Positions 1 through 64,000 of a stretch of 64,000 nucleotides of DNA are shown one piece after another. Position 1 is the first letter of the stretch. Every line of letters starts with the position of its first letter. Made by a program: the position numbers and the translations under genes. The notes beneath the pieces were generated by a model that saw only the letters and a program-made list of their open reading frames with translations, was not told where the DNA came from and ran no database searches. The stretch is from NCBI GenBank assembly GCA_036172245.1, contig JAYWIR010000005.1:2542001-2606000 (forward strand). The letters run 5' to 3'. This stretch comes from Raillietiella orientalis (taxonomy: Eukaryota).

Positions 1-1952
1 GGTCCGGCTTGTGATCCGGCAGGGAGACAGCCTGAGCCCCTTGCTCTTCAGTACCTACTTTGAGTTAGTACTGAGAGCGGACATGGCAACTCTGGCGCAC
101 CTGTCGCACGACTGTGCCGGTACGCCGGCCGTTTCAGCGTACGCGGACGACCTTCTGCTGCTGCGTTATATGTCCACCCCGGCTGCGGCGATCGAGGAAT
201 TCTTTGACCTGCTGCATCGGGGAACCGGACTTACGGTGAACAGAGCAAAGTCGTCCGTGATGCCAGTTGGTGCGGCGTGGGCAAGGCAGCAGGACTGGGT
301 CCGTTTGGGGATCCCCACGGTGAGGTACTTCAAGTACCTTGGTGTGCCGTTGGGGGACTAATCCCCTGCGGAAGCGTGGTCAGGCTGCCTCCAAAAAGTA
401 GAGACGGCGATTAGCCCGTTCCGAGGCTGCATTTTTTTCCTGCCTGAACGGGCCGCGGTTTCGAACACGTTCGCAGCTCCTCTCCTCCGCCCTCTGCTTT
501 CTGTTTGCCCCCCCACAGAGAGAATTAAAAAGCGGACAAAGAACCTCCTCCGTATTGCCCTTTGGAGCAACAAGAGGGCCCGAGTCCGCTTAAAGGACTT
601 GTGCGCTCCGCGTCGGGACGGTGGTCTGGGCCTCCGGACTCTGGAGCGGCTGGAGCTTCAGCTCCAGTTATGATTGTCGGCACTTGTTCCAGAGTTGTGT
701 TGCACCTGTCGTTGCGTCCCTGCTCGTCTCCTTCTTCAGCAAGCCACGGGCAAGACGGAACTGACGTCGTTTCTTGCACTCCGTCTCCGCGTCAACCGAT
801 GGGGACTCCAGCTACGGAGGGTGGCTGCGCTGTACCGGAGAAACCCAGGATTGGTCACCTGTCGCCCTTTGAACGGTGGTGCCTCGTTGCAGGAAACCGT
901 TGGAACGGGGTACAGTTCGGCATGCAACGCTCCCAACAGGAACGAAGGTTCCTGTTTAGGGGTTACAGAAGTTGCACGCTCCGTGAGATCCTGAAGGATC
1001 CAAAGAAGAGAGCGTTGGCAGAAAGAACCGCCCTCGCTGCTGCGCTGCCCTCCCTAATGGAAGATCTGGACAGCGAAGTTGCGGCGAAGTGGGAGGTTAC
1101 AGTACCAATCTCCTGGAAGGAGAAGAAGTTTGGATAGTGGAAGACGGGTCAGCTGACTGGCGCTGCCACCTCGAGTACGCACCCCCATGGACTTCTACGC
1201 TGGGCGCGCTGCTCGACATTCTCATTGAACGTTTAAAGTAACCCCCGGTACTGAAGAACACCTCTACCCTCCCCTTAAAATGGCAGGAGTCGACTCTCCT
1301 GTTGCTGCATTGAAGACTCTCCTGCAACGCCCGCTGGCACTACTGGACATGTTGAGCACTGGACCCCAATTCCGTCCGGTGCTGGGAACGGTATTGCCTC
1401 CTCCACGTGCTTGTGGAGTGTGTTGCCCTTCGGCGCCTTTGGTTTCGCTTTGCCGCGGCCATCGGAATCCCCTGCGGCAATCCCAGGGTCGTTCTGAAAG
1501 CCCTCTTTGCTGCCGACGCCCTGCGGCCAGCGGCCTCGTTAGCAGCCCTGTGCTGCCTCCGCGGGATCGTCGCCGCCTGGAGCAAGGCTACGGGAGGACC
1601 ACACGACCAGTGTGCCAGCCAGCCAGTCTCTTAGTTCCTGAGGAGGGCGTCCAGATGGCCCCACCTGGATCCAAGCATGCAGCAAGAGCTTGCCGGAATC
1701 CTGCAAAGGATGCAACGGCCCCACCAGCAACTGTGATCTCTTTCCGTACCCTCCCAGTTTTTTCTTTTTTTTTTGTTTTGTTTTTTGTTTTTCCCCCTTC
1801 CCTCTGCTGCCGTGGTGAACCGTACCGGTCTGCGAATTGGTGACTTGGCAGGCTCTGTGTTTCTTCGTGCGTGGCTGGAGCAATGGTATGGCCACTGCAT
1901 GTCTTTGTAAATGTTTATTTTATAATAAACGCCCCAGCGAAATTCGGGTTCA
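1..1952 (+). mobile_element. Tx1/L1-like LINE, family F1, 3' half (RT to 3' terminus; 5' part outside window)
   Basis: RT motifs QGDSLSP, YADD and YLGV in ORF 11..361. T-rich 3' UTR, AATAAA at 1924 and terminal hairpin. Colinear with 25020-26982. Confidence 0.9.
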
Positions 1953-2187
1953 AATCGAACGCCTTGCGGAGATCGACCGCGACCGCCAAGGCACCTGGCG
2001 CTTCCTCAGGCTGAATGCTGTGACGCCTAGCCCCAGTAGCCGCAGATGCGGTTACCTGGCTGTCGTGCGCCACGCAACGTTGCAGCTCGAGCCACGTGCG
2101 CGCGAGGAACAGGTTCGCCTCCATGGACCGCCCGGGAACAGCGTTAGACTGCTCCGGACTTACCACGGATTCAGCGATCCTGCCTAG
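1953..2187 (-). pseudogene. RT fragment of an F2 host element, ending at the AVAVDLRKAFD motif
   Basis: Minus-strand translation PGRSMEANLFLARTW...AVAVDLRKAFD; closely similar to 26983-27215. Confidence 0.85.
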
Positions 2188-2295
2188 CTGCCCGCTATCC
2201 TGCAGGGGACTGGCCATCTCGGCGTTTGGCTGTTTTGAAGTGCCCTTCGCAGGAAGGGCAGCTCCGTGGTCAGTGAGGTCGTATTCGCTTAAATG

Positions 2296-4272
2296 CCTCT
2301 GGCGGGACACACAATCATGTTCCGCAGCGTGCAGCGGGTGTAGATGCCGGTGCGCAAGCGGTTGCAGGATTCTCCACTGATGTGTTTTAACTTTGCCCAC
2401 GTTCCAACTGTTTCTTCCAGCCATGCGCTGGAGTTGGCGGGGCTGCAGGCCATCCACCCGTTCTCCCTCGCGAGTGTGGCTACTCGTCCGAGGAGAAGGC
2501 CGCATCTTCTTGTCTTCCTTCCACGACATAATAGAAAAGATGCGAGTCCTTCAGTCCCGGACATACGTCTGGCGAGGAGGCGGGCTGGAACGCACCAAGG
2601 TATGCTCCACAGCTTGGCTGCGATGGCCAAGGTTCGCTAATCGTAGCTGTGTTTCCATTCGCTCCATCATCAGTACACTAAGACCTCCGTCCCGACGAGG
2701 AGCGCACAAATCCTTTTAAGGCACACGAGGCCTCCCGCCGCCCCACAGGGCGATGCGTAGGAGGTTCTTTGTTCTTTTTTTTAGTTCACGGGGTACGGGG
2801 CAAACAAAAAGCAGAGGGCGAAGGAGGGGGGCCGGGAACGCGTTCCACACCGCGGCCCGTTCCGGCAAGTGAAGCTTGCCTTCCAGGAACGGGCCGATCG
2901 CTGACTCCACTTTTTGGAGACGACCTGACCAGGCTTCTGACTGGCAGAAGTCCCCCAACGGAACGCCGAGGTACTTCAAGTACCTCTCCGTGGGGATCCC
3001 CAGGCGGATCTAATCAGGTCGTCCTGTTCACGTTGCACCAACCGCAACCAGCGACGACTTCGTCCTGCTCTCCCGTAGTCCTGTCCCACGGCTCAGCAAG
3101 TAGAAGAAATCTTCGACTGCCGAAGCCGGGGCGGACATAGGGAGCAGGAGCAGTAGATTGTCAACAAACGCCGACACGGCCGGCGTACCTGGGCACGAGC
3201 TTGGCAACGCAGCCAAAGTCATCCTGTATGCTCTCATCACCAACTCGAAGAAGGTGCTGAAGAGCAGGGGACTGAAGCTATCGCCCTGCCGAATCCCGCG
3301 GCGCATCGGCACGCCGTACACTTTCTGTATTCCGAAACAGATGTTCGTTAGCCCGGCGCGCCAGCAGGAGCGCAGGTACGCCGTTAAAGTAGGAGGGAAG
3401 CCCATGCGATACAGAAGCTGCAGGAGGAGCTCCTGGTCCATGAAGTCGAACGCTTTATGGAGATCAACTGTGATTGCTGGGGCACCCTTACCCGCCCGGC
3501 TGTCTTTATTCTGACCAGTGGTCACCCTTAGATTGGGGTTGCCGAGAGATCCTTTGCGTTCTTTTACTTCTTGCGAATGGAACCACGTGCTGGAGAAGAA
3601 CAGTTTAGCCTCCATACTTTGCCTGGAAACAGCGTAAGTCCGGGCGAAGTATGGAGGGCTAATTATGAATTCGGCTACCTGTCCGATCCGCGCAGCCCAC
3701 AGTTTCGCGACCAACTTGACGTCCATGTTCACGACAGTGATCGGACTCTGGTTGGTTAACTTACGGAGGTCTCCTCCTGTAGCAAGGAGCCTCATCCTAG
3801 CTGACCGGAACGAGGCGGGAACATTGCCTTCTTCCCGGATCAGCTGTGTGAATCTGTGTACCAAAGGGGTCAACTCTGCCGCAAAGCTTTGAAAAAACTC
3901 CGCTGGCAGGCCATCCTCCCTTGGTGCCTTCCGCCTCTTGAGCCCTTTAATCGCGGTGAAGATTTCACCGGTCGTGAAAGGCTCGTCGAGACTTTCTTTC
4001 TCTTCCTCCCCTATGGCCGGGTTTCCTTCCGGGAGCAACAGTCGCGAGGCGTCCCGCTCGGGAGGCACCCTGGCGTACAGGGAGGAATAAAATTTTCTCA
4101 GCATGTGTCGAATCGCTGGAGGGGCCGTGTGTTCGCGGTCCTGGTTGTCCAGCAGGGTGGACGGTCCGGACTGCCAAGCTTGACTCTCAGCCCCGACTCG
4201 GTACTCGGCCAGGCGACGGACGTTGGGGGTCCTCGAGTAATGACGGGCGTATAAATACGCCCTTTCGTTACG
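2296..4272 (-). pseudogene. LINE ORF2 fragment (EN-RT linker, RT and post-RT region), frameshifted
   Basis: ORF 3028..4314 contains KAPREDG, DLHKAFD, QGDSFSP and degenerate FVDN; ORF 2716..2979 has KYLGV. Related to 38138-40240. Confidence 0.88.
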
Positions 4273-5270
4273 GAAGGACGTGTTTTTCCGGCGCTCCGTC
4301 GACGAGCTCCGCAAAGCGGTTTTCTCATTTATGAAGTGTGTGTGTTTTCACATCGTTGGTGTCCGATGGCATCGCTGCCAGAGGACACCACGATGGAGGT
4401 AGGAGTTGGGGTGGCTGGTTCGCCCCCACGGCCTACAGAATCAGGGGCATCCGTCCCGGAATCACCCTCGTCGCTTAAGGCAAGGAGTTGGAGCGCCACG
4501 GTGGCCGCGCCTAGCGCGGAAACCATGGCAGAACAAGCAGCATACACGGTACCTTATATACAAGCCATCGCTCGCATATAAGGTAGACAACCTGTTTAAT
4601 GGCAATACAGCACGTGCCTTTACGAAGGCACTGCAGTCAGCTAATGTGTTAGAGCAAGATCTTGATGGCCTCTCCGTCCTCAGCGGGGGTCAACGGGTCG
4701 AGGTGGTATGTAAAGATATCACCTTGTCCCAACGCCTGATCACCGACCCGCTGGTCGTTGATGGACGCAAGATCTTGCCGGTGACGATGGACTGCTCGGT
4801 AGTGGTCCATCTCACCGGGATCACCAGCCGCATGACTCGCTCTGCGGTTGGTGAGGAACTAAGAAAACATGGAGATGTGTACGCGTTGTGGCCCAAGCCC
4901 ACCATTTTTAACAGCTATAATAGCCTTTTTGGTGGCCAGGCCGCAGCGCGTGTCACCGTTAAGGATGGTGGTGCGCTGCCCCACAAGCTGGGGGTCTGCC
5001 AAGAATCGGTGGACCTCTGGTACGTGGGGAAACCCCGCTTTGTGGCTACTGCAATGCAGTAGGGCACTTGCGCAAGCGGTGGACAATCAGCATTCGGCCA
5101 GCTGATTCTTAGGTGGTCCGACTCGATCGACTTAATCATCACAAACGTGTGTGCCCCCAGCGGCAAACAGGGTTACCGCGACCGTACCAGGCTGCTGGAT
5201 ACCCTGAAGCGCTATTGGCTAGCAGACGCGAATGCGCGAAAGGCTCACCTGATAGCGGGAGATTTCAATC
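4273..5270 (+). mobile_element. F4 LINE 5' end: ORF1 N-half joined by deletion (~5080) to an endonuclease fragment
   Basis: GGACGTGTTTTT at 4276. ORF1 similar to 17411-18000. 5085-5270 encodes DLIITNVCAPSG...AHLIAGDFN (APE motifs). Confidence 0.8.
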
Positions 5271-5348
5271 GAGTGCGGACGTGTTTTTCTTCGCTCTCGT
5301 CTCCGGGCTTTCATTCGCTTCATCCTGGTGTCGTGCATTTCGACGACG

Positions 5349-7310
5349 ATGGCGACCCAATCCGAAGCTACTGAAGTTGGAGGAATAGCATCCGGATCTA
5401 CAATCGCGGAACCGACGGCCGCCTCCACTTCGTCTTTCTCGCCAATGGAGAGGAGTTTTGCTGACGTTGCTGCCGCGGCAGCCGTCAAAGGGGTACCACC
5501 CAACGAGGCGGATGTGCAGGCCTACGTAGCCCAGGTCTCCAATCCCGCACTCCGCTACCAGGTCAGTGGATTTCTTTCTGTTCGCGACGGTAATCAGTTC
5601 AACGATGAACTGACCCGTGTTTGCGTGCGGGAGGAAGATCTTTTGGCCATTATGCCCATCAAAACCTTGGGATATTTCAAAGTACGCTGCAAAGACGCGG
5701 CTGTTGTGCAACGCTTGCTGCACACTCCTTTGTCCATCCGTGGTAAGAAGGTCTTTCCGTCTACCATGGATGAGTCGTTCGTGGCGGAGCTTCACGGCAT
5801 CGAACCGGAAACTTCCGACCGCGAATTGCGGACTGTGTTAGCGAAAATCTCCACGGTCCATGCTCTGTGGAAGGTTGTAAGCACCCTTAACGACTTCCCG
5901 TCCATCGTCAGCGGTAGCGCCGCGGTTCGACTAACCATGCTGGACCGCCGGCTTCTACCCTCTAAGCTGCAGGTGAACGACACGGTCATTCACCTGTGGC
6001 ATGCAGACAAGCCTCGAGTATGCGAGAAATGCGGCGAAGAGGGGCATTATCCACAAAAGTGCCCTTCTGGTAAATGCCGCTACTGCAAGCAATCCGGGCA
6101 CAACTTAAAGAATTGCCCGGACCTTGCTAGAAAAAAGGCAGCCGCAAAGCATCAACGCGCGAAATACGTCGCGAAAAAAAGGAACGCGCCAGAGGAAAAA
6201 CAGTGCGCACGGGCTAAGTCTCCTTCCGATGCGAAGCGAAATGCCGGACAACAGCAGGGGTCCTTAACGTTGAAGCCCTTCACGTCACACTTAGCTGCAG
6301 GCGAGCTGCAAAAGAAATGGCGCGGGAGCTCAAAGGACGACTCCAGAGCTCGTGTCAGTGATCGCGGAACCGCGGTTTCAACCCAGGGCCCAACGAAGGC
6401 CAAGGGAAAAGAACCGCTAAATGGCGAACGCGGTCAAGTGGAAAATAAACATTCCACGAACTTGCCCCCTTCAAAGCCGAAGAAGCCCAATGGCCAAAAA
6501 AGGAAGGAGGCCTTCGTTCCGGATTCGAAAACCGGAAAAAATAATCGCGCTCTTCGCGGCAGCACCTCGTCAGCGGAGAACCACTCACCGTCCACACGAT
6601 CAGAGAGCAAGCTCCCGACTGACAGGGATGCGACCCCGACGGAGACGTTAACGCCGGTCGCGCACGCGGCGCCGCTGACGGCCGAAGAGTTAACCTCAGG
6701 GGTTCTCGCGGCGCAACAGGAGATCACCTCCGAATAAGGCGAAAGCGAATGGACGGTGGTGGAAAGAAGCGGTAAGAAAAAAGCTCCAAAAAACGCTCCA
6801 CAACATCCGTCGAAAGCGCTCCTGAAGGCGAGGAACTCTCGAGTGATGAAAAAGACTCGCGCGAAAGTTCCTCGTGCAATATCGCACTCTCATGCTGACA
6901 TTGCGCGAGCTGTAAAAACAGCCTCCGAAAAAAGCGATGCAACATTACCAAAGAGCGCAAAAACGATCGCTGTCCAACAAAAAGACAGCCGTTGCTCTTC
7001 GAGGCACGCGAAGAGCGAGTCACGCGAACGCCATACGGACTCCGCATCGGAGAACGACCCGATTTCCGAACGTCGAGTAACTCGTGCGGAAACGGAGGCG
7101 CGTCGCGTAAAAGCCGGCAGGCGGGAAATTTCCGCCGCGAAGCAGATTGAGTTTCCACCAAAATCCGAGAAGGAGGAACATGGGGTGGGCACCTCAACTG
7201 CATGCAGCACGACGGAGGACAGTGGCGACCGTCCCCTCTAGCCTGTCGTGCTGCTCGCCGTCCGCTCGCCGGATAAAGCGAGCAAAAAGCCGCCGCCTTC
7301 CCAGCAGTAA
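5349..7310 (+). pseudogene. ORF1 (nucleic-acid-binding protein with two CCHC knuckles), disrupted by in-frame stops
   Basis: CEKCGEEGHYPQKC and CRYCKQSGHNLKNC; Lys/Arg-rich low-complexity C-half; stops at 6737 and 7241; frame ends at TAATG 7308-7312. Confidence 0.85.
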
Positions 7311-7960
7311 TGCGGGGAATCGCGTCTTCTCGTCATCTGTCCGTCGCGTGTTGGAACGTGAACGGACTGCAGAACGACGAGAAGAGGCGAATAGTAGCCA
7401 ACGCCCTGCACCCCTTCGACCTCGTGCATCTGCAGGAGATTCACGTAATCTCCGACGAGCAGGCAGCCGAAATCGAGGAGCGCGCAGGCGGAACGCTACA
7501 TTGGCGGTGCGGCGACGCCCACACGTGCAGCGTCGCGTTCCTCGCAAGTGGAAAACTGGCGGAAGCGGTGCGTGGTGTTCGTTTCGACGACGACGAAGGA
7601 CGGGTAGGCCAACTTGTTGTCAAGTGGTCCGAGTCCATCGATCTCGTCGTGACGAACATCTACGCGCCTAGTGGCTATCGCTACCTTGAAGGAAGAGTAG
7701 CTTTCTTTGGTGAGGTGCAAAGCTACTGGCTTAACAACTCCGGCCACCAAGTGGCGCACCTCGTCGCGGGGGACTTCAACGTGCGCCTGCTCTCCGACGA
7801 TTGGAGCCGCCCCAGGAAGCGCTCGCTGCCCATCGAGATGTGCGCGTCAGTGCACGCCGCCAACTTGATGGTCAGCAAACCTGGAATGGAAAGATCGCTC
7901 GATCACTTTTCCTCGATGAAAACCTGCATTGAAGTGTGGGTAGGAGAGGAAGATTGTTGA
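7310..7960 (+). pseudogene. ORF2 APE-like endonuclease domain
   Basis: WNVNGL, LQEIH, NIYAP, VAGDFN, and downstream DH motifs after a frameshift. Confidence 0.9.
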
Positions 7961-8123
7961 CTGGACTTTCTGGGGATCACAGGTCGGAGTTTGAGCTCCT
8001 TCCACCAGGCAAGGGGCCTCCGTTGCTAAACTGGAGGATGCAGACGGATTGGCTTAGCCATCCGGAGGCTGCAGAGTATCTCCGCGAACACCTCCAAGGC
8101 TTCGCCAATCAAGAGCTCGCTTC

Positions 8124-9750
8124 TCACCCGATTGCGCCGGGGAGTTTATTTTTTCGAATAAAACAAGCGTTGGTGGCTGACCTGGTGGTCCATCCATGCA
8201 CTGGTACACAAAAGTAAGCCTGCCGGGTCACCGGTTCGTATTCCGGTACGGTCCACTACGACAGCAGAGGGGGCAAGGACAAAACGAAAACTGTAACAAA
8301 AAAATATATATATATATAAAAACAAGATCTGGTGGGCTCGGGATGGGATCACAGTCTGCTGTGGGGCCGTTGCATCCTTTGCAGGATGCCGGCAAGCTGT
8401 TTTTGGTTTGTTGAATCCAGATGGGTGCATCCTGTCGCCGTCCTCATAAATTCGGCTGCGTACTTGACGGCACCCTTATCGCGTGGTCCTCCCATTGCCT
8501 TGCTCCATGCAGCGACGATCCCGCGAAAGCAGCACAGGGCTGCTAACGAGGCCGAAGGACGGAGGATGTCGTAGACAAAGAGGGATCTAACTGCGTCTCT
8601 GGGGTTGCCACAGGGGATACTGATTGCCGCGGCAAAACGGTTCCAAAGGGGCCAAAGAGCCACACAATCTAAAAGAAGGTGAGAGAGGGACTCCCGTTCT
8701 TTACACCTTGCACAATTAGGGCTCAGCGCTCCCCAGGTCCAATGGTGTCGGCGGGAGTTGCAGGGGAGTCTTCAATGCAGCAACAGTAGAGCCGACTGCT
8801 GCCATTTTAAGGGGAGGGTGGAGGTGTTCATCAGCACCGGGGGCCACTTTAATTGTTCCCGCGGAACATTTAGCAGCTCACCCCAGCGCACAAGTCCAAT
8901 AGGGGTGGTAATCTGGGCCGCAGTTTCGCAAAGAATCCCCGTTTTCCATTTTCCGATTTTTTTCTCCGTCCCGGAGATTTCAGCTTTCACTTCCCATGCC
9001 GCCGCAGTGTTGCCGTCCTAATGTTTTGCGAGGGAACACAGCATTGCAGCAAGGGGAGTTTTCCTTGCCCACGCTCGTTTTTAGGGGTTCTCTAGGACCT
9101 CCCGGAGCGTCAGGCGGTCATTACGGGCGAAGAATTGTCTCTGCCCTTCTTGGGTGCGTTGCTGGTTGCTCCTTGCCCACGTCTGAACCGTTTCCTGCAG
9201 CCATGTAGGTCCGTTAACGGGGAGACAGCAGAGCCATCCCGCGTTCTTCCTCATCATGTCAGTCACTTTCTGCAGCTGCAACCCGCAGTGACCGACTTGG
9301 CGGCGACGACTGAACGCAAGGAAGGATGACAGTCCCACCTTGCCTGTAGCCTGCTCGACAAGGAGACGTGCGAAATCGCACCAACTGCTGGTCCAATACT
9401 TCGCCACTAGGGCGAGTAGTCGAGACTGGAGCTGGAGCTCCAGCCGCTTCAGCGTTAGGAGGCCGAGACGGCCGTCCCGACGCGGAGCGCTCAAGTCCTC
9501 AAGCCGGAATCGGGCCTTCCCATTACCCCACAGGGCAATCCTTAGGAGGTCCTTCGTCCGCTTTTTAGTCTCTGTGGTGGGGGGACAAACAAAAAGCAGG
9601 GAACGGAGGAGGGGGGCCGCGAACGCGTTCCACACCGCGACCCGTTCCGGCAGGGAAAACCTCTGGCCTTGGAACGGGCCGATTGCCGTCTCTACCTTTT
9701 GCAGGCAGCTGGACCACGCATCCGAATGGAGATAATCACCCATCGGTAGC
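8124..9750 (-). mobile_element. 5'-truncated nested LINE (F1-related), antisense in the F3-like ORF2
   Basis: Terminal hairpin and AATAAA at 8124-8150 on the minus strand; post-RT coding remnants. Host reading ...QELA|DRDDLKRSVREFC resumes at ~9755; GCTCGC occurs on both sides. Confidence 0.85.
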
Positions 9751-10510
9751 TCTCGCTCGCGGATCGGGACGATCTCAAAAGATCTGTCCGCGAGTTCTGC
9801 TGCCAATTCCCCTTGCTTCGGTTTTGCAAAAATGCGTGGCCAACAGCAGAGACTTTCTGCAGGCTCGCACGTTTTCGAGACGCGCGGATGTCGGGCGTCT
9901 CGTGGAGTACAAGGCGAGGGCCGAGCGCCAGGTCTAACAGTCCGGAGCAGCATGCTTGTTGGACGAAAAGGGCCAGGAATGTTCGGCCCCAGCCAAAGTA
10001 AGCCGCATTGTGAGACGCTACTACTCCTCGCTGTACGCGGAATCCCCGACGGAGGATATTCTCTCTGAGATACTCCTGTCGCAGGATGCTCCTGTCGTCG
10101 GCGAGGAGGAATGCGAACGTCTCAACGAGTTCTTCACGGCGGATGAATTCTCGTCCGCCATTGCTGGGCTGAAGAGACGAAAGGCTCCAGGCGAGGATGG
10201 GCTCCCTAAAGAGTTTTATCAGTGCTTTGCAGTGGAGCTCATCCCCTTGTTGCTGGGACTCGCGACCCTGATGATGGAATCCGGGAACGTCCCGGATTCC
10301 CTCATTCCTTCCGCTCAGCAAAGGCGAGTCTCCTGCCGAAAGGCGGAGACTCGCGTCAACTCAACAACTGGCATCCGATCACCTTGGTGAACCCGGACGT
10401 CAATTTGTTTTCCAAGCTGTGGGTCGCGCGGCTAGGAAGTATCGCGGAGTCTGTGGTGAGCCCGGAACAAATCTACGCGGTTCCCGGACGATCCATGGAG
10501 GCGAACATCC

Positions 10511-13500
10511 ATCTATGGAGGTCGTGCCCGCGGCGTTGACGCCGAGGATCGCGTTCACGGCGGCAACGGTTGCGCCCGTGGCGGCGGTGGCGGCAACGTC
10601 GAGGGTTGCGCCCGCGGCGACGTCCCAGGCGGGACCCGCATCCGTCCACGCGGTGCAGGGAACGCAAGATGCGACGCCATCTTGCTCGGCTGCGACGGTG
10701 CAGCCGTTTTCGTACGCGTCGGTGGCGGCGGGGCAGGTCAGTGTCCATCCGCCAAGGAAATTCGGCAAATCCCTAAGGGGGAAAGTCGAAAAGGTAGATC
10801 GGCCTATCGTCCAGTTAGGGACAGAGGTGAAGCCCATTATTTTCAAGACTGGATTAATCAAGTTCAACAATATCCGGAAGGTATATCTGTTTTTAGACAA
10901 GATAGACATAGATTTTGATCGTATTCAGGCGATCATTCCCAGCAACAACGGGTTCACGGTCTTAACGGACTGTGAATACATTAGGGAAAGATCGATCCAG
11001 AAGGGGATCAATATTCAATGAAGGATGGTTTGTGACGTTGGTGAGATGCCATACACAACCGTCTTCTTAAACGACATTTCCATCCTCACACTGCAGCTAA
11101 CGGTGTGGAACTTTTTGGAGCAGTTTGGGGAGGTTCTGGACCTTGAATTCCAGAACTTCTCTGGAAATGTATTTTCTGGCGACATGATCGCCAAGAAGAA
11201 GATGAAGGAGGGAGCTGTTATACCTGAGTTGGCGTTCAGTGACGAACAATCCCAGGAAGTTAACGTGCGCTACCGGCAACAACCGGTATTCTGCACCGGG
11301 TGCAAGCAGTTCGGCCACAGGGCCGGCGCTTGCCCAACATCTCGATGCTTCCGCTGCGGCAAGATAGGACACCAAGTCCGAAACTGCCCATAGCCGGAGG
11401 TTTGCTCCTTCTGCAAGACGCATGGGCACGCTAAATGGAGCTGCTTTGAATTCGCCAATTGCAGAAGGATCAGAGGACTCTCTCCCGTGAAAGGGAGGAA
11501 CATAAAAGAGTCGGAACAGCCTCAAAAGTTGGCAGGAATGCCGAAGAAGACTAAGGAAGCCGTCCAGGTATCGGCAGACGGCTTAATCAAAGTTGGTAAA
11601 AAGGGAAAGATGAAGATGCTCATCAAGGAGCAGGAAGTCTCCCTTACCCCAGAAAGAGCAGCGGAAGGCGAGAAAATGAATACAGCACAGGAAGAAGCAA
11701 AGGTGGAAAAAGAAGCCACTCCGGTGTCGCGAGAGGCCCTGCAGCCCACCAAGGAGGTGGCAAAACTGGCGAAAGAAGTGATGGAGGTGCAAAGCGGGCC
11801 CCAGCAAAAGCAAATCCTGCAGAAGATCTGCGACGCACAGGTCGCAGATCGGTGGAAGTTATCGAGCGCGAGAAACTAGAGTAACAGCTTCTCGACGTAA
11901 AGGCGAACTTCTGCGCGAAGGTGGCGATAGAGGCGCTACCTAGAAAACTTATCGCGCGAGCAGAACACTCTACGGAGAAGGCCGAATTTACCGACCTCAC
12001 CGGGACGGAGAATGACGCTGCTAGCAAAAAACCCGCTCCTTCTTCATCGTCTGGAAGAGCACGCTCTCCCAGACAGAAGAAGCTCAAGAAGGCCAAAATG
12101 TAGGTCTTCTTCTTTATGGCCTTATACCTGTCGACCGCCAGGAGGATCATCATCGCCTCCTAGAACGTAAACGAGTTAGTCGTCCATGGAAAGAGAAAGA
12201 GGATTGTGCGGAACATCGCACAACACGACATCGTCTGCCTGCAGGAGACCCACAAGTTGGCTCTCCAGATCATCCAGCAAACGGAACGACATTTCGATGG
12301 GCAGATGCTCGTCAGCGAGGGAGAACGGAACACGCAGGGTGTGGCGGTCTTGGTCAAGAACCAACTGGCCCCTACCATTCTGGAAGTCTTCTGTCCCTTG
12401 CCGGGACGTGTCATCGACGTACGACTGGCCTGGTCCGCTAACGTTCACCTTTTCTTGGTAAACGTGTACGGGCCACACAGGTACAAACATCGATGTGCGG
12501 AGGCGCTGCATGCGGCACTCAGGGAAAAGCTCGCGCCCAAGAACGTCGTGATCGTTGCTGGCGATCTCAATATTCTGGATGAACCCACAAGATCCCAGGA
12601 CGCCGGAGGCAAGAAGGCGTATCGGCGGCTTTCCGACAAGTTCGGACTGTTGTGGCGAACAGCAAGCCACAAGCCGATCGACCACGTCCTCCACAGTACC
12701 GAGCTAGGGAATCGCATGCAGGGTTTTCGCGACACACTCAACACACTGTCCGATCACCAGTTGGTGCGGTTTTCCCTTAGAACGGAGAATCCTCGGCGAA
12801 GGCATGGCGCCATGGCGGCGCTCGTCAGCATGCCCGCCTGGTTTGAGACACATCCTGTGCATCAGGAGGTCCTGAAGGCGATTCTAAAGGCGACTACAAT
12901 CAGAAGAGTCGCCGACTGGGACAGCCTGAAACACAGGATATACCTGTTTGCAAACATGCAATTTGGCAATAGGCGCTTGAGGCAGGAGGCGTACCGAAAG
13001 CTGAACATCCAAGATCGCTCACTCTCCAAGTACTTCGAGGAGTACGAGGGACGGTACGTGTTCTATAATGTAAAAGGGGAAGTCGGCGTGCTGGAGAAGA
13101 AGAATCTGGCAACAGATATCTTCTGCATCCAGTACGGCGATCAAAGTCGACACACGTCTGAAGATATCGTAGATGCCTTCAAAAGGCATTATACGGACCA
13201 CTTTCGACGCTAACACCTGTGTCCGGCTACGCAAAACACCTTCCTGGGCTATCTTGGAAAGAAGCTTGACGACCTCCAGCGGAAGAGACTGGAGGAGGAT
13301 TTTACCGATGAAGAGGTGAAGACTGCGTTCGGTCAATTACGCAAGGACGTGGCAGCAGGCCCTGACGATGTTCCCATGTCTCATTATCAGAGGTATCTGA
13401 ACGACTACCTGCGTTTATTCCACCAGTTCACCCTCTGCATCCGACAAGAAGGACGACTGCCGGAGTCCTCCTAGGAGAGCAGCACGAGATTGTTGCCGAA

Positions 13501-15755
13501 AGGGGGCGACCTATCCAGGATAGTCCAATGGAGGCCAATCTCGATCCTTAACCCGAATGCCAAGTGGTTGACAAAGATCTGGGCCTAAGCAAAGTTATGT
13601 CGAGGCCGATATCTCCTGTTCAGACGTGTGCGGTACCCGGACGCCACATGCTGGACAATGTCAAGTGCGCGCAGGCTATCGTGGGACTTAGCCGATACGT
13701 CGGTGAGAAACTGGTACTTGCGTTCACGGACATGGAAAAAGCCTTCGACACAGTCGACAACGGGATGCTGCTGAAGATTTCGGAAAAGCTGGGACTTCCA
13801 GAATACTTCAGCATCTTCGTGCAAATGGTCCTACGGAATCAACGCTTCCGGATTAAAATCAATGGAATGGAAACGGCAGTCATTCGGATGGAACGAGGAG
13901 TTCGGCAGGGCGAATCGCTAAGTCCAATGCTGTTCGTTATCTATATGGAGGCACTCTCTTCTTTCGTCGAGAAGAACGGACGTTTGAACGGAGTGACCGT
14001 AGACGACCAGAAGCTCACCCATCTAGCCTACGCGGAAGATCTCCTCTTCTTCATAAGAGGAAAGAGGGATCAACAAACGTTCCTGCATGTGGTGAGCCTC
14101 ATGAAAGATGGACTGTGCTTAAAGATCAATGCTCAGAAGAGCCAGCTTTTGCCCGTCGGAATACTGGATCTCTCCGCCCTCACGGAAAGTGGATTCCGTA
14201 CAGTAGACACGGCCAAGTACCTGGGAGTCTACATAGGCGACGACTCCGCCTCGAAGCTACTGTGTACGGAAATCCTGGTGAAAACGGCCAAGGAAGCAGC
14301 AGAATACATTCGACTGGACTTTGGGATGAAGCGAAGGGCCAACCTGTGGAACGGAGTACTCCTTCCAAAGGTACTCTTTGGGGAGGCCTTCGCTAGAATG
14401 AACAAAGTAACCACGAGAGAGGTAGAGAAGGTGCAACGGAAAATACTGTAGGGCCACTATTGCCCAAGAGTTCGTCTGAAACCCCTGTGTCGTCCCAGGG
14501 AAGAAGGCGGTTCAGGGATGAAGTCGCCTGCACATTCCATGGAAATCGTGGATACGCGACACATCCTGGACATATCCACCCACTGGAATGACTGGACGTA
14601 TGCGGTGCATAGGGCCTACGCGTTGTTGCTGAGCAACTCGAAAGGCCTGATGACTGTGCTGCTAGGCCGAGCAGGATAGTGGACACCCAACCTGGAGGAG
14701 GCAGCTACGGCTGGTGCGTAAGCACAAAATCAAGATCGTGCCGCGAAGTAGGGAACCTTGGCAGGAAGAGTCCATCCTGGTGATGCCCTGCATGCTTCTG
14801 GTCCCTTCGGACACGAGAAGCTGGATCTACCGACGGTCCAGAGTTACCCTGCAACGAATCCAGGAGTGGAGAAGAGGAAGTTACCTACATCATACTCGTA
14901 TACTTCGGTATATAGAGATGATGTTAGGAAGGTACATCCATATGACCCGCGAGGTGTGGATCAACCACAACGATCTCGCGTGGTCTAGGGTAACCAAAAT
15001 AAACCTCAGAAGATATATTCAAGAAGACGACCGTGACATCAGTGCCCTCCAAGAAGCAGCCGATCTCTACGGGAGTCATCGAATCAACCTGCTAGCGATT
15101 GGCACGACACTTTGGAGGAGTGACCTACCGCCGGACACGCAGGACAACCTCCTGATGTTTTATCATGGAGGAATCCAAAGCGGGTCCAGACTTCAGTACT
15201 TCACCGGAAGACGGGAAGATCGAATCTGCTCAGCATGTGGTGACACCGACACGAGACTTTACGTCTTGATGTGTCCCACATTGCTACACAACTGGCTGAT
15301 CCTGAAAAGGATCATTGGACTCACCACCAGGTCCACAATGGAGATCCTCGCCGGGATGCTTCATGGAGATGGTAATGTTCCCTGTTACAATCCCATGGTG
15401 AGGACGACCATTGCCCTCTTCATCACCGCCATACTTGTGCGGTGGTGGAAGATGAGGAAAGCCAGGAGAGCCGCACCTTCGATGGAGATCCTCCAAGGAC
15501 TCATCAAGAAGGAGATCGGCATCAGGAATTGTGGACGAATGCATGCCTGGACCTACCGATTCATCCTGAAGAGGATTGAAGATGACGCCCGGGACCAAAC
15601 ATCTGGAAACCCACCCTGAAAGCAGAACTTGTAATATCCCCAAGGACTTCAGAGTGATGTAAAGTGGGTATGTTGTATGAATGTGATTCTAGAATGAATG
15701 TGTTTCTAAAAATGAAAAGTAAATTTACCCCACCCCTTGTGGGACTTGGGCAAAA
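10511..15755 (+). mobile_element. F6 LINE (divergent, less GC-rich family), near full length
   Basis: ORF1 from ATG 10515 with CTGCKQFGHRAGAC and CFRCGKIGHQVRNC. ORF2 EN (LQETH, NVYGP, GDLN, IDH, SDH), RT (DMEKAFD, QGESLSP, YAED, YLGV) and C-terminal CSAC. 3' hairpin at 15728-15750. Confidence 0.9.
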
Positions 15756-17087
15756 TTGCCGAGTCGTCGATGGGGCGACTGCCTGCAGTGTGCTCTTGCG
15801 CGACGCGCCACTGCTTTTTACGGCATCTGTAGCCATCGCAGAGGGACCTGCGTTGCATTGGGTCTTTGGGAACTCGGAAAGGACAACAGAATGGCGCAAG
15901 AAGTACTCGCTCTGTTGCAATCTTCCTGCTTTCCTACCTTTCGGTCTAGGGATTTCCGGAGATTTCCTGGCTCCTGGCTCGGAGAGGTACTCCCGAGTTC
16001 GGCAGCGAGGGCGGACACGGCACGCGTCGCACCCTCGCGCCCCTTTTTAATTGGCTTCCCCGCCGTGATCTCGCCCTTTCGGGGCGTTGCGGCTGGAGAT
16101 GCCGTCTTCTTATCCGCGTATTGCTGTGCTTTTTTGCCAAGCCTCTGGGAGCGTTTTTTCCTGCGTGCAGCGGCTTTTAGGGCATTGGTCTTTAGAACAC
16201 GACGATCTTCCGCTGCTTCCCTTTTTTTTACAAGTTCCGGGCACTTGTTTATTCCGTGACAGGAATCTTTGCAGTAGCGGCATTTCGGAGTGGGTCATTT
16301 TTTCATTCGGTGCCTCTCCTTGCCTCACATCTCGCACGCGCGAGACCGACCTCCGAGCCTTAGGTGAACGACCGTGCCGTTCACCTGCAGCTGCTCAGGC
16401 ACAACACGCATGTTCGCCAGGACCTAATCCGACCAAATCCTTTAGAGGATTTGGTCTCCACCACAGAGCGTGAACGGTGGCGAACTTCGCCAGCACTCTT
16501 ACAACATCGCGCTCGATGATTTCCGGTTCGATGTCGCACAATTGAACGACAAAAGATTCGTCCATCGCGGTAGGTAGGACTTCCTTGCCACCGATGGTCA
16601 GCGGAGTACGGAGAAGGCTCTGCACGAGTGCTGCGTTCTTGCACCGTATCTTCGTGTATTCCATCCTGCCTGCAGGCATGATGGCAAAAAATTCCTTCTC
16701 TCGAACGCCGATCCGGACGAGCTCATCGTTGAGTTCACGCCCGGTCCTTCCGTTAAGGAGCCCGCTGACCTTATAACGGAATGCGGGCATGTAGCCGGAT
16801 GCCACATAGGCCTGCAACTCCGCATCGCAGGGTCCTGTTCCCTGAGAGGTAACAACGGCGTAGCTCCTCACAAAAGGCGAGGAAACCGTCACGGACGATG
16901 CGGCCGCTTCCAGTCCAGTGGAAGTGGATTTAACGGCTTGTTCTTCCACACTATTCTGGAAGTGGCAATGTTGCATGCACAACGAGGCTTGGCCGACTTT
17001 ACAGAAACACACAAGAGCGAGCGAAAACGCAGGCACAAAGATTCTTAATCGTGGGCGCGGAGAGACAGAAAAACACGTCTGCACTGT
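15756..17087 (-). mobile_element. F3-like LINE 5' end and partial ORF1
   Basis: AGACGTGTTTTT at 17069-17080 (minus strand); ORF1 DAELQAYVASGYMPAFRYKVSG homologous to the 5349 and 40458 ORF1s. Confidence 0.82.
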
Positions 17088-17300
17088 ACGAGACCGGGAG
17101 ATCGAACGGACCTCGGCTGGACGGATGCTGTGGCGCTGCGGCACCCAAAATCTAGCGGTGTCGCCTTCCTGCTTCGGCCAGCCATCGAGACCGCAGTAAA
17201 GGGCGTACGGTTCGACGATCACGGTCGTGTCGTCCAGCTGATTCTCAGGTGGTCCGACTCCATCGACCTGATCGTCACGAGCGTGTACGCCTCGAGCGGC
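17088..17300 (+). pseudogene. Endonuclease fragment of an F1-like host
   Basis: GVAFLL...FDDHGRV...IDLIVTSVYASSG; similar to 23350-23550. Confidence 0.8.
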
Positions 17301-19340
17301 TTCCTTGGTGAGCGGACGTGTTTTTCCTGCGCTCCGACAGCGAGGTCTAGTGAGTGGTTCTTTCTTGCGCAGTGTCTGCGATTTTCACATTGCCGGTTTC
17401 CAATTGCTACGATGCCAGAGGACACCGCGATGGAAGTAGGCCTGAGGGAGGCAAGTTCGCCCCCACAGCCTACTACATCAGGGGCATCTGCCCCGGAGTC
17501 ATCCCCGGACTCCCCGAGGACATGGAGCGCCATGGTGGCCGCGCCCAGCGCGGAAGCCATGGCGGAGATGGCCGCGTACAAGGCCTCCGGATACAAGCCG
17601 TCGCTTGTGTACCAGGTAGGCAACTTGTTCGACGGCCGGACAGCGCGCGACTTAAGCAAAGCGTTGAAAGACGCGAATGTGATGGAGAAGGATCTGGACG
17701 GCCTCTCCGTCCTCAGCGGCAGGCAGCGTGACGAGGTGGTCTGTAAAGACGTCACCTTGGCTCACCGCCTAATCCATGCACCGCTGAACGTAGACGGCCG
17801 GAAGATCCTGCCGGTGTCAATAGACAGATCCGTGGTGATCCACATGACCGGCATCACCAGCCGCATGACGCGGTCAGCGGTTGGTGAAGAACTTCGCAAG
17901 TTCAGAGAGGTGCACGCACTGTGGCCGAAACCCACCATTCTTGACGGCTTCGATAGCCTTTTTGGTGGTCAGGCTGCAGCGCGGGTCACCGTCAAGGAGA
18001 ATTGTGGGCTTCCCACAAACTACAGGTGGCACAAGAAAACGTCGACCTGTGGTATGTAGGGAAGCTTTGGTATTGCGGGCATTGTAATACCGTGGGACAG
18101 CTACGTAAAAGGTGTCCCAATATACAATGCCATTTGTGCGGGGAGCGGGGCCACGTTCGGCGCGTGTGCCCCAAACGCCCCACCCCAGTTCCCCCTGCCG
18201 CGAAAAAAGCGAAAGGGAAACGCTCGTCAAAGGTCTCTAGACCTAAAGCGGAAAAGGGCCGGCAGAAGCTGACAACACCTCAACCTCCGGCGCAAAAGCC
18301 GGAGGATAAACCTTCCGAAACGGTGGAAAGCGAAGAGGGATCGCAGTTTGTAGAGGCCAGAAAGCCGAAGAAACTCCCACCCGCGGAGAAGAAAGAGCGT
18401 AAGACGGCCGGTAAGTCGAAAAAACCCGGGCCGCGCTCGAAAACTCTGCGGGAGTGCACGGTAGCACTCGAAAGGATTGCCGTTCCCGAGGCTGCCACCC
18501 GGGGCGACGAGCTTCCCCTCGCTGTTTCCGCCGCGCCCGAGGTTCGCGACTGCACACCCTCTATGTACACAGAGGGTGAGCCGCGCGACGCACGAACCGA
18601 CAGCGAGGACGCCGCGTTTGTACAGGCGGCGGAGGAGCTCGCGGCCACGCTGGCCGAGCGTGAGAACCCCTCACGCAAGGCTGTGCGAAGGCCGGCTCCA
18701 GCAAAGAAGGCACCCGCAGTTAAGTGCGACCTGGGGGACGGAAGTTCATCCTTCTCCGCGGAGGCACCCCCAGGAAGTCGGGACGCAAGTCCCAGAAACC
18801 CAAGAGGCGCCTCCCCTCCACCAGCGAGGAGGAGAAGCAGGAAGGCAGCGACTGCATGGGAATCCCGGAGGGAGAACTCCCAAGCTCGGAAGCCGTCGAG
18901 CCGGCCACCCCCATGGAGGAGGGTGAGCAGGGGGATGAAGTCCTCCTTGCAGTCGCCGATCCTGAACAGCCCGCCCCTATGGAGGAGGGCCAACAGGTAG
19001 ACGCGACCCCACCTGCGGGTGACCCGCTCGACGCGCCGTTAACCATGGAGGAGGGGGACCAGGTGCCTTCAGCACCTGACCCTCCTCCTCCACCTTGCGT
19101 CCCGCCCCGGCAGGTGGCGGACGCCGCACTGCCACTTTCCCAGGAGTAAAACCTGGGCTCGCCAGTCGCTGTCGGATCCTCGCGGCCTGTTGGAATCTCA
19201 ACGGGCTGCGCGACGACGGTAACAGGCGAGATACAGTCGACACCCTGTGTGAGCTCGACCTGGCCCTGCTGCAGGAGATCCACGTGATCACCGCGGCAGA
19301 CGTCCAGGACATCGAGACGATCGCGGGGTGTCGGCTGTTT
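17301..19340 (+). mobile_element. F4 LINE 5' part: ORF1 and start of the endonuclease
   Basis: GGACGTGTTTTT at 17314; ORF1 with CHLCGERGHVRRVC; ORF2 start WNLNGL...LQEIH. Confidence 0.87.
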
Positions 19341-22300
19341 ATCACCCGGGTGCGCCGGGGCGTTTATTACAAACTATCCGGGAACAGAGTTCCCGGACAA
19401 AGGGGAAAACAAGATACGAAAAGGGTGGGATCCCCGACACGCAGGTCGGTATGCTGAAAGTCCGGAACGGGAGAAAGGAGACCACAAATACACTACCATA
19501 TAAAATAAAAATAAAAATATAAAGGGCAGGAGACAAGGATCTTTGGTGAGTCCGTTCCTTCCTTTCAAAACCGGCGATGGATGCCGGCGATCTCTCTCCT
19601 TACGTCCTGTGGAAGATGGGCTCACTCGGCAGCCGACGACATGCTTGCGCTGGCTAATCCAATCGGCTGACGAAGGATGGCCAACTACTCCAGTTGTCGG
19701 TGGGCCTTGTCGATGGCGCGAATGCAACACACGGTTGCAACAACAGCACCTGAGGACAGGCCGCCTGGCGTGAAGAAGCGGCGCATCAAATCCCTCGCGG
19801 TTTCCCCCTGGTGCAGGAGAGCTGAGGGCAACCTCAGCCACAGTCCTAGGAGGGCACCGCAGTCCAAGAGCAGGTGCGGGAGCGTTTCCACTTCCCCGCA
19901 CCGCTTACAGTTTGGGGAGACAACTCCCCCGGAAACAAGGTTCGTGCGCTGGTTGGAGTGAAAACCCCAATGCTCTAGCATAATCACGTCTTGCTTCCAC
20001 GAAAGGGGGAACACAGAAGTGTTCAAACACGAGGGAGGGACCACAAGTTCTTCGGGAGGCACACTCAAGTGTTCGCTCCACCGAAGGAGTCCCTTCGGTA
20101 TGTGGCGAGGCGTGGCGGCATCTGCCAGCTCGCAAGTCCTCCAGCCGCCAATAGGTCGCGTTGTTCCTGCAATGGTGCAGGCGACCTCCCATCTCACCGG
20201 ATCGCAGCTGTCATCTCTTCCCCTGAGGGCTGACAGCGCGTCGGCGAGGGGCGTGACGGCCAGTCGAGTCCACTTCTCCTGGCTGTTGCACACTTCATCC
20301 ACCGTGCAGTACGGGGAGAGGTGAGCGCAACGGAGTTCCAAGAGGGTAACATCCTGGTGCTTTGCCCAGCCATGCAACGGTTCCTGCCGCCAGGCTTGAA
20401 AGTTCGTTGGGCGGCAGGAGATAAATTCCTGGGCTTCCAGGAGCCGGTAGAGGAGTTTCCAGGGGAAACCGAAACTTGTCGTGGGGTGCTCCGTGTGCGG
20501 ACGCAGCGACAGAAGTCCGTCGCTGCCGGTGCAGCGCCGCAGGAGCCGGCGCGCAGGAGCGCAACACGGAGTGGACCAAAGGTTGGTGCACAGCGCCAAC
20601 ATTCGAAGCTGCACGTGCAGCTCGATTCTTTCCAGCGTCAGGATGCCTGAACCAGCATCCCGACGCGGAGCCGCCAAGTCTTTCAGGCGGATCCTGGACC
20701 TCACAGGACCCAACAGAGCGTTCCTCAACAGGCTGTGCGCCTGGAGCTTCGCCGAGTAGGGGGGCGGGCAAACAAAAAACAGGGGGCGCAAGAGGGGGGC
20801 AACGAAGGTGTTCCATATCGCGGCCCGCTCCGACAGGAGGAACCTGCCATGCTGGAACCGGCTCAGCGCAATCGTAGCCTTCCGAAGGCACTCCGACCAC
20901 ACTTCTACTGGGCTGATGTTCCCCAGCGGAACGCCCAGATATTGGGTGGACGAAGCGGTCGGGATCCCCAGGCGGATCCAGTCGGACTGCCCCTCCCATG
21001 CCGCACCAATGGGTACGACCACCCTCTTGCTCCTGTTCACGCTCATGCCCGCTTCCCGGTGGATCCGCTCGAAGAAATCCTCGAGACTGGACGCCGGGGT
21101 GGTCATGGGTAAGAGGAGAAGCAGGTCGTCAGCATAGGCCGCCAAGGACGGCGTTCCTGGACAAAGACAATGCCGGTTGGCCAGCGTCAGCCTGTACGCC
21201 CTCTCTACCAACTCAAAGAAGGTGCTGAAGAGAAACGGGCTTAAACTGTCGCCCTGCCTGATGCCCCGCCGCACCGGCACGCCGTACACGTGGCAGCCGC
21301 TGAAAGAGATGGAAATGAGCGCGTGGCACCAGCATGCGCGCAAATACTCCACGAGCTGCACCGGGAGACCGAGACGTTCCAGGAACTTCAGCAGAAGATC
21401 CTGATTTACGCAATCGAACGCCTTATGCGCTCGAGGGCTGACGTCTTTTCTCGGTGCTCCTTGTGCCAGGAATTCTCCCCCAGTGCAAGCGTCGTGTGGT
21501 TTGGTGGTCGATCAGGCAGCGATGCCTGACGAGACCACCAGGGATGGCCAGGGGGCAGCGGCCACGCCGCCCCCAGTGGCAATGGAGAGCCAGGGGACGG
21601 CGGCAACGTCGCTTCCAGAGGCGATGGAGATGGGGGCATCCGCCCCCACAGAATCGGTCCCCGCTGCAGCGCGGGCGTAGAGCGCCATTGTGTCGGCGCC
21701 ATCGCCTGCAGCCGCGACGGAATTGTCGGCCTATGTAGAGGAGGGGTACAACCCCTCATTGTTCTACAAGGTAGGCAACCTTTATTCTTTAGAGAGCGCG
21801 CGAGTCTTTTCGAAGGGTATGCGCGCTCTCGATGTGAAAGAGGAGGAGCTCAACGCTATGACCATCCGCAGCGGGGGTCAGCACGTTGAGGTCATCTGCA
21901 AACAAGCAGAGCTGGCCCAACGACTGCTTAAAACCCCCGTTGTGATGGGGATGCGGAGGCTCCTCCCCACTACGGCGGACCGCAGCATGGTGGTCCACCT
22001 ATTAGGCGTAACCGCGCGAATGCGCAAAGAACAGGTTCGCGCCGCTCTGGAACAGTTCGGAACGGTCCACGCGCAGTGGACGAAAGTTAGTCCTTCCGAG
22101 GACTAAACGGGGCTGCAACAGGGCCTCACGGCTGCGCGCGTGACCGTTCGGGAGGGCTGCCCTCTTCCCCACAAACTGGTTGTCGAAGGCGAAACAGTCG
22201 ACCTCTGGTATGTGGGGAAGCCGAAATACTGCGGCTTCTGCAATACGTCAAGCCACCTCAAAAAGAGGTGTCCCAATGTGCAGTGTTAAGTATGCAGCAC

Positions 22301-25300
22301 AATGGGTCACACGAGGGAGGTGTAACCAAAAGCAGCAGTGCGGGTGGTTTCCAAGAGAATCCTTAAAAAACGCGCCCGGCTTCTGCAGAAAAGGCTGGCG
22401 GCGGAAGCTGCCGCGAAGGCTGTGCCACCCGCGCCCAAGACCTAGGCCGCACCCGAGACCCCGGCGACCAACACCAAAAAGTTGATGGAGCCGGCCAGGA
22501 GACTGGGTGGCAAGTGGCAACGGCCAAAAAATCAAAGAAGGAGAGGAGGATGAAAAAAAAAATCGCCTACCAACAGAAGAAGAAAGAGCAGCGTAGCGCG
22601 ACAATTAAAGAGTGCAGCGTCGACGTCGAACGCGTTCTCGATGTTGCCGAACGCTGCCAGAAAGAACTCGCCGCTATCGACGACCTCCCCTCTGTTGACT
22701 CTGTCAACAACGAGGGGAGCGAGCCGGCGGCGGCGTTCGTCATCGACACCACCATCGATGACGTAGCCTACGCGCGAGCCGCGGAGGAACTGGCTGCCTC
22801 GTTACAGCCAGAACCCTCCAAGGCAGGCAAGGCCGTAAGGCGTCCGGCCTCCCCTGAGCAGTCCCCCACTCCCGACCCCGAGGTGGAGGCCGGAAGCGCA
22901 GCCTCCGTTTCCACGGCACCCCGCAAGAAGCCTGGACGTAAGTCCACAAAGCCGAGGAAGCTCGTCTCCCCCGTCGAAGGGGAAGAGATGGTTTCCGCAA
23001 GCGAGGGTGCCATAAGCGTGGGAAACTCGCGGGACCCGTCGCCCGAGAGACTCCCACGCGCGGACACGAACGGAATGGAGGGGGTGGAGGCCGAACAGGT
23101 GCCTCAGGTGCCTGAGAAGGCCGAAACCCCCATGCATATCCCGCCCGCACGCAAGAGGTGGGCTCCCCCACACCTTAATCTTCCCAGCAGTAATGCCGGG
23201 AATCTCTCGCCGTCGTCTGAGCATCGCCGTTTAGAACGTGAACGGCATGACAGACGCCGCCAGGAGACGAGACATGGCCGCCCTTCTGGAGTCCTACGAC
23301 CTTGCGCTGCTGCAGGTGATCCAGGTGATCTCTGCAGAACAAGCGCAAGATATCGAACGGATCTCCGGAGGGCGGCTATGGTAGAGGTGTGGAAGAGCGA
23401 AAAGTTGCGGTGTCGCGTACTTGCTTCTGCCAGCCATCGAGGCCGCGGCTCTAAGCGTGCAGTTCGACGATCACGGTCGTGTCGGCCAGCTGACTCTCAG
23501 GGGGTCCGACTCGATCGATCTGATCATCACGAACGTGTACGCACCGAGCGGCGCGGACCTGATGAACAGGAGGGCGAGGAAAGAGTTTTTCCTTGCCCTC
23601 CGGCGCGACTGGCTGACCGAAGCAGGCGTGCAGAATGCCCATCTGGTTGCAGGCGATATCAACGTTCCCCTGAAACCAGATGGGCAGAATCCGGAGCGTG
23701 ACCTGGCCAACGAGGTGTGCATGGCGCTGCACACCTGTAATTTGTTGGCCAGTGCACCGGGGATGGAAGACATCATTGACCACGTGTTTCTTGACGAGCA
23801 CCTGTGCCCTCGCGTGGGCAGGCGCTGCAAATTACAATGCGAGCTGTACGACCATCGCCCGATAGACCTCGAGATCTATCCGCGCGACAGGGGCCCCCCC
23901 TCGTTATCGTGGCGTCTCCAAGGGGACTTCCTGAAGCACCAGGACGCGGCGGAACATCTTCGCACGTTCCTACGGAGTTTCAGGCTGCGGACACTCCAGG
24001 ATTGGGACCGCTTCAAGCGGTCGGTCCAGCAGTTCTGCGACCAGTTCCCTCTGCACCGCCTACCTACGGGTTTTCGGACCGGGGTCCGTAACGAACTAGC
24101 CTACCTGCAGGTCCGTTGTTACTCCAGGACCCCCGACATCCGCAGGCTGACAGAATACAAAGCGGGAGCCGAGAGGCAAGCCTGGCAGTCCGGATCGGCC
24201 AGCTTACTGGACGATCAGGGCCAGGAGCACTCGGCACTCGCCCAAATCCGCGGCCTGCTGCGGAGTTTCTACTCCTCTTTGTATGCCAGGGCACCTCCGG
24301 AGAGAAACGTCTCACGACTCCTACTTCCGGAAGGCGCTCTAGCGATCGGCGAGGAGGAGAGAAAAACCCTCGACGAGCCTTTCACGATGGACAAGATCCT
24401 CTTTGCCATCGGAAAGCTCAAGAGGCGCAAGGCTCCAGGGGAAGACGGCCTGCCCGCGGAGTTTTACCGAACTCTCGCGGCTGAGCTTACCCTTCTGGTA
24501 CAGCAACTCACCTTGCTGATTCGCGAGACAGGTGACGTTCCCGCATCGTTTCGTTCGGCAAAGCTGCGGCTCCACCCTAAGGGAGGAGATCTAAGGAGCA
24601 TGAACAACTGGCGTCCCATCACAATAGTGAATGCGGACGACAAGTTGCTAGCTAAGGTTTGGGCAGAGAGGTTGAGACGGGTTGCCAACAACTTCATCTG
24701 CTCGGAACAGACATATGCTGTTTCCGGGCGAAGCAACGAGGCGAACCTGTTCCACGCTTCCACCTGGCTAGAACTCCAACATCAGAGGAGCTTGGTGTGT
24801 AGCCGGAATTCCGGTGCGTGCGCCGGCAAGGGGTCGGATGGTCGGGTGGGGGAGGGAGCCCTTGCGGTCGCAATCGACTTGCGGAAAGCATTCGATTGCG
24901 TCGACCAGAATCTCCTTCTGGAGCTTCTGGAACGCTTGGGCTTCCCGGCCTCATTAGTAAGCTATCTGCGCTCCTGCGGGCGCGACGCGCTCATCAACGT
25001 TACTTTCAGCGGGCAGACCGTGCACGGCGTGCAGGTGCGGCGTGGGATCCGGTAGGGAGACAGCCTGAGCCCCTTGCTCTTCAGTACGTACTTTGAGTTG
25101 GTACTGAGAGCGTACAGGGGAACTCTAGCGCACCTTCCGCACGAATGTGCCGGTACGCCAGCCGTTTTAGCGTACGCGGACAACCTGCTGCTGCTCCCTA
25201 TGTCCACCCCGGCTGCGGCGATCGAGGAGTTCTTCGACCTTCTGCATCGGGGAACCGGACTTACGGTGACCAGGGCGAAGTCGTCAGTGATGCAAGTTGG

Positions 25301-27477
25301 TGCGGCGTGGGCAGGGCAGCAGGACTGGGTCCGTTTGGGGTTCCTCACGGTGAGGTACTTCAAGTACCTTGGTGTGCCCTTGGGAAAATACTCTCCTACG
25401 GAAGCGTGTTCCGGCTGCCTCCTAAAAGAAGAGACGGCGATCGGCCCGTTCCGAGGCGGCAGGTTTTTCCTGCCTGAATGGGCCGTGGTTTGAAACGTTC
25501 GCGGCTCCTCTCCTCCGCCCCCTGCTTTTTGTTTGCTCCCCCACAGAGAGAATTAAGAAACAGACGAACGACCTCCTCCGTATCGCCCTTTGGGGCAACA
25601 AGAGGGCCCGAGTCCGCTTAAAGGACTTGTGCGCTCCTCGTCGGGACGGTGGTCTGGGCCTCCTGACGCTGGAGCGGCTGGAGCTTCAGCTCCAGTTATG
25701 ATTGTCGGCACTTGTTCTAGAGCTGTGGTGCACATGTTGGTACGTCCCTGCACGTCTCCTTCTCCAGCAAGCCACCGGCAAGACGCGACTGACGTCGTTT
25801 CTTGCACTCCGTCGCCGCGTCAGCCGATGCGGACTTCAGCTACGGAGGGTGGCGGCGCTGTCACGGAAAAACCCAGGATTAGTCACCTGTCGCCCTTTGA
25901 ACGGTAGTGCCTGGTTGCAGGAAACCGTTCGAACGTGGGGACAGTTCGGCATGCAACCCTCCCAACAGGAACGAAGGTTCCTGTTTGGGGGTTACAGAAG
26001 TTGCACGCTCCGCAAGCTCCTGGAGGATCCAAAGAAGAGAGCGTGGGCAGGAAGAACCCCCCTCGCTGCTGCGCTGCCCTCCCTGATGGAAGATCTGGAC
26101 CGCGATGTTGCGGCGAAGTGGGAGGTTACAGTAACAATCTCCGGAAAGGAGAAGAAATAGGAGAGTGGAAGACGGGCTAGTTAACAGACGCTGCGACCTC
26201 GAGTACGTCTCTCCATGGACTTCTTCGCTGGGGCGTGCTTCTCGACGTTCCCATTGAACGTTTGAAGTGGCCCTTGGTACTAATGAACACCTCCACCCTC
26301 CCCTTAAAATGGCAGGAGTCGGCATTCCTGTTGCAGCACTGGGGACTCCCCTGCAACGCCCGCCGACACCACTGGACATGGTGAGCGGTGGACCCCAATT
26401 GCGTCCGGTGTGGGGAACGTGATTCCCTCCCCCACCTGCTAGTGGATTATGTTGCCCTTCGGACCCTTTAATTTCGCTTCGATGCGGCCATAGGCATCCC
26501 CTGCGGCAACCTCAGGGACGTTCTTAAAGCCCTCTTCGTTGCCGACGCCCTTCGGCCAGCGGCCTCGTTAGCAGCCCTGAGCTGTCTTCGCGGGATCGTC
26601 GCCGCCAGGAGTAAGGCTACGGGAGAACCACACGACAAGGGTGGCATCCAGCCAGCCTCCCAGTTCCTGAGGAGGGCGTCCCGATGGCCCCACCTGGATC
26701 CAGGAATACAGAAGGAGCTTGCCGGCATCCTGCAAAGGATCCAAGGGCCCCAACAGCAACTGTAATCCCTTCCCTTACCCTCCCAACTTTTCTTTTCTTT
26801 TTTTGTTTTGATTTTGTTTTTCCCCCTTTCTCCTGCTGCCGTGGTGGACCGTACCAGTCTGCGAACCGCTGACCCGGCAGGCTCCCTTGTTTCTTCGTGA
26901 GTGGCTGGAGCAATGGTCCATCCACTGCACGTCTTTGTAAAGGTTTATTAAACAATAAACGCCCCGGCGAAATCCGGGTGAAAATCGAACGCCTTGCGGA
27001 GATCGACCGCAACCGCCAAGGCACCCGGCGCTTCCTCAGGCAGAATGCAGCGACGCCTAGCCCTGGCAGCCGCAGATGCGGTTGCCTGGCTGTCGTGCGC
27101 CACGCGACGTTGCAGCTGGAGCCACGTGCGCGCGAAGAACAGGTTCGCCTCCATGGCCCTCCCGGGAACACTGCAAGTCTGCTCCGGACATACCACGGAT
27201 CCAGCGATCCAAACTAGGCGTGCGACCCAGAGCATGGAGAACAACTTGACGTCCGCATTCACCGAGGTGATGGGACGCCAGTTGCTTAAATGGCGCATGT
27301 CTCCGCCTTTCGGCAAGAGACGCACCCTTGCTGAGCGAAACGAGGCCGGGACATTGCCCGTCTCTCGCATCAACCCAGAAAGCCTCAGAACCAGGGGGAT
27401 GAGTTCCGCCGCGAAGCACTGGAAGAACTCCGCAGGCAGACCATCCTCATCTGGCGCCTTGCACTTCTTGAGGCTCC
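19339..27477 (-). mobile_element. F2 LINE (RT to 3' end), split at HKAFD by the 21428-26982 insertion
   Basis: 26983-27477 encodes RT up to DLRKAFD. 19685-21427 continues HKAFDCVNQ, QGDSLSP, YADD and CKRCGEVETLPHLLLDC. Terminal hairpin at 19342-19368. Confidence 0.9.
21428..26982 (+). mobile_element. Full-length F1 LINE (~5.55 kb) with 16-bp TSD, decayed
   Basis: TSD aatcgaacgccttatg (21412-21427) / aatcgaacgccttgcg (26983-26998). ORF1 ~21522-23193; ORF2 from TAATG 23191 (EN, RT); AATAAA at 26954 plus hairpin. Confidence 0.92.
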
Positions 27478-27619
27478 GCTATGCCGGAGTTTTGCCGCCG
27501 TTGCTAAGGCAGCGGCTGCCCACGGAGCCCCACCCGACGAGGCAGAGCTGCGGGCGTACGCCGCTAGCGGCTACAATCCCCCTCTGGCCTACAAGGTCAG
27601 TGCTGCGTACCGGGATGGG

Positions 27620-29862
27620 ACGGGAGCCCAGCTCTGGAGTGAGCGTTGCCCAGGAAGGTCAAGGAAGTTTTGCGCTCCCCTCTGACCAGGAACATCGGAT
27701 AGAGGGTGGGAGGGACTCGGCGGGAGCCTTTGCAGTCGCGGTCGACTTGCGCAAAGCATTCGACTGCGTCGACCAGGAACTGCTTTTGGAGCTTCTGGAA
27801 CGCATGGGTTTCCCGGCCGTGCTCCAGTCCTACCTGCGCTCCTGCTGGCGCAACGCGTCAATTAATATTGGTTTCAGCGGCCGGCACGTGTACGGTGTGC
27901 CAGTCCGCCGCGGTATCCGGCAGGGTGACAGCCTGAGCCCCTTGCTCTTCAGCATCTACTTCGAGTTGGTGCTGAGGGCATACAGGGTAACTCTGGCAGC
28001 CCTGCCGAGCTCGTGTGCCGGCACGCCTGCCGTGTCGGCCTATGCAGACGATCTTCTGCTGCTGCTTCCCGGGTCCACCCCGGCGAGTGCACTCGAGGAC
28101 TTCTTCGAGTTGCTGCGCCGCGGGACGGGCCTGGAGGTGAACAGGGCGAAGTCGTCCATGGTCTTCGTCGGTTCGGCGTGGGCTGGACGGTCGGACTGGA
28201 TCCGCTTGGGGATCCCCACGGGCAGGTGCTTTAAGTACCTCGGCGTACCGTTGGGGGACTTCTGCGCAGCAGAAGCCTGGTCCGACCGTCTCCAAAAGGC
28301 AGCGTTGGCGATCGGTCCGTTCCAAGAAGGCAAGTTTTACTTGCAGGAACGGGCCGCGGTGTGGAACGCGTTTGCGGCTCCCCTCCTTCGCCTCCTACTT
28401 TTTGTTTGCCCCGCCCCTTATTTTATTCGGAAACGAGCAGCGGGCTTCCTGAGGACAGTTCTTTGGGGCAAAGGGAGGTCCCGTGTGAGGCTCAAAGACT
28501 TGTGCGCTCCACGTAAGGACGGTGGACTTGGCGTACTTACGCCGGAGCGCATGGAACTACAACTTAGATTCAGGACTCTCGCCCTTGCGGCGGAATTGTG
28601 GGACAAGCCTTGGTGCGTTCCAGCACGCCTCCTGGCCCAACGAGCCTGCGGAATCGGCGGACTTTTGTCGTTTCTGTCTGCGCGCGTCTGCAGAAGACCA
28701 TACTGTGGCTCTATGCTGCGACGCATCTTCGTTGCGGTTCGGGAGAACGCCTGGATCTCCTGCCTCCCAGGGAACTACTCCGCCTGGTTGCACGAGTCAG
28801 TCTCCACCTGGGAAAAGATCCACGTTCCGGCGGGCACAAGGAACACTTGTATGAAAAGGCACGCCCGCTGGACGCTGCAGGAGATCGTGCAGTCCCACGA
28901 CAAGCTTCTGTGGGCCTTGATAACCCCCCTCGCCCCAGTGCTGCCCTTCCTTGTGAATGCCAGGGACAGTAGCGAGCAGGGGAAATGGACCGTGTCCTGC
29001 ACTATAGGCGGCAGGACACAATCGATAAAGGCGTGGACATCTCGGCAGCTAGCTGACGCTGCGACGCCGAGTGTCCCGCCCAACGGAATTCGACGCTGGG
29101 GTGAGCTACTCGGACTATCTCCGGAGGAGATGAAGTGGCCCCCAGCGTCCTGGAACAGTGCATCCCTCCCCCTGAAATGGCAGGATGTGGCGTTGCTTGT
29201 GGTACTCTGGGGATTACCATTCAAAGCACGCCTGCACCACACCACCCGGGGGGCTGTGGATCCCAATTGTGACCGGTGTGGGGAAAAAGAAACATTCCCC
29301 CACCTTCTCCTTGAGTGTAGCGCCCTCCGTCCTTTGTGGGATCGTCTCGCGGCGATCCTGGACTTGCGCGGATGCGGCCCAAAGGACGTTTTCAGCCGCC
29401 TCTTCTGTAGTGACGCCTTGTCCCCGCCCGCTAGTGTAGCAGTCCCCTGCTGCATCAGAGGAATAGTGGCGGCTTGGAACGCCACCAGAAGAAGGCGTCA
29501 GCCAACCGGCAACGCCTTACACTGGACTCGCCTTTTCGCGCGCAGTGTCTGCAAGTGGCGCCACTTGGGCGCTGAAAGGACTCAGCTTGTGCGGATCCTG
29601 AATAGGATCTAGAGGACCTTTCCACGCGCACCGTGATCCCTTCCCGGCCCTCCCACCCCTACAACATTTGTTCCCCCCCACATTTGAACTTTTTGTCTCT
29701 TTTTGTTTTTCTTTATTTCCCATCCCCGCGCATCGGAAGGACCTCTCCGGCATGGAGCCGGTAACCAGCAAGCTGTTTTGGAGTGGTGAACCTTCGAGTT
29801 CGCCACGCGATATTTCATGTATTTTTATTTCGAAGAAATAAATGCCCCGGCACACCCGGGTG
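27620..29862 (+). mobile_element. 5'-truncated F5 LINE with an open RT and C-terminal reading frame
   Basis: Unbroken frame from AVAVDLRKAFD through QGDSLSP, YADD and CDRCGEKETFPHLLLEC to stop 29612; AATAAA at 29837 plus hairpin. Left boundary approximate. Confidence 0.85.
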
Positions 29863-32292
29863 TGAATTGCGACGGCGCGCGTCACCATGGACGACCGGAG
29901 GCTCATGCCTTCGCAGATCCCCCTTGGTGACGTCGTCGTCTATCACCGGTTTGCCGGGCAAACCCCAGCTTGCGGCAACTGCGGGAAGGAGGGCCACCGT
30001 CCACGGAAGTGCCCAACACGCAGTTGCCGATACTGTAAGCTGCTCGGCCACTCGATTAACGAGTGCGCCTAGCTAAAACGAAAGAGGAGGGCGAGAAACA
30101 TCCCCGCAACATCGCCGTCCGCGCTGACTCCATCCGCCCCGTCGTCGGGGCAGAAATCCGGCGCGAACGAGGTTCCGCAGCGGACAAGCAAAAAGTCCGA
30201 TTGCGCGGGTGTGTCTGGGAGCAATGCTCTTCAAAAGCTTGCGCAAAACGACAAAAAGCTTCTCCAAGCTGCTAAAAACAAGCCCCGAGCAAAGCAGTCT
30301 GGAAAAAACCTCGGGCAGACTGCAAAACCGCCGCTTCCGTCCGCTCTCGCTCCGGAGAGAAATAGCGGTGGCACGCCCGGGAAGTACACCGGAGCTACAA
30401 AAAAGGGGTCGCGCGCCCCTTTGCCCGCGACAGGCAAGCCGGCCACGGCGGGCCGAACGCGAGCAAAGGCTGAAAAGCCTCGCGCGACCCCCGAGAATCC
30501 CGCCACTCTGCCCAAGCCTTCCGGTAAGGAGGTGCAAAAGGCAGACGTGGTGAAGGAGACACTGGCCTCCATCGCCGTATCCGAGGCCTTGGAAAGGATG
30601 CGAAGGACGCTGGAAGCCCTCGCGCCCAACCGAGGCAAATAGGAAGGCGGCGAGGATAACTGGACCTTCGTCGGGGGAAAGAAGGAGCGCAAATCGCGCG
30701 ATCCTTCCCACTTCCCGATCAAAAAGGTAGGCAGGGTGAAGAGGCAACCCCGCGCGCCCAGAAAGGCGCAAGGAAAAGCCTCTGCTGCCGCCGCGCGCGC
30801 CGTCGCAAACACCCGCGGCGAGAGGGGAGCCGCCGAAGCCGTGACCCCGAAAGGGAGATCGGCGACGAAGGCACCCTCTAAGAGTGCTGGACCAGCATGG
30901 GGCTGCCAGCAAAAAAAGAGGCAGGCAAAACGCCCGGCGCGCACGCGCAATTCGGCCTCCGAGCTGGAGTCCAAGGGCAGCTCTAAGGCACGCCAAGCCC
31001 CGGTCAAGGCCAGGGCTGCGCGCAAGCCAAAACTTGCCAGGCAAGAGCCTGATGCCGGGAACGGTTCCCGATGCTCCTCGGAGCCCGAGGCAATGGTCCT
31101 CGACTCCACCGAGCCGGCCGCGAGCGGCGCGGCGGGGACAGGAAGCGCTCGCGCTACCTCATCCGCCGTGCTCCCGGCTGATGCCTCGCCGGACGGGGCG
31201 AGGAACGCACCTCCATGTCCGTAGCAGCAATGCGCCGTCTCGCTTCTTCCCGTCGCGTCCGAGTGGCCTGTTGAAACGTCAACGGGCTGCAGGACAACGT
31301 GAAGAGGCGATTGGTTGTCAACGTCTTGCGCGACTTCGATCTGGCCCTGCTGCAGGAGATTCACGCACTCTCCGAGCAGCAAGCGGCCGATCTGCAAGTT
31401 CGCGCAGGCGGGACGCTCCATTGGAGGTCAGGCTCCCAGAATACCTGCGGAGTCGCATTCCTTGTCCGGGGCAGGGTGGCGGGAGCGGTGCGGAGCGTTT
31501 GTTTCGACGAGGAAGGTCGTGTGGGACAACTTGTTCTCAAGTGGTCCGAATCGATCAACCTTGTCGTCACGAACGTGTACGCGCCGAGCGGCTCCGCGCG
31601 TCGCACCGAGAAACTGGAGTTTCTCGAGAGACTGCGCGACCGCTGGCTCAGCAACTCCGGCCCCGACGTGGCTCACCTCGTAGCCGGGGATTTCAACGTC
31701 CACGCGCTATCGGAGGAGTCTCACCGTCTCCGGGAGAAACGGGTGGTGAACGACGTGTGCGCGTTTGTGCACGCCTCGAATTTGCTGGCCGACGATCCCG
31801 GGATGCGTGCTTTGCCGGACCATGTGTTCCTCGACGATCACCTGCATTGTCGGGTGGGTCGAAGAGGTTCCGTGCCGACCGAGCTTTCCGACCACTACAG
31901 GCTGGAGTTTGAGCTATTCCCGCCTGGCAAGGGCCCTCCGACGCACGTCTGGAGGTTGCCGGCCGACTGGCTGAGAAATCCGGTGGCTGCGGAGCACCTC
32001 CGCCAGTATCTCCGGACCTTGGCCGTTCGAGAGATCGTGGACTGGGACGATCTGAAAAGATCGATCCGCAAGTTCTGCAGCCGGTTTCCCTTGCGCCTGC
32101 TTCCCCGTGGCTTCGGGGAAGTCGTGGCCAACAGCAGAGTGTTTCTGCAGGGCCGCCAATTCTCCCGATGCCCGGACGTCCGGTACCTTGCGGAGTACAA
32201 GGCCAAGGCCGAGCGCCAGGTCTGGCAGTCAGGAGCAGCTTGTCTGCTCGACGACCAGGGCCTGCAGTGCTCGGGAGCGGCCGAAGTTTGCC

Positions 32293-34204
32293 ACCCGGAT
32301 ATGCCGGGGCATTTATTATTCTAATTTTCTACAAAAATTAGATAATAAAGTCTTTCGAAAGTTAATTGTGGGAAACACTTGGTTTTCCCACCTTGGTTGA
32401 CGTGTCGGTTGCCGGTGCATAGACCGGTTAGGTCCATTCCCGAGGCGCATGGGAAGGGAAAACTAAAACAAAAACAAACAAAAAGAGAGATAACGGGGAG
32501 GGAAACAGTTGTATGGGGAGAGGGGGGGGGCAGGGAAGGGATCACTGAGCGCCTGGGTCGGTCCTCCGCATCCTGTTGAGGATGCAGTCAAGTTCAGTTT
32601 TTATCGTGAAAGGTAGACGCCACCTTGTCGCCGTCTCTAAAGAGATCGTTGTCCAGTGGATGGCGTCCCTGCATCTTGGGCCTCTTCTTCTGGCGTGCCA
32701 CCTTTGCACAATGCCGCGCACGCAGCAGAGGACTGCTAGAGACGCAGCGGGGCGCAGGCCGTCACGCAGAAAGAGGCGACGGTAAATTTCCTTAGGGTCG
32801 CCTACTGGAAGATGGAGGATTGGGGCGATTCGACTCCAGAGTCCATCCAGGGCGACACACTCGAGGGTGAGATGCGGGAAGGTTTCTCTTTCTCCGCACT
32901 CGACACAGCGGGCATCCACATTTCCCAGTGTCCAGTGAGACAGGCGTGCTCTGCTTAACAGTCCCCAGTGCAGAAATAGCAACGCCGTCTCCTGCCACTT
33001 CAACGGAAGTGTGCCGCAATCCCAACACGCTGGGGGCCACTTCACCTCCTCCGGAGGTATTGCGAGCAGCTCTCCCCAGCGCGCAAGTTCGTGAGGCGGG
33101 ACGCTCGGGGTGGCAGCGTCCGTGAGCTCCCGAGTCGTCCACGCCTTTAAAGGTTTTTTCCTGCCTCGGATGAGGCAGGACACTTCCCACGATGCCAGCT
33201 CATTGCTGCTCCTACTGTTTTTCAGGGAGGACAGAACGGGGGCAAAGGGGCTGAAAGAAGCCCACAGGAACTTCCGGGGCGTGTTGATAATATCCTGCAG
33301 CGGCTGTCGAGCGTACGGTCCTCGTCGTAGGCAGTTGTATTCCGCCTCGCTCGTTCCGTTGATCTTAGCCCAAGCGGAAGCTGACTCCTGGAGCCAGGCA
33401 GTGCAGTTCGCGGGGATGCAGGAGATCCAGGTATTCTCCCTCATCAGGGCGACCATCTGGCGCAAATCGGGACCACAGTTGGAGAGGCTGCGCTGGTAGG
33501 CAACGAGGATCGAGGACAATCCTTCGCAGCCGGTCGCTCTTCTTGCGAGGAGCCGTGCAGGATCGCACCATGGCGTCAACCATAAGCTAGCCGCAAGCGC
33601 TAACTTTCGAATTCTTGTTTGAAGTTGGATGCGCTCCAACGTAAGGAGGCCCAAGCCACCATCCCTGCGTGGAGCGCACAAGTCTTTCAATCGGACTCGC
33701 GACCTCGCTGTGCCCCAAAGGGCAGTCCTCAAGAGGGCTTTGGTCCGTCTCTGTATGATGGGAGGGGCGGGACAAACAAAAAGTAAGGGGCGAAGGAGGG
33801 GGGCCGCGAACGCGTTCCATACCGCGGCCCGCTCCTGCAAGTAAAACTTGCCGTTCCGGAACGGGCCGATCGCCAACTCCACCTTTTGGAGACGGTCGGA
33901 CCAGGCTTCTGCAACGCAGAAGTCCCCCAACGGAACGCCAAGGTACTTCAAGCACCTGCCCGTGGGGATCCCCAAGCGGATCCAGTCCGGCCGTCCGGCC
34001 CACGCCGTATTGTTGAAAAGTTGTGGTGATGTTGGAACGATGGAAGATTTCTCTCTGTTCACCTCGAGGCCCGTCCCGCGGAGCAGCAACTCAAAGAAAT
34101 CTTCGAGCGCCGACGCCGGGGTGGACCCGGGGAGCAGGAGCAGAAGGTCGTCGGCGTAGGCCGACACGGCAGGCGTGCCGGGACACGAGCTTGGCAGGGT
34201 TGCC
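32293..34204 (-). mobile_element. 5'-truncated F5 LINE with 16-bp TSD
   Basis: TSD gcggccgaagtttgcc (32277-32292) / gcggccgaagttcgcc (34205-34220). ORF 32542..34167 runs from YADD to CVECGERETFPHLTLEC; terminal hairpin. Confidence 0.92.
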
Positions 34205-36926
34205 GCGGCCGAAGTTCGCCGCCTCCTAAAGCGCTACTACTCCTCGTTGTACGCGGAGGAGCCCACGGAACGCAGTCTCTCCGAGCTGCTTCTTCCGACG
34301 GGTAACCCTGCTATCGACGAGGAGGAACGCGCCAGATTGGATTGACCATTCACGGCTGAAGAAGTATCTTCTGCCATAGCGGGCCCGAAGAGGCGTAAGG
34401 CGCCTGGGGAGGATGGCCTGCCCGCGGAGTTCTTTCAGTGCTTCGCGGCGGAGCTCGTCCCCCTGTTGCTAAGCCTTTCCTCGCTGATGCGTGAGACGGG
34501 AGATGTTCCCGCTTCTTTCCGCTCAGCAAAGGTGCGGCTCCTGCCGAAAGGCGGTGATTTGCGCCACCTCAGCAACTGGCGTCCGATCACCTTGGTGAAT
34601 TCGGACGTCAAGTTGTTCTCCAGGCTATGGGTCGCGCGCCTGGGGAGAATCGCGAAGTCCTTGGTAAGTCCGGAGCAGACGTATGCTGTTCCGGGGCGGT
34701 CCATGGACGCGAATCTCTTCTTCGCGCGAACATGGCTCAAGTTGCAGCAGCGCGTGGCGCAGCAGAGCCAGGCAGCCGAAATCGCCGCTGCCAAAGGTAA
34801 GCGGCGGTGTTCAAGGCATGATGGAACGCCGGGAGCCTTAGCGGTAGCCGTCGATCTCTGCAAAGCGTTCGACAGCGTAAACCAGGACCTCCTTCTGGAG
34901 CTTCTGGAACGCCTGGGCCTCCCGACGCACTTCATCGCCTACTTGCGCTCCTGCTGGCGCCACGCGTTATGCTGTATCTCTTTCAGCGGGCGCCACGTGT
35001 ATGGCATTCCCATACGGCTGGGTATCAGGCAGGGAGACAGCTTAAGCCCCCTGCTCTTCAGCATCTTCTTTGAGTTGGTGCTGAGGGCGTACAGGCTGAC
35101 GCTGGCCAACCTGCCGAGCTCCTGCCCGGGAACACCGGCCGTGGCCGCTTATGCTGACAACCTTCTCCTGCTGCTGCCCATGTCCACCCCGGCGTCCAGG
35201 CTCGAGGACTTCTTCGAGCTCATTCGTCGGGCAGCGGGCCTGAGCGTCAACAGGACGAAATCAACCGTTGTACCGGTTGGCTCTACGTGGGAGGGGCAGT
35301 CCTACTGGATCCGCCTGGGGATCCCACGGGCAGGTGCTTGAAGTACCTCGGCGTTCCCTTGTGCGCCTTCTGTCCAGCAGAAGCGTGGTCGGACTGCCTT
35401 CACAAGGCCGAGACTGCTTTTGGCCCGTTCCAAGGCGGCAGGTTTCTCCTGTGGGAACGGGCCTTCGTGTGGAACATTTTCGTTGTCCCCCTCCTCCGTC
35501 CCCTCTTTTTTGTTTGTCCCCCTCCCTACTCGGCTAAGCGCCGGGCGCAACGCCTGTTGCGTAACGCCCTGTGGGGACCGGCGAGATCCAGGATACGCCT
35601 GAAGGACTTGGCGGCTCCTCGGCGGGATGCAGTATTGGGCATCCTGACGCTGGAGCGGATCGGACTGCTAGTGCAGTTCCGCATGCTGGCACTTTGCGCG
35701 CAGCTCTGGACCACTCCCTAGTGTGCTCTAGCGCCGCTGCTGCTGCGGCGCTGCACGAGTGGCGACGGACTACGTTCGTTGCATCTGCTCACGGAGGGCG
35801 CCCAGAGAGGATTCGGCTTCCCTTTGAAGCAGCTCGCCACGCTTCTAGGAAAGCATGAGTGGATCTCCTGCCGGCCGACGAACTTCAACGCCTGGAGGCA
35901 GGAAGCCTTATCGCCCTGGGCAGCGCAACAGGATGTGTCCCGTTTGGAACTCCGTTGCGTGAACCTTTCCTCATACTGTCCAGTGGGTTAGGTGGTGGAA
36001 GACCAGGACCAGTGGACACGCCTAGCCGCTACGCCACTCGCCGAAGCACTGTGTGCACTGATGGTGCGAGATGACAGTGACCTGCCGGCGAGGTGGGAGA
36101 TCGCTTGCGAAATCGCAGGCGAAACCCGACTGCTGGGCGTCTGGCGGACTTGCGAAGTGGCAGACGCTGTCACACCTCGCCTCCGTACCAAGGGACTTCT
36201 TCTGTGGAGTTAGCTCCTCGGGGTACCCACCGATGAACTTGTGGTCCCTTCTGCGTGTTTGGACGCGACTCTCTTTCCCCTTCGGTGGAAACAGGACGCT
36301 TTTCTGCTGGTGCATTGGGGTTTGTACTGCAACCAGCGGGCGCACCTGATTTCCAGGGGAGTTGCTTCCCCGAACTGTGCCCAATGCGGAGCGGTGGAAT
36401 CGCTTCCGCATTTGCTGTTTGAGTGCGGTGCCCTCCAGGATCTGTGGCGACGGCTGTCTTCAGCGCTCCTGCACCCCGGACACACCGCATTCGATTGGAT
36501 GCGCCGCTTCTACACGCGTGGCGGTCTTTCTCTTGGAGCGCTCGTCGCAATCATCTGCTGCGTCCGCGCCATTGTCAGGGCCCGCCACGTATTGCAGATG
36601 CGAGCAGTCCCAACTTCGGTCCCCGACACCGCAGCCTGCAACCTGCAAATGGCTGCCGGGTGGCCACACCTGGGAGCAGAAGTGAGGACGGAGATCGGCA
36701 GCATTCACCGCCGGTTCTGAGAACAGGAACGGTTAGACTGTATACCCCTATCCCCGCCCTCCCACCCAATTTATTTATTTATTGTCCCACCCCCTCCCGT
36801 TCCGAAATCTCAGTGTACCCGGCCTGCGTTCCGGGAAATCTACTCCCCATTTTCTGTTCCCCTTGCCTGGGAACACAGTTCCCAGTTGATATTAAGAATA
36901 AACGTTTCGGCGCAACCGGGTAATAA

Positions 36927-38137
36927 ACGACAACGCTGCATTCTTTAATTTGCTCGCTTGTCTGCTGTTTTTTCTGGCGGTACGCGAGCTTTTTCTCCAT
37001 CCTCCTCTCCTTCTTTGATTCTTTGGCCGTAGCCACCTGCCACCCAGGCTCCTGGCTAGTTCCCTCGACTTTTTCGGCGTTGTTCGCCGGGGTCTCGGGT
37101 GAGGCCTGGGCCTTGGGCGCGGGTGGCACAGACTTCGCGGCAGCTTTCGCCGCCAGCCTTTTCTGCAGAAGCCGGGCTCGTTTTTTAAGGTTTCTCTTGG
37201 AAACCACCCGCACTGCTGCTTTAGGGCACACCTCCCTCGTGTGTCCCATGGTTCCGCATACTTGGCTCTGCACATTGGGACACCTCTTTTTGAGGTAGCC
37301 CGACATATTGCAGAAGCCGCAGTATTTCGGCTTCCCCACATACCACAGGTCGACTGTTTCGCCTTCGACAACCAGTTTGTGGGGAAGAGGGCAGCCCTCC
37401 CGAACGGTCACGCGCGCAGCCGTGAGGCCGTGTTGCAGCCCCGTGTAGTCCTCGAAAGGACTAACTTTCGTCCACTGCGCGTGGACCGTTCCAAATTGTT
37501 CTAGAGCGGCGCGAACCTGTTCTTTGCGCATTCGCGCGGTTACGCCTAATAGGTGGACCACCATGCTGCGGTCCGCCTTAGTGGGGAGGAGCCTGCGCGT
37601 TCCCATCACAACGGGGGTTTTAAGCAGTCGTTGGGCCAGCTCTGCTTGTTTGCAGATGACCTCAACGTACTGACCCCCGCTGCGGATGGTCATAGCGCTG
37701 AGCTCCTCCTCTTTCACATCGAGAGCGCGCATGCCCTTCGAAAAGGAGTGCGCGCTCTCTAAAGAATAAAGGGGTACAACCCCTCATTGCCTACCTTGTA
37801 GAACAATGAGGGGTTGTACCCCTCCTCTACATAGGCCGACAATTCCGCCGCGGCTGCAGGCGATGGCGCCGACACAACGGCGCTCCACGCCCGCGCTGCA
37901 GCGGGGACCGATTCTGTGGGGGCGGATGCCCCCACCTCCATCGCCTCTTAGGGCGACGTTGCCGCCACCCCCTGGCTCTCCATCGCCTCTGGGGGCGGCG
38001 TTTCCGCTGCCCCCTGGCCATCCGTGGTGGTCGCGTTAGGCATCGCTGTTTGATCGACCACCGAACCACAGGACGCTTGCACTGGGGGAGACTTCCTGGC
38101 ACAAGGAGCACCGAGAAAACACGTCCGCCCTAGAGCG
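36927..38137 (-). mobile_element. F1 LINE 5' end and ORF1 N-half
   Basis: Reverse complement of 21428-22625; starts cgctctagggcggacgtg. Confidence 0.9.
37770..37823. repeat. Perfect 20-bp inverted repeat with 14-nt spacer
   Basis: aggggtacaacccctcattg (37770-37789) and caatgaggggttgtacccct (37804-37823). Confidence 0.9.
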
Positions 38138-40240
38138 CACAAGGCGGTCGACTGTGTAGACCAGGAACTCCTCTTGGATCTTCTGGGTCGCATGGGCTTC
38201 CCAACCTCCCTGATCACCTACCTGCGCTCTTGCTGGCGGAACGTGATGATCACCATCTTTTTCAGTAGACAAAAGGTGTAAGGCGTGCCGATACGGCGGG
38301 GCATAAGGCAGGGAAATACCCTCAGCCCCCTGCTCTTCAGCACCTACTTTGAGTTGATGCTGAGAGCGTACAGGGTGACGTTGGCTCCCTTGCCGAGCTC
38401 GTGCCCCGGCGCGCTTGCCGTAGTAGCGTATGCCGACGATCTTCTGCTCTTGTTGCCGATGTCCACCCCGGCAGCGGCATTCGAGGACTTCTTCGATCTG
38501 GTTAGCCGTGGGGCCGGGCTACTGGTAAACAGGGCGAAGTCGTCGGTGGTGCCAGTAGGTGTGGCGTGGGCAGGGCAGTAGGACTGGGTCCGTCTGGGGA
38601 TCCCTACGGCGAGGTGTTTCAAGTCCCTTGGTGTGCCGTTGGGGGACTACTCCCCTGCGGAAGCGTGGTCCAGCTGCCGCCAAAAAGTAGAGACGGCTAT
38701 CGGTTTGTTCCTCGAAGGCAAGTTTCACTTGCCGGAACGGGCCGCGGTGTGGAACGCCTCCGCGGCTTCCATCCTTCGCCCCTTGCTTTTGTTTGCCCCC
38801 TACTGTAGAATCGAAGAAGAGGACAAAGGACCTCCTCCGCATCGCCCTTTGGGGCAAGGGGAGGCCCCGAGTCCCTTTGAAGGACCTTTGCGCTCCTCGT
38901 CGGGACGGCGGACTTAGCCTCCTGACGCTGAAACGCGTGGAGAAACAGCTACGATGCGCACCCTCGCCATCGCAGCGAAGCTATGGAGCACCCCTTGGTG
39001 CACTCCGGCTTGCTTCCTGGCCAGCCGTGTGTCCCGGTGCAATGGACTGGCGTCTTTTCTTTTGAGCCGTTGCCGGAAGATGCGAAGATGCGGCCTACTG
39101 CTCGGGCGCATTGCAATTCTGGCCAGAAAGAACAGTTGGATGGTTTGCTGCCCCGCCAACTCCCCCGCCTGGCTGGAGGAGAACATTGGAACGTGGGCAG
39201 TCGTAAACCAGAGGAGCCACGAGACGTGGAATCGTCTCTGATGCAGCCCATACGCCCGCTGCACGCTGCAGAATCTCCTGGAGTGTCCAGCAAGAAGCAC
39301 GTGGGCAGAGACGACCTGCCTGGCTACGGTGCTGCCCTTCCTGAGGAGGGCGCTTCACAGCAGCAGGACGCCAAGGTGGCAAGTCTCCTGCTGCATCGAG
39401 GGACGGGAGAAGTTGATTAGCGGCTGGACAACGGGAGAACTGGCAGACGCCACGACCCCGAGCGTCCAGCCGCGAGGATTAGCAAGATGGTGCGAGCTGC
39501 TCGTCATCCCCAGGGAAGAGCTGAAGTGGCACCCGGTGATTAAAGAATCCAGGATCCTGCCACTCAAGTGGCAAAAGTCGGCGTTGCTCCTGTTGCACTG
39601 GGGTCTACCCAGCAACGCATGCCGCTTCCACTGGACGAAGGGAGCTGTGGATCCTGCGTGTGCCAGGTGCGGGAAGCGGGAGTCGCTCCCCTACCTTATT
39701 GTGGACTATGCTGCCCTCTTACCCCTCTGGGAACGGTTCGGGACGACCCACGGGCTCCCTACGGGCAGCGCCCCCAGAGACGTTCTGCCTCTCCTCTTCG
39801 TGCGGGACGCTCTGCAGCCAGCCGCAGCCCTCGCAGCCCTGTGCTGCGTCCGAGGCATCGTGGCGGCCTGGAGCGACGCCAACAGCGAAGACCGCGACAC
39901 GAACGAGAGGGAAGTCATCCCGTATGCTGTCAGCTTTATGCGGAGAGCTGCTCGATGGCCCCACCTGGGAAATATGCGGACAGACCTCGAGGGCTTCCTT
40001 CGACGGATGGGCCCTCCTCACAGCGTCCAGTGATCCCTTCCCTTCCCTCCAAACTCTTTTCGTTTGTTTATCCCTTTTATTTTTCTTTTTGTTTTTCCCC
40101 CATCCCCTTGCGCTGCTGAGGAGTGCCACGCCGGGCTGCGTCCCGGTGTCCCGACAGGTCCCGTGTCCAAGGCCGCAGTGGGGCCTTATACCACGTATGT
40201 GAGTTTTTCAAATAAACGCCCCGGGCGTACCCGGGTGATA
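38138..40240 (+). mobile_element. LINE 3' half from RT HKAVD to 3' terminus (possibly the 3' end of the F4 element starting at 17301)
   Basis: QGNTLSP, YADD, CARCGKRESLPY; AATAAA at 40211 plus hairpin. Candidate TSD acgcctcgagcggc (17287-17300) / acgccccaagcggc (40241-40254). Confidence 0.82.
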
Positions 40241-40373
40241 ACGCCCCAAGCGGCGCGGATCTGACGACCAGAAGGGCGAGGAGAGAGTTTTTCCTTGCCC
40301 TCCGGCGCGACTGGCTGACCGTGGTAGGCCTGTGGAATGCCCATCTGGTCGCAGGCGATTTTAACGTTCGCTT
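40241..40373 (+). pseudogene. F1-like endonuclease fragment (APSGADL...AHLVAGDFNV); host of the tandem F3 insertions, resumes at 61297
   Basis: Colinear with 23540-23670; the continuation QPDGRDHER at 61315 matches KPDGQNPER at 23675. Confidence 0.85.
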
Positions 40374-43300
40374 TCATGAGAGACGGACGAGATTTCGTAT
40401 CGCTGCTTTGATCCGCTGTTTGGCTGTGTATGTGCGTCCCACTGCATATCCCTAAGAATGAGCAGTGAACAACGCAACGTGGAAGACCTAGAGCCTGTGG
40501 TTCAGAAACTTCCCGCAGCTGGAGCGATTGCCACAACCTGTGCGAGCCCCGCGCCACCGGCCAGGAGCTTCGCGGACGTGGCCACATCTGCGGCCGTGCA
40601 AGAATGCCTCCCTGACCAGGCGGAGTTGCAGGCATATGTAGTCCAGGGTTACAAATCTGCTCTCCGTTACAATGTAAGTGGGGTAGGCAAGGCTGGAGAG
40701 GAGTTCGCGGACGAACTTTTCCGCGTGGGAGTGCAGGAGGAGGACCTCATAGCACTCATGCCTGTTCCAGCATTGGGCTATGTCAAGGTCCGATGCAAGC
40801 AGGCTTCACTTGTGCAGCGGCTCCTTCGCACTCATTTGTCCATTTGCGGGAAAAAAGTTTTTCCCTCCGCGATGGACGAGTCTTTTGTCGTTGTTCTCTC
40901 GGACATAGAGCCGGAGATCCACGACAAACAGTTGAAGGATGCGTTGGTGAAATTTGCCTCCGTTCATGCGGTGTGGAGGAAGTGGAGTTACTACAGGAAA
41001 TTCCCTTCCGTCCACACAGGATTTGCTGCGGTTAGGATAACCGTTCCTAACCGCCGCACGCTGCCTGCCACGCTACAGGTCAACGGCACAGTCGTTCACC
41101 TGTGGTTTGTTGGCAAAACTCGCGCATGCGAGCAATGCGGCAAAGAAGGGCATTGGGGCAAAGAATGCCCTTCACCGAAGTGCCGCTATTGTAAGGAGTC
41201 CGGGCACAAAATAAGGAAGTGCGCGGACATTAAGAAAAAAAAGGAGGCTGCTAGACTCCGGCGTGCCAAAGAGTGCGCAGAGGAGAAAACAGCATCCTCT
41301 AAAAAACAGGGAGGCTCGCGAAACGCCGAAAATAAAAAGGCGCGAGCGCGGTCTCAAAGTCGGCTCCCTCAGTTTCAAAGCCTTAAAAGGGCAATCGCGT
41401 GGCAGGGAAGCCTATTAAAAAAGGACGAGAGGGCTCCGCGCGTACCGTCACTGACCCCGTAGCTGAGTTCGAAAATACTGCTCGCGGAATGGGGTCAGTA
41501 AAACCAGTCGAACCGTGCGACAGCGAGAAAGGAGGACGCGCGAATGAAAATTGCGCGGTAACAGTCTCCTTGAGACCTCTGTCCATTTCGGAGGCTTCAG
41601 TAGGAAACCTCACGAAGGCGGTTGGTCGTCTGACGACAAAAGCCGGTGAGAGCAGCGGTGCGTTGCTTGAAAACACGCCACAGCCAGCTGCATCCTCCCC
41701 AACGAGGCAGTCGCGGAGGAGTCTCCCGACTGCCGCAGAGGCTGCGCCATCGCAGCCTTTTAAGGGCGCAGCGAAAGCCGCGCCCGAGGCGGTTGGGGAG
41801 GAAAGCCCGGAGGAGTTCCTGACGAACATCACGGAACGCCCCGAGGAAACGGAAGGAGCGTGGACGGTGGTGGAAAAAGGGAGGAACGTGAAGTCTCCCA
41901 AAAATTCTCCACAACCTCCATCCAAGAGCCTTTGCAAGGCACGGACAGCAGCGCGTTAAAGAAAACTCGCGCGAAGGTTTCCTCTGCCATTGCAAAAGAT
42001 ACCGCAGCGACTGCTCATAGCGAGAAAGCCGCGATCGCCGGGAGCGATGCCACGGTGACCGCGAAAAGCAAGTGTCCGCTGTCTCATCTGTGAGAACTTC
42101 CGAATCGACACGGCAGGCGAGTCGCGAAGCGCCCGCGCTTCAATCAGTCTCAGAGACGGAGTCTGGTATCACCGCCGAACGTCGGATCACCCGCGGAAGC
42201 CGTAACGCGCCGGGCTAAGGCCCTGAGGTGCGCAGCGCAGGCCGCGAAGGAGCGAGAGCTCACCCAGGAGAGCCAAACGACGTTACCCGCAGACGAGCAC
42301 TCGATTTCGTGCAGTACCATGGAGGACGGTGGCGACTGTGATCTCCAGCCAGCAGTGCTGCATACTGTCCGCTCGCCGGTGCGAGCGGGCAAAAAACCGC
42401 CGACTTCCCAGCATTAATGCGGGGAAGAGCTTCTTCTCTTCGCCTGTCCGTCGCGAGTTGGAACGTGAACGGACTGCAGAACGACGAGAAGAGGCGAATA
42501 GTAGCCAACGCCCTGCACCCCTTCGACCTCGTGCTTCTGCAGGAGATTCACGTAATCTCCGACGAGCAGGCAGCCAAAATCGAGGAGCGTGCCGGCCGAA
42601 CGCTACTTTCGCTGTGAGGCGACGCACACATGTGCGGCGTCGCGTTCCTCGCAAGAGGAAAAATGGCGGAAGCGGTGCGTGGTGTTCGTTTCGACGACGA
42701 CGACGGACGGGTAGGCCAACTTGTTGTCAAGTGGTCCGAGTCCATTGATCTCGTCGTGACGAACATCTACGCGCCTAGTGGCTATCGCTACCTCGAAGAT
42801 AGAATTGCGCTCTTCGAGGAAGTGAAATGCCGCTGGCTCAACAACTCCAGCTTCCAAGTGGCGCACCTCGTCGCAGGGGACTTCAACGTCCACCTGCTCT
42901 CTGACGATTGGAACTGCCCGAGGGAGCGAACGTCGGCCATCGAGATGTGCGCGTCAGTACGCGCTCTCAATTTGATGGTCGGCGTACCAGAGATGGAAAC
43001 TTCGCCGGATCACATCTTCCTCGATGATAACCTGCACCACCGTGTGGGAAGGACAGGAAGATTGCCGTCCGGACTTTCTGACCATCACTGGTTTGAGTTC
43101 GAGCTCTTTCCGCCAGGCAAGGGGCCTTCGTTGAAAAACTGGAGGATGCCGGCGGACTGGCTTAGCCATCCGGAGGCGGCGGATCATCTCCGTCAGTACC
43201 TCCGGACCTTCGTCATCCGCGAACTCGCGGACTAGGATCATTTAAAGATATCAGTCCGCGAGTTCTGCGAACGGTTTCCCTTGCACCGGCTTCCGCGAGG

Positions 43301-46300
43301 CTTTGGAGAAGGCGTCGCCAATAGCAGGACTTGCCTGCAGGCGCGCACCTTTTCCAGACGCGCTGATGTCAGCCGGCTTGCGGATTACAAGGCGAGAGCC
43401 GACCGTCAGGTCTGGCAGTCTGGACTATCTTGCTTAATCGACGAAAGAGGCCTGGAGTGCTTGACGCCAGCCGATATTCGCCGCATTGTAAAAAGTTATT
43501 ACTCCTCGCTATACGCGGAAGCACCTACGGAAAGTCTCTTTTCGGAAATACTACTTTCCCAGGATGCTCCCGTTGTTAGCGAAGAGAAACGCTCACATCT
43601 CCACGAGTCCTTCACGGCGGAGGAAACTTCCTCCACCATCGCAAAGCTCAAGAGACGAAAAGCGCCAGGCGAGGATGGGCTGCCCGCGGAGTTTTATCAG
43701 TGCTTCGCGGAGGAGCACGTCCCCCTGGTGCTTCGCCTCTCGTCGCTGATGAGGGTTTCGGGGATGTCCCCAATTCCTACCGCTCAGCGAGGGTGCGTCT
43801 CCTGCCGAAAGGTGGAGACGCACGCCATCTGAACAGCTGGCGCCCGCTCACCTTGGTGAACTCGGACGTCAAGTTGTTCACCAAGCTGTGGGTTGCACGG
43901 CTAGGGAGAATCGCGCAGTCCTTGGTAAGCGCGGAGCAGACTTACGCTGTTTTCGGGCGGTCCATGGACGTGGACCTCCTGTTGACCCGCACCTGGATGC
44001 AGCTGCAGGAAGGCGTAGCGCAGCAAAGTCGATCCGTGAAAAATGCCGCTGCCAAAGGCTCACGGTATCGAAAGAAGCGGCAGGAGGGTACGCCGAGTGC
44101 ATTGGCGGTCGCAGTCGACCTCCACAAGGCGTTCGATTGCGTGAACCAAGGACTCCTATTGGAGCTTTTGGAAAGCCTGGGTCTCCCGGCGCAACTCCTG
44201 AAGTATTTGCGCGCATGCTGGCGCCACGCGCTAACCTGCATTTCTTTTAGCGGCTGCCACGTGTACGGTATTCCCATACGCAGGGGCATCAGGCAGGGTG
44301 ATACTTTAAGCCCGTTGCTCTTCAGCATCTTCTTTGAGTTGGTGCTGAGGGCGTACAGGCTGACTCTGGAGTACCTGCCTAGCTCTTTCCCGCAAACTCC
44401 TGCCGTGGCTGCCTCTGCAGATGACCCACTTCTTCTACTCCCAAAGTCCACCGCAGCGTCCAGTGTCGAAGATTTCTTTGACCTGATTCGTCGGGGAGCA
44501 GGCGTGAGGGTGAACAGAAAAAAGAGCGTAGTCGTTCCTGTAGGAGCGTCGTAGGAGGGGCAGTCCGACTGGATCCGCCTAAGAATCCCCACGGCAGGGT
44601 ACTTCAAGTACCTAGGCGTTCCGTTGGGCGAACTCGGCGCTGCCGAGGCGTGGTCGGACTGCCTTCATAAGGCTGAGCTGGCCACCAGCCCGTTCATTAA
44701 CGGTAAGTTTACCTTGCCGAAACGAGCGGCTAGTTGGACGACCTCCGTGGCCCCCCTCCTCCGACCCCTGGTTTTTGCCTTGGACGCGCTCAATGAGCGG
44801 GCAAGACGTGTGCTAAGGAACGCTCTCTGGGTTCCGGCGCGATCCAGGATCCGTCTGAAAGACCTCACTGCTCCACGTCGGGATGCTGGGCTTGGCATTC
44901 TTACGATGGAGAGAATCGGACTGCAAGTGCAGTTCCGGATGCTCGCACTGTGTGCCGAGCTATGGACTTCTACCCTGTGTGCGCCTGCGCGCATCCTTCT
45001 AAGGAGGTGTACAGGCAGTGAAGGACTTTTTTCGTTGGTGCCTGGCTTGCGCCACAGGAAATAGGGATTTGGCTATCCCTTGAGGAAAATCGCCACCCTA
45101 TTGGAAGCCAATACGATGATTTCCTGCCTCCCAATGAACTTCAATGCTTGGCAGCAGGAATCTTTTGATTCTTGGGATGCATTCCTAGATATGAGCCGCA
45201 AAGATCTTCGGCCCATGCGTCAATTTTAACCTTGACCACTCCAAGATGTGATGCAAGACGTGGTGAAGTTTGCCTTTCTGACTGCCACGCCCCTCGCCGA
45301 AGCACCCTCTTCCCTCGAGGCTAGAGAAGACAGTAGCCAACCGGCGATGTGAGAGTTCTCTTGCATCATCGCAGGAAGAACGAAACTCCTCGGCGAATGG
45401 GACACGAGCGAGCTGGCGAATGCCGCCACTCCTCGTGCTACATCAAAGTGACAACTTCGGTGGGGAGGAGCTCTTCGGGTTGCCCCCGAGGAACTGATAG
45501 TCCCTCCCGCTGTTTGGACGGTTCGGTGTTTCCCCTTGCATGGAAGCTAGACGTTCTGCTTTTTTTGCACTGGGGTTTCCGCTACAACGAGCGGCGCCAC
45601 GGAGTTTCCGGTGGGATGGCTTCTCCATACTGTGCCCGGTGCGGGGCTACGGAGTCGTTCCCGCACCTTGTTATGGACTGCGGCACCCTCCAGGAACTCT
45701 GGCGAAGGTTAGCAGCAGCTCTCCTGCCACTGGGGGACGCAGCCCGAGAAGTGCTGCGACGTTTCTTCTAACCGCGAGGACTTTCGAGGGCTGCGATGAT
45801 TTCCACAGTTTGTTGCATCCACGCCATGGTCACGGTCCGAGACGTGCTGGAGAACACGGATCAGCAATGTTGTGTCACCAGAAAGGCAGCCGACTTAATC
45901 AGGGTGGCAGCTGCGTGGCGAAAATTGAGTGAAGACGCTACGGAGGAGCTAACTGGCATCCATCGCCGGATGCGAAACAATTCCGAACGACGTACCCTGT
46001 GATCCTGTCGAATTTCCTTCAAACTATCTTTTTGTTGTCTTGTTCCTCCTCCCAGTCGTTCCCTGGTGCTTTGGTGCTTGAACTCTGTTTTTCCCGGTGA
46101 CTGCGGAGCGTCACCAAAGTTCCCTGTCCCATTCCTCCCATTCAGACTTTTCTTTTTTGTTTGTAGTCCCCTCTCCCCCCATTTGCTTAGGTCCTTCCGT
46201 TTTCCTGGCCTGCGTGTCAGTTGTGAATCTCCGTTGTTTTTGTAGTCGTTGGCTGGAAACTACTGTTTCCAGCTAGTTTATATTAATAAACGTCCCGGCG

Positions 46301-46314
46301 TGACCGGGTAAGAA
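40374..46314 (+). mobile_element. Full-length F3 LINE copy 1 (~5.9 kb) with 16-bp TSD, decayed
   Basis: TSD attttaacgttcgctt (40358-40373) / attttaacgttctctt (46315-46330). ORF1 from 40458 (CEQCGKEGHWGKEC, CRYCKESGHKIRKC); TAATG at 42415; EN, RT; AATAAA at 46285 plus hairpin. Confidence 0.92.
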
Positions 46315-46341
46315 ATTTTAACGTTCTCTTTCATGGGAGAT

Positions 46342-46348
46342 GGACGTG
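46342..46348 (+). promoter_or_regulatory. DPE-like GGACGTG motif near LINE 5' ends (representative; variants at 4276, 5277, 17080-, 17314, 21439, 38126-, 40385)
   Basis: Conserved across F1, F3 and F4 5' ends that are otherwise dissimilar; fits the DPE consensus RGWYV. Function is inferred. Confidence 0.55.
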
Positions 46349-49300
46349 GATTTCGGTCACTCCGTTGATCTGCTGTTTGGTTGCGCTTGTGCGTCCCACT
46401 TTCTAGTCCTGCGGATGAGCAGTGAACAACTCAACGTGGAAGTCGTCGAGCCAGTGGTTCAGGAACTTGTCGCAGCTTGAACGATGGTGACAACCTGTGC
46501 GAGTCCCGCGCCTCCGGCCAGGAGCTTCGCGGACGTGACTGCATCTGTAGCCGTACAAGGACACCTCCCGGACCAGACGGAGTTGTAGGCATATGTAGTC
46601 CAGGGTTACAAATCTGCTCTCCGTTACAATGTAAGTGGGGTAGGCAAGGCTGGGGAGGAGTTCGCGGACGAACTTTTCCGTGTGGGAGTGCGAGCGGAGG
46701 ACCTGATAGCATTCATGCCTGTTCCAGCATTGGGCTATGTCAAGGTCCGATGCAAGCAGGCTGCACTTGTGCAGTGGCTCCTCCGCACTCCTTTGTCCAT
46801 TTGCGGAAAAAAATTTTTCCCTCCGCGATGGACGAATCTTTTGTCGTTGTTCTCTCGAACATAGAGCCGGAGATCAACAAACAGTTGAAGGACGCGTTGG
46901 TGAAATTCGCCTCCGTTCATGCGGTGTGGAGGAAGTGGAGTTCCTACAGGAAATTCCCTTCCGTCCACACAGGATTTGCTGCGGTTAGGATAACCGTTCC
47001 TAACCGCCGCACGCTGCCTGCCACGCTACAGGTCAACGGCACGATCGCTCACCTGTGGTTCGTAGGCAAAGCTCGCGTGTACGAGCAATGTGGCAGGGAA
47101 GAGCATCTTGGGAAAGAATTCCCTTTCCCGAAGTGCCGCTATTGCAAGGAGTCCGGGCACGAAATCAGGCAGTGCCCGGACATTGAAAAAAAGAAGGAGG
47201 CTGCTAGACTACGGCGCCCCAAAGAGAGCGCAGACGAGAAAGCAGCAGCCTCTAAAAAACGAGGAAACGCGTGGAAGCCCACAAAAAAACCGGGCAGGAA
47301 CGTGGCGTCTCAAGAGGCTTTCTCTGCCGCAAAGCCCCGAAAGGGAAATCGGTTGTCAGGGAATCCTATTAAAAAAGGGCGCGATGGCTCCGCGCGTGCC
47401 GTCACTGATCCCGTAGCGGAAAGCGGTGTTACCGCCCGGGAATGGAGTCAGTGAAGCCAGTTAAACCGGATGACAGGGCGAAAGGTGGACACGCGAATCG
47501 CACTTTCGTAACAACCGTCTTCTTGAGCCCCTCGTCCATTTTGGGGGCTTCAATAGCAAACCGCATAAAGACAGCTGGATTTCCGGCGTGAAAAGCTGGG
47601 AAAAGCGGCGGCGAGTTGTTTGAAAACACGCCGCAACCAGCCGCATCCTTCCCAACGCAGCAGTTTATCCCCTGTCCGACTTGCGGAAGGGAGAATTTAT
47701 TTATCTTTACACTTTTACAATGGTTTCTCACTTTCCTCAAGTTCCTCAGTTCTTGAAACCTCTGCAAGATATGGCTGTATATCCAACTTGGAATTCCTCC
47801 ACAGCTTCTGATTCCAATTTCTCTTTTCAGGAACCCTTGCAATATTTCCATAGCTGACATCTGGCTCATTCCTGTCCGTATGTTGGCCCTCCTCATCACG
47901 GTGCTCTTGATCAAGTGGACGATGTTAGTGCGGACCATCGGGTTGTATCGTGGAAAGTTGCCGTCCCCTACGAACATGCCAGAGAGATTCTCCATCTTCC
48001 GCAACGACTGCAAGTCTATCACCTGCTTTAGACTAGCCCAGTCTTGGCGCAGAGACAGGCAGGTGAGTACGTGAAGTAGAGTTTTTCTGATTCCACAGGC
48101 ATCGCACTTCTCCTCCAGCGGATTTCCGGTCCAGTGTTTGGTCCCGGTGCCACTCAGTTTGCCACCGTGATAAAACATCAGTCGCTCATCCTGAGTGTCA
48201 GGCAGTAAGTCGCTCGTCCAGACCGTGGTCCCAGCCGCCAGCGGTTCCACCTGGCGGCATCCGTTTAGGTTGGCGCCCGCAGACAGAGCGTCGTCGTCTT
48301 CTGGTTCCTTCATTACTGCTTCTCGTATGTTTTTCCTGGTGATCAGGCGCCAGCAGCTGGATTCTTTATTGTTCCAGACCTCTTGATATGTGTGGGTGAA
48401 TCTTCCCAGTATCTCCGTAGTTAGCCGATACAGCCACATTTTTTGCCGATTGCTACTTAATGCGAACTGCTCGCAGTCCTTTATGGTGATATTTGCATTC
48501 TCGGATATCCACTTCCTGGTGTCCGAAGGGACGTGCAAAAACCACAGGATAATCCTAACCAATTCTCTGTTCCAAATTTTTTCACTTCTAGGCACTATTT
48601 TGAGGTGATGGGTGTTCACCAGTGCTTGTTTCCGTATCCAAGTGGGGTAGATGTTTCTCCACTGTCCTTGTTTTCCTATTAGGGCTGACATCAGGCCTCC
48701 CGAATTGTTGACCAACTGAGAGTAGGGTTTGTGCGCCGCATAGAGCCACTCATCCCATTTGGTGGCAAGATCCAAGATTTGTCGCACATCCAGAAGCTGC
48801 ACGGACCATTTGAGCGACTTTATCCCGGTCCCGCCTTTGTCTCGCGGTCGGCACAAGAGCTTCAGCCTGACCCGTGACTTAAACTCCCTCCATAGTATCC
48901 TCCTTTGCAGTTGTTCAACCTGCCGGCACATTCCATCGTACACTCGATAAAAGGCTGTTCCGAAGAGCAGCTTAGGAAGGAGAACTCCGTTCCACAGCGT
49001 TGCCCTTTGCTTCAGGCAGAAGTCGAGTCGCACGTATTTTGTAGCCTCTTCTCTTCTTTTCCCCAGGATTCCCTTCCACATTTCCTGCGAAGCCGAGGCA
49101 TCTCTGATGTGGACTCCCAGGTACTTGATGTTATCCACTGCTCGGAATCCTGCTTCTGCTAAGGCAGTGAGGTCCAGGATGGGCAACAGCTGGAATATCC
49201 GGGCGTTGATTTCCAAGCCCAAACCATTCTCTGTAGATTCGACGACACGAAGGAACGCATGCTGGTACTTGTCATCCTTCAAGAAGAAGAGCAGATCATC

Positions 49301-49539
49301 CGCATACGCCAGGTGCGTAAACCTGTCGTCGTCAAGGCGTATTCCTTGGATACGTCTGCCATGGTGGACCAGTGACGAAACCGCTTCCATATAAACTACG
49401 AACAGCATCGGACTAAGGGCGTCTCCCTGACGGATTCCCCTTTTCATCCTGATGTCTGTCGTATGATTTCCGTTGATTCTTATTTTGCAGTACTCCCCTT
49501 CGAGATTCTTCCATACGTAGTCAGCGAAGTATTCTGGGT

Positions 49540-51336
49540 TTTTCACCCGGTTGAGCCGGGGCTTTTAGTATTAAAATATTTTCACAATGAAAAGAAAAAA
49601 ATTCCGCAATAAAGTCATTTTCGTTCATAATGTTTGTCTTTTAGCTCATCACATGAGTTTTTGTCGTTCTTGGGCACTTGTCCTTACCGACCCGCAGGCC
49701 GATAAGTTCCCCCACACTGACGCAGGGGCGATAAAATTAAAAATAAAACAAAAAAAAGAAAAACTACTGGGGGGCAATGTTTCTTGAGCGGGGAGGGGAA
49801 GGGAGGGGATCACGGCACGCCGTGAGGAGACCTCTGCATCCCGTTTAGGATGCGAATAAGTGCCGGCAAATGTTTTTGAAGTTGGCGCCAACGGCAGGCC
49901 TTTTCCAAGGAGATGGCTGCACAGTGAATGGCATTTCGACAGGACCTTCCCCTCCTTGACGCGGTTTACTTGTCCAGGAGTGCGCGTATGCAACAGAGCA
50001 CTGCTATACACGCGGAGGCTGGCAAGGCGTCCCGCATCAGGAGGCGTCTAAGAATGTTCTTGGGATCGCCCCCTGGAATGTTCAAGATCGACGACAGTTG
50101 GTCCCACATCTCTCGGAGGGGGACACACTCTGAAATCAGGTGGGGGAAGGTCTCCCGTTCCCGGCACTCTGTGCAGTTGGCATCCACACTCCCCGATGTC
50201 CAGTGAGACAGGGGCGCTCTGCTTAAAAGTCCCCAATGGAGCAGAAGCAAGCCGTCTTTTGCCACTGTAGGGAAAGGGTGCGGTTATTCCAAGCCGCTGG
50301 GGGCCACTTCACCTCCTCCGGAGGTATGTCGAGCAGCGCGCCTCAGCGTAAAAGTCCGTTCGGCGGGACAGTCGGGGTACTAGCGTCCTCTAGTTCCCTC
50401 GGCGTCCACGCCTTCTATAGTTTTTTCCTGCCACCGATGAGGCAGGGCACTTCCCACTATGCCTCCTGTTGGCTGTCCCTAACTTCCCTGAAGGAGGGCA
50501 GCACGGGGGCAAGGGGGGTGAAGGAAGCCCACAGAAGTTTCCGTGGGCTGCGGACGATCTCCTGCAGTGGCTGACCAGCGTGCCTGCCTCTACGGAGGCA
50601 GGAGAAGTCCTCATCGCTGGAGCCGTTGATTTTAGCCCATGCAGAAACGCACTCCTGGAGCCAGGTAGTCCAGTCCGCAGGGATGCAGGAGATCCACGGA
50701 TTGTCTCTCAACAGGGCAACCAAATCCCGTAGCTGAAACCCACAATGGTTCAGGCTACGGTCGTTGGCTACTAGGATTGTGGTCAATCCAAAGCAGCCGG
50801 TCGCCCTGTGAGTGAGGAGTCTTGCTGGCGCACATCATGGCGCTGACCAATACTTTGCCACAAGGGCAAGTTTCCTGAATCGGAGCTGTCGCTCCATGCG
50901 CTCCAACGTCAGGAGACCAAGTCCACTGTCCCTGCGTGGAGCTCACAAGTCTTTAAGCCGGACGCGGGTCCTCCGGTGGCCCCAGAGGGCTTTCCGTATG
51001 AAACTACTTGTCCGTGTCCTAATTTGTGGAGGGGTAGGGCACACAAAAAGTAGGGCGCGAAGGAGGGGGGCCTCAAAAACGTTCCACACCATGGCCCGTT
51101 CCTGCAAGTAAAACTTGCCGTCACGGAACGAGCCGATCGCCAACTCCACCTTTTGGAGATGGTCGGACCAGGCTTCTGCAGCGCAGAAGTCGCCCAACGG
51201 AACGCCAAGGTACTTGATGTACCTGCTCTTGGGGATCCCCAAGCGGATTCAGTCCGACCGTCTGACCCGTGACGAGTCGGTGAAGAGCAACGACGACTTC
51301 GTCCTGTTTACCTCAAGGTCTGTCCCACGGTGCAGC
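49540..51336 (-). mobile_element. 5'-truncated F5 LINE with perfect 13-bp TSD, inside the F6 RT
   Basis: TSD aagtattctgggt at 49527-49539 and 51337-51349; KYLGVP; CTECRERETFPH; terminal ccccggctcaaccgggtgaaaa. Confidence 0.92.
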
Positions 51337-54307
51337 AAGTATTCTGGGTAGCTCAGTTTCCTCAGAATTTTCATCAACATTCCATGGTCGCCTTCTCCAC
51401 AACGGTGCAGACTAGCACCAGGTTGTCTTCTATGTAGCAACTGCAACCTAACGTTGCTTGGACACACTTCACGTTGTCGGACATGCTGCGCATCCGGGCA
51501 CCGCGCGCGGAGAAATGACGGATGGCATCGTCTTGCTTAAAACAGTTATCCGAGATCTTGGCTAACCATCTGGCGTCCATATTCATGATGGAGATGGGCC
51601 GCCATTGGGAGACCTGAATCAGGTCTCCTGCCTTAGGCAGCAGCCTCATGCGGCTCTCCTGAAACGACTCGGGAAGATTCCGTTCTTCTTGGATGAGAAG
51701 TGTGAGCTCGTGGAACAACCGCAGGTAGGCGTTTAGGTACCGCTGATAATGCGGGATTGGCACGCAAGCAGGGACTGCAGCCACATCCTTGCAGAGTCCA
51801 GCGAATGCCTGCTGCACTTATTCCATGGAGATTCCTTCTTCTAGGCTTTCCTGCTGTTGCCGAGTGATTCGTTTCTGCAGGAATCGAAGAAAATCGTCCT
51901 CGTCGCTCCTTGACAATTCACACCGTTGAAAGTGGGAGGTGTAATGTTGATGGAAGGCCTCCGCGATTTCTTCTGGCGTGTGTCGCAACTGGTCTTTCTG
52001 CTGGATGCAGAAGATATCCGTTGAAAGATTTCTCTTCTCCTCCACGCCTATTTCCCTTTTACGTTGCGGTTGACGTACCGACCCTCGTACTGGTCCCAGT
52101 ATTTGGAGAGCGAGCGGTCTTGGATGTTTTGCTCTCTGTACGCTTCCTTGATTATCTTCCTGTTTATGAATTGCGCATTGCAGAACTCGTGGATGGTGTG
52201 CTTTAACCTATCCCAGTCCTCGACTCTGCAGATTGTTGTGTCGAGCAGGATCGTCTCGAAGAGTTGCTGGTGACAGGGAAGGTTTCAAACCAGGAAGGCA
52301 TACACATGAGTGCAGCCCTTGTGCCTACTTGCTTCCAGGAGTTCTCCGTTCGCAACGTGAACCGCAGCAACGGATGATCCGACAGCAGAATCTGGGTGTC
52401 TCGGAATCCCTGCACGTGGTTCTCGATTTCCTGACTGAAGATTACGTGGTCGATTGGTTTGTGTTTGGCCGTTAGCCAAAGCAGTCCAAACTCGTCGGAG
52501 GGCTTCCGATACGCCACTTTTCCTCCGATATCCCTGAACTTGGTATTGATGCCCGGTATATTCAAATCGCCCACGATGACGACGACGTCCTTTGGTGCGA
52601 CCTTGCTGCGCAGAAGATCCCACACAACGTCCTTACATCGATGCTTTTCCAAGTGGGGTCCGTAAACGTTCACCAGCAAAAGGTGAACCGCGCTGGACGA
52701 GGACATCGGAACTCCACGGAGAAAAGGATTCCAGAACGGTGTGAGCGATTTTGTTCTTAATGAGGATAGCAACGCCCTTGGTCTGCCTCTCTCCCGGACC
52801 CAAGTACAATGTAGCATCCAGTCGCTGTTCGAATTCGCGGCAGATCTGGTCGTCTGTTTCGTCGGTCTCTTGCAGGCAGATGATGTCCTCGCACTCCTTG
52901 TTACGCACGATACTTCTTCTCTTTCCCTGGTCGCGCATCCCATTCGCATCCAGGAGGCAATTTTGACACTTCTGGAGGAAAACAAGAGGGAAAACATGGG
53001 GAATCACTTTTCAGTTCTTAATGTTCTGGTATTTTTCTGCTTTGGAGATGCCGTAGGCTTCTTCCAAGGAGAAGTCTCCTCCCCCGTTCCGCTTCCAGAC
53101 TCCACGAGATCCGTGATGTCTTTAGCTGGGGTTTCTTCTCTAATAACCACTCCGCGGCCTCGATATTTTGTCGGCTTAGAGAGAGCTCTTCTTGTTCCGA
53201 GGCTGCAGTTCTGGCTGTCAGCTCCTCAGATACCTCCTCTACTTGAACTTCGATGCGGTCGATTACTACCGCGGGTAAGGTTTTGCACTGCGGTGAGGAT
53301 AGGAGCAAAGGCTCTTCCTGTATTGTCCTTTCCTCATTCTGTGGGCTGCTAACTCCCCCTAGGGTGATTGCCTTTCCTTGACCCACGATTAATTGTTGCT
53401 TCTCCCTTTCAGTTACGTCCAATTCCTCCAACGCTGCTGAAACAGGAGAAAGTTCCTCGTTAACTTCTTCTCTCTTCCTTTTTTCTTTCTTCTTTCTTGC
53501 TTCCGTGGAGAACGCGGCCGCGCTTGTGCTGACTTCCTTTACTGCTTTTTCTTGTTCTTTCCTCTGAACTGTCGGCAACAGGGAAGTTCCCTGAGCATCG
53601 AGCCACTTCCGATATCTCGGGCATTCCCTCCTGACTTGTCCCGATTTTTTGCAGTGGTGACACTGCGGAGGCTTCGTGCAGGCTTTGATAAAATGGCCAT
53701 GATGACCACATTGGAAACAGTGTGCTCTCGGGCAAGAACCCAGCCGATGGCCAAACTGCTTACATCCGGCGCAGAATGTGGGCTCCATACGGTATCGTAC
53801 CAGCACGTGTTGGGAGTATGCATCTATACAGTCTTCTCCCAGGATCCTCGCATCTTCAAACAGCCTAATTCTGGCCATTCCTTCTCCAGGGAAGACTCCC
53901 GTCATTAAAGAACAAAAGGACATCTTCTGCACTTCTCCGTATTGGGATGAAAAATCCCACACAACCTCTTGCTCCGTAAAGCCACTAATCACCGTTAAGA
54001 ACACGGAGGTGTAACTTGCCTTTCCCATTCCCCGCAGGTGACGTCCGTTTATAACTATACCATGTTCCAGAAGCATTTCCTGGAGTTCATCATTACTGCT
54101 GTAGATTGTGAAACCAATTGCACTTGGAATGATGGCCTTAACATCGTTAAAGTTCAACTTTCTTTTGTGCAACGCGACAGAAATGTCCCTGACATTCTGT
54201 ATTTTAAACATGTCACTTTAAAAGGTCGCAGTTTTTACATCTGCTTTCATTTTCCACATGGGTTATTTGACCCGCTTCACTTCAATTACGGCGGGCATTG
54301 CTCTTCT

Positions 54308-54505
54308 TTGTCACCCGGGTGCGCCGGGGCGTTTATTACAAATTATCCGGGAACAGAGTTTCCGGACAAAGGGGAAAACAAGATACGAAGGGGGTGGGAT
54401 CCCCGACACGCAGGTCGGTATGCTGAAAGTCCGGAACGGGAGGGAAGGGACCACAAATACACTACTATAAAAAATAAAAATAAAAATATGGAGGGCAGGG
54501 GACAG
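54308..54505 (-). mobile_element. 198-bp 3'-UTR-only F2 insertion with perfect 15-bp TSD
   Basis: TSD gggcattgctcttct at 54293-54307 and 54506-54520; nearly identical to 19339-19535. Confidence 0.93.
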
Positions 54506-56550
54506 GGGCATTGCTCTTCTCGCCATCGTCAACGCTGAAACGTCTGAACTCGTCGACTGTGCCATCCTCACCTCTGAGTACGAACGGATAGGAGATGCTG
54601 CTCCGTACGCAACCGCAGTTACTCCCTTCGATGGTCCCGGTGGGCACGTCTCCATGATATTCTCTTGTGCCTCTCGGCAACAGTCTTCTCGAGTCCTCCT
54701 TCTTAGGCATCTGTGAGTTTAAAATGCACAAACAATTTCGGAGCACACGCAGGCTCAGCACTACTTCCTCGTCTCTGCAGGAGAAGAACAATCTCCCGAA
54801 TGCCGCAAAGGCAGCGTTAGTGCTGCCATTTAAGGGTGCAGCGAAAGCTGCGCCCCAGGCGACTGAGGAGGAAACCTCGGAGGCGTTCCTTATGAAAGTC
54901 GCGGAACCCTCCGAGGAAACGGACGGCGTGCAAACGTTTATGGAGAAAGGGAGAAAAGTAAAATCTCCCGACAATTCTCCACAACCTTCTCTCAAGAGCC
55001 TCTTCAAGTCAAGGAACAGTCGTACGATGAAGAAGACTCGCGTCCCTCTGCCGTTGCAAAAGGCACTGCCGTTATCGCGCATAGCGCTAAAGCTGCGATC
55101 GCAGGGAGCGATGCCTCGGTGACCACGAAAAAGGCAGCGACCTCGGTTCCATCCGCGAGCACTTGCAAATCGACGCGGCAGGTGAGTCGTGAAGCGCTCG
55201 CGCGTCAATGAGACTCCGAAACGGAGTCTGGTATCACCGCCGAACGTCGGATCACCCGCGCGGAGGCCGTAGCGCGCCGGGCTAAGGCCCTCAGGCGCGC
55301 AGCGCAGGCCGAGAAGAAGCGACAGCTCACCCCGGAGAGCCAAACGACGTTACCCGCAGACGAGCACTCGATTTCGTGCAGTACCATGGAGGACGGTGGC
55401 GACCGTGATCTCCAGCCAGCAGTGCTGCATACCGTCCGCTCGCCGGTGAGAGCGGGCAAAAAACCGCCGACTTCCCAGCATTAATGCGGGGAATCGCTTC
55501 TTCTCTTCGCCTGTCCGTCGCGTGTTGGAACGTGAACGGACTGCAGAACGACGAGAAGAGGCGATCGGTAGCAAACGCCATGCGCCCCTTTGACCTCGCG
55601 CTCCTGCAGAAGATTCACGTAATCTCCGACGAGCAGGCAGCCGAAATCGAGGAGCGTGCCGGCCGAACGCTACTTTCGCTGTGAGGCGACGCACACATGT
55701 GCGGCGTCGCGTTCCTCGCAAGAGGAAAAATGGCGGAAGCGGTGCGTGGTGTTCGTTTCGACGACGACGACGGACGGGTAGGCCAACTTGTTGTCAAGTG
55801 GTCCGAGTCCATTGATCTCGTCGTGACGAACATCTACGCGCCTAGTGGCTATCGCTACCTCGAAGATAGAATTGCGCTCTTCGAGGAAGTGAAATGCCGC
55901 TGGCTCAACAACTCCAGCTTCCAAGTGGCGCACCTCGTCGCAGGGGACTTCAACGTCCACCTGCTCTCTGACGATTGGAACTGCCCGAGGGAGCGAACGT
56001 CGGCCATCGAGATGTGCGCGTCAGTACGCGCTCCCAATTTGATGGTCGGCGTACCAGAGATGGAAACTTCGCCGGATCACATCTTCCTCGATGATAACCT
56101 GCACCACCGTGTGGGAAGGACAGGAAGATTGCCGTCCGGACTTTCTGACCATCACTGGTTTGAGTTCGAGCTCTTTCCGCCAGGCAAGGGGCCTTCGTTG
56201 AAAAACTGGAGGATGCCGGCGGACTGGCTTAGCCACCCGGAGGCGGCGGATCATCTCCGTCAGAACCTCCGGACCTTCGTCATCCGCAAACTCGCGGACT
56301 GGGATCATTTAAAGAGATCAGTCCGCGAGTTCTGCGAACGGTTTCCCTTGCACCGGCTTCCGCGAGGCTTTGGAGAAGGCGTCGCCAATAGCAGGACTTG
56401 CCTGCAGGCGCGCACCTTTTCCAGACGCGCTGATGTCAGCCGGCTTGCGGAATAGAAGGAACCGAGAACCGAGCGCCAGGTCCGGCAGACTGGAGCATCT
56501 TGCTTGCTCGACGAAAAAAGTCTGGAATTCTCAACACCAGCCGGTATGTA

Positions 56551-57580
56551 TCATCCGGATATGCCGGTGCATTCATTATTAAAATTTTTATAATAAAAAT
56601 TTTCTAATAAAGTTTCGTTTTATTAAATAAGTGCAGTCAGAACACGAGGTTCTGCGTATCTGTACACACTTGCCGCCTCCGGTTCGTAGGCCGCAGAGAT
56701 CCTCTCTGGATGCGATGGGAAAGGGAAAACCACAAAGAAAAACAGAAAAATCATATAAAAAGCAAGATGAGGGAAATGTTTTTGGGGAAGGGAGGGCTGA
56801 GAAGGAATCACTGTTCGTCCCGAGTGGTCCTCTGCATTCTCTTTAGGATGCGGACAAGTGCCTGACGTAATGGTGTCAGCCGTGACCATCGAGAAGCTTT
56901 CAGAATGTTGAGAGCCGCCCACCGGATGGCGTTCCGTCTATGTCCTCTGCTGGACGCAGTCGATTTTTTCAGGACCCCACGCATGCAGCAGAGATCTGCA
57001 ACACACGCGGCTGCTGGCAGGGCGTCCTACATCAGAAGACGACGGAAAATGTCCTTCGAGTCGCCCCGAGAATGTTTAAGATCGCCGACAGTCGATCCCA
57101 CATGAATCGTAGGGCTACACACTCGATGATGAGGTGAGCGAAGGTCTCTTGTTCCCCGCACCCTGCATAATTGGCATCCACGGTACCTGATGTCCAATGG
57201 AAGAGGCGTGCTTTGCAAAGGAGTCAACATTGGAACAATAGCAGCGTCGTCTTCTGCCATTCCAGGGACAGGGTGCAACTATCATAGCACGCTGGGGAAC
57301 ACTTCACCTCCTCCGGAGGCATGCTGAGCAGCTCGCCCAAGCGCAAAAGTCATTTAGACGGGACGCTCGGGATCGCAGTGTCCGCTAGCTCTCGAGTTGT
57401 CCACGCCTTCAGCGGTTTTCTCCTGCCTAGGATGAGGCAGGACACTTCCCACAGCGTTCGCTCGTTGCTGTTTCTAATAATCATGAGGAAGGACAGCACG
57501 GGGGCAAGGGAATAAAGTACACAGAAGCTTCCGCGGGCTGCTGGTGATCTGCTGAAGGGGCTGTCAGGCGTTGGGGCCTC
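56551..57580 (-). mobile_element. 5'-truncated F5 LINE, antisense in the F3 EN-RT linker; no TSD seen, some host sequence deleted
   Basis: 3' end tcatccggatatgccggtgcattcatt resembles 32291-32317; C-terminal remnants (KPLKAWTTRELAD) match ORF 32542..34167. Confidence 0.85.
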
Positions 57581-60069
57581 GACGGTTCCGGTTATTAGCA
57601 AAGAGGAACGCGCACGTCTCGACGACTACTTCACGGCGGAGAAAACTTCGTCCGCCATCGCGTAGCAAAAGAGAAGAAAAGCACCAGGAGAGGATGAGCT
57701 GCCCTCGGACTTTAATCAGTGCTTCGCGGCGAAGCTCGTCCCCCTGGTGCTTATCCTCTAGTCGCTGATGAGGGTTTCCAGGGGTGTGCTTAATTCCTTC
57801 CGCTCAGCCAGGGTGCGTCTCCTGCCGAAAGGTGGAGACGCACGCCATCTGAACAGCTGGCGCCCGCTCACCTTGGTGAACTCGGACGTCAAGTTGTTCT
57901 CCAAGATGTGGGTTGCACGGCTAGGGAGAATCGCGCAGTCCTTGGTAAGCGCGGAGCAAACTTACGCTGTTTTCGGGCGGTCCATGGACGTGGACCTCCT
58001 GTTGACCCGCACCTGGATGCAGCTGCATGAAAGCATAGCGCAGCAAAGCCGATCCGTGTCAAAGGCCCCTGCCAAAGGCACACGGTATCGGCAGAAGCGG
58101 CAGGAGGGAACGCCGGGTGCCTTGGCGGTCGCAGTCGACCTCCACAAGGCGTTCGATTGCGTGAACCAAGGACTCCTATTGGAGCTCTTGGAACGCCTGG
58201 GTCTCCCGGCGCAACTCCTGAAGTATTTGCGCGCATGCTGGCGCCACGCGCTAACCTGCATTTCTTTTAGCGGCTGCCACGTGTACGGTATTCCCATACG
58301 CAGGGGCATCAGGTAGGGTGATACTTTAAGCCCGTTGCTCTTCAGCATCTTCTTTGAGTTGGTGCTGAGGGCGTACAGGCTGACTCTGGAGTACCTGCCT
58401 AGCTCTTTCCCGGAAACGCCTGCCGTGGCTGCCTCTGCAGATGACCCACTTCTTCTACTCCCAAAGTCCACCGCAGCGTCCAGTGTCGAAGATTTCTTTG
58501 ACCTGATTCGTCGGGGAGCAGGCGTGAGGGTGAACAGAAAAAAGAGCGTAGTCGTTCCTGTAGGAGCGTCGTAGGAGGGGCAGTCCGACTGGATCCGCCT
58601 AAGAATCCCCACGGCAGGGTACTTCAAGTACCTAGGCGTTCCGTTGGGCGAACTCGGCGCTGCCGAGGCGTGGTCGGACTGCCTTCATAAGGCTGAGCTG
58701 GCCACCAGCCCGTTCATTAACGGTAAGTTTACCTTGCCGAAACGAGCGGCTAGTTGGACGACCTCCGTGGCCCCCCTCCTCCGACCCCTGGTTTTTGCCT
58801 TGGACGCGCTCAATGAGCGGGCAAGACGTGTGCTAAGGAACGCTCTCTGGGTTCCGGCGCGATCCAGGATCCGTCTGAAAGACCTCACTGCTCCACGTCG
58901 GGATGCTGGGCTTGGCATTCTTACGATGGAGAGAATCGGACTGCAAGTGCAGTTCCGGATGCTCGCACTGTGTGCCGAGCTATGGACTTCTACCCTGTGT
59001 GCGCCTGCGCGCATCCTTCTAAGGAGGTGTACAGGCAGTGAAGGACTTTTTTCGTTGGTGCCTGGCTTGCGCCACAGGAAATAGGGATTTGGCTATCCCT
59101 TGAGGAAAATCGCCACCCTATTGGAAGCCAATACGATGATTTCCTGCCTCCCAATGAACTTCAATGCTTGGCAGCAGGAATCTTTTGATTCTTGGGATGC
59201 ATTCCTAGATATGAGCCGCAAAGATCTTCGGCCCATGCGTCAATTTTAACCTTGACCACTCCAAGATGTGATGCAAGACGTGGTGAAGTTTGCCTTTCTG
59301 ACTGCCACGCCCCTCGCCGAAGCACCCTCTTCCCTCGAGGCTAGAGAAGACAGTAGCCAACCGGCGATGTGAGAGTTCTCTTGCATCATCGCAGGAAGAA
59401 CGAAACTCCTCGGCGAATGGGACACGAGCGAGCTGGCGAATGCCGCCACTCCTCGTGCTACATCAAAGTGACAACTTCGGTGGGGAGGAGCTCTTCGGGT
59501 TGCCCCCGAGGAACTGATAGTCCCTCCCGCTGTTTGGACGGTTCGGTGTTTCCCCTTGCATGGAAGCTAGACGTTCTGCTTTTTTTGCACTGGGGTTTCC
59601 GCTACAACGAGCGGCGCCACGGAGTTTCCGGTGGGATGGCTTCTCCATACTGTGCCCGGTGCGGGGCTACGGAGTCGTTCCCGCACCTTGTTATGGACTG
59701 CGGCACCCTCCAGGAACTCTGGCGAAGGTTAGCAGCAGCTCTCCTGCCACTGGGGGACGCAGCCCGAGAAGTGCTGCGACGTTTCTTCTAACCGCGAGGA
59801 CTTTCGAGGGCTGCGATGATTTCCACAGTTTGTTGCATCCACGCCATGGTCACGGTCCGAGACGTGCTGGAGAACACGGACCAGCAATGTTGTGTCACCA
59901 GAAGGCAGCCGACTTAATCAGGGTGGCAGCTGCGTGGCGACAATTGAGGGAAGACGCAACGGAGGAGCACACCGGCATCCATTGCCGGATTACCCTCGGT
60001 TTAGAACGATGGACCCGGTGATCCATGTCCATTCCCTTTTAACTCCATTTTTGTTGTCGCGCCCCTCTT

Positions 60070-61011
60070 TTTTTTTTTTGGTTCACTAAGTGCGCCTCAA
60101 GAGCCGGTCGCGTACCTTGCGGCACACATAGCTCTTTTAAACACTGTTTTGTTTCCACGCCTCTCCGCTGCAACAACCCCGCAGGTGCGCGTGTAATTCT
60201 TCAGTGTAATTCTTCAGGATAATGGACACCCCGGGATGGGGTCCTCCCTATGAATCCAGGAAAGGCTCGGAGTCCGTTCCTCTCACGCTTGGGGTGGGGA
60301 GGGATCCTCCCGGAAGGGGGGGATCGCAGCTCCTACCCTGGTTGTCTCCGAAGGGGAACCGCGAAGGGAATCTCCTTCCTCGTTCTCTCCGGAGGGACAC
60401 CCCCCGTTATGGGGGATGGTCCTATCCATTTCAACTTCTCCGGAGGGAACCCGGAGAAGGAATTTCTTCTCCGGAGGGAACCCGCAAGGGAATCGCTCCT
60501 GTTCACTCCTCTGAAGAGAACCCCGAAGGGACGCTTCCGAAATTCAGAAGGAGCGCTGCAGCTTCCCACAGGGGGATCGCTCTCGCTTGCTTCCTTGTGC
60601 ACTCTGTGAAGAGGCGACGACTCGGAGGGTCCCCCTGCAACCGGGGCGGATCCGCCCCTGGAGACAACTGGAGAGGTGCCCGTGAGGGCTCCTGCTCCAT
60701 CTTGAAACCGGAGGGACCCCTTCGGTGGGAGGGGTCCGCTCTCCGTTGTACGACCGGAGGGGGAACTCTCTGCTCCTTTATTCCTGGGAAGACCCGAAGG
60801 TCAATTTCCCATTGTTCTGTCCTTCATCAAGGGTCTCCGGCTTAATCCACCGCCGGTGCCACGCCCGAATGATTAGGCCAACCAGCGCCACTGCAGGAGA
60901 AACTCGGCACCCGACGACGCAGTGGCTTCAGTGTTTCTGCCGAAATATTCGAACCCGCGACGCATGGTGGCACACGCGCAAGCCTTAACCACAAGGCCTC
61001 CGACGCGGGCA
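60070..61011 (-). mobile_element. tRNA-derived SINE-like retroposon (~940 bp) with poly(A) tail and 11-bp TSD
   Basis: TSD gcgcccctctt at 60059-60069 and 61012-61022; T run 60068-60079; minus-strand head with A-box-like aggccttgtggttaagg and B-box ggttcgaat. Absent from the 3' UTR of F3 copy 1 (~46040). Confidence 0.85.
60940..61011 (-). promoter_or_regulatory. tRNA-like head with internal Pol III promoter (A and B boxes)
   Basis: D-arm-like gcctt-gtggtt-aaggc (60982-60997) and T-loop GGTTCGAAT (60947-60955) at tRNA-like spacing; acceptor and T stems degenerate. Confidence 0.7.
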
Positions 61012-61296
61012 GCGCCCCTCTTCCCATTCGCTCCGTAGTGCTTTTGGTGCTTCTGCTCTCTGTCTTTTCCGGGGACTGCGGAGCGTCACCAAAGATCCCT
61101 GACCCTTTCCTCCCATTAAGACTGTTCTTTTTTATTTGTAGCCCCCTCTTCCCCCAATCGCTCGAGACCTTCCGTTTTCCTGGCCTGAGTGCCACTGGTG
61201 TATCTTCGTTGATAGTTTTCTATAGTCGTCGGCTGGAAACAACTGTTTCCAGCTGGTTTATGTGAATAAAAGTCCCGGCGTGACCGGGTAAGAAAA

Positions 61297-64000
61297 ATTT
61301 TAACGATCGCTTGCAACCAGATGGGCGGGATCATGAACGCGCCCTGGTCAAGGAGAGGTGCGCGTGGGTGCACGCATGTAACTTGCTGGCCACTGAACCG
61401 GGAATGGGGGACCCCATCGATCACGAGTTCCTTGACCAGCACTTGTGCCCTTGCGTGAGCAGGCGCGGCAAGTTACTGTCCGAGCTGTCCGAGCATTGCT
61501 CGATCGTGCTCGAGATTCATCTGCGCGACAGGGGCCCTTCCTCGTCAGCGTGTCGTCTCCCAGAGGACTGCCTGAAGCTCCCGGACGCTGCGGAACATCG
61601 CACGTTTATACGGAGCTTAAGGGTGCGGACACATTATGATTAGGATTGCTTCAAGAGGTCAGTCCAGAAGTTCTGCGACCAGTTGTCTATGTACCGCCTA
61701 CCTACAGGATTTGAGGACGAGGTTTGTAACGACAGGTGCTACCTCCAGGAGCGGCGTTAATTCAGGATCCATGATATCCGCAGGCTAGAAGAATACAGAG
61801 CGGAAGCCGAGAGGCAAGCCTGGCAGTCAGAATCGGCTACCTTGCTAGACTATCAGGACCGGGAGCACTGGGCTCTCACTCAGATTCGCGGACTTCTGCG
61901 TGGTTTTTATTGTTCCTTCTACGCGAAAACGCCTCCCGAGCGGGATGTCTCACGACTCTTGCTTCAGGAAGGCGCTAAAGCGATCGGGGAGGAGGAGAAA
62001 AAGTCCCTCGACGAGCCTTTCACGATGGGCGAGATCATCTCGGCCATCGGAAAGCTCAAGAGGCGCAAGGCTCCAGGGGAGGACGGCCTGCCCGCGGAGT
62101 TTTATCAAACTTTCGCGGCCGAGCTATCCCCCCTGGTACATCAACTCACCTTGCTGATACGCGAGACAGGTGACGTTCCCGCCTCGTTTCGTTCGGCAAA
62201 GGTGCGGCTTCTCCCTAAGGGAGGAGATCTGAGGAGCATGAACAACTGGCGTCCCATCACAATAGTGAATGCGGGGGTCAATTTGATACCAAAGATGTAG
62301 TCAGAGCGTCTGAGAAGGGTTGCAAACCCCTTCATCAGCCCGGAACAGACATATGCTGTTCCCGGGCGAAGCATGGAGGCAAACCTGTTCCACGCTTCCA
62401 CCTGGCTAGAGCTCCAACAAGAAAGGGGCTTGATGCGCAGCCGGAATTCCTGTGCGTCCGTAGGCAATGGGTCGGATGGTTGGGTGGGGGAGGGAGCCCT
62501 TGCGGTCGCAGTCGACTTGCACAAAGCATTCCACTGCGTCGACCAGAAACTCCTGTTGGAGCTTCTGGAATGCTTGGGCTTCTTGGCCTCATTGTTAGCC
62601 TATCTGCGCTCCAGCTGGCGCGACGCGTTGATCATTCTTTCTTTCAGCGGGCAGACCGTGCACGGCGTGGCGGAGCGGCGTGGGATACGGCAAGGAGACA
62701 GCCTGAGCCCCTTGCTCTTCAGTACCTACTTTGAGTTGCTACTGAGAGCGTACAGGGGAACTCTGGCGCACCTGCCGCACGACTGTCCCGGTACGCCCGC
62801 GGTTTCAGCGTACTCGAATGACCTTCTGCTGCTGCTCCCTATGTCCACCCCGGCTGCGGCGGTCGAGGAGTTCTTCGACCTGCTGCATCGGGGAACCGGA
62901 CTTACGGTGAACAGGGCGAAGTCGTCCGTGATGTAAGTTGGTGCGGCGTGGGCAGGGCAGTAGGACTGGGCGTGCTTGGAGATCCCCACGGTGAGGTACT
63001 TCAAGTACTTCGATGTTCCGTTAAGGTACTATCCTTCTACGGAAGGGTGGTCCCGCTGCCTCCAGAAACTAGTGATGGCGATCGGCCCGTTCCAATTCGG
63101 CAGGTTCTTTCTGCAGATGTGGGCCGCGGTTTGGAACACATTTGCTGCTCCTCTCCTCCGTACCCTGCTTTTTGTTTGCTTCTCCACAGAGAGGATCAAA
63201 AGGCGGACGAAGGACCTCCTCCGTACCGCCATTTGGGACAACGGGAGGACCCGAGTCCGCTTGAAGGACTTGTTCTCTCCGCGTCGGGAGGGCGGTCTCG
63301 ACCTACTGACGCTGGAGCGGCTGGAGCTTCAGCTCCGGTTCCGGATGTTGGCCGTTGTGCCGGAGTTGTGGGGCAGCTTCTGGTGCGTCCTCGCACGTCT
63401 CCTCGTCAAGGAAGCCGCCGTCAAGGAAGATGGGGCTCACGTCCTTTCTTGCACTCCATCGCAGCCGCATCAACCAATATAGACTCCAGCTGCGGAGGGT
63501 GGCTGACTGGAGTAGAAAAAATTTAGGATGGATCTCCTGTCGCCCCGCGAACGGTAGTGTCCGGTTGCAGAAAACCGTTCGACATGGGCACAGAGCGGCA
63601 TGCAACGTGTCGAACAGGAACGACGGTTCCTGTTCGGACGCTACAGAAGTTGCACGCTTTGAGAGATCCTGGAGGATCCGAATAAGGGAGAGTGGTCAGA
63701 AAGAACCCTCCTCTCTGCTGCGCTGGTCTTCCTCATAAAAGATGTGGACAGCGATTTGCGGCGAAGTCAGTGGTTAAAGTCGAAATTCCCGGAATGGAGA
63801 GGAAGATAGGAGAGTAGAACATCTAGCAGACGCTGCGACTCCGAGTACGCCTCCCCATGGACTTCTGCGCTGAAGCGCGCTGCTCGATGTTCCAGTTGAA
63901 CTTCTGAAGTGTCTCCCAGTGCTAATGAATACCTTCACTCTCCTCTAAAAATGGCAGGAGTCGGCTCTTCTGTTGCAGCACTGGTGACTCCCGTGCAACT
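61297..64000 (+). mobile_element. F1-like LINE ORF2 (EN end, RT, post-RT region), runs off the window
   Basis: KAPGEDG, NWRPIT, DLHKAF, QGDSLSP and degenerate YSND; colinear with 23660-26360. Confidence 0.9.

Follow-up and report, generated by a model that had tools for sequence, protein, structure and literature searches.

The window, i.e. the whole 64,000-nt stretch of DNA analysed, consists almost entirely of nested, decayed non-LTR retrotransposons, the gene content of which comprises an APE endonuclease (EN), a reverse transcriptase (RT), a zf-RVT region and a CCHC ORF1 (Table 1). Pfam searches with 14 long ORFs identified RVT_1 above cut-off in five and below it in one, zf-CCHC above cut-off in one and slightly below in two, zf-RVT in two (both slightly below cut-off) and Exo_endo_phos in one; 4 of the 14 matched no family. 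When two full-length copies serve as references, a translated map accounts for 51,350 of the 64,000 bases. The 43 ORFs of the poorly covered stretches yielded zf-CCHC, Exo_endo_phos and one weak DDT match only, with no integrase or transposase among them; neither Rfam families nor tRNAs were found in the window. The initial annotation had described the window as LINE-only, with no LTR element or DNA transposon, and this description holds except for a non-LINE insert of 944 bp, a possible tRNA-headed SINE, the tRNA-like head of which was recognised by ARAGORN only at the 80% threshold and for which an Rfam search gave no match.

In most elements the terminal AATAAA is followed by a GC stem-loop (5 bp, conserved) and then a short tail rich in A; the 3' end AATAAA-CCCGG..CCGGG occurs 13 times in the window, with the stem-loop kept in 13 of 13 ends. 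All copies are already decayed, and 5' truncation is frequent. The flanks at the 5' junctions of F6a, Ha and F5c do not continue the respective 3' flanks, so the array has been rearranged as well. The nearest named relatives are L1-type proteins of land plants and Closterium (23-31% identity), with others in ticks, a pseudoscorpion and lizards. The labels F2 and F5 denote loose groups, several members of which are located at other sites.

Table 1. Elements, host fragments and other features of the window, in order of position.
Feature	Position	Strand	Description
F1b	1-1952	+	3' part of F1 element, cut by window start; 88.3% identical to F1a 25034-26979
Hb	1953-2190	-	F2-type host fragment, ends at RT motif KAFD
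E3	2191-4271	-	RT-bearing fragment of Hc/E3 clade (tblastn map, RT-core tree)
D + H4	4272-5269	+	D, 5' end and ORF1 of L-type element (4272-5044); H4, EN fragment ending at GDFN (5096-5269)
F3d	5270-10510	+	F3-related, full-length 5' end at host GDFN; F1e inside
F1e	8122-9755	-	5'-truncated, F1-related; 76-77% identical to F1a/b over last 450 nt
F6a	10511-15755	+	Deeply divergent lineage; 3' end adjoins host J straight after Q codon of T-R-Q
J	15756-17095	-	F6a host; F3-like ORF1; full-length 5' end near 17095 (5' motif 17069-17082)
K	17100-17300	+	EN fragment of F1-clade element, 86.7% identical to F1a; ends with CGCCTCGAGCGGC (17288-17300)
L-M	17301-19338	+	5' end, ORF1 and EN start of an element; conserved 5' motif 17312-17325
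Ha (F2a) 3' part	19339-21426	-	F1a host, KAFD to own 3' stem-loop; left TSD copy 21412-21424
F1a	21427-26982	+	Full-length F1 (5.55 kb), antisense in Ha KAFD
Ha (F2a) 5' part	26983-27501	-	RT upstream of KAFD; right TSD copy 26983-26995
F5c	27640-29865	+	5'-truncated F5-clade, start approximate; 3' end adjoins F2b ORF1 (F3a nt ~650, sense)
F2b	29866-36926	+	F2-clade, F3a nt ~650 to its end; F5a inside; 3' end adjoins F1c
F5a	32292-34204	-	5'-truncated F5 (1.9 kb), antisense in EN-RT linker of F2b
F1c	36927-38137	-	5' 1.2 kb of F1 element; 5' end adjoins Hc H-KAVD, antisense
Hc	38138-40241	+	F1c host, KAFD to own 3' stem-loop; 3' end adjoins H1
H1	40242-40373	+	EN fragment of F1-clade host H, 87.4% identical to F1a; starts with CGCCCCAAGCGGC (40242-40254)
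F3a	40374-46314	+	Full-length F3 (5.9 kb), sense, at GDFN of H
F3 target copy 2	46315-46330	+	ATTTTAACGTTCTCTT, between the tandem F3 elements
F3bc	46331-61296	+	Second F3; pieces 46331-47663, 54792-56549, 57587-61296
F6b	47664-54791	-	Second F6, antisense, straight after T-Q-Q of F3bc; carries F5d and F2c
F5d	49540-51336	-	5'-truncated F5-clade, in F6b RT, sense; F3a nt ~3811
F2c	54308-54505	-	198-bp F2 3' fragment in F6b, 93% identical to F2a
F5b	56550-57586	-	5'-truncated F5 (1.0 kb), linker position same as F5a, in F3bc
944-bp insert	60068-61011	-	Non-LINE, in F3bc 3' UTR; A12 tail; 9-bp TSD GCGCCCCTC
H3	61297-64000	+	Host H resumed from GDFN on; 81% identical to F1a 23661-26357

When the sequence was read at each of the 15 junction coordinates of the initial annotation, all 15 proved to be real element boundaries, and the four family-specific junctions that it had reported do recur at homologous sites, each with at least two insertions without shared descent. 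With F3a nucleotides as the reference for site coordinates, the sites are at ~3755-3772 for F1 (antisense; junctions 1953, 21427/26983 and 38138), ~2514-2519 for F3 (sense; 5270, 40373, 46315 and 61297), ~3110 for F5a/b (antisense; 32292 and 56550) and ~1333-1342 for F6 (antisense; 15756 and 47663). There are, however, fewer independent events than these coordinates suggest, the sample being two to three per lineage, all within one 64-kb window.

The full-length F1a, whose ORF1 encodes 444 aa and whose ORF2 is broken, is flanked on both sides by the 13-bp TSD AATCGAACGCCTT. Identity between the inserts F1a and F1c is 92.2% (1103/1196), compared with only 66.6% (437/656) between their host flanks, with no rise in identity beside the junction; given this difference, and with no converted tract, F1a and F1c are independent hits. 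The F1 target is also present in Hb (bases 1953-1965), where it adjoins F1b, the terminal stem-loop of which has decayed. Hb is 89.7% identical to Ha 26983-27215, a value equal in effect to the 88.3% for the F1b and F1a inserts, so segmental duplication is possible for this pair; the junction at 1953 may be a duplicate of that at 26983, i.e. one event later copied. Recurrence at the F1 site is shown by F1a versus F1c. The KAFD site of E3 (3456) is empty, as are two 13-nt matches to the F1 target without a mismatch, one in F3a (44126) and one in F3c (58146).

The four F3 junctions are likewise all real, but 40373, 46315 and 61297 represent a single host site with two tandem F3 elements, such that the 16-bp F3 TSD is present in three copies flanking and separating the pair: ATTTTAACGTTCGCTT at the end of H1 (40358-40373), the copy between the elements, and ATTTTAACGATCGCTT at the start of H3 (61297-61312). 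The tandem pair arose by re-use of the duplicated target. K is probably the upstream part of the same host, H. The target sites for F1, F5 and F6 are all empty in F3a; F3bc is interrupted by F6b, F5b and the 944-bp insert, the end of F3b (F3a nt 1342) and the start of F3c (nt 1354) being adjacent. The identity of F3a and F3bc is a mosaic ranging from 73 to 100%, so that the pair is not a simple recent duplication; the 100% patches, which include 1,350 bp without a difference, are a sign of gene conversion or, possibly, of a fault in the assembly. The host of F3d, i.e. D and H4 (D ~74% identical to L at 17314-18063, H4 mapping to F3a nt 2346-2519), is unrelated to H. F3d ends abruptly at F3a nt ~3611 and is 66% (ORF1), 85% (EN) and 75% (N-terminal part of RT) identical to F3a.

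At the EN-RT linker, F5a has a 15-bp TSD, GCGGCCGAAGTT[T/C]GC (32277-32291 and 34205-34219), whereas ~85 bp of target is deleted at the F5b 5' junction. F3a is 91-96% identical (blastn) to the F3c pieces of the F5b host and its linker site is empty. Since the hosts (F2-clade versus F3), the truncations and the 5' junctions all differ, and the sister copy F3a is empty, F5a and F5b are independent. The same conclusion applies to F6a and F6b, because their hosts differ (65.6% identity) and the site is again empty in F3a. The RT core of F6a has ~40% nucleotide identity to those of other lineages, and the F6 target copies have in common, by eye, only ~6 of the first 9 bases.

Other insertions in the sample are off-site, namely three F2 ends, F5c, F5d, F1e and D, so specificity is not general. 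Mapping on F3a bore out the counter-examples of the initial annotation (F2 ends at 19339, 36926 and 54308, F5 ends at 29862 and 49540) as sitting at unrelated sites, the F2 ends being located at ~2238, at ~1150 (in an F1 copy, within ORF1) and in the 5' portion of an F6 copy. F1e is at F3a nt ~2861 in F3d, not at KAFD; F5d has a 13-bp TSD, ACCCAGAATACTT, and F2c one of 15 bp, AGAAGAGCAATGCCC. L-M is possibly the 5' part of an element of which Hc is the 3' part.

Chance coincidence of sites is unlikely. The 16 mapped events include six same-orientation pairs within 15 nt, compared with 0.32 expected, as was reached in 3 of 200,000 simulations; with the tandem F3 pair merged, a conservative treatment, four pairs are left, as reached in 90 of 200,000 simulations, and if the target is set at 3 kb and orientation disregarded the count becomes 5,216 of 200,000. 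Every coincident pair has an identical 3'-end type, and each site belongs to a single lineage, which always enters it in the same orientation. In hosts of 66-72% identity, the insertion points of the F1, F5 and F6 pairs match to 0-3 nt, and the F3d 5' junction is off by ~8 nt. Between the two target copies of a lineage there are 3-4 mismatches in 13-15 positions, so recognition must be tolerant, or use more than the nick-adjacent bases.

Overall, the junctions, the TSDs and the independence of the repeated hits are established, and the best explanation, to which as a whole we assign a probability of ~0.78, is that decayed LINEs of the L1 superfamily, of at least six lineages, make up the window as a nested array, and that at least four of these lineages show site-specific LINE-into-LINE targeting. 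The proposal that sibling LINEs are targeted at homologous coding sites, rather than the junctions being inherited by duplication, is supported by the F1 identity gap, the empty F3a sites and the presence of F3 in two unrelated hosts. Given the TSDs of 13-16 bp, at least four lineages (F1, F3, F5a/b and F6) probably integrate by ordinary target-primed reverse transcription at lineage-specific targets of ~13-16 bp, which lie in the protein-coding regions of LINEs from other lineages. F1 would cut within the RT motif (H/R)KAFD, F5a/b in the EN-RT linker and F6 after T-(R/Q)-Q in the ORF1-distal region, all with antisense entry, and F3 at the endonuclease motif GDFN with sense entry. Sequence specificity may derive from the APE endonuclease of each lineage, as established for R1 and Tx1; multicopy sibling LINEs would offer a harmless, self-renewing landing pad, and the LINE-only array may grow through such insertion. 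That the insertions functionally destroy catalytic motifs of competitors is conjecture. Recurrent insertion into the coding regions of other LINEs would constitute an unusual form of site-specific parasitism among mobile elements.

It may be that the endonucleases are sequence-specific but their motifs generic, with elements landing wherever a 13-16-bp word occurs and LINE hosts being simply all that the window holds. The data all come from within the window and the targets tolerate mismatches, and the genomic targets may include, or even mainly be, sequences other than LINEs. Such words would, however, be rare by chance even with 3-4 mismatches; every copy of a multicopy LINE carries them, since they encode conserved motifs (11 matches to KAFD and 6 to GDFN in 64 kb), so LINEs would dominate the target pool in any case, and we consider this alternative unlikely. 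Somewhat less probable still is that integration is directed to a chromosomal region (e.g. centromeric or heterochromatic, as proposed for Zepp-type clusters), with position set by weak nick preference or RNA 3'-tail microhomology, the sites then being hot spots and not evolved targets. The LINE-only character of the array resembles the nested green-algal Zepp clusters, as far as the sections of the reports drawn on here describe them (PMC8226300, PMC3446292), several lineages have no recurrent site, and the junctions permit a 1-2-nt overlap of tail and target; by contrast, the use of each hot spot by a single lineage in a single orientation, and the agreement in position in diverged hosts, argue against it, an overlap of 1-2 nt being too little for such precision in a 6-kb host.

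Copying of a single insertion at each shared junction, by segmental duplication, unequal crossing-over or gene conversion in the array, is very unlikely, even though the F1a/Ha and F1b/Hb pairs are alike in insert and flank identity and the perfect F3a/F3bc blocks indicate that DNA-level copying occurs here. As a general explanation it is refuted by the F1a/F1c comparison, in which the divergence of the flanks exceeds that of the inserts by 26 points, and by the F5b and F6b sites that are empty in the sister copy F3a; F5a and F5b are also unlike in length and 5' junction type, and the F3d and F3a hosts are unrelated sequences. Homologous exchange works poorly between hosts of only 66-72% identity. 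The insert-versus-flank congruence that shared descent would leave fails at all four sites. That the nesting is in part an artefact of assembling so repetitive a region, to which the exact 100% blocks between neighbouring copies and the abrupt, non-contiguous 5' junctions might point, is the least likely of these readings, given the matching TSDs and coherent host continuations at junctions and the 8-37% divergence of the site-sharing copies, too great for assembler confusion.

Site-specific insertion of LINEs into mobile elements has precedents in the Tx1 clade, members of which target other transposons, e.g. Tx1L the piggyBac element Tx1D, crocodilian Tx1-Mar Mariner-N4_AMi, Tx1-8_Crp and Tx1-4_AMi LTR retrotransposons and Tx1-9_AMi Harbinger, the endonuclease being held to decide the target, according to the part of that report drawn on here (PMC4494074). 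To the extent so described, both systems involve APE-type LINEs that hit a second multicopy transposable element repeatedly at a single position, with related families having different targets; Tx1-clade members insert into DNA transposons, LTR elements, small RNA genes and microsatellites, whereas the targets in the window are coding motifs of sibling LINEs. The window differs further in that several lineages target one another in one array, and in that its nearest named relatives are plant/charophyte L1-type.

Zepp elements end in poly(A), whereas those of the window end in a stem-loop and short A-rich tail. Zepp derives from the green lineage, as do the nearest named relatives of the window RT. 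The portions of the Zepp/ZeppL accounts (Coccomyxa, Chlamydomonas) used here report LINE-only nested clusters built up as new insertions land in existing copies, with 5' truncation, copies in tandem and a GC content above that of the genome, all as in the window (PMC8226300, PMC3446292). Those portions give no defined target sequence or codon-level site (PMC8226300, PMC3446292), and the clusters as described there are essentially of one self-targeting family, compared with at least six lineages, four with distinct defined targets, in the window. Cnl1 of Cryptococcus is, in the excerpted description, likewise a single, subtelomeric, self-targeting family, and not cross-lineage like the window elements (PMC9942834). 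R1Bm, one of the rDNA-specific LINEs, has, in the sections of its study drawn on, an APE endonuclease, as do the window elements; the enzyme cuts a single specific sequence on both strands, within a target that is conserved and multicopy. R1Bm is, however, of a different clade and its target, 28S rDNA, is a host gene and not, as in the window, a mobile element (PMC1919474).

The recurrence of insertion junctions at the same conserved codons of different LINE hosts is best explained by site-specific insertion of LINEs into other LINEs, a reading given a probability of about 0.78. Sequence-specific insertion into a repeated target, with recurrent and independent events, is seen for four lineages, i.e. 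F1 at the KAFD motif of the reverse transcriptase (RT), F3 at the GDFN motif of the APE endonuclease (EN), F5a/b at the EN–RT linker, and F6 after a T-(R/Q)-Q motif in distal ORF1; the recurrent LINE-in-LINE junctions described in the initial annotation are confirmed. Among 16 mapped events there are six same-orientation coincidences within 15 nt, versus 0.32 expected, a number reached in 3 of 200,000 simulations. When the tandem F3 pair is counted once, four coincidences are left (90 of 200,000), and assuming a 3-kb target while disregarding orientation gives 5,216 of 200,000; the copy F1b was excluded from these counts.

On a three-frame tblastn map, 51,350 of the 64,000 bases could be assigned to LINE coordinates, the references being two full-length copies, F1a (21427-26982) and F3a (entered as 40369-46314, later refined to 40374-46314); the nt positions of sites used here are those of F3a. 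Unmatched stretches of 150 bp or longer on this map add up to 9,385 bp, and the sole matches of their 43 ORFs were to zf-CCHC, Exo_endo_phos and, once and weakly, DDT. Self-comparison of the window yielded 102 non-self alignments (64-96% identity). GC content is 50-63%, and 112 stop-to-stop ORFs reach 150 aa or more. For 14 of the longest, four of which had no match, the Pfam families found were confined to RVT_1 (35-65 bits in five ORFs), zf-RVT (26.2 and 25.7 bits, slightly below the 27.5 cut-off), Exo_endo_phos (63 bits) and zf-CCHC (27.0 bits at 40380-41462, 28.1 bits at 11022-11390). The location of EN upstream of RT on the map of the full-length copies, together with the absence of LTRs, identifies APE-type non-LTR retrotransposons, and a CCHC knuckle in ORF1 with a zinc-binding region C-terminal to RT in ORF2 places them in the L1 superfamily (L1/Tx1 type). 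An R2-type site-specific LINE is ruled out, as the elements have two ORFs and an APE-type EN N-terminal to RT, versus the single ORF and C-terminal restriction-like EN of that type.

The signatures of target-primed reverse transcription are present, i.e. variable 5' truncation (truncated copies of 0.2-1.9 kb), a constant 3' end, and target-site duplications (TSDs), which are of 13-16 bp for F1a, F3, F5a, F5d and F2c; the window is a nested LINE-only cluster arising from insertion into existing copies. Across the window no Rfam families or tRNAs were found, the tandem repeats are just two short ones within F1 5' regions, and there is no CpG depletion or RIP-like bias (CpG observed/expected 0.96, transition/transversion 1.1-1.4).

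Alignment of the RT core (670 nt, 14 copies) gave the clades listed in the table. The "F2" and "F5" families of the initial annotation are loose groups, with ~70-80% internal identity. F6 (10511-15755, 47664-54791) has a GC content of about 50-53%, below the 57-63% of the other lineages, and a different 3' end, without the AATAAA-CCCGG motif and with a weaker predicted terminal hairpin.

At the 3' end of 13 elements, AATAAA is followed by a GC stem-loop (5-bp stem, 5-6 nt loop), then by GT and a short A-rich tail. The terminal stem-loop is kept in 13/13 ends, its fold energies being no better than those of shuffles (z -0.3 to -1.7); as the stem is invariant there is no covariation, and its support is that of conservation only. 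A second stem-loop lies further upstream in the F2/F3 3' UTRs, with two-sided changes that preserve pairing (arms CCGGGAAC..GTTCCCGG, CTGGAAAC..GTTTCCAG and CTGGGAAC..GTTCCCAG), and in most lineages AATAAA is able to pair with an upstream TTTATT. At the other end, the motif GCGGACGTGTTTTTC or a variant is located 5-20 nt from the 5' ends of F1, F3, F3d, and the neighbouring elements L, D and J; its conservation marks these as true full-length starts, and it possibly acts as an internal promoter or initiator element common to otherwise diverged lineages.

Lineages and located features of the LINE array
Feature	Position in the window	Strand	Members or details
F1 clade			F1a, F1b, H3; RT core
Hc/E3 clade			Hc, E3; RT core
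F3 clade			F3a, F3c; RT core
F2 clade			Ha, F2b; RT core
F5 clade			F5a, F5c, F5d; RT core
F6 clade			F6a, F6b; RT core; merely ~40% identity to all others
GCGGACGTGTTTTTC motif or variant	5275-5288, 17312-17325, 17069-17082 (-), 38115-38128 (-); variants at 21440, 40385, 46342		
Upstream stem-loop	19375-19395 (-), 36860-36880, 46245-46265, 54345-54365 (-), 61225-61245		F2/F3 3' UTR
100% identity blocks	F3a 42618-42917, 44467-45816; F3bc 55685-55985, 58486-59835		Approximate partners
Near-identical 13-mers	17288-17300, 40242-40254		23 kb apart, bracketing L...Hc
Orphan ORF1 fragment	27486-27624		
944-bp insert	60068-61011	-	In F3bc 3' UTR; missing from F3a; 9-bp duplication GCGCCCCTC; A12 end

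F1 provides evidence for repeated insertion as opposed to shared descent. The full-length copy F1a has a 13-bp duplication, AATCGAACGCCTT, on both sides (21412-24 and 26983-95), which is the antisense of K-A-F-D in its host, Ha, the halves of which are contiguous once placed on F3a. A second copy, F1c (36927-38137), adjoins H-K-A-V-D of another host, Hc, at most 3 nt from the position of the F1a 5' junction. The two inserts are 92.2% identical, versus 66.6% over 661 bp (65.3% over 1.7 kb) for the flanks, with no rise in flank identity toward the junction, so that shared descent is excluded for this pair; congruence of insert and flank, which the initial annotation would have taken as pointing to segmental duplication, is not what this pair shows. 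Gene conversion as the origin of the shared F1a/F1c junction is ruled out by the same lack of a rise in identity beside it. For F1b in host Hb, at 1953, insert (88.3%) and flank (89.7%) identities are equal, so this locus either was copied from F1a/Ha or records an insertion, of much the same age, into a sister host. KA[F/V]D codons are matched 11 times in the window, four being at F1 junctions (three loci) and seven uninterrupted; two of the latter, in F3a and F3c, are perfect 13-nt F1 targets. F1e, a 76-77% relative of F1, is inserted away from KAFD, at F3a nt ~2861.

At GDFN, two F1-clade fragments, H1 (40242-40373) and H3 (61297-64000), join as a single host, H, and between them sit F3a and a second, interrupted element, F3bc, in which F3b stops at F3a nt 1342 and F3c restarts at nt 1354, the gap being occupied by F6b. 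The 16-bp word ATTTTAACG[A/T]TC[G/T]CTT is present before F3a, between F3a and F3bc, and after F3bc, which is exactly the pattern that a re-used TSD should give. The host of F3d, D/H4 (target GGAGATTTCAAT), is unrelated to H; F3d begins at its GDFN and is just 66% identical to F3a in ORF1, its junction being within ~8 nt of that of F3a in a comparison of 5' junctions only. The four F3 coordinates in the initial annotation are thus real GDFN junctions but, as H1 and H3 are one host with F3a and F3bc in tandem and F3d is elsewhere, they amount to three elements at two host sites. GDFN is uninterrupted at four further places, among them F3's own (GGG GAC TTC AAC). Over their length F3a and F3bc form a mosaic of 73-83% and 100% identity blocks, which may be read as two different source elements with later gene-conversion patching; the 100% blocks amid less similar ones suggest either patchy gene conversion or collapse in assembly or polishing.

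At the linker, the 3' ends of F5a and F5b both lie at F3a nt 3110-3113, antisense, F5a (1.9 kb) being in host F2b with a 15-bp TSD and F5b (1.0 kb) in host F3bc with ~85 bp of target lost. The inserts (72.2%) and hosts (71.8%) have diverged equally, so identity alone cannot decide independence. The linker site of F3a, which is 91-96% identical (blastn) to the F3c pieces of the F5b host, is intact, implying that the F5b insertion is later than the F3 lineage and was not inherited from the F2b locus. Other copies of the group are elsewhere, F5c at nt ~650, sense, and F5d at nt ~3811 of F6b, sense, with a 13-bp TSD. F6a and F6b share 62.6% identity across their final 800 nt. Each adjoins its host right after the Q codon, antisense, the hosts being 65.6% identical and the site being unoccupied in F3a; the 5' UTRs of F6a and F6b show no alignment, and the start of F6a at 10511 is placed from length only. 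No target common to the three F2 flanks is seen.

A further pair of junctions involves fragment K (17100-17300), which terminates in CGCCTCGAGCGGC immediately 5' of the start of L, and H1, which opens with CGCCCCAAGCGGC immediately 3' of the end of Hc, both fragments being ~87% identical to F1a. These 13-mers represent either the TSD of one element (L-M ... Hc), in which case at least five subsequent insertions have stretched a single element to 23 kb, or a fifth recurrent site; D has a 5' end of the same type as L and a different flank. At the 5' junctions of F6a (10511), Ha (27501) and F5c (27486-27640), the neighbouring sequence is no continuation of the host found at the 3' junction, which suggests large 5'-junction deletions or later recombination, in addition to insertion. 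F3d (5270-10510) and F5c (27640-29865) might be halves of one element; their inner coordinates almost meet (nt 3611 versus ~3615-3640), but their outer flanks are contiguous in no host. The 944-bp insert is possibly a SINE with a poly(A) tail, moved by some other LINE; its head is tRNA-like solely to ARAGORN at an 80% threshold, and is unsupported by Rfam and by default ARAGORN.

It is conceivable, although on balance doubtful, that the lineages form a guild of mutual parasites, with ENs that evolved to cut codon blocks which rivals must conserve (RT KAFD, EN GDFN, the linker and ORF1 sites), such that competitor copies would be a renewable landing pad and the array a self-growing LINE island, possibly a centromere-like one of a green-lineage alga; lineages might escape one another via synonymous changes. 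F1's own KAFD codons have two synonymous differences from the F1 target, and F3's own GDFN has GAC TTC where F3 targets have GAT TTT or GAT TTC; on codon comparison, these differences hint at such escape. 

If site-specific LINE-into-LINE insertion holds genome-wide, it would provide a concrete mechanism for the origin and growth of LINE-only, possibly centromeric, islands and a natural case of hyperparasitism with possible arms races among retrotransposons. It would also supply related APE endonucleases that differ in their 13-16 bp specificities, a resource for learning how specificity is encoded.

With respect to relatives, word-based protein searches gave none above 33% identity. HMMER gave 3,786 proteins at E <=0.001 and just one at E <=1e-30, a metagenome protein of 55% identity (63-70% to F1, Hc/E3 and F5 copies by tblastn); another match is a 132-aa fragment of 70% identity, and in both the KAFD motif is uninterrupted. 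Seven of the 13 best representatives are named, i.e. three proteins of Closterium sp., two from land plants, one from a pseudoscorpion, and a metagenome protein labelled exonuclease III, and the nearest named relatives overall (23-37% identity) are from Closterium, land plants, ticks, a pseudoscorpion and lizards. Whereas the initial annotation had called the elements Tx1-like, these similarities weakly favour a green-lineage L1-type element over the animal Tx1 clade. Scanning metagenomes for the 3' motif AATAAAYGYCCCGGN{5,6}CCGGGT gave 15 loci, versus ~15 chance matches estimated beforehand, none being similar to the window by blastn or tblastn; no relative was found among viral contigs, and the Protein Atlas gave generic EN/RT clusters only, which are taxonomically uninformative.

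The known safe targets of site-specific LINEs are rDNA, small RNA genes, microsatellites, DNA transposons and LTR elements. Tx1-clade families are described, in the accessible part of the source, as having fixed insertion positions in DNA transposons and LTR elements (PMC4494074). Site-specific insertion appears common to that clade and the window lineages, a likeness of behaviour that is no proof of membership. In the available portions of the respective papers, Zepp clusters form as new copies nest inside those already present (PMC8226300, PMC3446292) and Cnl1 nests inside itself (PMC9942834); a nested LINE-only cluster is seen with both Zepp/ZeppL and the window, the likeness, as taken from those descriptions, being one of architecture. 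The available portions of the ZeppL papers do not describe multiple LINE lineages having distinct defined targets in each other's coding motifs, and the literature searched, which omits most subscription journals and Repbase Reports, yielded no precedent for cross-lineage targeting of LINE coding motifs by LINEs. By contrast with the self-nesting clusters of Zepp, ZeppL and Cnl1, for which the same portions give no defined target sequence, four lineages in the window, landing in one another's coding motifs, have targets defined at base level, along with TSDs and repeated independent events.

Follow-up and report, generated by a model that had tools for sequence, protein, structure and literature searches.

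Nested LINEs and their insertion sites

Decayed L1/Tx1-like LINEs, densely nested, fill nearly all of the 64-kb window, the whole stretch of DNA analysed here. Open reading frames in the window match the Pfam families RVT_1, zf-RVT, Exo_endo_phos and zf-CCHC. The elements combine an ORF1 bearing a CCHC knuckle and an ORF2 carrying an APE endonuclease, a reverse transcriptase (RT) and a C-terminal zinc-binding domain (zf-RVT), which is the composition of target-specific, Tx1-like LINEs of the APE type. Among named HMMER matches, their nearest relatives are plant L1-type elements at 23–34% identity, and a protein-atlas lookup gave, as a lead, a cluster named Transposon TX1. Judged from sequence, the elements are several related L1/Tx1-like LINE lineages that are target-site specific. 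Eight 5′ ends carry a conserved block and 13 3′ ends carry a hairpin and tail, with many copies 5′-complete.

The X lineage occupies site B, antisense to the KAFD codons of its host. X1 is a full-length, decayed LINE on the plus strand (21428..26982) with 11–14 nt of inherited leader, a block TGACGTCT starting at 21439, a 3′ hairpin and a tail that ends at 26982. Its left and right target duplications (21412..21427 and 26983..26998, plus strand) share 13 nt and differ in their final three, ATG on the left and GCG on the right; the right copy runs on into host H1, a minus-oriented RT. X2 (36928..38137, minus strand) retains the 5′ 1.2 kb of the lineage, with a block GGACGTGT from 38126 and the same leader as X1, and is cut at 36927, where a different element has its 3′ end. 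Its host, H2 (38138..40241, plus strand), covers the stretch between site B and its own 3′ end, which adjoins site C (NVYAPSG) of host X4. X1 and X2 are 92.2% identical, whereas their host flanks are 66.7% identical; they are independent insertions with identical 5′ junctions. X3 (1..1962, plus strand) comprises the 3′ part of an element (1–1946) and a right duplication at site B (1947–1962). With 88.3% identity in the element and 90.8% in the flank, X3 probably arose by segmental duplication of X1 together with its host.

Site A, in the AGDFN codons of host X4, holds a tandem pair of Y elements on the plus strand. The pair comprises a 19-nt left duplication (40358..40376), the full-length Y1 (40377..46314), a middle duplication common to both units (46315..46333), Y2 (46334..61296) and a right duplication (61297..61315) that runs on into X4 (61297–64000). 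Y1 has an 8-nt leader, TGAGAGAC, a block reading GGACGAGA at 40385, an intact ORF1 of 334 aa with a CCHC knuckle, and a 3′ hairpin. Y2 is interrupted by ~7.1 kb of other LINEs (47665–54791), by M2 (about 56545–57586) and by a ~960-bp poly(A) retroposon (60059–61016).

Z1 (17314..19337, plus strand) runs from its 5′ block to mid-endonuclease, where it is cut at 19338 by the 3′ end of H1. The 27 nt that precede it (17287..17313, plus strand) consist of host site C (17287–17300, VYASSG codons) and 13 nt of uncertain origin (17301–17313), 11 of which match the endonuclease of another copy in its FFGE segment. Z2 is present as a 5′ part (4276 to approximately 5040, plus strand), and its homology to Z1 begins exactly at GGACG. 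Upstream of Z2 lies coding sequence of host K1 read antisense; because these 27 nt are colinear host coding sequence, Z2 carried no leader. W (5277..10553, plus strand) is a separate lineage at site A of host H5, with a nested minus-strand element at ~8120–9746. V is the 5′ part of a minus-strand element (approximately 15751 to 17080), has a block AGACGTGT at 17080, and was absent from the elements listed in the original prediction. M1 (32287 to approximately 34205, minus strand) is a 5′-truncated insertion at site E, and M2, also 5′-truncated, lies within 2 nt of the equivalent host position.

The recurring insertion points are constant and lie within conserved codons of other LINEs: AGDFN and NVYAPSG (endonuclease) and KAFD (RT). 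Sites A, B, C and E each received two independent events at one position and in one orientation, and target duplications flank X1 and the Y pair, traits known from target-specific LINEs. The events are Y and W at site A, X1 and X2 at site B, the Z1 5′ junction and the H2 3′ junction at site C, and M1 and M2 at site E. The inserting lineages' own versions of the target codons differ at synonymous positions. We propose that the endonucleases of these lineages nick fixed points in the conserved codon motifs of other LINEs, which would build the nest, and that this specificity, acting at the 3′ step, would produce site reuse.

The original prediction had instead suggested that a memory of the target, carried at the RNA 5′ end, would favour reuse. 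Because the 5′-truncated M1 and M2 reuse site E without a 5′ end, reuse needs no such memory. It had also offered carried target sequence as a possible cause of the one or two mismatches between duplication copies. Element age alone suffices: one or two mismatches are as expected from 8–16% divergence between copies, the wider range of 4–16% predicts 1–3 mismatches in a pair of 16–19 nt, and single mutations per side account for the differences between left and right copies. Both results count against a transcript that begins in the target. The three duplicated bases adjoining X1 (ATG) are closer to those of X2 (GTG) than to the right copy of X1 itself (GCG), a likeness for which a 13-nt duplication accounts and a carried leader equally. 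Leaders are not significantly similar to the stretch of target that follows the duplication (best result 52 of 2000 shuffles, among five tests).

Two known groups resemble this arrangement. In the excerpted text of PMC4494074, Tx1 inserts into Tx1D, Tx1-Mar inserts into Mariner-N4_AMi at two fixed positions and orientations, and other Tx1-clade LINEs insert into LTR elements and Harbinger transposons. The window elements share with that clade an APE-type endonuclease, a CCHC ORF1 and fixed positions and orientations inside other transposons. By comparison with these excerpts, the targets in the window differ in being catalytic-motif codons of related LINEs, with a separate site for each of several lineages in a single nest. 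Zepp and ZeppL of green algae, as described in portions of PMC3446292 and PMC8226300, are GC-rich L1-type LINEs that likewise insert into copies already present and gather in dense, nested clusters. Those clusters are described as mostly 5′-truncated 3′ ends, whereas many copies in the window are full length and their insertion points lie at defined codons.

The conserved 5′ block

The motif (G/T)GACG, on which the original prediction centred, is the first five bases of a 5′-terminal block, (GAGNGC)GGACGTGTTTTTC, present at eight element 5′ ends in the window. [GT]GACG occurs 334 times in the 128,000 strand positions of the window. As far as sequence comparison goes, chance is no explanation for the motif at element 5′ ends, and the homologous block accounts for it. 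The block would have been inherited by several related LINE lineages, with (G/T)GACG merely its beginning, and it is kept across lineages whose ORF1 regions are only ~65% identical.

The block may be a promoter element, and parallels to it exist in flies. In the parts of PMC1636488 and PMC4748587 available, the Drosophila LINEs jockey, Doc, F, G and I have internal Inr+DPE promoters, with RGWCGTKY at about +29 to +36. The same 8-nt consensus stands at the element 5′ end in the window, matched at all eight positions at five of eight ends (Z1, Z2, W, X2 and V, reading GGACGTGT or AGACGTGT). Y2 matches at 7/8 and X1 and Y1 at 6/8 each. Because RGWCGTKY occurs 53 times in the window, both strands counted, such a match is not rare.

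The likeness to fly promoters ends upstream of the motif. By the same partial sources (PMC1636488, PMC4748587), fly LINEs hold the start and initiator inside the element, ~28 nt ahead of the motif, so that each copy passes on the entire promoter. In the window, the inherited stretch ahead of the motif measures 0 nt (Z1/Z2), 8 nt (Y) or 11–14 nt (X). If the block acts as a DPE, the start site would therefore have to be beyond what the element inherits. No consistent initiator (TCAKTY) was found at the predicted +1, 27 nt upstream of the motif, among the eight block-bearing ends: X2 matches at 5/6, X1, Y1, Y2 and V at 4/6, W and Z2 at 3/6, and Z1 at 2/6. A further parallel is Pr77, the promoter of Trypanosoma cruzi L1Tc, described in part of PMC4748587 as having a CGTG DPE at +28 to +32. 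Pr77 shares the CGTG core and is a DPE-type element driving a LINE outside animals; it is 77 nt long, begins at the element's first base and, as given in that excerpt, has no sequence relation to the window block.

Spacing between duplication and block

Counting the first base of the target duplication as +1, the original prediction placed the motif at +28 in five elements. On recomputation, all five coordinate pairs are exact: A 21412 and TGACG 21439; A 40358 and GGACG 40385; A 46315 and GGACG 46342; A 17287 and GGACG 17314; and, on the minus strand, A 38153 in ACAGTC and GGACG 38126. Their independence did not hold up. Positions 40358 and 46315 belong to the two units of one tandem pair at a single host site, with the middle duplication in common, and 21412 and 38153 mark insertions of a single lineage at one and the same point of the host. 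Right-hand duplications exist only for X1 and for Y1/Y2; there is none in the window for X2, nor for Z1, where the search gave one match, itself. The candidate 14-bp duplication at 17287 is host site C and lacks a right-hand copy in the window. Moreover, because the motif belongs to a homologous 5′-terminal block, five cases at +28 are not five trials.

The spacing is directly measurable in only two lineages, and in both the duplication and leader sum to 27: 13+14 nt in X and 19+8 nt in Y. Z1 also sums to 27 (14+13) provided that its 13 nt form a leader. The position of each +1 is ambiguous, by 1–3 nt (junctions, with a slash at the boundary, GGGTGAA/AATCG, GGGTAAGAA/ATTTT and GGGTGATA/ACGCC), because the 3′ tails end in A beside a target that starts with A. 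Across the window, three of the eight block-bearing ends (W, Z2 and V) are off the rule or unmeasurable. The original prediction had already set the ends at 4276 and 5277 apart as exceptions. The W block starts 15 nt past the A equivalent to Y's +1, hence at +16 with the site-A nick position as defined by Y, and Z2 adjoins host coding sequence without a carried leader.

In the reading we prefer, the +28 spacing would arise by adding a duplication length set by the site to a short leader that is part of the element RNA and specific to the lineage. RNA would start at the leader or the block, outside the duplication, as in the ordinary target-primed model, and age would produce the mismatches between duplication copies. 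The equal sums in the two directly measured lineages are most likely a coincidence. By a rough, post hoc estimate, chance agreement on 27 across lineages would have a probability of a few percent to about 10%. The agreement arises despite different sites and duplication lengths, which counts against this reading. Taken together, an inherited block, target-specific LINEs and +28 as a sum form an explanation that we hold to be probable, with appreciable room for doubt. Within it, the anatomy, the recurrent sites, the conserved block and the lack of independence among the five cases are demonstrated, whereas the RNA start and the role of the block, as promoter element or 5′-end signal, are inferred.

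Where the RNA may begin

Neither refuted nor supported by the sequence of the window, transcription starting in the target is a doubtful proposition. The model behind the original prediction has a DPE-like block setting initiation ~27 nt upstream, at the first duplicated target base. The RNA would then consist of target plus leader, and the cDNA end would pair with the staggered target to give a seamless 5′ junction, with leader length tuned to duplication length. The 27-nt spacing in X, in Y and possibly in Z1 speaks for it, as do the full matches to the LINE DPE consensus (PMC1636488, in part) and the identical 5′ junctions of the independent insertions X1 and X2. If it acts at +28, the block is also too near the element boundary for an internal start site. 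DPE-type elements function in insect LINEs and in L1Tc (excerpts of PMC4748587), and the portion of PMC4494074 at hand discusses possible transcription of Tx1-mobilised elements out of flanking target, with homology-assisted 5′ joining proposed for these and for R2.

Against the model stand W at +16, Z2 with no carried leader, and direct measurement in two lineages whose +1 positions are each ambiguous. The initiator scores of 2, 4, 4, 4 and 5 of 6 in the five +28 cases, and 3–4 of 6 at the three other ends, count against it too. Its logic is coherent, its support within the window is thin, and we regard it as unlikely. Quite unlikely, too, is the specific form in which GGACGTGT would make RNA polymerase II start ~27 nt upstream, on the first base that the endonuclease will duplicate, with the leader tuned in each lineage.

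A constant distance could also arise without a start site in the target. The block may instead be a 5′-end signal of the RNA or cDNA, bound by element proteins and fixing where reverse transcription stops with respect to the first nick. Retention of the block across lineages with divergent ORF1 regions fits this alternative, and so do the many 5′-complete copies, with eight 5′ ends to 13 3′ ends. The conserved 3′ hairpin, of the stringent type, suggests sequence-specific RNA recognition and would likewise be in keeping with such a signal. W and Z2, however, break the constant distance, and we know of no ruler of this kind in APE-type LINEs; we consider it very unlikely.

R2 offers a further precedent, and the concept of a transcript whose 5′ end shares homology with the target, as in the original prediction, derives from it. 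R2 is reportedly co-transcribed with 28S rRNA, and the carried target sequence is said to help 5′ joining, the homology of the RNA end to the target giving precise junctions. The R2 endonuclease is restriction-like, and the element has a self-cleaving ribozyme. In the window, by contrast, no self-cleaving ribozyme was found at a 5′ junction, with 0 Rfam matches of any family across the whole window at gathering thresholds. Sense insertions could still be co-transcribed from a host LINE promoter and processed near the block in R2 style, so that the upstream sequence would be read-through. Y, W, Z1 and H2 are oriented as their hosts. X1, X2, X3, M1 and M2, about half of the insertions, are antisense, and the host LINEs in the window are broken, decayed copies, which makes this route scarcely probable.

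The +28 claim has two independent measurements behind it and is not to be regarded as established. Precise full-length 5′ junctions of site-specific LINEs are only partly understood outside R2, and a start site on the first duplicated base, if true, would be a simple, testable mechanism. The cDNA end would be perfectly complementary to the staggered target, so that the 5′ junction would need ligation only. Promoter and integration geometry would then have co-evolved in LINEs that parasitise the catalytic-motif codons of other LINEs. Several LINE lineages in the window insert into other LINEs, each at one fixed position within the best-conserved codons for endonuclease or RT. Should the pattern extend to the whole genome, it would clearly exemplify transposons that have specialised on other transposons and could account for the growth of nested LINE clusters such as those of the Zepp type.

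Composition of the nest and its shared element ends

Decayed non-LTR retrotransposons on both strands make up nearly all of the 64-kb window, which has a G+C content of 50–63% and a CpG observed/expected ratio of 0.96. Self-comparison revealed numerous copies at 64–96% identity, and Pfam searches of the longer frames identified RVT_1, zf-RVT, Exo_endo_phos and zf-CCHC. The sole close relative in protein searches was an unnamed metagenome protein (P0024, 68% identity), the remaining matches being L1-type proteins at 22–34% identity (23–34% for those with names); a protein-atlas look-up pointed to a cluster bearing the name of Transposon TX1, which we take as a lead only. Neither Rfam families (gathering thresholds) nor tRNAs (ARAGORN) were detected in the window. 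The nest includes junctions that are not simple insertions, such as 2188/2191 and 27473–27717. An 876-codon stop-to-stop open frame at 26982–29612 (+) spans at least two junctions and is not a single gene, being composed of an antisense piece of host reverse transcriptase (RT), a short ORF1-like piece and a 5′-truncated RT. A second LINE family of lower GC (~50–53% G+C), at 10554–15750 (+) and 47665–49538 (−), has its own CCHC ORF1, endonuclease and RT, and aligns only distantly with the main lineages.

A 3′ end reading AATAAA(C/T)GCCCCGGCG-loop-CCGGGTGA-A is common to all lineages and was found at 13 places in the window. After AATAAA, a 5-bp stem (CCCGG/CCGGG) closes a loop of 4–6 nt and is followed by a short TGA-A tail rather than a long poly(A), as at 26954–26982, 46285–46314 and 19338–19368 (−). 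Each of the five stem pairs is kept in 10–12 of the 13 copies, with little covariation. The hairpin pattern had no match in the genome contigs or viral contigs scanned.

At the opposite boundary, eight 5′ ends share a conserved terminal block, GGACGTGTTTTTC, often preceded by GAGNGC. Six lie on the plus strand (4276, 5277, 17314, 21439, 40385 and 46342) and two on the minus strand (17080 and 38126). The DPE-like motif singled out in the original prediction corresponds to the initial five bases of this block. A metagenome scan for the block plus downstream CGCTC returned 53 loci, none resembling the window by blastn and one giving a weak tblastx match; these are chance matches.

Recurrent insertion into conserved LINE codons

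Host LINE coding sequence contains four recurrent insertion points, each of them hit twice independently and in a fixed orientation. Three of the four fall in the most conserved motifs: AGDFN (site A; 40351–40376, 5255–5269) and NVYAPSG (site C; 17283–17300, 40241–40256) in the endonuclease, and KAFD (site B; 21412–21427, 38138–38153) in the RT. The fourth, site E (32277–32287, 56535–56548), is occupied by M1 (3′ end 32287) and M2 (~56545), 5′-truncated minus-strand copies whose junctions, each in a different host, agree to within 2 nt in host position. Because M1 and M2 lack their 5′ ends and still share a position, site reuse occurs without the element 5′ end.

Site B is occupied by lineage X. 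X1 (21428–26982) lies antisense in a host RT, within (DL)xKAFD codons, and its left duplication, AATCGAACGCCTTATG (21412), shares 13 nt with the right copy, AATCGAACGCCTTGCG (26983), before the two diverge. X2 (38137 down to 36928) adjoins the same host position and carries the same leader, the short sequence between duplication and block, TGCGCTC(G/T)AGGGC. The host flanks of X1 and X2 are 66.7% identical whereas the elements are 92.2% identical; the two are therefore members of a single lineage that inserted independently at the same site, with an inherited leader. X3 (1–1946) also ends at site B, but its element and flank resemble those of X1 to much the same degree (88.3% and 90.8%, respectively), so X3 is probably a segmental duplicate. 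The copy H1 is not the 3′ half of X2, its RT region being just 66% identical to X1, and H1 and copy V do not share a site, as their junctions lie ~50 nt apart in host coordinates.

At site A, Y1 (40377–46314) and Y2 (46334–61296, nested insertions included) stand head-to-tail inside the AGDFN codons of the host copy X4. A 19-nt duplication is present in three copies (40358, 46315 and 61297), the first preceded and the last followed by continuing host sequence. As this is one tandem pair in a single host copy, 40358 and 46315 represent one locus, not two observations. W (block at 5277) belongs to a distinct lineage (ORF1 ~65% identical) and occupies the same codons in another host. Identity between Y1 (40358–46314) and Y2 (46315–61296) is uneven: the first 1.35 kb match at 84% and the middle at 91%, the next 2.5 kb reach 96%, and the final 0.29 kb fall to 83%, suggesting gene conversion or a mosaic history. 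The Y2 3′ UTR holds an insertion of ~960 bp, 60059–61016 (−). Read on the minus strand it has an A12 tail, and a GGTTCGAAT box lies close to its 5′ end; ARAGORN called no tRNA within it, and it resembles a SINE-like retroposon mobilized by a poly(A)-type LINE.

Site C received Z1; homology of its host to other endonuclease copies extends to 17300, inside the NVYA(P/S)SG codons. The 3′ tail of H2 is joined to the same position in X4 (40241/40242), supporting a nick at 17287 or 17288. No right-hand duplication of Z1 is present in the window. The 13 nt between the host SG codons and the Z1 block (17301–17313) match the FFGE segment of the W endonuclease (7703–7715) at 11 of 13 positions, the segment lying 27 nt further along this endonuclease. 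These 13 nt may be host sequence left by a 27–33 nt deletion, a 5′-transduced flank, or a leader. In Z2 (4276), homology to Z1 begins exactly at GGACG, and the 27 nt upstream are colinear, antisense, with coding sequence of the host K1 (VRNERAYLYARHYSRTP). This colinearity eliminates a Z1-like leader shortened by 8 nt. Z2 is the decisive copy for lineage Z, and it appears to have carried no upstream sequence.

The targeted codons within the inserting lineages themselves differ from the occupied targets at synonymous positions. Site B in lineage X reads AAAGCATTC (24885, 62525) versus AAGGCG(T/G)TC in occupied hosts, and site A in Y and W reads GGGGACTTCAAC (42873, 55940, 7766) versus GG(C/A)GATTT(T/C)AA. 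On these small numbers, the differences may reflect self-avoidance.

Spacing of the 5′ block from the target

The original prediction placed transcription initiation in the target, with the first base of the left duplication as +1 and the DPE-like motif at +28. All five coordinate pairs proved exact: 21412 to 21439 (TGACG), 40358 to 40385, 46315 to 46342, 17287 to 17314 and, for the minus-strand case, 38153 (an A within ACAGTC) to 38126. With 334 occurrences of [GT]GACG in the 128,000 strand positions of the window, five matches at one offset are not due to chance. The shared offset is due to homology rather than five independent events. It is the sum of duplication and leader lengths, 13 + 14 (or 16 + 11) in X and 19 + 8 in Y, and is directly measured in these two lineages only. 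By proxy, W departs from the rule, its block starting 15 nt past the A that matches the +1 of Y (+16), and Z1 conforms only if 17301–17313 are counted as leader. Since the 3′ tails end in A beside targets that begin with A, +1 is uncertain by 1–3 nt in each case. By our rough estimate, chance agreement of two or three such sums has a probability of between a few percent and ~10%, for a pattern found post hoc. The +28 observation is thus accurate but over-counted, and its +1 ambiguous.

Could the block nevertheless act as a DPE? The consensus for Doc, F, G, I and jockey is given as (A/G)G(A/T)CGT(G/T)(C/T), around +29 to +36 (PMC1636488), and SART1, TRAS1 and T. cruzi L1Tc are likewise reported to have DPE-type elements (PMC4748587). 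In five of the eight ends, GGACGTGT or AGACGTGT fits this fly-derived consensus at 8/8 positions. The consensus occurs 53 times on both strands of the window, so a match within a 30-nt region would have about a 1% chance. As no inherited leader exceeds 14 nt, a block acting at +28 would require a start in the flank, and this deduction is the coherent part of the original reasoning. At the predicted +1, the initiator is matched only weakly, at 2 to 5 of 6 positions.

Proposed target memory and the origin of site reuse

Under the original prediction, the RNA would carry parental target sequence and the cDNA end would anneal best to homologous overhangs, which would favor site reuse and could explain mismatched duplications. 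In X1, left and right copies differ solely in three element-adjacent bases, where the left copy resembles X2; a 13-nt duplication followed by a 14-nt leader explains this equally well. The X2 left copy shares its variant with K1, the nearest relative of its host, which fits a local origin. Both left copies of Y carry T17 and only the right copy carries A10; a related host copy places one change on each side, as in ordinary decay. The 4–16% divergence between copies predicts the 1–3 mismatches observed. Decayed target from beyond the duplication was rejected as the source of the X and Y leaders: in local alignments, 52, 474, 1288, 1200 and 1164 of 2000 shuffles reached the observed score, non-significant after five tests.

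Related behavior is known. Tx1-clade elements insert into other transposons at fixed position and orientation, and it has been proposed that they are transcribed from the flank (PMC4494074); Zepp and ZeppL are nested clusters of L1-type elements in which existing copies are the targets (PMC3446292 and PMC8226300). Within the literature searched, we found neither LINE lineages each specific for a defined block of catalytic-motif codons in other LINEs nor a DPE-consensus block at the very 5′ boundary, either of which the original Zepp papers may contain.

Taken together, the start-in-target mechanism is possible and unproven, and a more ordinary reading is more likely. In that reading the LINEs carry a conserved 5′ block and a leader particular to each lineage, their site specificity would come from the endonuclease, and mismatches between duplication copies would reflect age.

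What the first reader, a model, noticed from the sequence alone, without database searches (positions are those of the whole stretch)
21412..38153. F1 inserts antisense at the RT (H/R)KAFD motif in two different host families
Seen: both F1 5' ends (cgctcgagggctgacg at 21428 +; cgctctagggcggacg at 38137 -) abut the opposite-strand His codon of HKA(F/V)D at the same nucleotide, yet the host RTs (19685-21427 and 38138-40030) differ clearly. Both F1 3' ends (1952 and 26982) abut aatcgaacgccttgcgg. Inference: at least two independent insertions; the 1952 junction could be an old duplicate of 26982.
Basis: partly seen in the sequence, partly recalled or inferred. Interest (0 to 1): 0.75.

Follow-up and report, generated by a model that had tools for sequence, protein, structure and literature searches.

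The report
LINE inserting into other LINEs' RT
A retrotransposon family in this repeat-packed window has landed at least twice, independently, on exactly the same 13-base site inside the reverse-transcriptase genes of related retrotransposons, so it looks like a jumping gene that specifically targets other jumping genes.

Summary
F1 is a ~5.56-kb APE-type LINE. The complete copy (21428-26982, +) lies antisense inside the RT gene of another LINE. It is flanked by a perfect 13-bp direct repeat, AATCGAACGCCTT (21412-21424 and 26983-26995), the reverse complement of the K-A-F-D codons. Removing F1 plus one repeat copy in silico restores a 740-codon host ORF with no stop.

A second F1 5' end (38137, -) meets its host RT at the same nucleotide. 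The two F1 copies are 92.9% identical, but their host flanks are only 70.4% identical and fall in different RT lineages, so these are independent insertions. The third junction (1952) may be a duplicate of the first (F1 88.6%, flank 90.8%).

One correction: the "His codon" next to the F1 5' end is probably F1-borne or added. The other repeat copy in the same host reads Arg.

F1 is not alone. A second lineage sits at least twice on the endonuclease G-D-F-N codons, once as a repeat-bounded tandem. A third sits twice at one site in the EN-RT linker.

Best reading: sequence-specific, target-primed integration into conserved LINE coding motifs, which builds a nested LINE cluster. The source of the specificity is inferred, and no genome-wide census was possible.

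The parts
21412..21424 (.). Left copy of the 13-bp target-site duplication AATCGAACGCCTT (antisense of the K-A-F-D codons of host 1)
   Evidence: It is identical to 26983-26995. Uninterrupted paralogues carry the sequence once.
21425..21427 (+). 3 nt (ATG) between the duplication and the conserved F1 5' end. They are probably the F1 5' terminus or added nucleotides.
   Evidence: The right copy of the duplication is followed by GCG, not ATG. F1 iii has GTG at the same place.
21428..26982 (+). F1 i, a full-length but defective APE-type LINE. Parts: 5' UTR; ORF1 ~21720-22957 with a CCHC region ~22170-22331; EN ~23235-24248; RT ~24417-25499; C-terminal zinc-finger region ~26145-26741; 3' end AATAAAC-hairpin-GGGTGAAAA at 26955-26982.
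   Evidence: Pfam RVT_1. tblastn against intact sibling ORFs places the domains and shows frame changes near 25490 and 26145; there is an in-frame stop at 25053-25055. 3' motif. 3' hairpin.
26983..26995 (.). Right copy of the 13-bp target-site duplication
19340..21424 (-). Host 1, C-terminal part: RT from K-A-F-D through the C-terminal domain and 3' UTR to its own 3' terminus
   Evidence: Pfam RVT_1 E 2.2e-13. 3' terminal motif at 19367-19340. Tree.
26983..27478 (-). Host 1, N-terminal RT part ending in ...VAVDLRKAFD. The host is 5'-truncated near 27478.
   Evidence: In-silico excision of 21425-26995 gives one ORF of 740 codons with 0 stops that reads VAVDLRKAFDCVNQD across the join.
36927..38137 (-). 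F1 iii, the 5' 1.2 kb of a second F1 copy (F1 positions 1-1199). It is cut off at 36926/36927 by the 3' end of another LINE (H3, 34202-36926).
   Evidence: 92.9% identity to 21428-22626..
38141..40240 (+). Host 2: RT from K-A-V-D (AGTCGACCGCCTT on the F1 strand) to its own 3' terminus. It belongs to a different lineage from host 1.
   Evidence: Only 70.4% identity to host 1 over the first 660 bp.
1..1952 (+). F1 ii, the 3' 1.95 kb of an F1 copy (F1 positions 3607-5555). It runs off the start of the window.
1953..2188 (-). Host 1b: the N-terminal RT fragment ending in ...DLRKAFD that abuts the 3' end of F1 ii. It is 90.8% identical to the host 1 flank.
61297..64000 (+). F1 iv, right part: an F1-like subfamily copy (81% to F1 i) with an uninterrupted site of its own (K-A-F-H at 62524). 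Its left part is 40241-40368.
40369..46314 (+). Context: Gfull-1, a complete LINE of another lineage. It is inserted in sense orientation in the EN G-D-F-N codons of F1 iv and is flanked by ATTTTAACGTT (40358-40368 and 46315-46325).
46326..61296 (+). Context: Gfull-2, a tandem second copy at the same site, followed by ATTTTAACGAT (61297-61307). It is itself interrupted by 47665-54791, by Z' (56549-57586, -) and by a SINE (60059-61016).
32290..34204 (-). Context: Z, a 5'-truncated LINE. Its 3' end abuts the EN-RT linker of a G-like host at the same position as Z' at 56549.

Best explanation
F1 is a family of APE-endonuclease LINEs (non-LTR retrotransposons; ORF1 with a CCHC knuckle; ORF2 with EN, RT and a C-terminal zinc finger; stem-loop 3' end without a poly(A) tail). 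It integrates sequence-specifically, by target-primed reverse transcription, into a 13-bp site, A(A/G)TCGA(A/C)CGCCTT. That site is the antisense of the K-A-F/V-D codons in RT motif A of sibling LINE families.

Inferred course of events:
1. The F1 machinery nicks the host sense strand just after ...AAGGCGTTCGAT(T).
2. The freed T-ending 3'-OH pairs with the ...GGGUGAAAA tail of F1 RNA and primes cDNA synthesis.
3. The other strand is cut 13 bp away, after ...CGCCTT, which produces the 13-bp duplication.
4. F1 therefore always ends up antisense to the host RT gene and splits it at motif A.

By analogy with R1Bm, TRAS1 and Tx1L, the specificity most likely lies in the F1 endonuclease/ORF2 protein.

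The target is a multicopy sequence whose variation is limited by its coding role in the host LINE. It therefore offers a renewable safe haven, and each hit disables a competing element. Other lineages in the window appear to do the same at their own sites, and this would build the nested LINE cluster seen here.
For: Shown:
- Perfect 13-bp duplication around the complete copy.
- Paralogues with the site present once and intact.
- Excision of F1 plus one repeat copy restores a 740-codon ORF with 0 stops.
- The second 5' junction is in exact register in a host of another lineage: F1 92.9% versus flank 70.4%; tree.
- All 3 assessable F1 junction sets (i, ii, iii) are at this site, and the F1 5' terminus occurs nowhere else.
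- The target pattern is found 7 times, only at RT K-A-F/V-D sites, against 0.41 expected.
- F1 encodes RT (Pfam) and a region 48.5% identical over 340 aa to a sibling ORF that Pfam scores as Exo_endo_phos at E 1.4e-14. The closest solved proteins are human L1 ORF2p.
- My own arithmetic: a second random hit at the same base and orientation in a 5.5-kb element has a chance of about 1 in 11,000.

Parallel cases in the window:
- The G lineage sits on the EN G-D-F-N codons in two hosts, once as a tandem bounded by 11-nt repeats.
- Z and Z' sit at one position in the EN-RT linker. The near-identical G1 copy is unoccupied there.

From papers (abstract and passages seen): the R1Bm EN cuts both strands of a 14-bp site, and Tx1L targets the Tx1D transposon (PMC1919474, PMC6719617).
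Against: - Only one F1 copy has both junctions. Copies ii and iii each show one end, so the constancy of the duplication length rests on a single complete insertion.
- Only 2 insertions are certainly independent.
- All F1 copies seen are defective or incomplete, so no intact F1 endonuclease could be examined. Pfam did not score F1's own EN region at E <= 0.01.
- Two perfect target sites (44126, 58146) are unoccupied.
- Other families in the window show single, different sites, and two host-1-type 3' ends abut unrelated sequences. The cluster could therefore also reflect a regional preference.
- The nick sites of all families end in T next to an A-rich RNA tail, a weak and generic preference.
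- The source genome was not available, so exclusivity of the site could not be tested.
Confidence: 0.75

Rival explanations
1. The site is chosen by nucleic-acid pairing rather than by a sequence-reading endonuclease. F1 RNA or cDNA carries its own copy of the conserved RT motif and pairs with the host LINE DNA at that motif, which guides where nicking or joining occurs.
For: F1's own RT gene holds the homologous 13-mer with only 2 differences (AATCGAATGCTTT), so F1 RNA is complementary to one strand of the target. Every recurrent site in the window lies in a motif that the inserting element also encodes.
Against: The insertion is antisense and flanked by a clean 13-bp duplication with no extended homology at either junction. 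The terminal sequences of F1 do not resemble the target. The G lineage inserts in sense orientation and the Z lineage in antisense at other motifs, so no single pairing geometry fits all of them. No guide-like structure or known ribozyme was found at the F1 5' end.
Confidence: 0.12
2. F1 merely prefers this chromosomal region or LINE-rich chromatin, as centromere-seeking transposons do. On this view the shared junction position is a coincidence.
For: Every insertion in the window is into another LINE, and several families have one-off sites. Transposon clusters formed by chromatin-level targeting are described, and there the target-site duplications are not shared (10.64898/2026.09.17.752431, passages seen).
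Against: The nucleotide and the orientation are identical in two hosts of different lineages, with a chance of about 1 in 11,000 per pair (own arithmetic). The same is seen for two further lineages at their own sites.
Confidence: 0.06
3. There was one ancestral insertion. The composite was then copied by segmental duplication, and the F1 parts were later homogenised by gene conversion.
For: Copy ii and its flank are about as similar to copy i and its flank (88.6% and 90.8%). Mosaic identity between the G copies (85%, 92%, 97%) shows that conversion or recombination does occur here.
Against: For i versus iii the flanks are 70.4% identical from the first base beyond the junction, while F1 is 92.9%. 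Hosts 1 and 2 each have closer relatives with an intact site. This would require repeated precise excision, which LINEs are not known to perform.
Confidence: 0.04
4. The junctions are misassemblies of a highly repetitive region.
For: The window is an extremely dense nest with many unresolved head-to-head joins.
Against: The same junction type occurs three times with diverged sequence on both sides. The complete copy has a matching duplication, and its excision restores an open host ORF.
Confidence: 0.03

Closest known systems
R1-clade site-specific APE-type LINEs (R1Bm in 28S rDNA; TRAS1 and SART1 in telomeric repeats)
   Same: ORF2 has an APE-like EN. Integration is at one fixed sequence with a duplication of similar size: R1Bm uses a 14-bp region and its EN cuts both strands (PMC1919474, abstract and passages seen). 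F1 uses 13 bp.
   Different: The F1 target is the protein-coding RT gene of other LINEs, not rDNA or telomeric repeats. No sequence match to the R1Bm or TRAS1 EN structures appeared at E <= 0.01, and the hits were human L1. Clade membership was not tested.
Tx1L of Xenopus laevis (L1/Tx1 group), which inserts into the Tx1D DNA transposon
   Same: It is an APE-type LINE whose specific target is another transposable element, and the EN is reported to be site-specific (PMC6719617 and PMC1919474, passages seen).
   Different: The Tx1L target is a DNA transposon. F1 targets a conserved catalytic-motif coding sequence of sibling LINEs, in antisense orientation. Phylogenetic placement of F1 relative to Tx1 was not tested because no reference sequences were at hand.
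Zepp / Zepp-like (ZeppL) L1 LINEs of green algae
   Same: They form GC-rich clusters of nested L1-type LINEs, one per chromosome, at putative centromeres (PMC3446292, PMC8226300, PMC9940879; passages seen). This window is such a nest, and its LINEs have L1-like EN, RT and zf-RVT.
   Different: The passages I saw give no insertion site or mechanism for the nesting. From memory only, Zepp has a poly(A) tail, whereas the elements here end in a stem-loop plus GGGTGAnAA. The original Zepp papers were not held. Neither the organism nor homology to Zepp was established.
Human LINE-1 ORF2p
   Same: It is the closest solved structure by sequence: the RT of a 69%-identical relative matches at E about 1e-39, and a sibling EN matches at E about 3e-6. 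The domain order is the same.
   Different: From memory, L1 has loose target preference (TTTT/AA), a poly(A) tail and variable duplications. F1 has a fixed 13-bp site and no poly(A) tail.

Membership tests
APE-type non-LTR retrotransposon (LINE), L1-like architecture | Reverse transcriptase domain of the LINE type | tested here: met
   Pfam RVT_1 in F1 ORF pieces (E 1.3e-8 and 9.8e-4) and in hosts (E 2.2e-13, 8.6e-18). A close relative matches L1 ORF2p structures at E about 1e-39.
APE-type non-LTR retrotransposon (LINE), L1-like architecture | N-terminal apurinic/apyrimidinic-like endonuclease in ORF2 | tested here: met
   F1 23235-24248 is 48.5% identical over 340 aa to a sibling ORF that Pfam scores as Exo_endo_phos at E 1.4e-14. 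The motifs NVYAPSG and GDINV are readable. F1's own piece did not reach E <= 0.01 in Pfam; the copy is frameshifted.
APE-type non-LTR retrotransposon (LINE), L1-like architecture | Poly(A) or simple-repeat 3' tail | tested here: not met
   All 11 distinct 3' termini found by pattern end in AATAAAC, a short CCGG stem-loop and GGGTnAnAA, with no poly(A).
APE-type non-LTR retrotransposon (LINE), L1-like architecture | Target-site duplication and 5'-truncated copies | tested here: met
   13-bp duplication around F1 i. 11-nt repeats around Gfull-1. Many 5'-truncated copies.
Sequence-specific LINE | Independent insertions at the same nucleotide and orientation | tested here: met
   F1 i and F1 iii are in register in hosts of different lineages. 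F1 ii is at the same site, but its independence is unresolved.
Sequence-specific LINE | Nearly all genomic copies at the target; few elsewhere | not testable with these tools
   The source genome is not available. 3 of 3 assessable F1 junction sets in the window are at the site. The protein search for junction-spanning ORFs found nothing.
Sequence-specific LINE | Element-encoded endonuclease cleaves the target specifically | not testable with these tools
   This needs biochemistry. No intact F1 EN is present in the window.
Zepp / ZeppL LINEs | Phylogenetic grouping with Zepp within L1 | not tested
Database relatives were unnamed or only 23-29% identical.
Zepp / ZeppL LINEs | Localised clusters of nested copies | tested here: met
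   The 64-kb window is almost wholly nested LINE copies on both strands. Chromosome-level localisation is unknown.

The most novel reading that the evidence does not exclude
The window may show a guild of sibling LINE lineages that parasitise one another. Each lineage would have a private, fixed integration site inside a conserved motif-coding stretch of the others:
- F1: RT motif A, the K-A-F-D codons, antisense.
- G lineage: the endonuclease G-D-F-N codons, sense.
- Z lineage: one position in the EN-RT linker, antisense.

The targets are limited in how they can vary by the victim's own coding sequence. Each insertion recreates the site through its duplication, which allows tandem reinsertion. 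The result would be a self-assembling nested LINE cluster of the kind reported at algal centromeres.

The inserting lineages may shield their own genes through synonymous codons. F1 has AAA GCA where occupied sites have AAG GCG. G has GAC TTC where occupied sites have GAT TTT or GAT TTC.
Probability: 0.35. Interest if true: 0.85.

Novelty: new variant of a known kind. Interest (0 to 1): 0.66.

Why it matters
Site-specific LINEs are known for rDNA, telomeres, small-RNA genes, microsatellites and one DNA transposon. A LINE whose fixed target is the catalytic-motif coding sequence of other LINEs would be a new class of target.

It would also give a concrete sequence-level mechanism for two open points. 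One is why some LINEs pile up as nested clusters, as Zepp-type clusters do at putative centromeres. The other is how transposon lineages compete directly, since each insertion destroys a rival's RT or EN.

The idea is directly testable by a genome-wide junction census and by an EN nicking assay. It would also add a natural 13-bp-specific retrotransposition system to those studied for targeted integration.

Tried and rejected
1. Ribozyme or known RNA at the F1 5' end: the whole-window Rfam search at gathering thresholds gave 0 hits. An E-value search of 21380-21760 gave only 8 sub-threshold chance-level hits, none a ribozyme. The MFE folds of the 5' and 3' ends were unremarkable (z = -1.7 each).
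2. Looking for more junctions through predicted proteins that read from antisense F1 into the RT (residues 1-45 of the 608-aa ORF): no candidate found.
3. Naming the organism or clade: only 16 distant L1-like proteins at 23-29% identity, one unnamed 69%-identical RT with an intact K-A-F-D (P0017), and generic RT clusters in the Atlas. ARAGORN found no tRNA.
4. I first read three alignments ending at F1 position 2125 as a hot spot. Two of them (5164, 31592) are only coding divergence.
5. I first counted the two G 3' junctions as lying in different hosts. They are a tandem pair in one host, and the independent second host is W2 at about 5261-5270.
6. The idea that the element ending at 8122 and W2 share a site was rejected. 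Their sites are about 100 bp apart.
7. The Y-A-P-S-G site (17287-17300 and 40241-40254) may be the two ends of one insertion with a 14-bp duplication, so I did not count it as recurrent.
8. Z versus Z' alone could be an old duplicate (75% versus flank 73%). It was accepted as two events only because G1, which is 92-97% identical to G2, lacks Z'.
9. The self-avoidance count (3 of 5 CGCCTT sites occupied versus 0 of 6 GCTTT sites) gives a one-sided Fisher p of about 0.06 by hand, which is not significant.
10. Literature searches and passages read turned up no description of a LINE targeting an RT motif. Higashiyama 1997 and Yamamoto 2003 were not held.
The prokaryotic genome collection was not scanned because it is irrelevant here. 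Structure prediction, complex prediction and the representative-protein search were not used.


Full report
WHAT THE WINDOW IS. The 64 kb (GC about 0.50-0.63) is an almost unbroken nest of related non-LTR retrotransposons on both strands (self-BLAST; map against F1). Pfam finds RVT_1 and zf-RVT in the better-preserved ORFs, and Exo_endo_phos and zf-CCHC in others. The nearest solved proteins are human LINE-1 ORF2p: E about 1e-39 for the RT of a 69%-identical database relative, and about 3e-6 for a sibling EN. Other database relatives are only 23-29% identical L1-like proteins (16 hits). All families share a 3' terminus of AATAAAC, a short CCGG stem-loop and GGGTnAnAA, without poly(A) (11 distinct termini; fold). 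Several families (F1, W, W2, G) also share a GGACG(T/A)G motif within about 20 nt of the 5' end. No Rfam family and no tRNA were found.

THE OBSERVATION. F1 i runs from 21428 to 26982 on the + strand. On its left is ...GCAATCGAACGCCTT ATG, and on its right is AATCGAACGCCTT GCGGAGATCGAC.... The 13-mer AATCGAACGCCTT is therefore present on both sides (21412-21424 and 26983-26995). Read on the opposite strand it is AAG GCG TTC GAT T, that is K-A-F-D.

Uninterrupted paralogues carry this stretch once. The two host halves align to overlapping coordinates in H3 (34862-34872) and in G1 (44123-44138). Seven RT copies in the window have an intact K-A-F-D, and F1 iv has an intact K-A-F-H. Deleting 21425-26995 in silico gives a single minus-strand ORF of 740 codons with no stop, which reads VAVDLRKAFDCVNQD across the join. 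F1 i is therefore a simple insertion with a 13-bp target-site duplication, antisense in the RT gene of host 1. The duplication could be 11-13 bp, because the F1 tail ends in A.

INDEPENDENCE. The second F1 5' end (36927-38137, minus strand) meets host 2 at ...ACAGTCGACCGCCTT GTG | CGCTCTAGGG, in exact register with copy i. The two F1 segments are 92.9% identical (1108 matches, 85 mismatches). The 660 bp of host beyond the junction are 70.4% identical (455 matches, 191 mismatches). In an ML tree of the 780 bp downstream of K-A-F-D (10 rows, none dropped), host 1 sits with H3/G1/G2, host 2 sits with X, and F1 i sits with F1 iv (95/99). Each host has closer relatives with an empty site, so one ancestral insertion is excluded.

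For copy ii (1-1952), F1 is 88.6% identical to copy i and the 228-bp flank is 90.8% identical. That is what a duplicated composite would give. However, the host fragment ends at a different point in each (about 2179-2190 versus 27478), so the matter stays open.

By my own arithmetic, a second random insertion into a 5.5-kb LINE at the same base and orientation has a chance of about 1 in 11,000. The degenerate target occurs 7 times against 0.41 expected, always at RT K-A-F/V-D sites. The F1 5' 19-mer occurs only at the two junctions.

A CORRECTION. In host 1 the right copy of the duplicated site is followed by GCG (Arg), while the left copy is followed by ATG. That is two differences in three bases, next to 13 identical ones. 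F1 iii has GTG at the same place. The simplest reading is that these 3 nt belong to the F1 5' end or were added at integration. Some intact families do have His there (X: ATG; G1 and G2: GTG), so a host origin cannot be excluded for host 2. Either way the two junctions coincide.

ANATOMY OF F1. Mapping intact sibling ORFs onto F1 i by tblastn gives ORF1 at about 21720-22957 (CCHC region about 22170-22331), EN at about 23235-24248, RT at about 24417-25499 and the C-terminal zinc-finger region at about 26145-26741. There is an in-frame stop at 25053-25055 and there are frame changes near 25490 and 26145. This copy is dead. A 42-bp unit is repeated twice in the 5' UTR of both copies.

HOW IT MOST LIKELY WORKS. 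Shown: the duplication, the antisense orientation, the in-register second junction and the coding capacity. Inferred: target-primed reverse transcription in which the host sense strand is nicked after ...GCGTTCGAT(T) and the T-ending primer pairs with the A-rich RNA tail. The other strand is then cut after ...CGCCTT, 13 bp away. The source of the specificity is not shown. I favour the EN/ORF2 protein, by analogy with R1Bm, TRAS1 and Tx1L. R1Bm has a 14-bp site and its EN cuts both strands (PMC1919474, abstract and passages). An RNA- or cDNA-pairing mechanism is a lesser rival.

THE WIDER PATTERN.
1. G lineage. Gfull-1 (40369-46314) is flanked by ATTTTAACGTT at 40358-40368 and 46315-46325. Gfull-2 (46326-61296) follows directly and is followed by ATTTTAACGAT (61297-61307). 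The sequence outside the pair is one F1-like endonuclease gene read through G-D-F-N-V. A third, more distant G-like element starts at the G-D-F-N codons of a different host, W2 (5261-5270). Of 8 EN GD(F/I/L)N sites in the window, these 2 are occupied.
2. Z lineage. The 3' ends of Z (32290) and Z' (56549), both antisense, abut the same host position in the EN-RT linker (...GCCGAAGTTT| and ...GCCGGTATG|). G1, which is 92-97% identical to G2, has the site empty, so Z' is a separate event from Z.
3. Other families show single sites, and one clean insertion (8122-9746) has a short duplication.
4. Much of the rest cannot be de-nested. Several elements meet 5' end to 5' end (4262/4263, 17097/17098, 27478/27479, about 34203). 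One 3' fragment (54309-54790) is joined to what may be the 5' end of a different LINE, as template switching would give.

COMPARISON AND NOVELTY. F1 works like the site-specific APE-type LINEs (R1, TRAS, SART, Tx1L). Like Tx1L, it targets another mobile element (PMC6719617, passage). It differs in that the target is a conserved coding motif of sibling LINEs, hit antisense. The setting resembles the nested Zepp and ZeppL clusters of green algae (PMC3446292, PMC8226300, PMC9940879, 10.1101/2025.03.28.645958; passages). Those passages give no insertion-site mechanism. Centromere-seeking LTR clusters are reported to lack shared duplications (10.64898/2026.09.17.752431, passages). Six literature searches found no report of a LINE that targets an RT motif. 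The original Zepp papers were not held, and supplements were not consulted. I rate this a new variant of a known kind.

LIMITS. This is one window with two certainly independent F1 events. Exclusivity of the site and the basis of the specificity remain to be shown.

Noticed in passing
40358-40368, 46315-46325, 61297-61307; elements 40369-46314 and 46326-61296; also 5261-5270: Two complete LINEs of another lineage (G) sit in tandem in the G-D-F-N codons of one F1-like endonuclease gene, separated and bounded by the 11-nt repeat ATTTTAACG(T/A)T. A more distant G-like element starts at the G-D-F-N codons of a different host (W2).
   Followed up: yes
32278-32307 and 56537-56567; empty sites 43467-43484 and 9989-10006: Two 5'-truncated antisense LINEs (Z and Z', 75% identical) have their 3' ends at the same position in the EN-RT linker of G-like hosts. 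Z' is absent from the near-identical G1 copy and is accompanied by loss of about 91 bp of the host.
   Followed up: yes
17287-17320 and 40233-40254: The Y-A-P-S-G codons of an F1-like endonuclease abut a full-length 5' end (W, 17301) in one place and a 3' end (host 2, about 40240) in another. These may be the two ends of one 23-kb, heavily interrupted element with a 14-bp duplication (2 mismatches).
   Followed up: partly
24885-24899 and 62524-62538 versus 21412-21424, 38141-38153; 42876, 55943, 7769 versus 40354, 5258: The inserting lineages differ from their targets by synonymous codons at their own copy of the site. F1 has AAA GCA where occupied sites have AAG GCG. G has GAC TTC where occupied sites have GAT TTT or GAT TTC. 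This could be self-avoidance, but the counts are too small (3 of 5 versus 0 of 6 for F1).
   Followed up: partly
60059-61016 (minus strand): An insertion of about 950 bp lies in the 3' UTR of Gfull-2, flanked by the 10-bp repeat CGCCCCTCTT. It has a T-run at its left end (a poly(A) tail on the minus strand), internal short repeats and a tRNA-like GGTTCGAA box near its head. It is probably a tRNA-derived SINE mobilised by a poly(A)-type LINE. ARAGORN called no tRNA.
   Followed up: partly
4262/4263, 17097/17098, 27478/27479, 34202-34204: Pairs of LINEs meet 5' end to 5' end (minus-strand element on the left, plus-strand on the right), each with its own 3' end in a different host. This is what two target-primed cDNAs joined to each other would give, with loss of the DNA between the two targets.
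   Followed up: no
47665-54791, especially 54309-54790: A 7.1-kb block interrupts Gfull-2. It starts with the 3' end of a lower-GC, more distant LINE family (minus strand, RT ORF 47432-49564; relatives at 12164-15619). It ends with a 480-bp 3' fragment of a host-1-like element (92.5% to 19338-19538) joined, in the same orientation, to sequence that appears to belong to the upstream end of that distant LINE. This may be a template-switch chimera.
   Followed up: partly
21547-21630 and 37936-38018: A 42-bp unit is repeated twice in the 5' UTR of both F1 copies (80-85% matches). A long hairpin lies just upstream at about 21501-21540.
   Followed up: no
26982-29612 (+) and 19685-21511 (-): Long stop-free frames run across element junctions (876 aa and 608 aa). 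They combine the antisense of one element with the sense of another, so they are artefacts of GC-rich sequence and not genes.
   Followed up: yes
27479-27720: Element Y joins about 130 bp of an ORF1 start (71% identical to positions 200-317 of the G-like 5' region) directly to RT sequence 35 bp upstream of K-A-F-D. It is therefore an internally deleted copy. The joining segment has GT...CAG ends that look like splice sites.
   Followed up: partly

Follow-up and report, generated by a model that had tools for sequence, protein, structure and literature searches.

At 60070–61011 of the window, the whole 64-kb stretch of DNA that we analyzed, lies a real SINE: a shortened copy of a gene-less element of unusual length. 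The copy lies on the minus strand, antisense within the 3' untranslated end of a host LINE, and is flanked by an 11-bp target site duplication (TSD) (Table 1). A paralogous copy of the LINE is uninterrupted across this site and has a single equivalent of the TSD. Thus, the window SINE is a true insertion. The initial annotation had reported the TSD together with A and B boxes and a poly(A) tail. We confirmed the TSD and found box-like motifs at tRNA spacing. However, the supposed poly(A) is the internal A-tract of the family: the full element runs on for about 135 nt, and the window copy lacks the remaining linker, the target of a LINE that we call family 1, the terminal hairpin, the T-run, and the poly(A). 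It had also been noted that the tail lacks the terminal hairpin of the neighboring LINEs. That hairpin is absent from full-length copies as well, but the observation was made on a truncated copy, and the family has a terminal hairpin of its own. We think it likely that the family is a lineage-specific tRNA-derived SINE of unusual length that moves by the mechanism proposed below and is itself targeted by LINEs.

Table 1. Features of the window copy and of its insertion site (window positions)
Feature	Position	Strand	Remark
TSD, head side	61012..61022		11 bp
TSD, tail side	60059..60069		11 bp; final two bases merge with the A-tract
tRNA-derived head	60937..61011	-	Family 5' end is 61010, plus one additional base
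A-box-like motif	60999-60989	-	At tRNA spacing to the B-box-like motif
B-box-like motif	60955-60945	-	At tRNA spacing to the A-box-like motif
5' body, origin unassigned	60811..60936	-	
Homologue of LINE family 2 antisense target site	60860-60853		Uninterrupted in the window copy
Hairpin-unit array	60140..60810	-	About a dozen degenerate 35-50 nt units of the GGAG-C-GG..CCC-loop-GGG..CCCTCC type
Final body hairpin and beginning of A-rich linker	60080..60139	-	
Internal A-tract, 3' end of window copy	60070..60079	-	
Host L1/Tx1-like LINE fragment	57587..61301	+	
Host LINE 3' close	AATAAA (61265), CCCGG..CCGGG hairpin (61275-61289)	+	
Empty site in paralogous LINE copy	46040..46050	+	Paralogous copy is 43568-46333

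Copies, subfamilies, and anatomy of the family

The family has at least 1,545 copies in the 210-Mb genome of a pancrustacean arthropod, as judged from a ryanodine receptor exon that adjoins another copy. The count is that of exact genome-wide matches to a body 14-mer common to all subfamilies, compared with 0 for the control. A head 14-mer had 135 matches (2 for the control), and a tail 14-mer had 114 (1 for the control). When we searched the genome with the window element, 40 of 3,452 candidates were scored, and all were long matches of at least 82%. All of 30 tail-anchored loci were family members, 8 of them 5'-truncated. The consensus of the young subfamily, from 36 copies, is 1,076 nt. Two older subfamilies, B (from 29 copies) and C (from 17, and noisy), have a length of about 835 nt. 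Young copies diverge from their consensus by 4.7% on average and the window copy by 8.4%; the nearest relative of the window copy is 42 kb away. The subfamilies carry their own indels and form several parallel clusters. The members of one five-copy cluster, which share a deletion and differ in their flanks, are only 0 to 1% apart. Thus, the SINE family moved recently.

Two open frames across the body had no Pfam match, and indels are frequent among the copies; on these two grounds, the element is noncoding and nonautonomous. A search of Rfam returned nothing credible for the window at the gathering score or for a full copy even at an E of 10. The tail motif had 0 matches in viral contigs and one match of 22 nt, without further similarity, in metagenome contigs. 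The tRNA head, the dispersed copies with TSDs, the subfamily indels, and the lack of an Rfam match support the "new SINE family" of the initial annotation, where "new" is meant relative to Rfam. The other option given there, that a structured Pol III RNA was retrocopied, is a weaker rival.

A complete element begins with a tRNA head and a 5' body, followed by about a dozen hairpin units and an A-rich linker; a conserved stretch then precedes the terminal hairpin, the T-run, and poly(A). We compared the heads with the 61 tRNAs of the genome. The oldest-subfamily head scored 52 with tRNA-Arg(CCT), compared with 40 for the runner-up and a maximum of 36 among 200 shuffles; the oldest consensus aligns over the entire tRNA and keeps a canonical B box. 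No single tRNA matched the young head, whose best score of 39 was equaled by 2 of 200 shuffles. This head departs from both box consensuses, the boxes being degenerate with the tRNA spacing kept, and ARAGORN called no tRNA within the 64-kb window. The hairpin units, of which the dozen was counted by eye, were gained and lost between subfamilies. Self-alignment of the body reached an E of 1e-5, and a strict unit pattern found 4 units, compared with 0.013 in shuffles. The recurring motif tctcc(g/a)(g/a)aggg that had been reported is present: the element holds 4 of the 5 matches on both strands of the window. Short inverted head copies lie directly 5' of the element at five loci (L159, L148, L170, L197, and L005), and the reverse strand of the SINE tail has a short resemblance to the D-arm of tRNA-His.

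The sense strand of the SINE has no T4 run ahead of its end. The T-run itself is 1 to 9 bases long, and the next base is A in 41 of 46 full tails. Two full copies (L227 and L240) finish in T5-T6 without an A-tail or a called TSD, and these are candidate source loci. Among 80 head-anchored loci, a sample of the listed heads minus those already retrieved by similarity (100 listed, 135 counted) in which full-length copies are undercounted, the full tail was reached by 9, 28 ended within the A-rich linker, 4 ended at 1012–1059, and 39 ended earlier or were unaligned. We also observed internally cut copies with an added A-tail (L145, L166, L181, L189, L197, L199, and L201), which suggests A-tailed decay intermediates.

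Mobilization and folding

We called a TSD in 73 of 160 copies, compared with 3 of 160 when flanks were swapped. The TSDs are mostly 11 to 14 bp, with A as the first base in 48 of the 73 and as the second in 49; many of the truncated copies have a TSD that overlaps their final aligned bases. Such TSDs are as expected if an L1/Tx1-like enzyme that is not strict about its RNA performs target-primed reverse transcription. L1/Tx1-like LINEs fill the window. They carry RVT_1, zf-RVT, and a CCHC ORF1, and the best PDB match of their proteins is human L1 ORF2p. They are putatively Tx1-like by their general features; protein searches returned no named member of the Tx1 clade. The initial annotation had the element mobilized by a different route from its neighbors. 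This does not follow, because the absence of the neighbors' terminal hairpin is by itself insufficient, and the length of the TSDs and the start of the target fit an L1/Tx1-like enzyme such as the neighbors encode.

We found no LINE that owns the SINE tail among 70 tail-anchored loci, a search that diverged partners could escape. At three tail loci with a LINE in front, junction duplications identify the LINEs as insertions. These duplications mark the tail behind the LINE ends as target DNA, and we therefore rejected a stringent SINE/LINE pair with a shared 3' tail. Template-switch chimeras of the U6-L1 type are mostly excluded by the same duplications; a possible exception is locus L255, which fits no simple TSD. 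Six of 132 young copies (L004, L049, L167, L209, L219, and L225) sit in members of one LINE family, each at the homologous purine-rich position, a hot spot for insertion of young SINE copies.

We propose the following mechanism. Master copies would be transcribed by Pol III from the A and B boxes, as predicted from the boxes, the lack of an internal T4, and the terminal T-run, and transcription would terminate in this T-run, which follows the terminal hairpin. The RNA would then be A-tailed, and an L1/Tx1-like reverse transcriptase would act on it in trans, priming either on the added A-tail or internally at A-rich or target-complementary stretches. Internal priming would produce many 3'-truncated, tailless copies, the window copy included. 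The body would have grown by tandem duplication of a single hairpin unit, a growth that was probably tolerated rather than selected. Owing to the abundance of the family, at least two L1/Tx1-like families, presumably site-specific, took fixed SINE nucleotides as landing sites.

We asked how unusual the folding of the window element is. Its whole-length z-score is -4.9 on the minus strand and -4.6 on the plus strand (20 shuffles each), and its local z-scores are -5.6/-9.3. Local folding of 15 neighboring plus-strand tiles of the same length gave z-scores from -0.5 to -9.6, 12 of them at or below -4.2. Thus, the scores are away from zero, which the initial annotation had proposed as a check, but they are unexceptional here because neighboring LINE DNA scores alike. 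On the minus strand, 120-nt tiles of the element had z-scores of +1.4 to -2.2, with a background mean of -1.4 (39 tiles). All four stems quoted earlier are in place. However, of 161 copies, only the window copy has the perfect palindrome, and the same holds for the cttctccgg stem; the gacc-uucg-ggtc stem is present in 92 of 161. Several loops had been read as UUCG-type, but only 1 of 19 minus-strand 4-nt loops with stems of at least 4 bp is C(UUCG)G, and the GNRA loops of the plus strand are the same hairpins read backwards and add no independent evidence.

Stem pairs predicted from the young consensus are disrupted in fewer cases than expected: 12 versus 31 in subfamily B and 27 versus 41 in C. 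A deficit of this kind would also follow if the stems came from duplication and then decayed under neutrality, since changes on the young lineage drop out of the paired class. Compensatory pairs exceeded the null in one of six sense comparisons (8 versus 3.0; p 0.01), and changes that keep pairing made up 60 of 116 shared changes, compared with 101 of 534 private ones. Neutral decay of ancestral stems combined with a C-to-T bias gives the same pattern, and we therefore discounted the apparent signal of selection from the broken pairs and the shared changes. Tests in the reciprocal direction gave weak or null results. A spectrum-matched control for such selection was negative, and the tail hairpin had no net covariation across 13 diverged tails (covariation term, +0.21). 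We lean toward the hairpins being neutral rather than selected, and a functional role for them finds no firm support. A hammerhead or HDV-like ribozyme retroposon was rejected: a full copy had no Rfam match at an E of 10, and, by eye, a CUGAAGA/GAAA segment lacks fitting stems and the tail loop differs among subfamilies. Telomerase-template and 7SK readings were dismissed by eye.

LINEs at fixed nucleotides of the SINE

At 3 of 40 tail loci, a LINE end lies directly ahead of the SINE tail. The family of these ends, family 1, has 99 exact 13-mers genome-wide. We compared 43 family 1 ends, among which one locus is duplicated and a few ends belong to other families, with a control of 30 ends of the window's LINE type. 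A same-strand SINE lies at most 1.5 kb upstream in 25 of the 43, compared with 1 of the 30, and the target motif lies upstream in 19 of the 43, compared with none of the 30. The break within the SINE falls between GGATTTCC and ATCATCC, and 52 exact junctions of this kind are present genome-wide. Junction duplications of at least 10 nt (10 to 18 bases) were found in 10 of 21 pairs, compared with 40 of 420 mismatched pairs, and the 5' start points of the LINE pieces differ widely. Thus, the family 1 events are independent insertions into DNA, sometimes stacked.

A second LINE family uses another site. Five of the 30 control-set ends lie antisense at one base of the SINE 5' body, and this junction occurs exactly 115 times genome-wide, compared with 0 for its control. 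All five examined ends of that type are within the SINE. The targeted copies are mostly old. Junctions and TSDs in these older copies show that LINEs have landed at fixed SINE nucleotides, and presumably reflect the specificity of the LINE enzymes. No intact family 1 LINE was found in our search, the best other matches being 72 to 76%. The inserted, targeting families are classed as putatively L1/Tx1-like by comparison with the window LINEs (65 to 77% similar in DNA).

Weighing the alternatives, we asked whether the copies could instead have arisen as processed pseudogenes from a single host Pol III RNA, abundant, structured, and about 1.1 kb long, with the subfamilies as past states of its gene. 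The dominance of 5'-intact, 3'-truncated copies in the head-anchored sample recalls the tailless retropseudogenes described in PMC5322556. The variable T-run followed by A, and the two copies that finish in T5-T6 without an A-tail or a called TSD, also point this way, as does the better folding of the sense strand in the young consensus (z -10.6, compared with -4.1 for the other strand). Variable T-runs and A-tails at internal breakpoints count to this extent against our preferred reading. However, subfamily B has no strand bias in folding (-5.6/-6.4), and G-to-A changes that break a pair are no less frequent in stems (28 of 135) than at unpaired positions (7 of 82). Several young clusters with different indels coexist, entire units have been gained and lost, and no Rfam family matches even at an E of 10. 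We regard the host RNA as unlikely. That the element is a nonautonomous derivative of a LINE or another element, its ends later capped by a piece of tRNA, we regard as highly improbable. SINE bodies are known to originate from LINE ends in some cases (PMC5786205), and the LINE 5' ends of this genome were covered in part. The element nevertheless has no match longer than 24 nt to the many LINEs of the window, the two open frames over its body are without a Pfam match, and the body is self-repeating.

The targeting itself raises the question of reciprocal dependence, in which a family 1 LINE resident in the SINE would read through into the SINE tail, and its enzyme would use that register to copy SINE RNA as well, so that SINE and LINE would sustain one another. 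No stretch of the SINE family is better conserved than the family 1 target (27 of 28 bases common to the three consensuses, compared with a mean of 13.7 per 30), although choosing loci by the tail motif accounts for part of this conservation. At least once, a LINE and SINE tail moved without the SINE front (L220/L266). In subfamily B, 17 of 28 copies end within a few bases of the family 1 site, which may reflect RNA processing, priming by the family 1 LINE, or later breakage at the cut site. However, a TSD was called in 3 of these 17, compared with 6 of the 11 other B copies (p 0.09), so many of them may be later breaks at the site. Moreover, SINE copies do not land at target-like sites, and the young subfamily moved long after the family 1 LINE had decayed. 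We consider this dependence quite unlikely. We hold as doubtful the related idea of a loop in which a site-specific LINE would use the conserved SINE tail both as its target in DNA and as the register where its reverse transcriptase primes, with a second LINE family using another SINE site. If such a loop were real, the SINE would spread landing pads for the enzyme that spreads it. We retain a tRNA-derived SINE mobilized in trans as the likely explanation.

Comparison with known systems and further observations

The family resembles the tRNA-derived SINEs of SINEBase in its head-body-tail layout, tRNA head, and TSDs. The length range given in PMC3531059 is 75 to 662 nt without the tail. At 1,076 nt, or about 835 nt in the older subfamilies, our family lies beyond this range, which is descriptive and not a mechanistic criterion. 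It also differs from the SINEs described there in having a separate terminal hairpin and T-run ahead of the A-tail. The same source presents CHRS as a quasi-oligomer of a degenerate motif of about 20 nt, with more than 10 repeats and variants that differ in repeat number. Our family shares the degenerate repeated motif of varying number, but its unit is 35 to 50 nt and is itself a hairpin. The family thus stretches the size range of SINEs with a body that appears to have arisen as copies of one hairpin module were duplicated and lost. In the literature covered, to which subscription papers and Repbase Reports mostly did not belong, we found no long or crustacean SINE.

The copies share with the tailless retropseudogenes of PMC5322556 the intact 5' and truncated 3' ends, preferred end points, TSDs that overlap the last bases, and internal priming on A-rich stretches. 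Those retropseudogenes belong to therian L1, whereas our family is from an arthropod with L1/Tx1-like LINEs, and some of its truncated copies have an added A-tail, a feature not observed in that study. ZmSINE2/3 and LINE1-1 form a stringent SINE/LINE pair that shares a 3' stem-loop (PMC3747384). Our SINE likewise has a conserved 3' hairpin, but no owning LINE was found, and what looks shared is target DNA that lies behind LINE insertions.

Target-specific members of the Tx1 clade insert at a fixed place in another repeat and reinsert in tandem, as the LINEs do here. PMC4494074 names Tx1L in Tx1D, Tx1-Mar in Mariner-N4_AMi, Tx1-9_AMi in Harbinger, and Keno in U2; the targets comprise DNA transposons, LTR elements, U2 genes, and microsatellites, and SINEU is a passenger among these target-specific systems. 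The flank rate of family 1 passes the 20% flank rule used there, and family 1 agrees with that source in its fixed nucleotide and TSDs as well. The difference is that a SINE is targeted here, with different families at two sites and in two orientations, and no SINE is among the Tx1 targets named in the main text of PMC4494074. We found no report of a LINE that targets a SINE in the literature covered, from which subscription papers and Repbase Reports were mostly absent. Site-specific L1/Tx1-like LINEs thus appear to have SINEs among their targets as well, here with a separate site for each of two families.

Several LINE families of the genome also seem to aim at each other. Other LINE families end at common positions within other LINEs (L334, L348, and L350; L326 and L327; L351 and L352), which suggests that target-specific families have radiated. 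With related endonucleases whose targets differ and can be read, the evolution of target choice becomes testable. A further LINE (L329:1515-2330) has inserted antisense near the family 1 site of an old SINE copy, within its tail, and possibly represents a third targeting family. The whole window (1-64000) is filled with nested L1/Tx1-like LINE fragments, whose ends carry AATAAA and a CCCGG..CCGGG hairpin and, at most, a little poly(A); one such end has 710 exact 15-mers genome-wide. At 37770-37823, a near-perfect 54-bp inverted repeat lies in the ORF1 region of a LINE. Elsewhere in the genome, a copy of the SINE (L021:1090-1311) is in an intron of a ryanodine receptor gene, whose adjoining exon has its best matches in crustaceans (81 to 85%).
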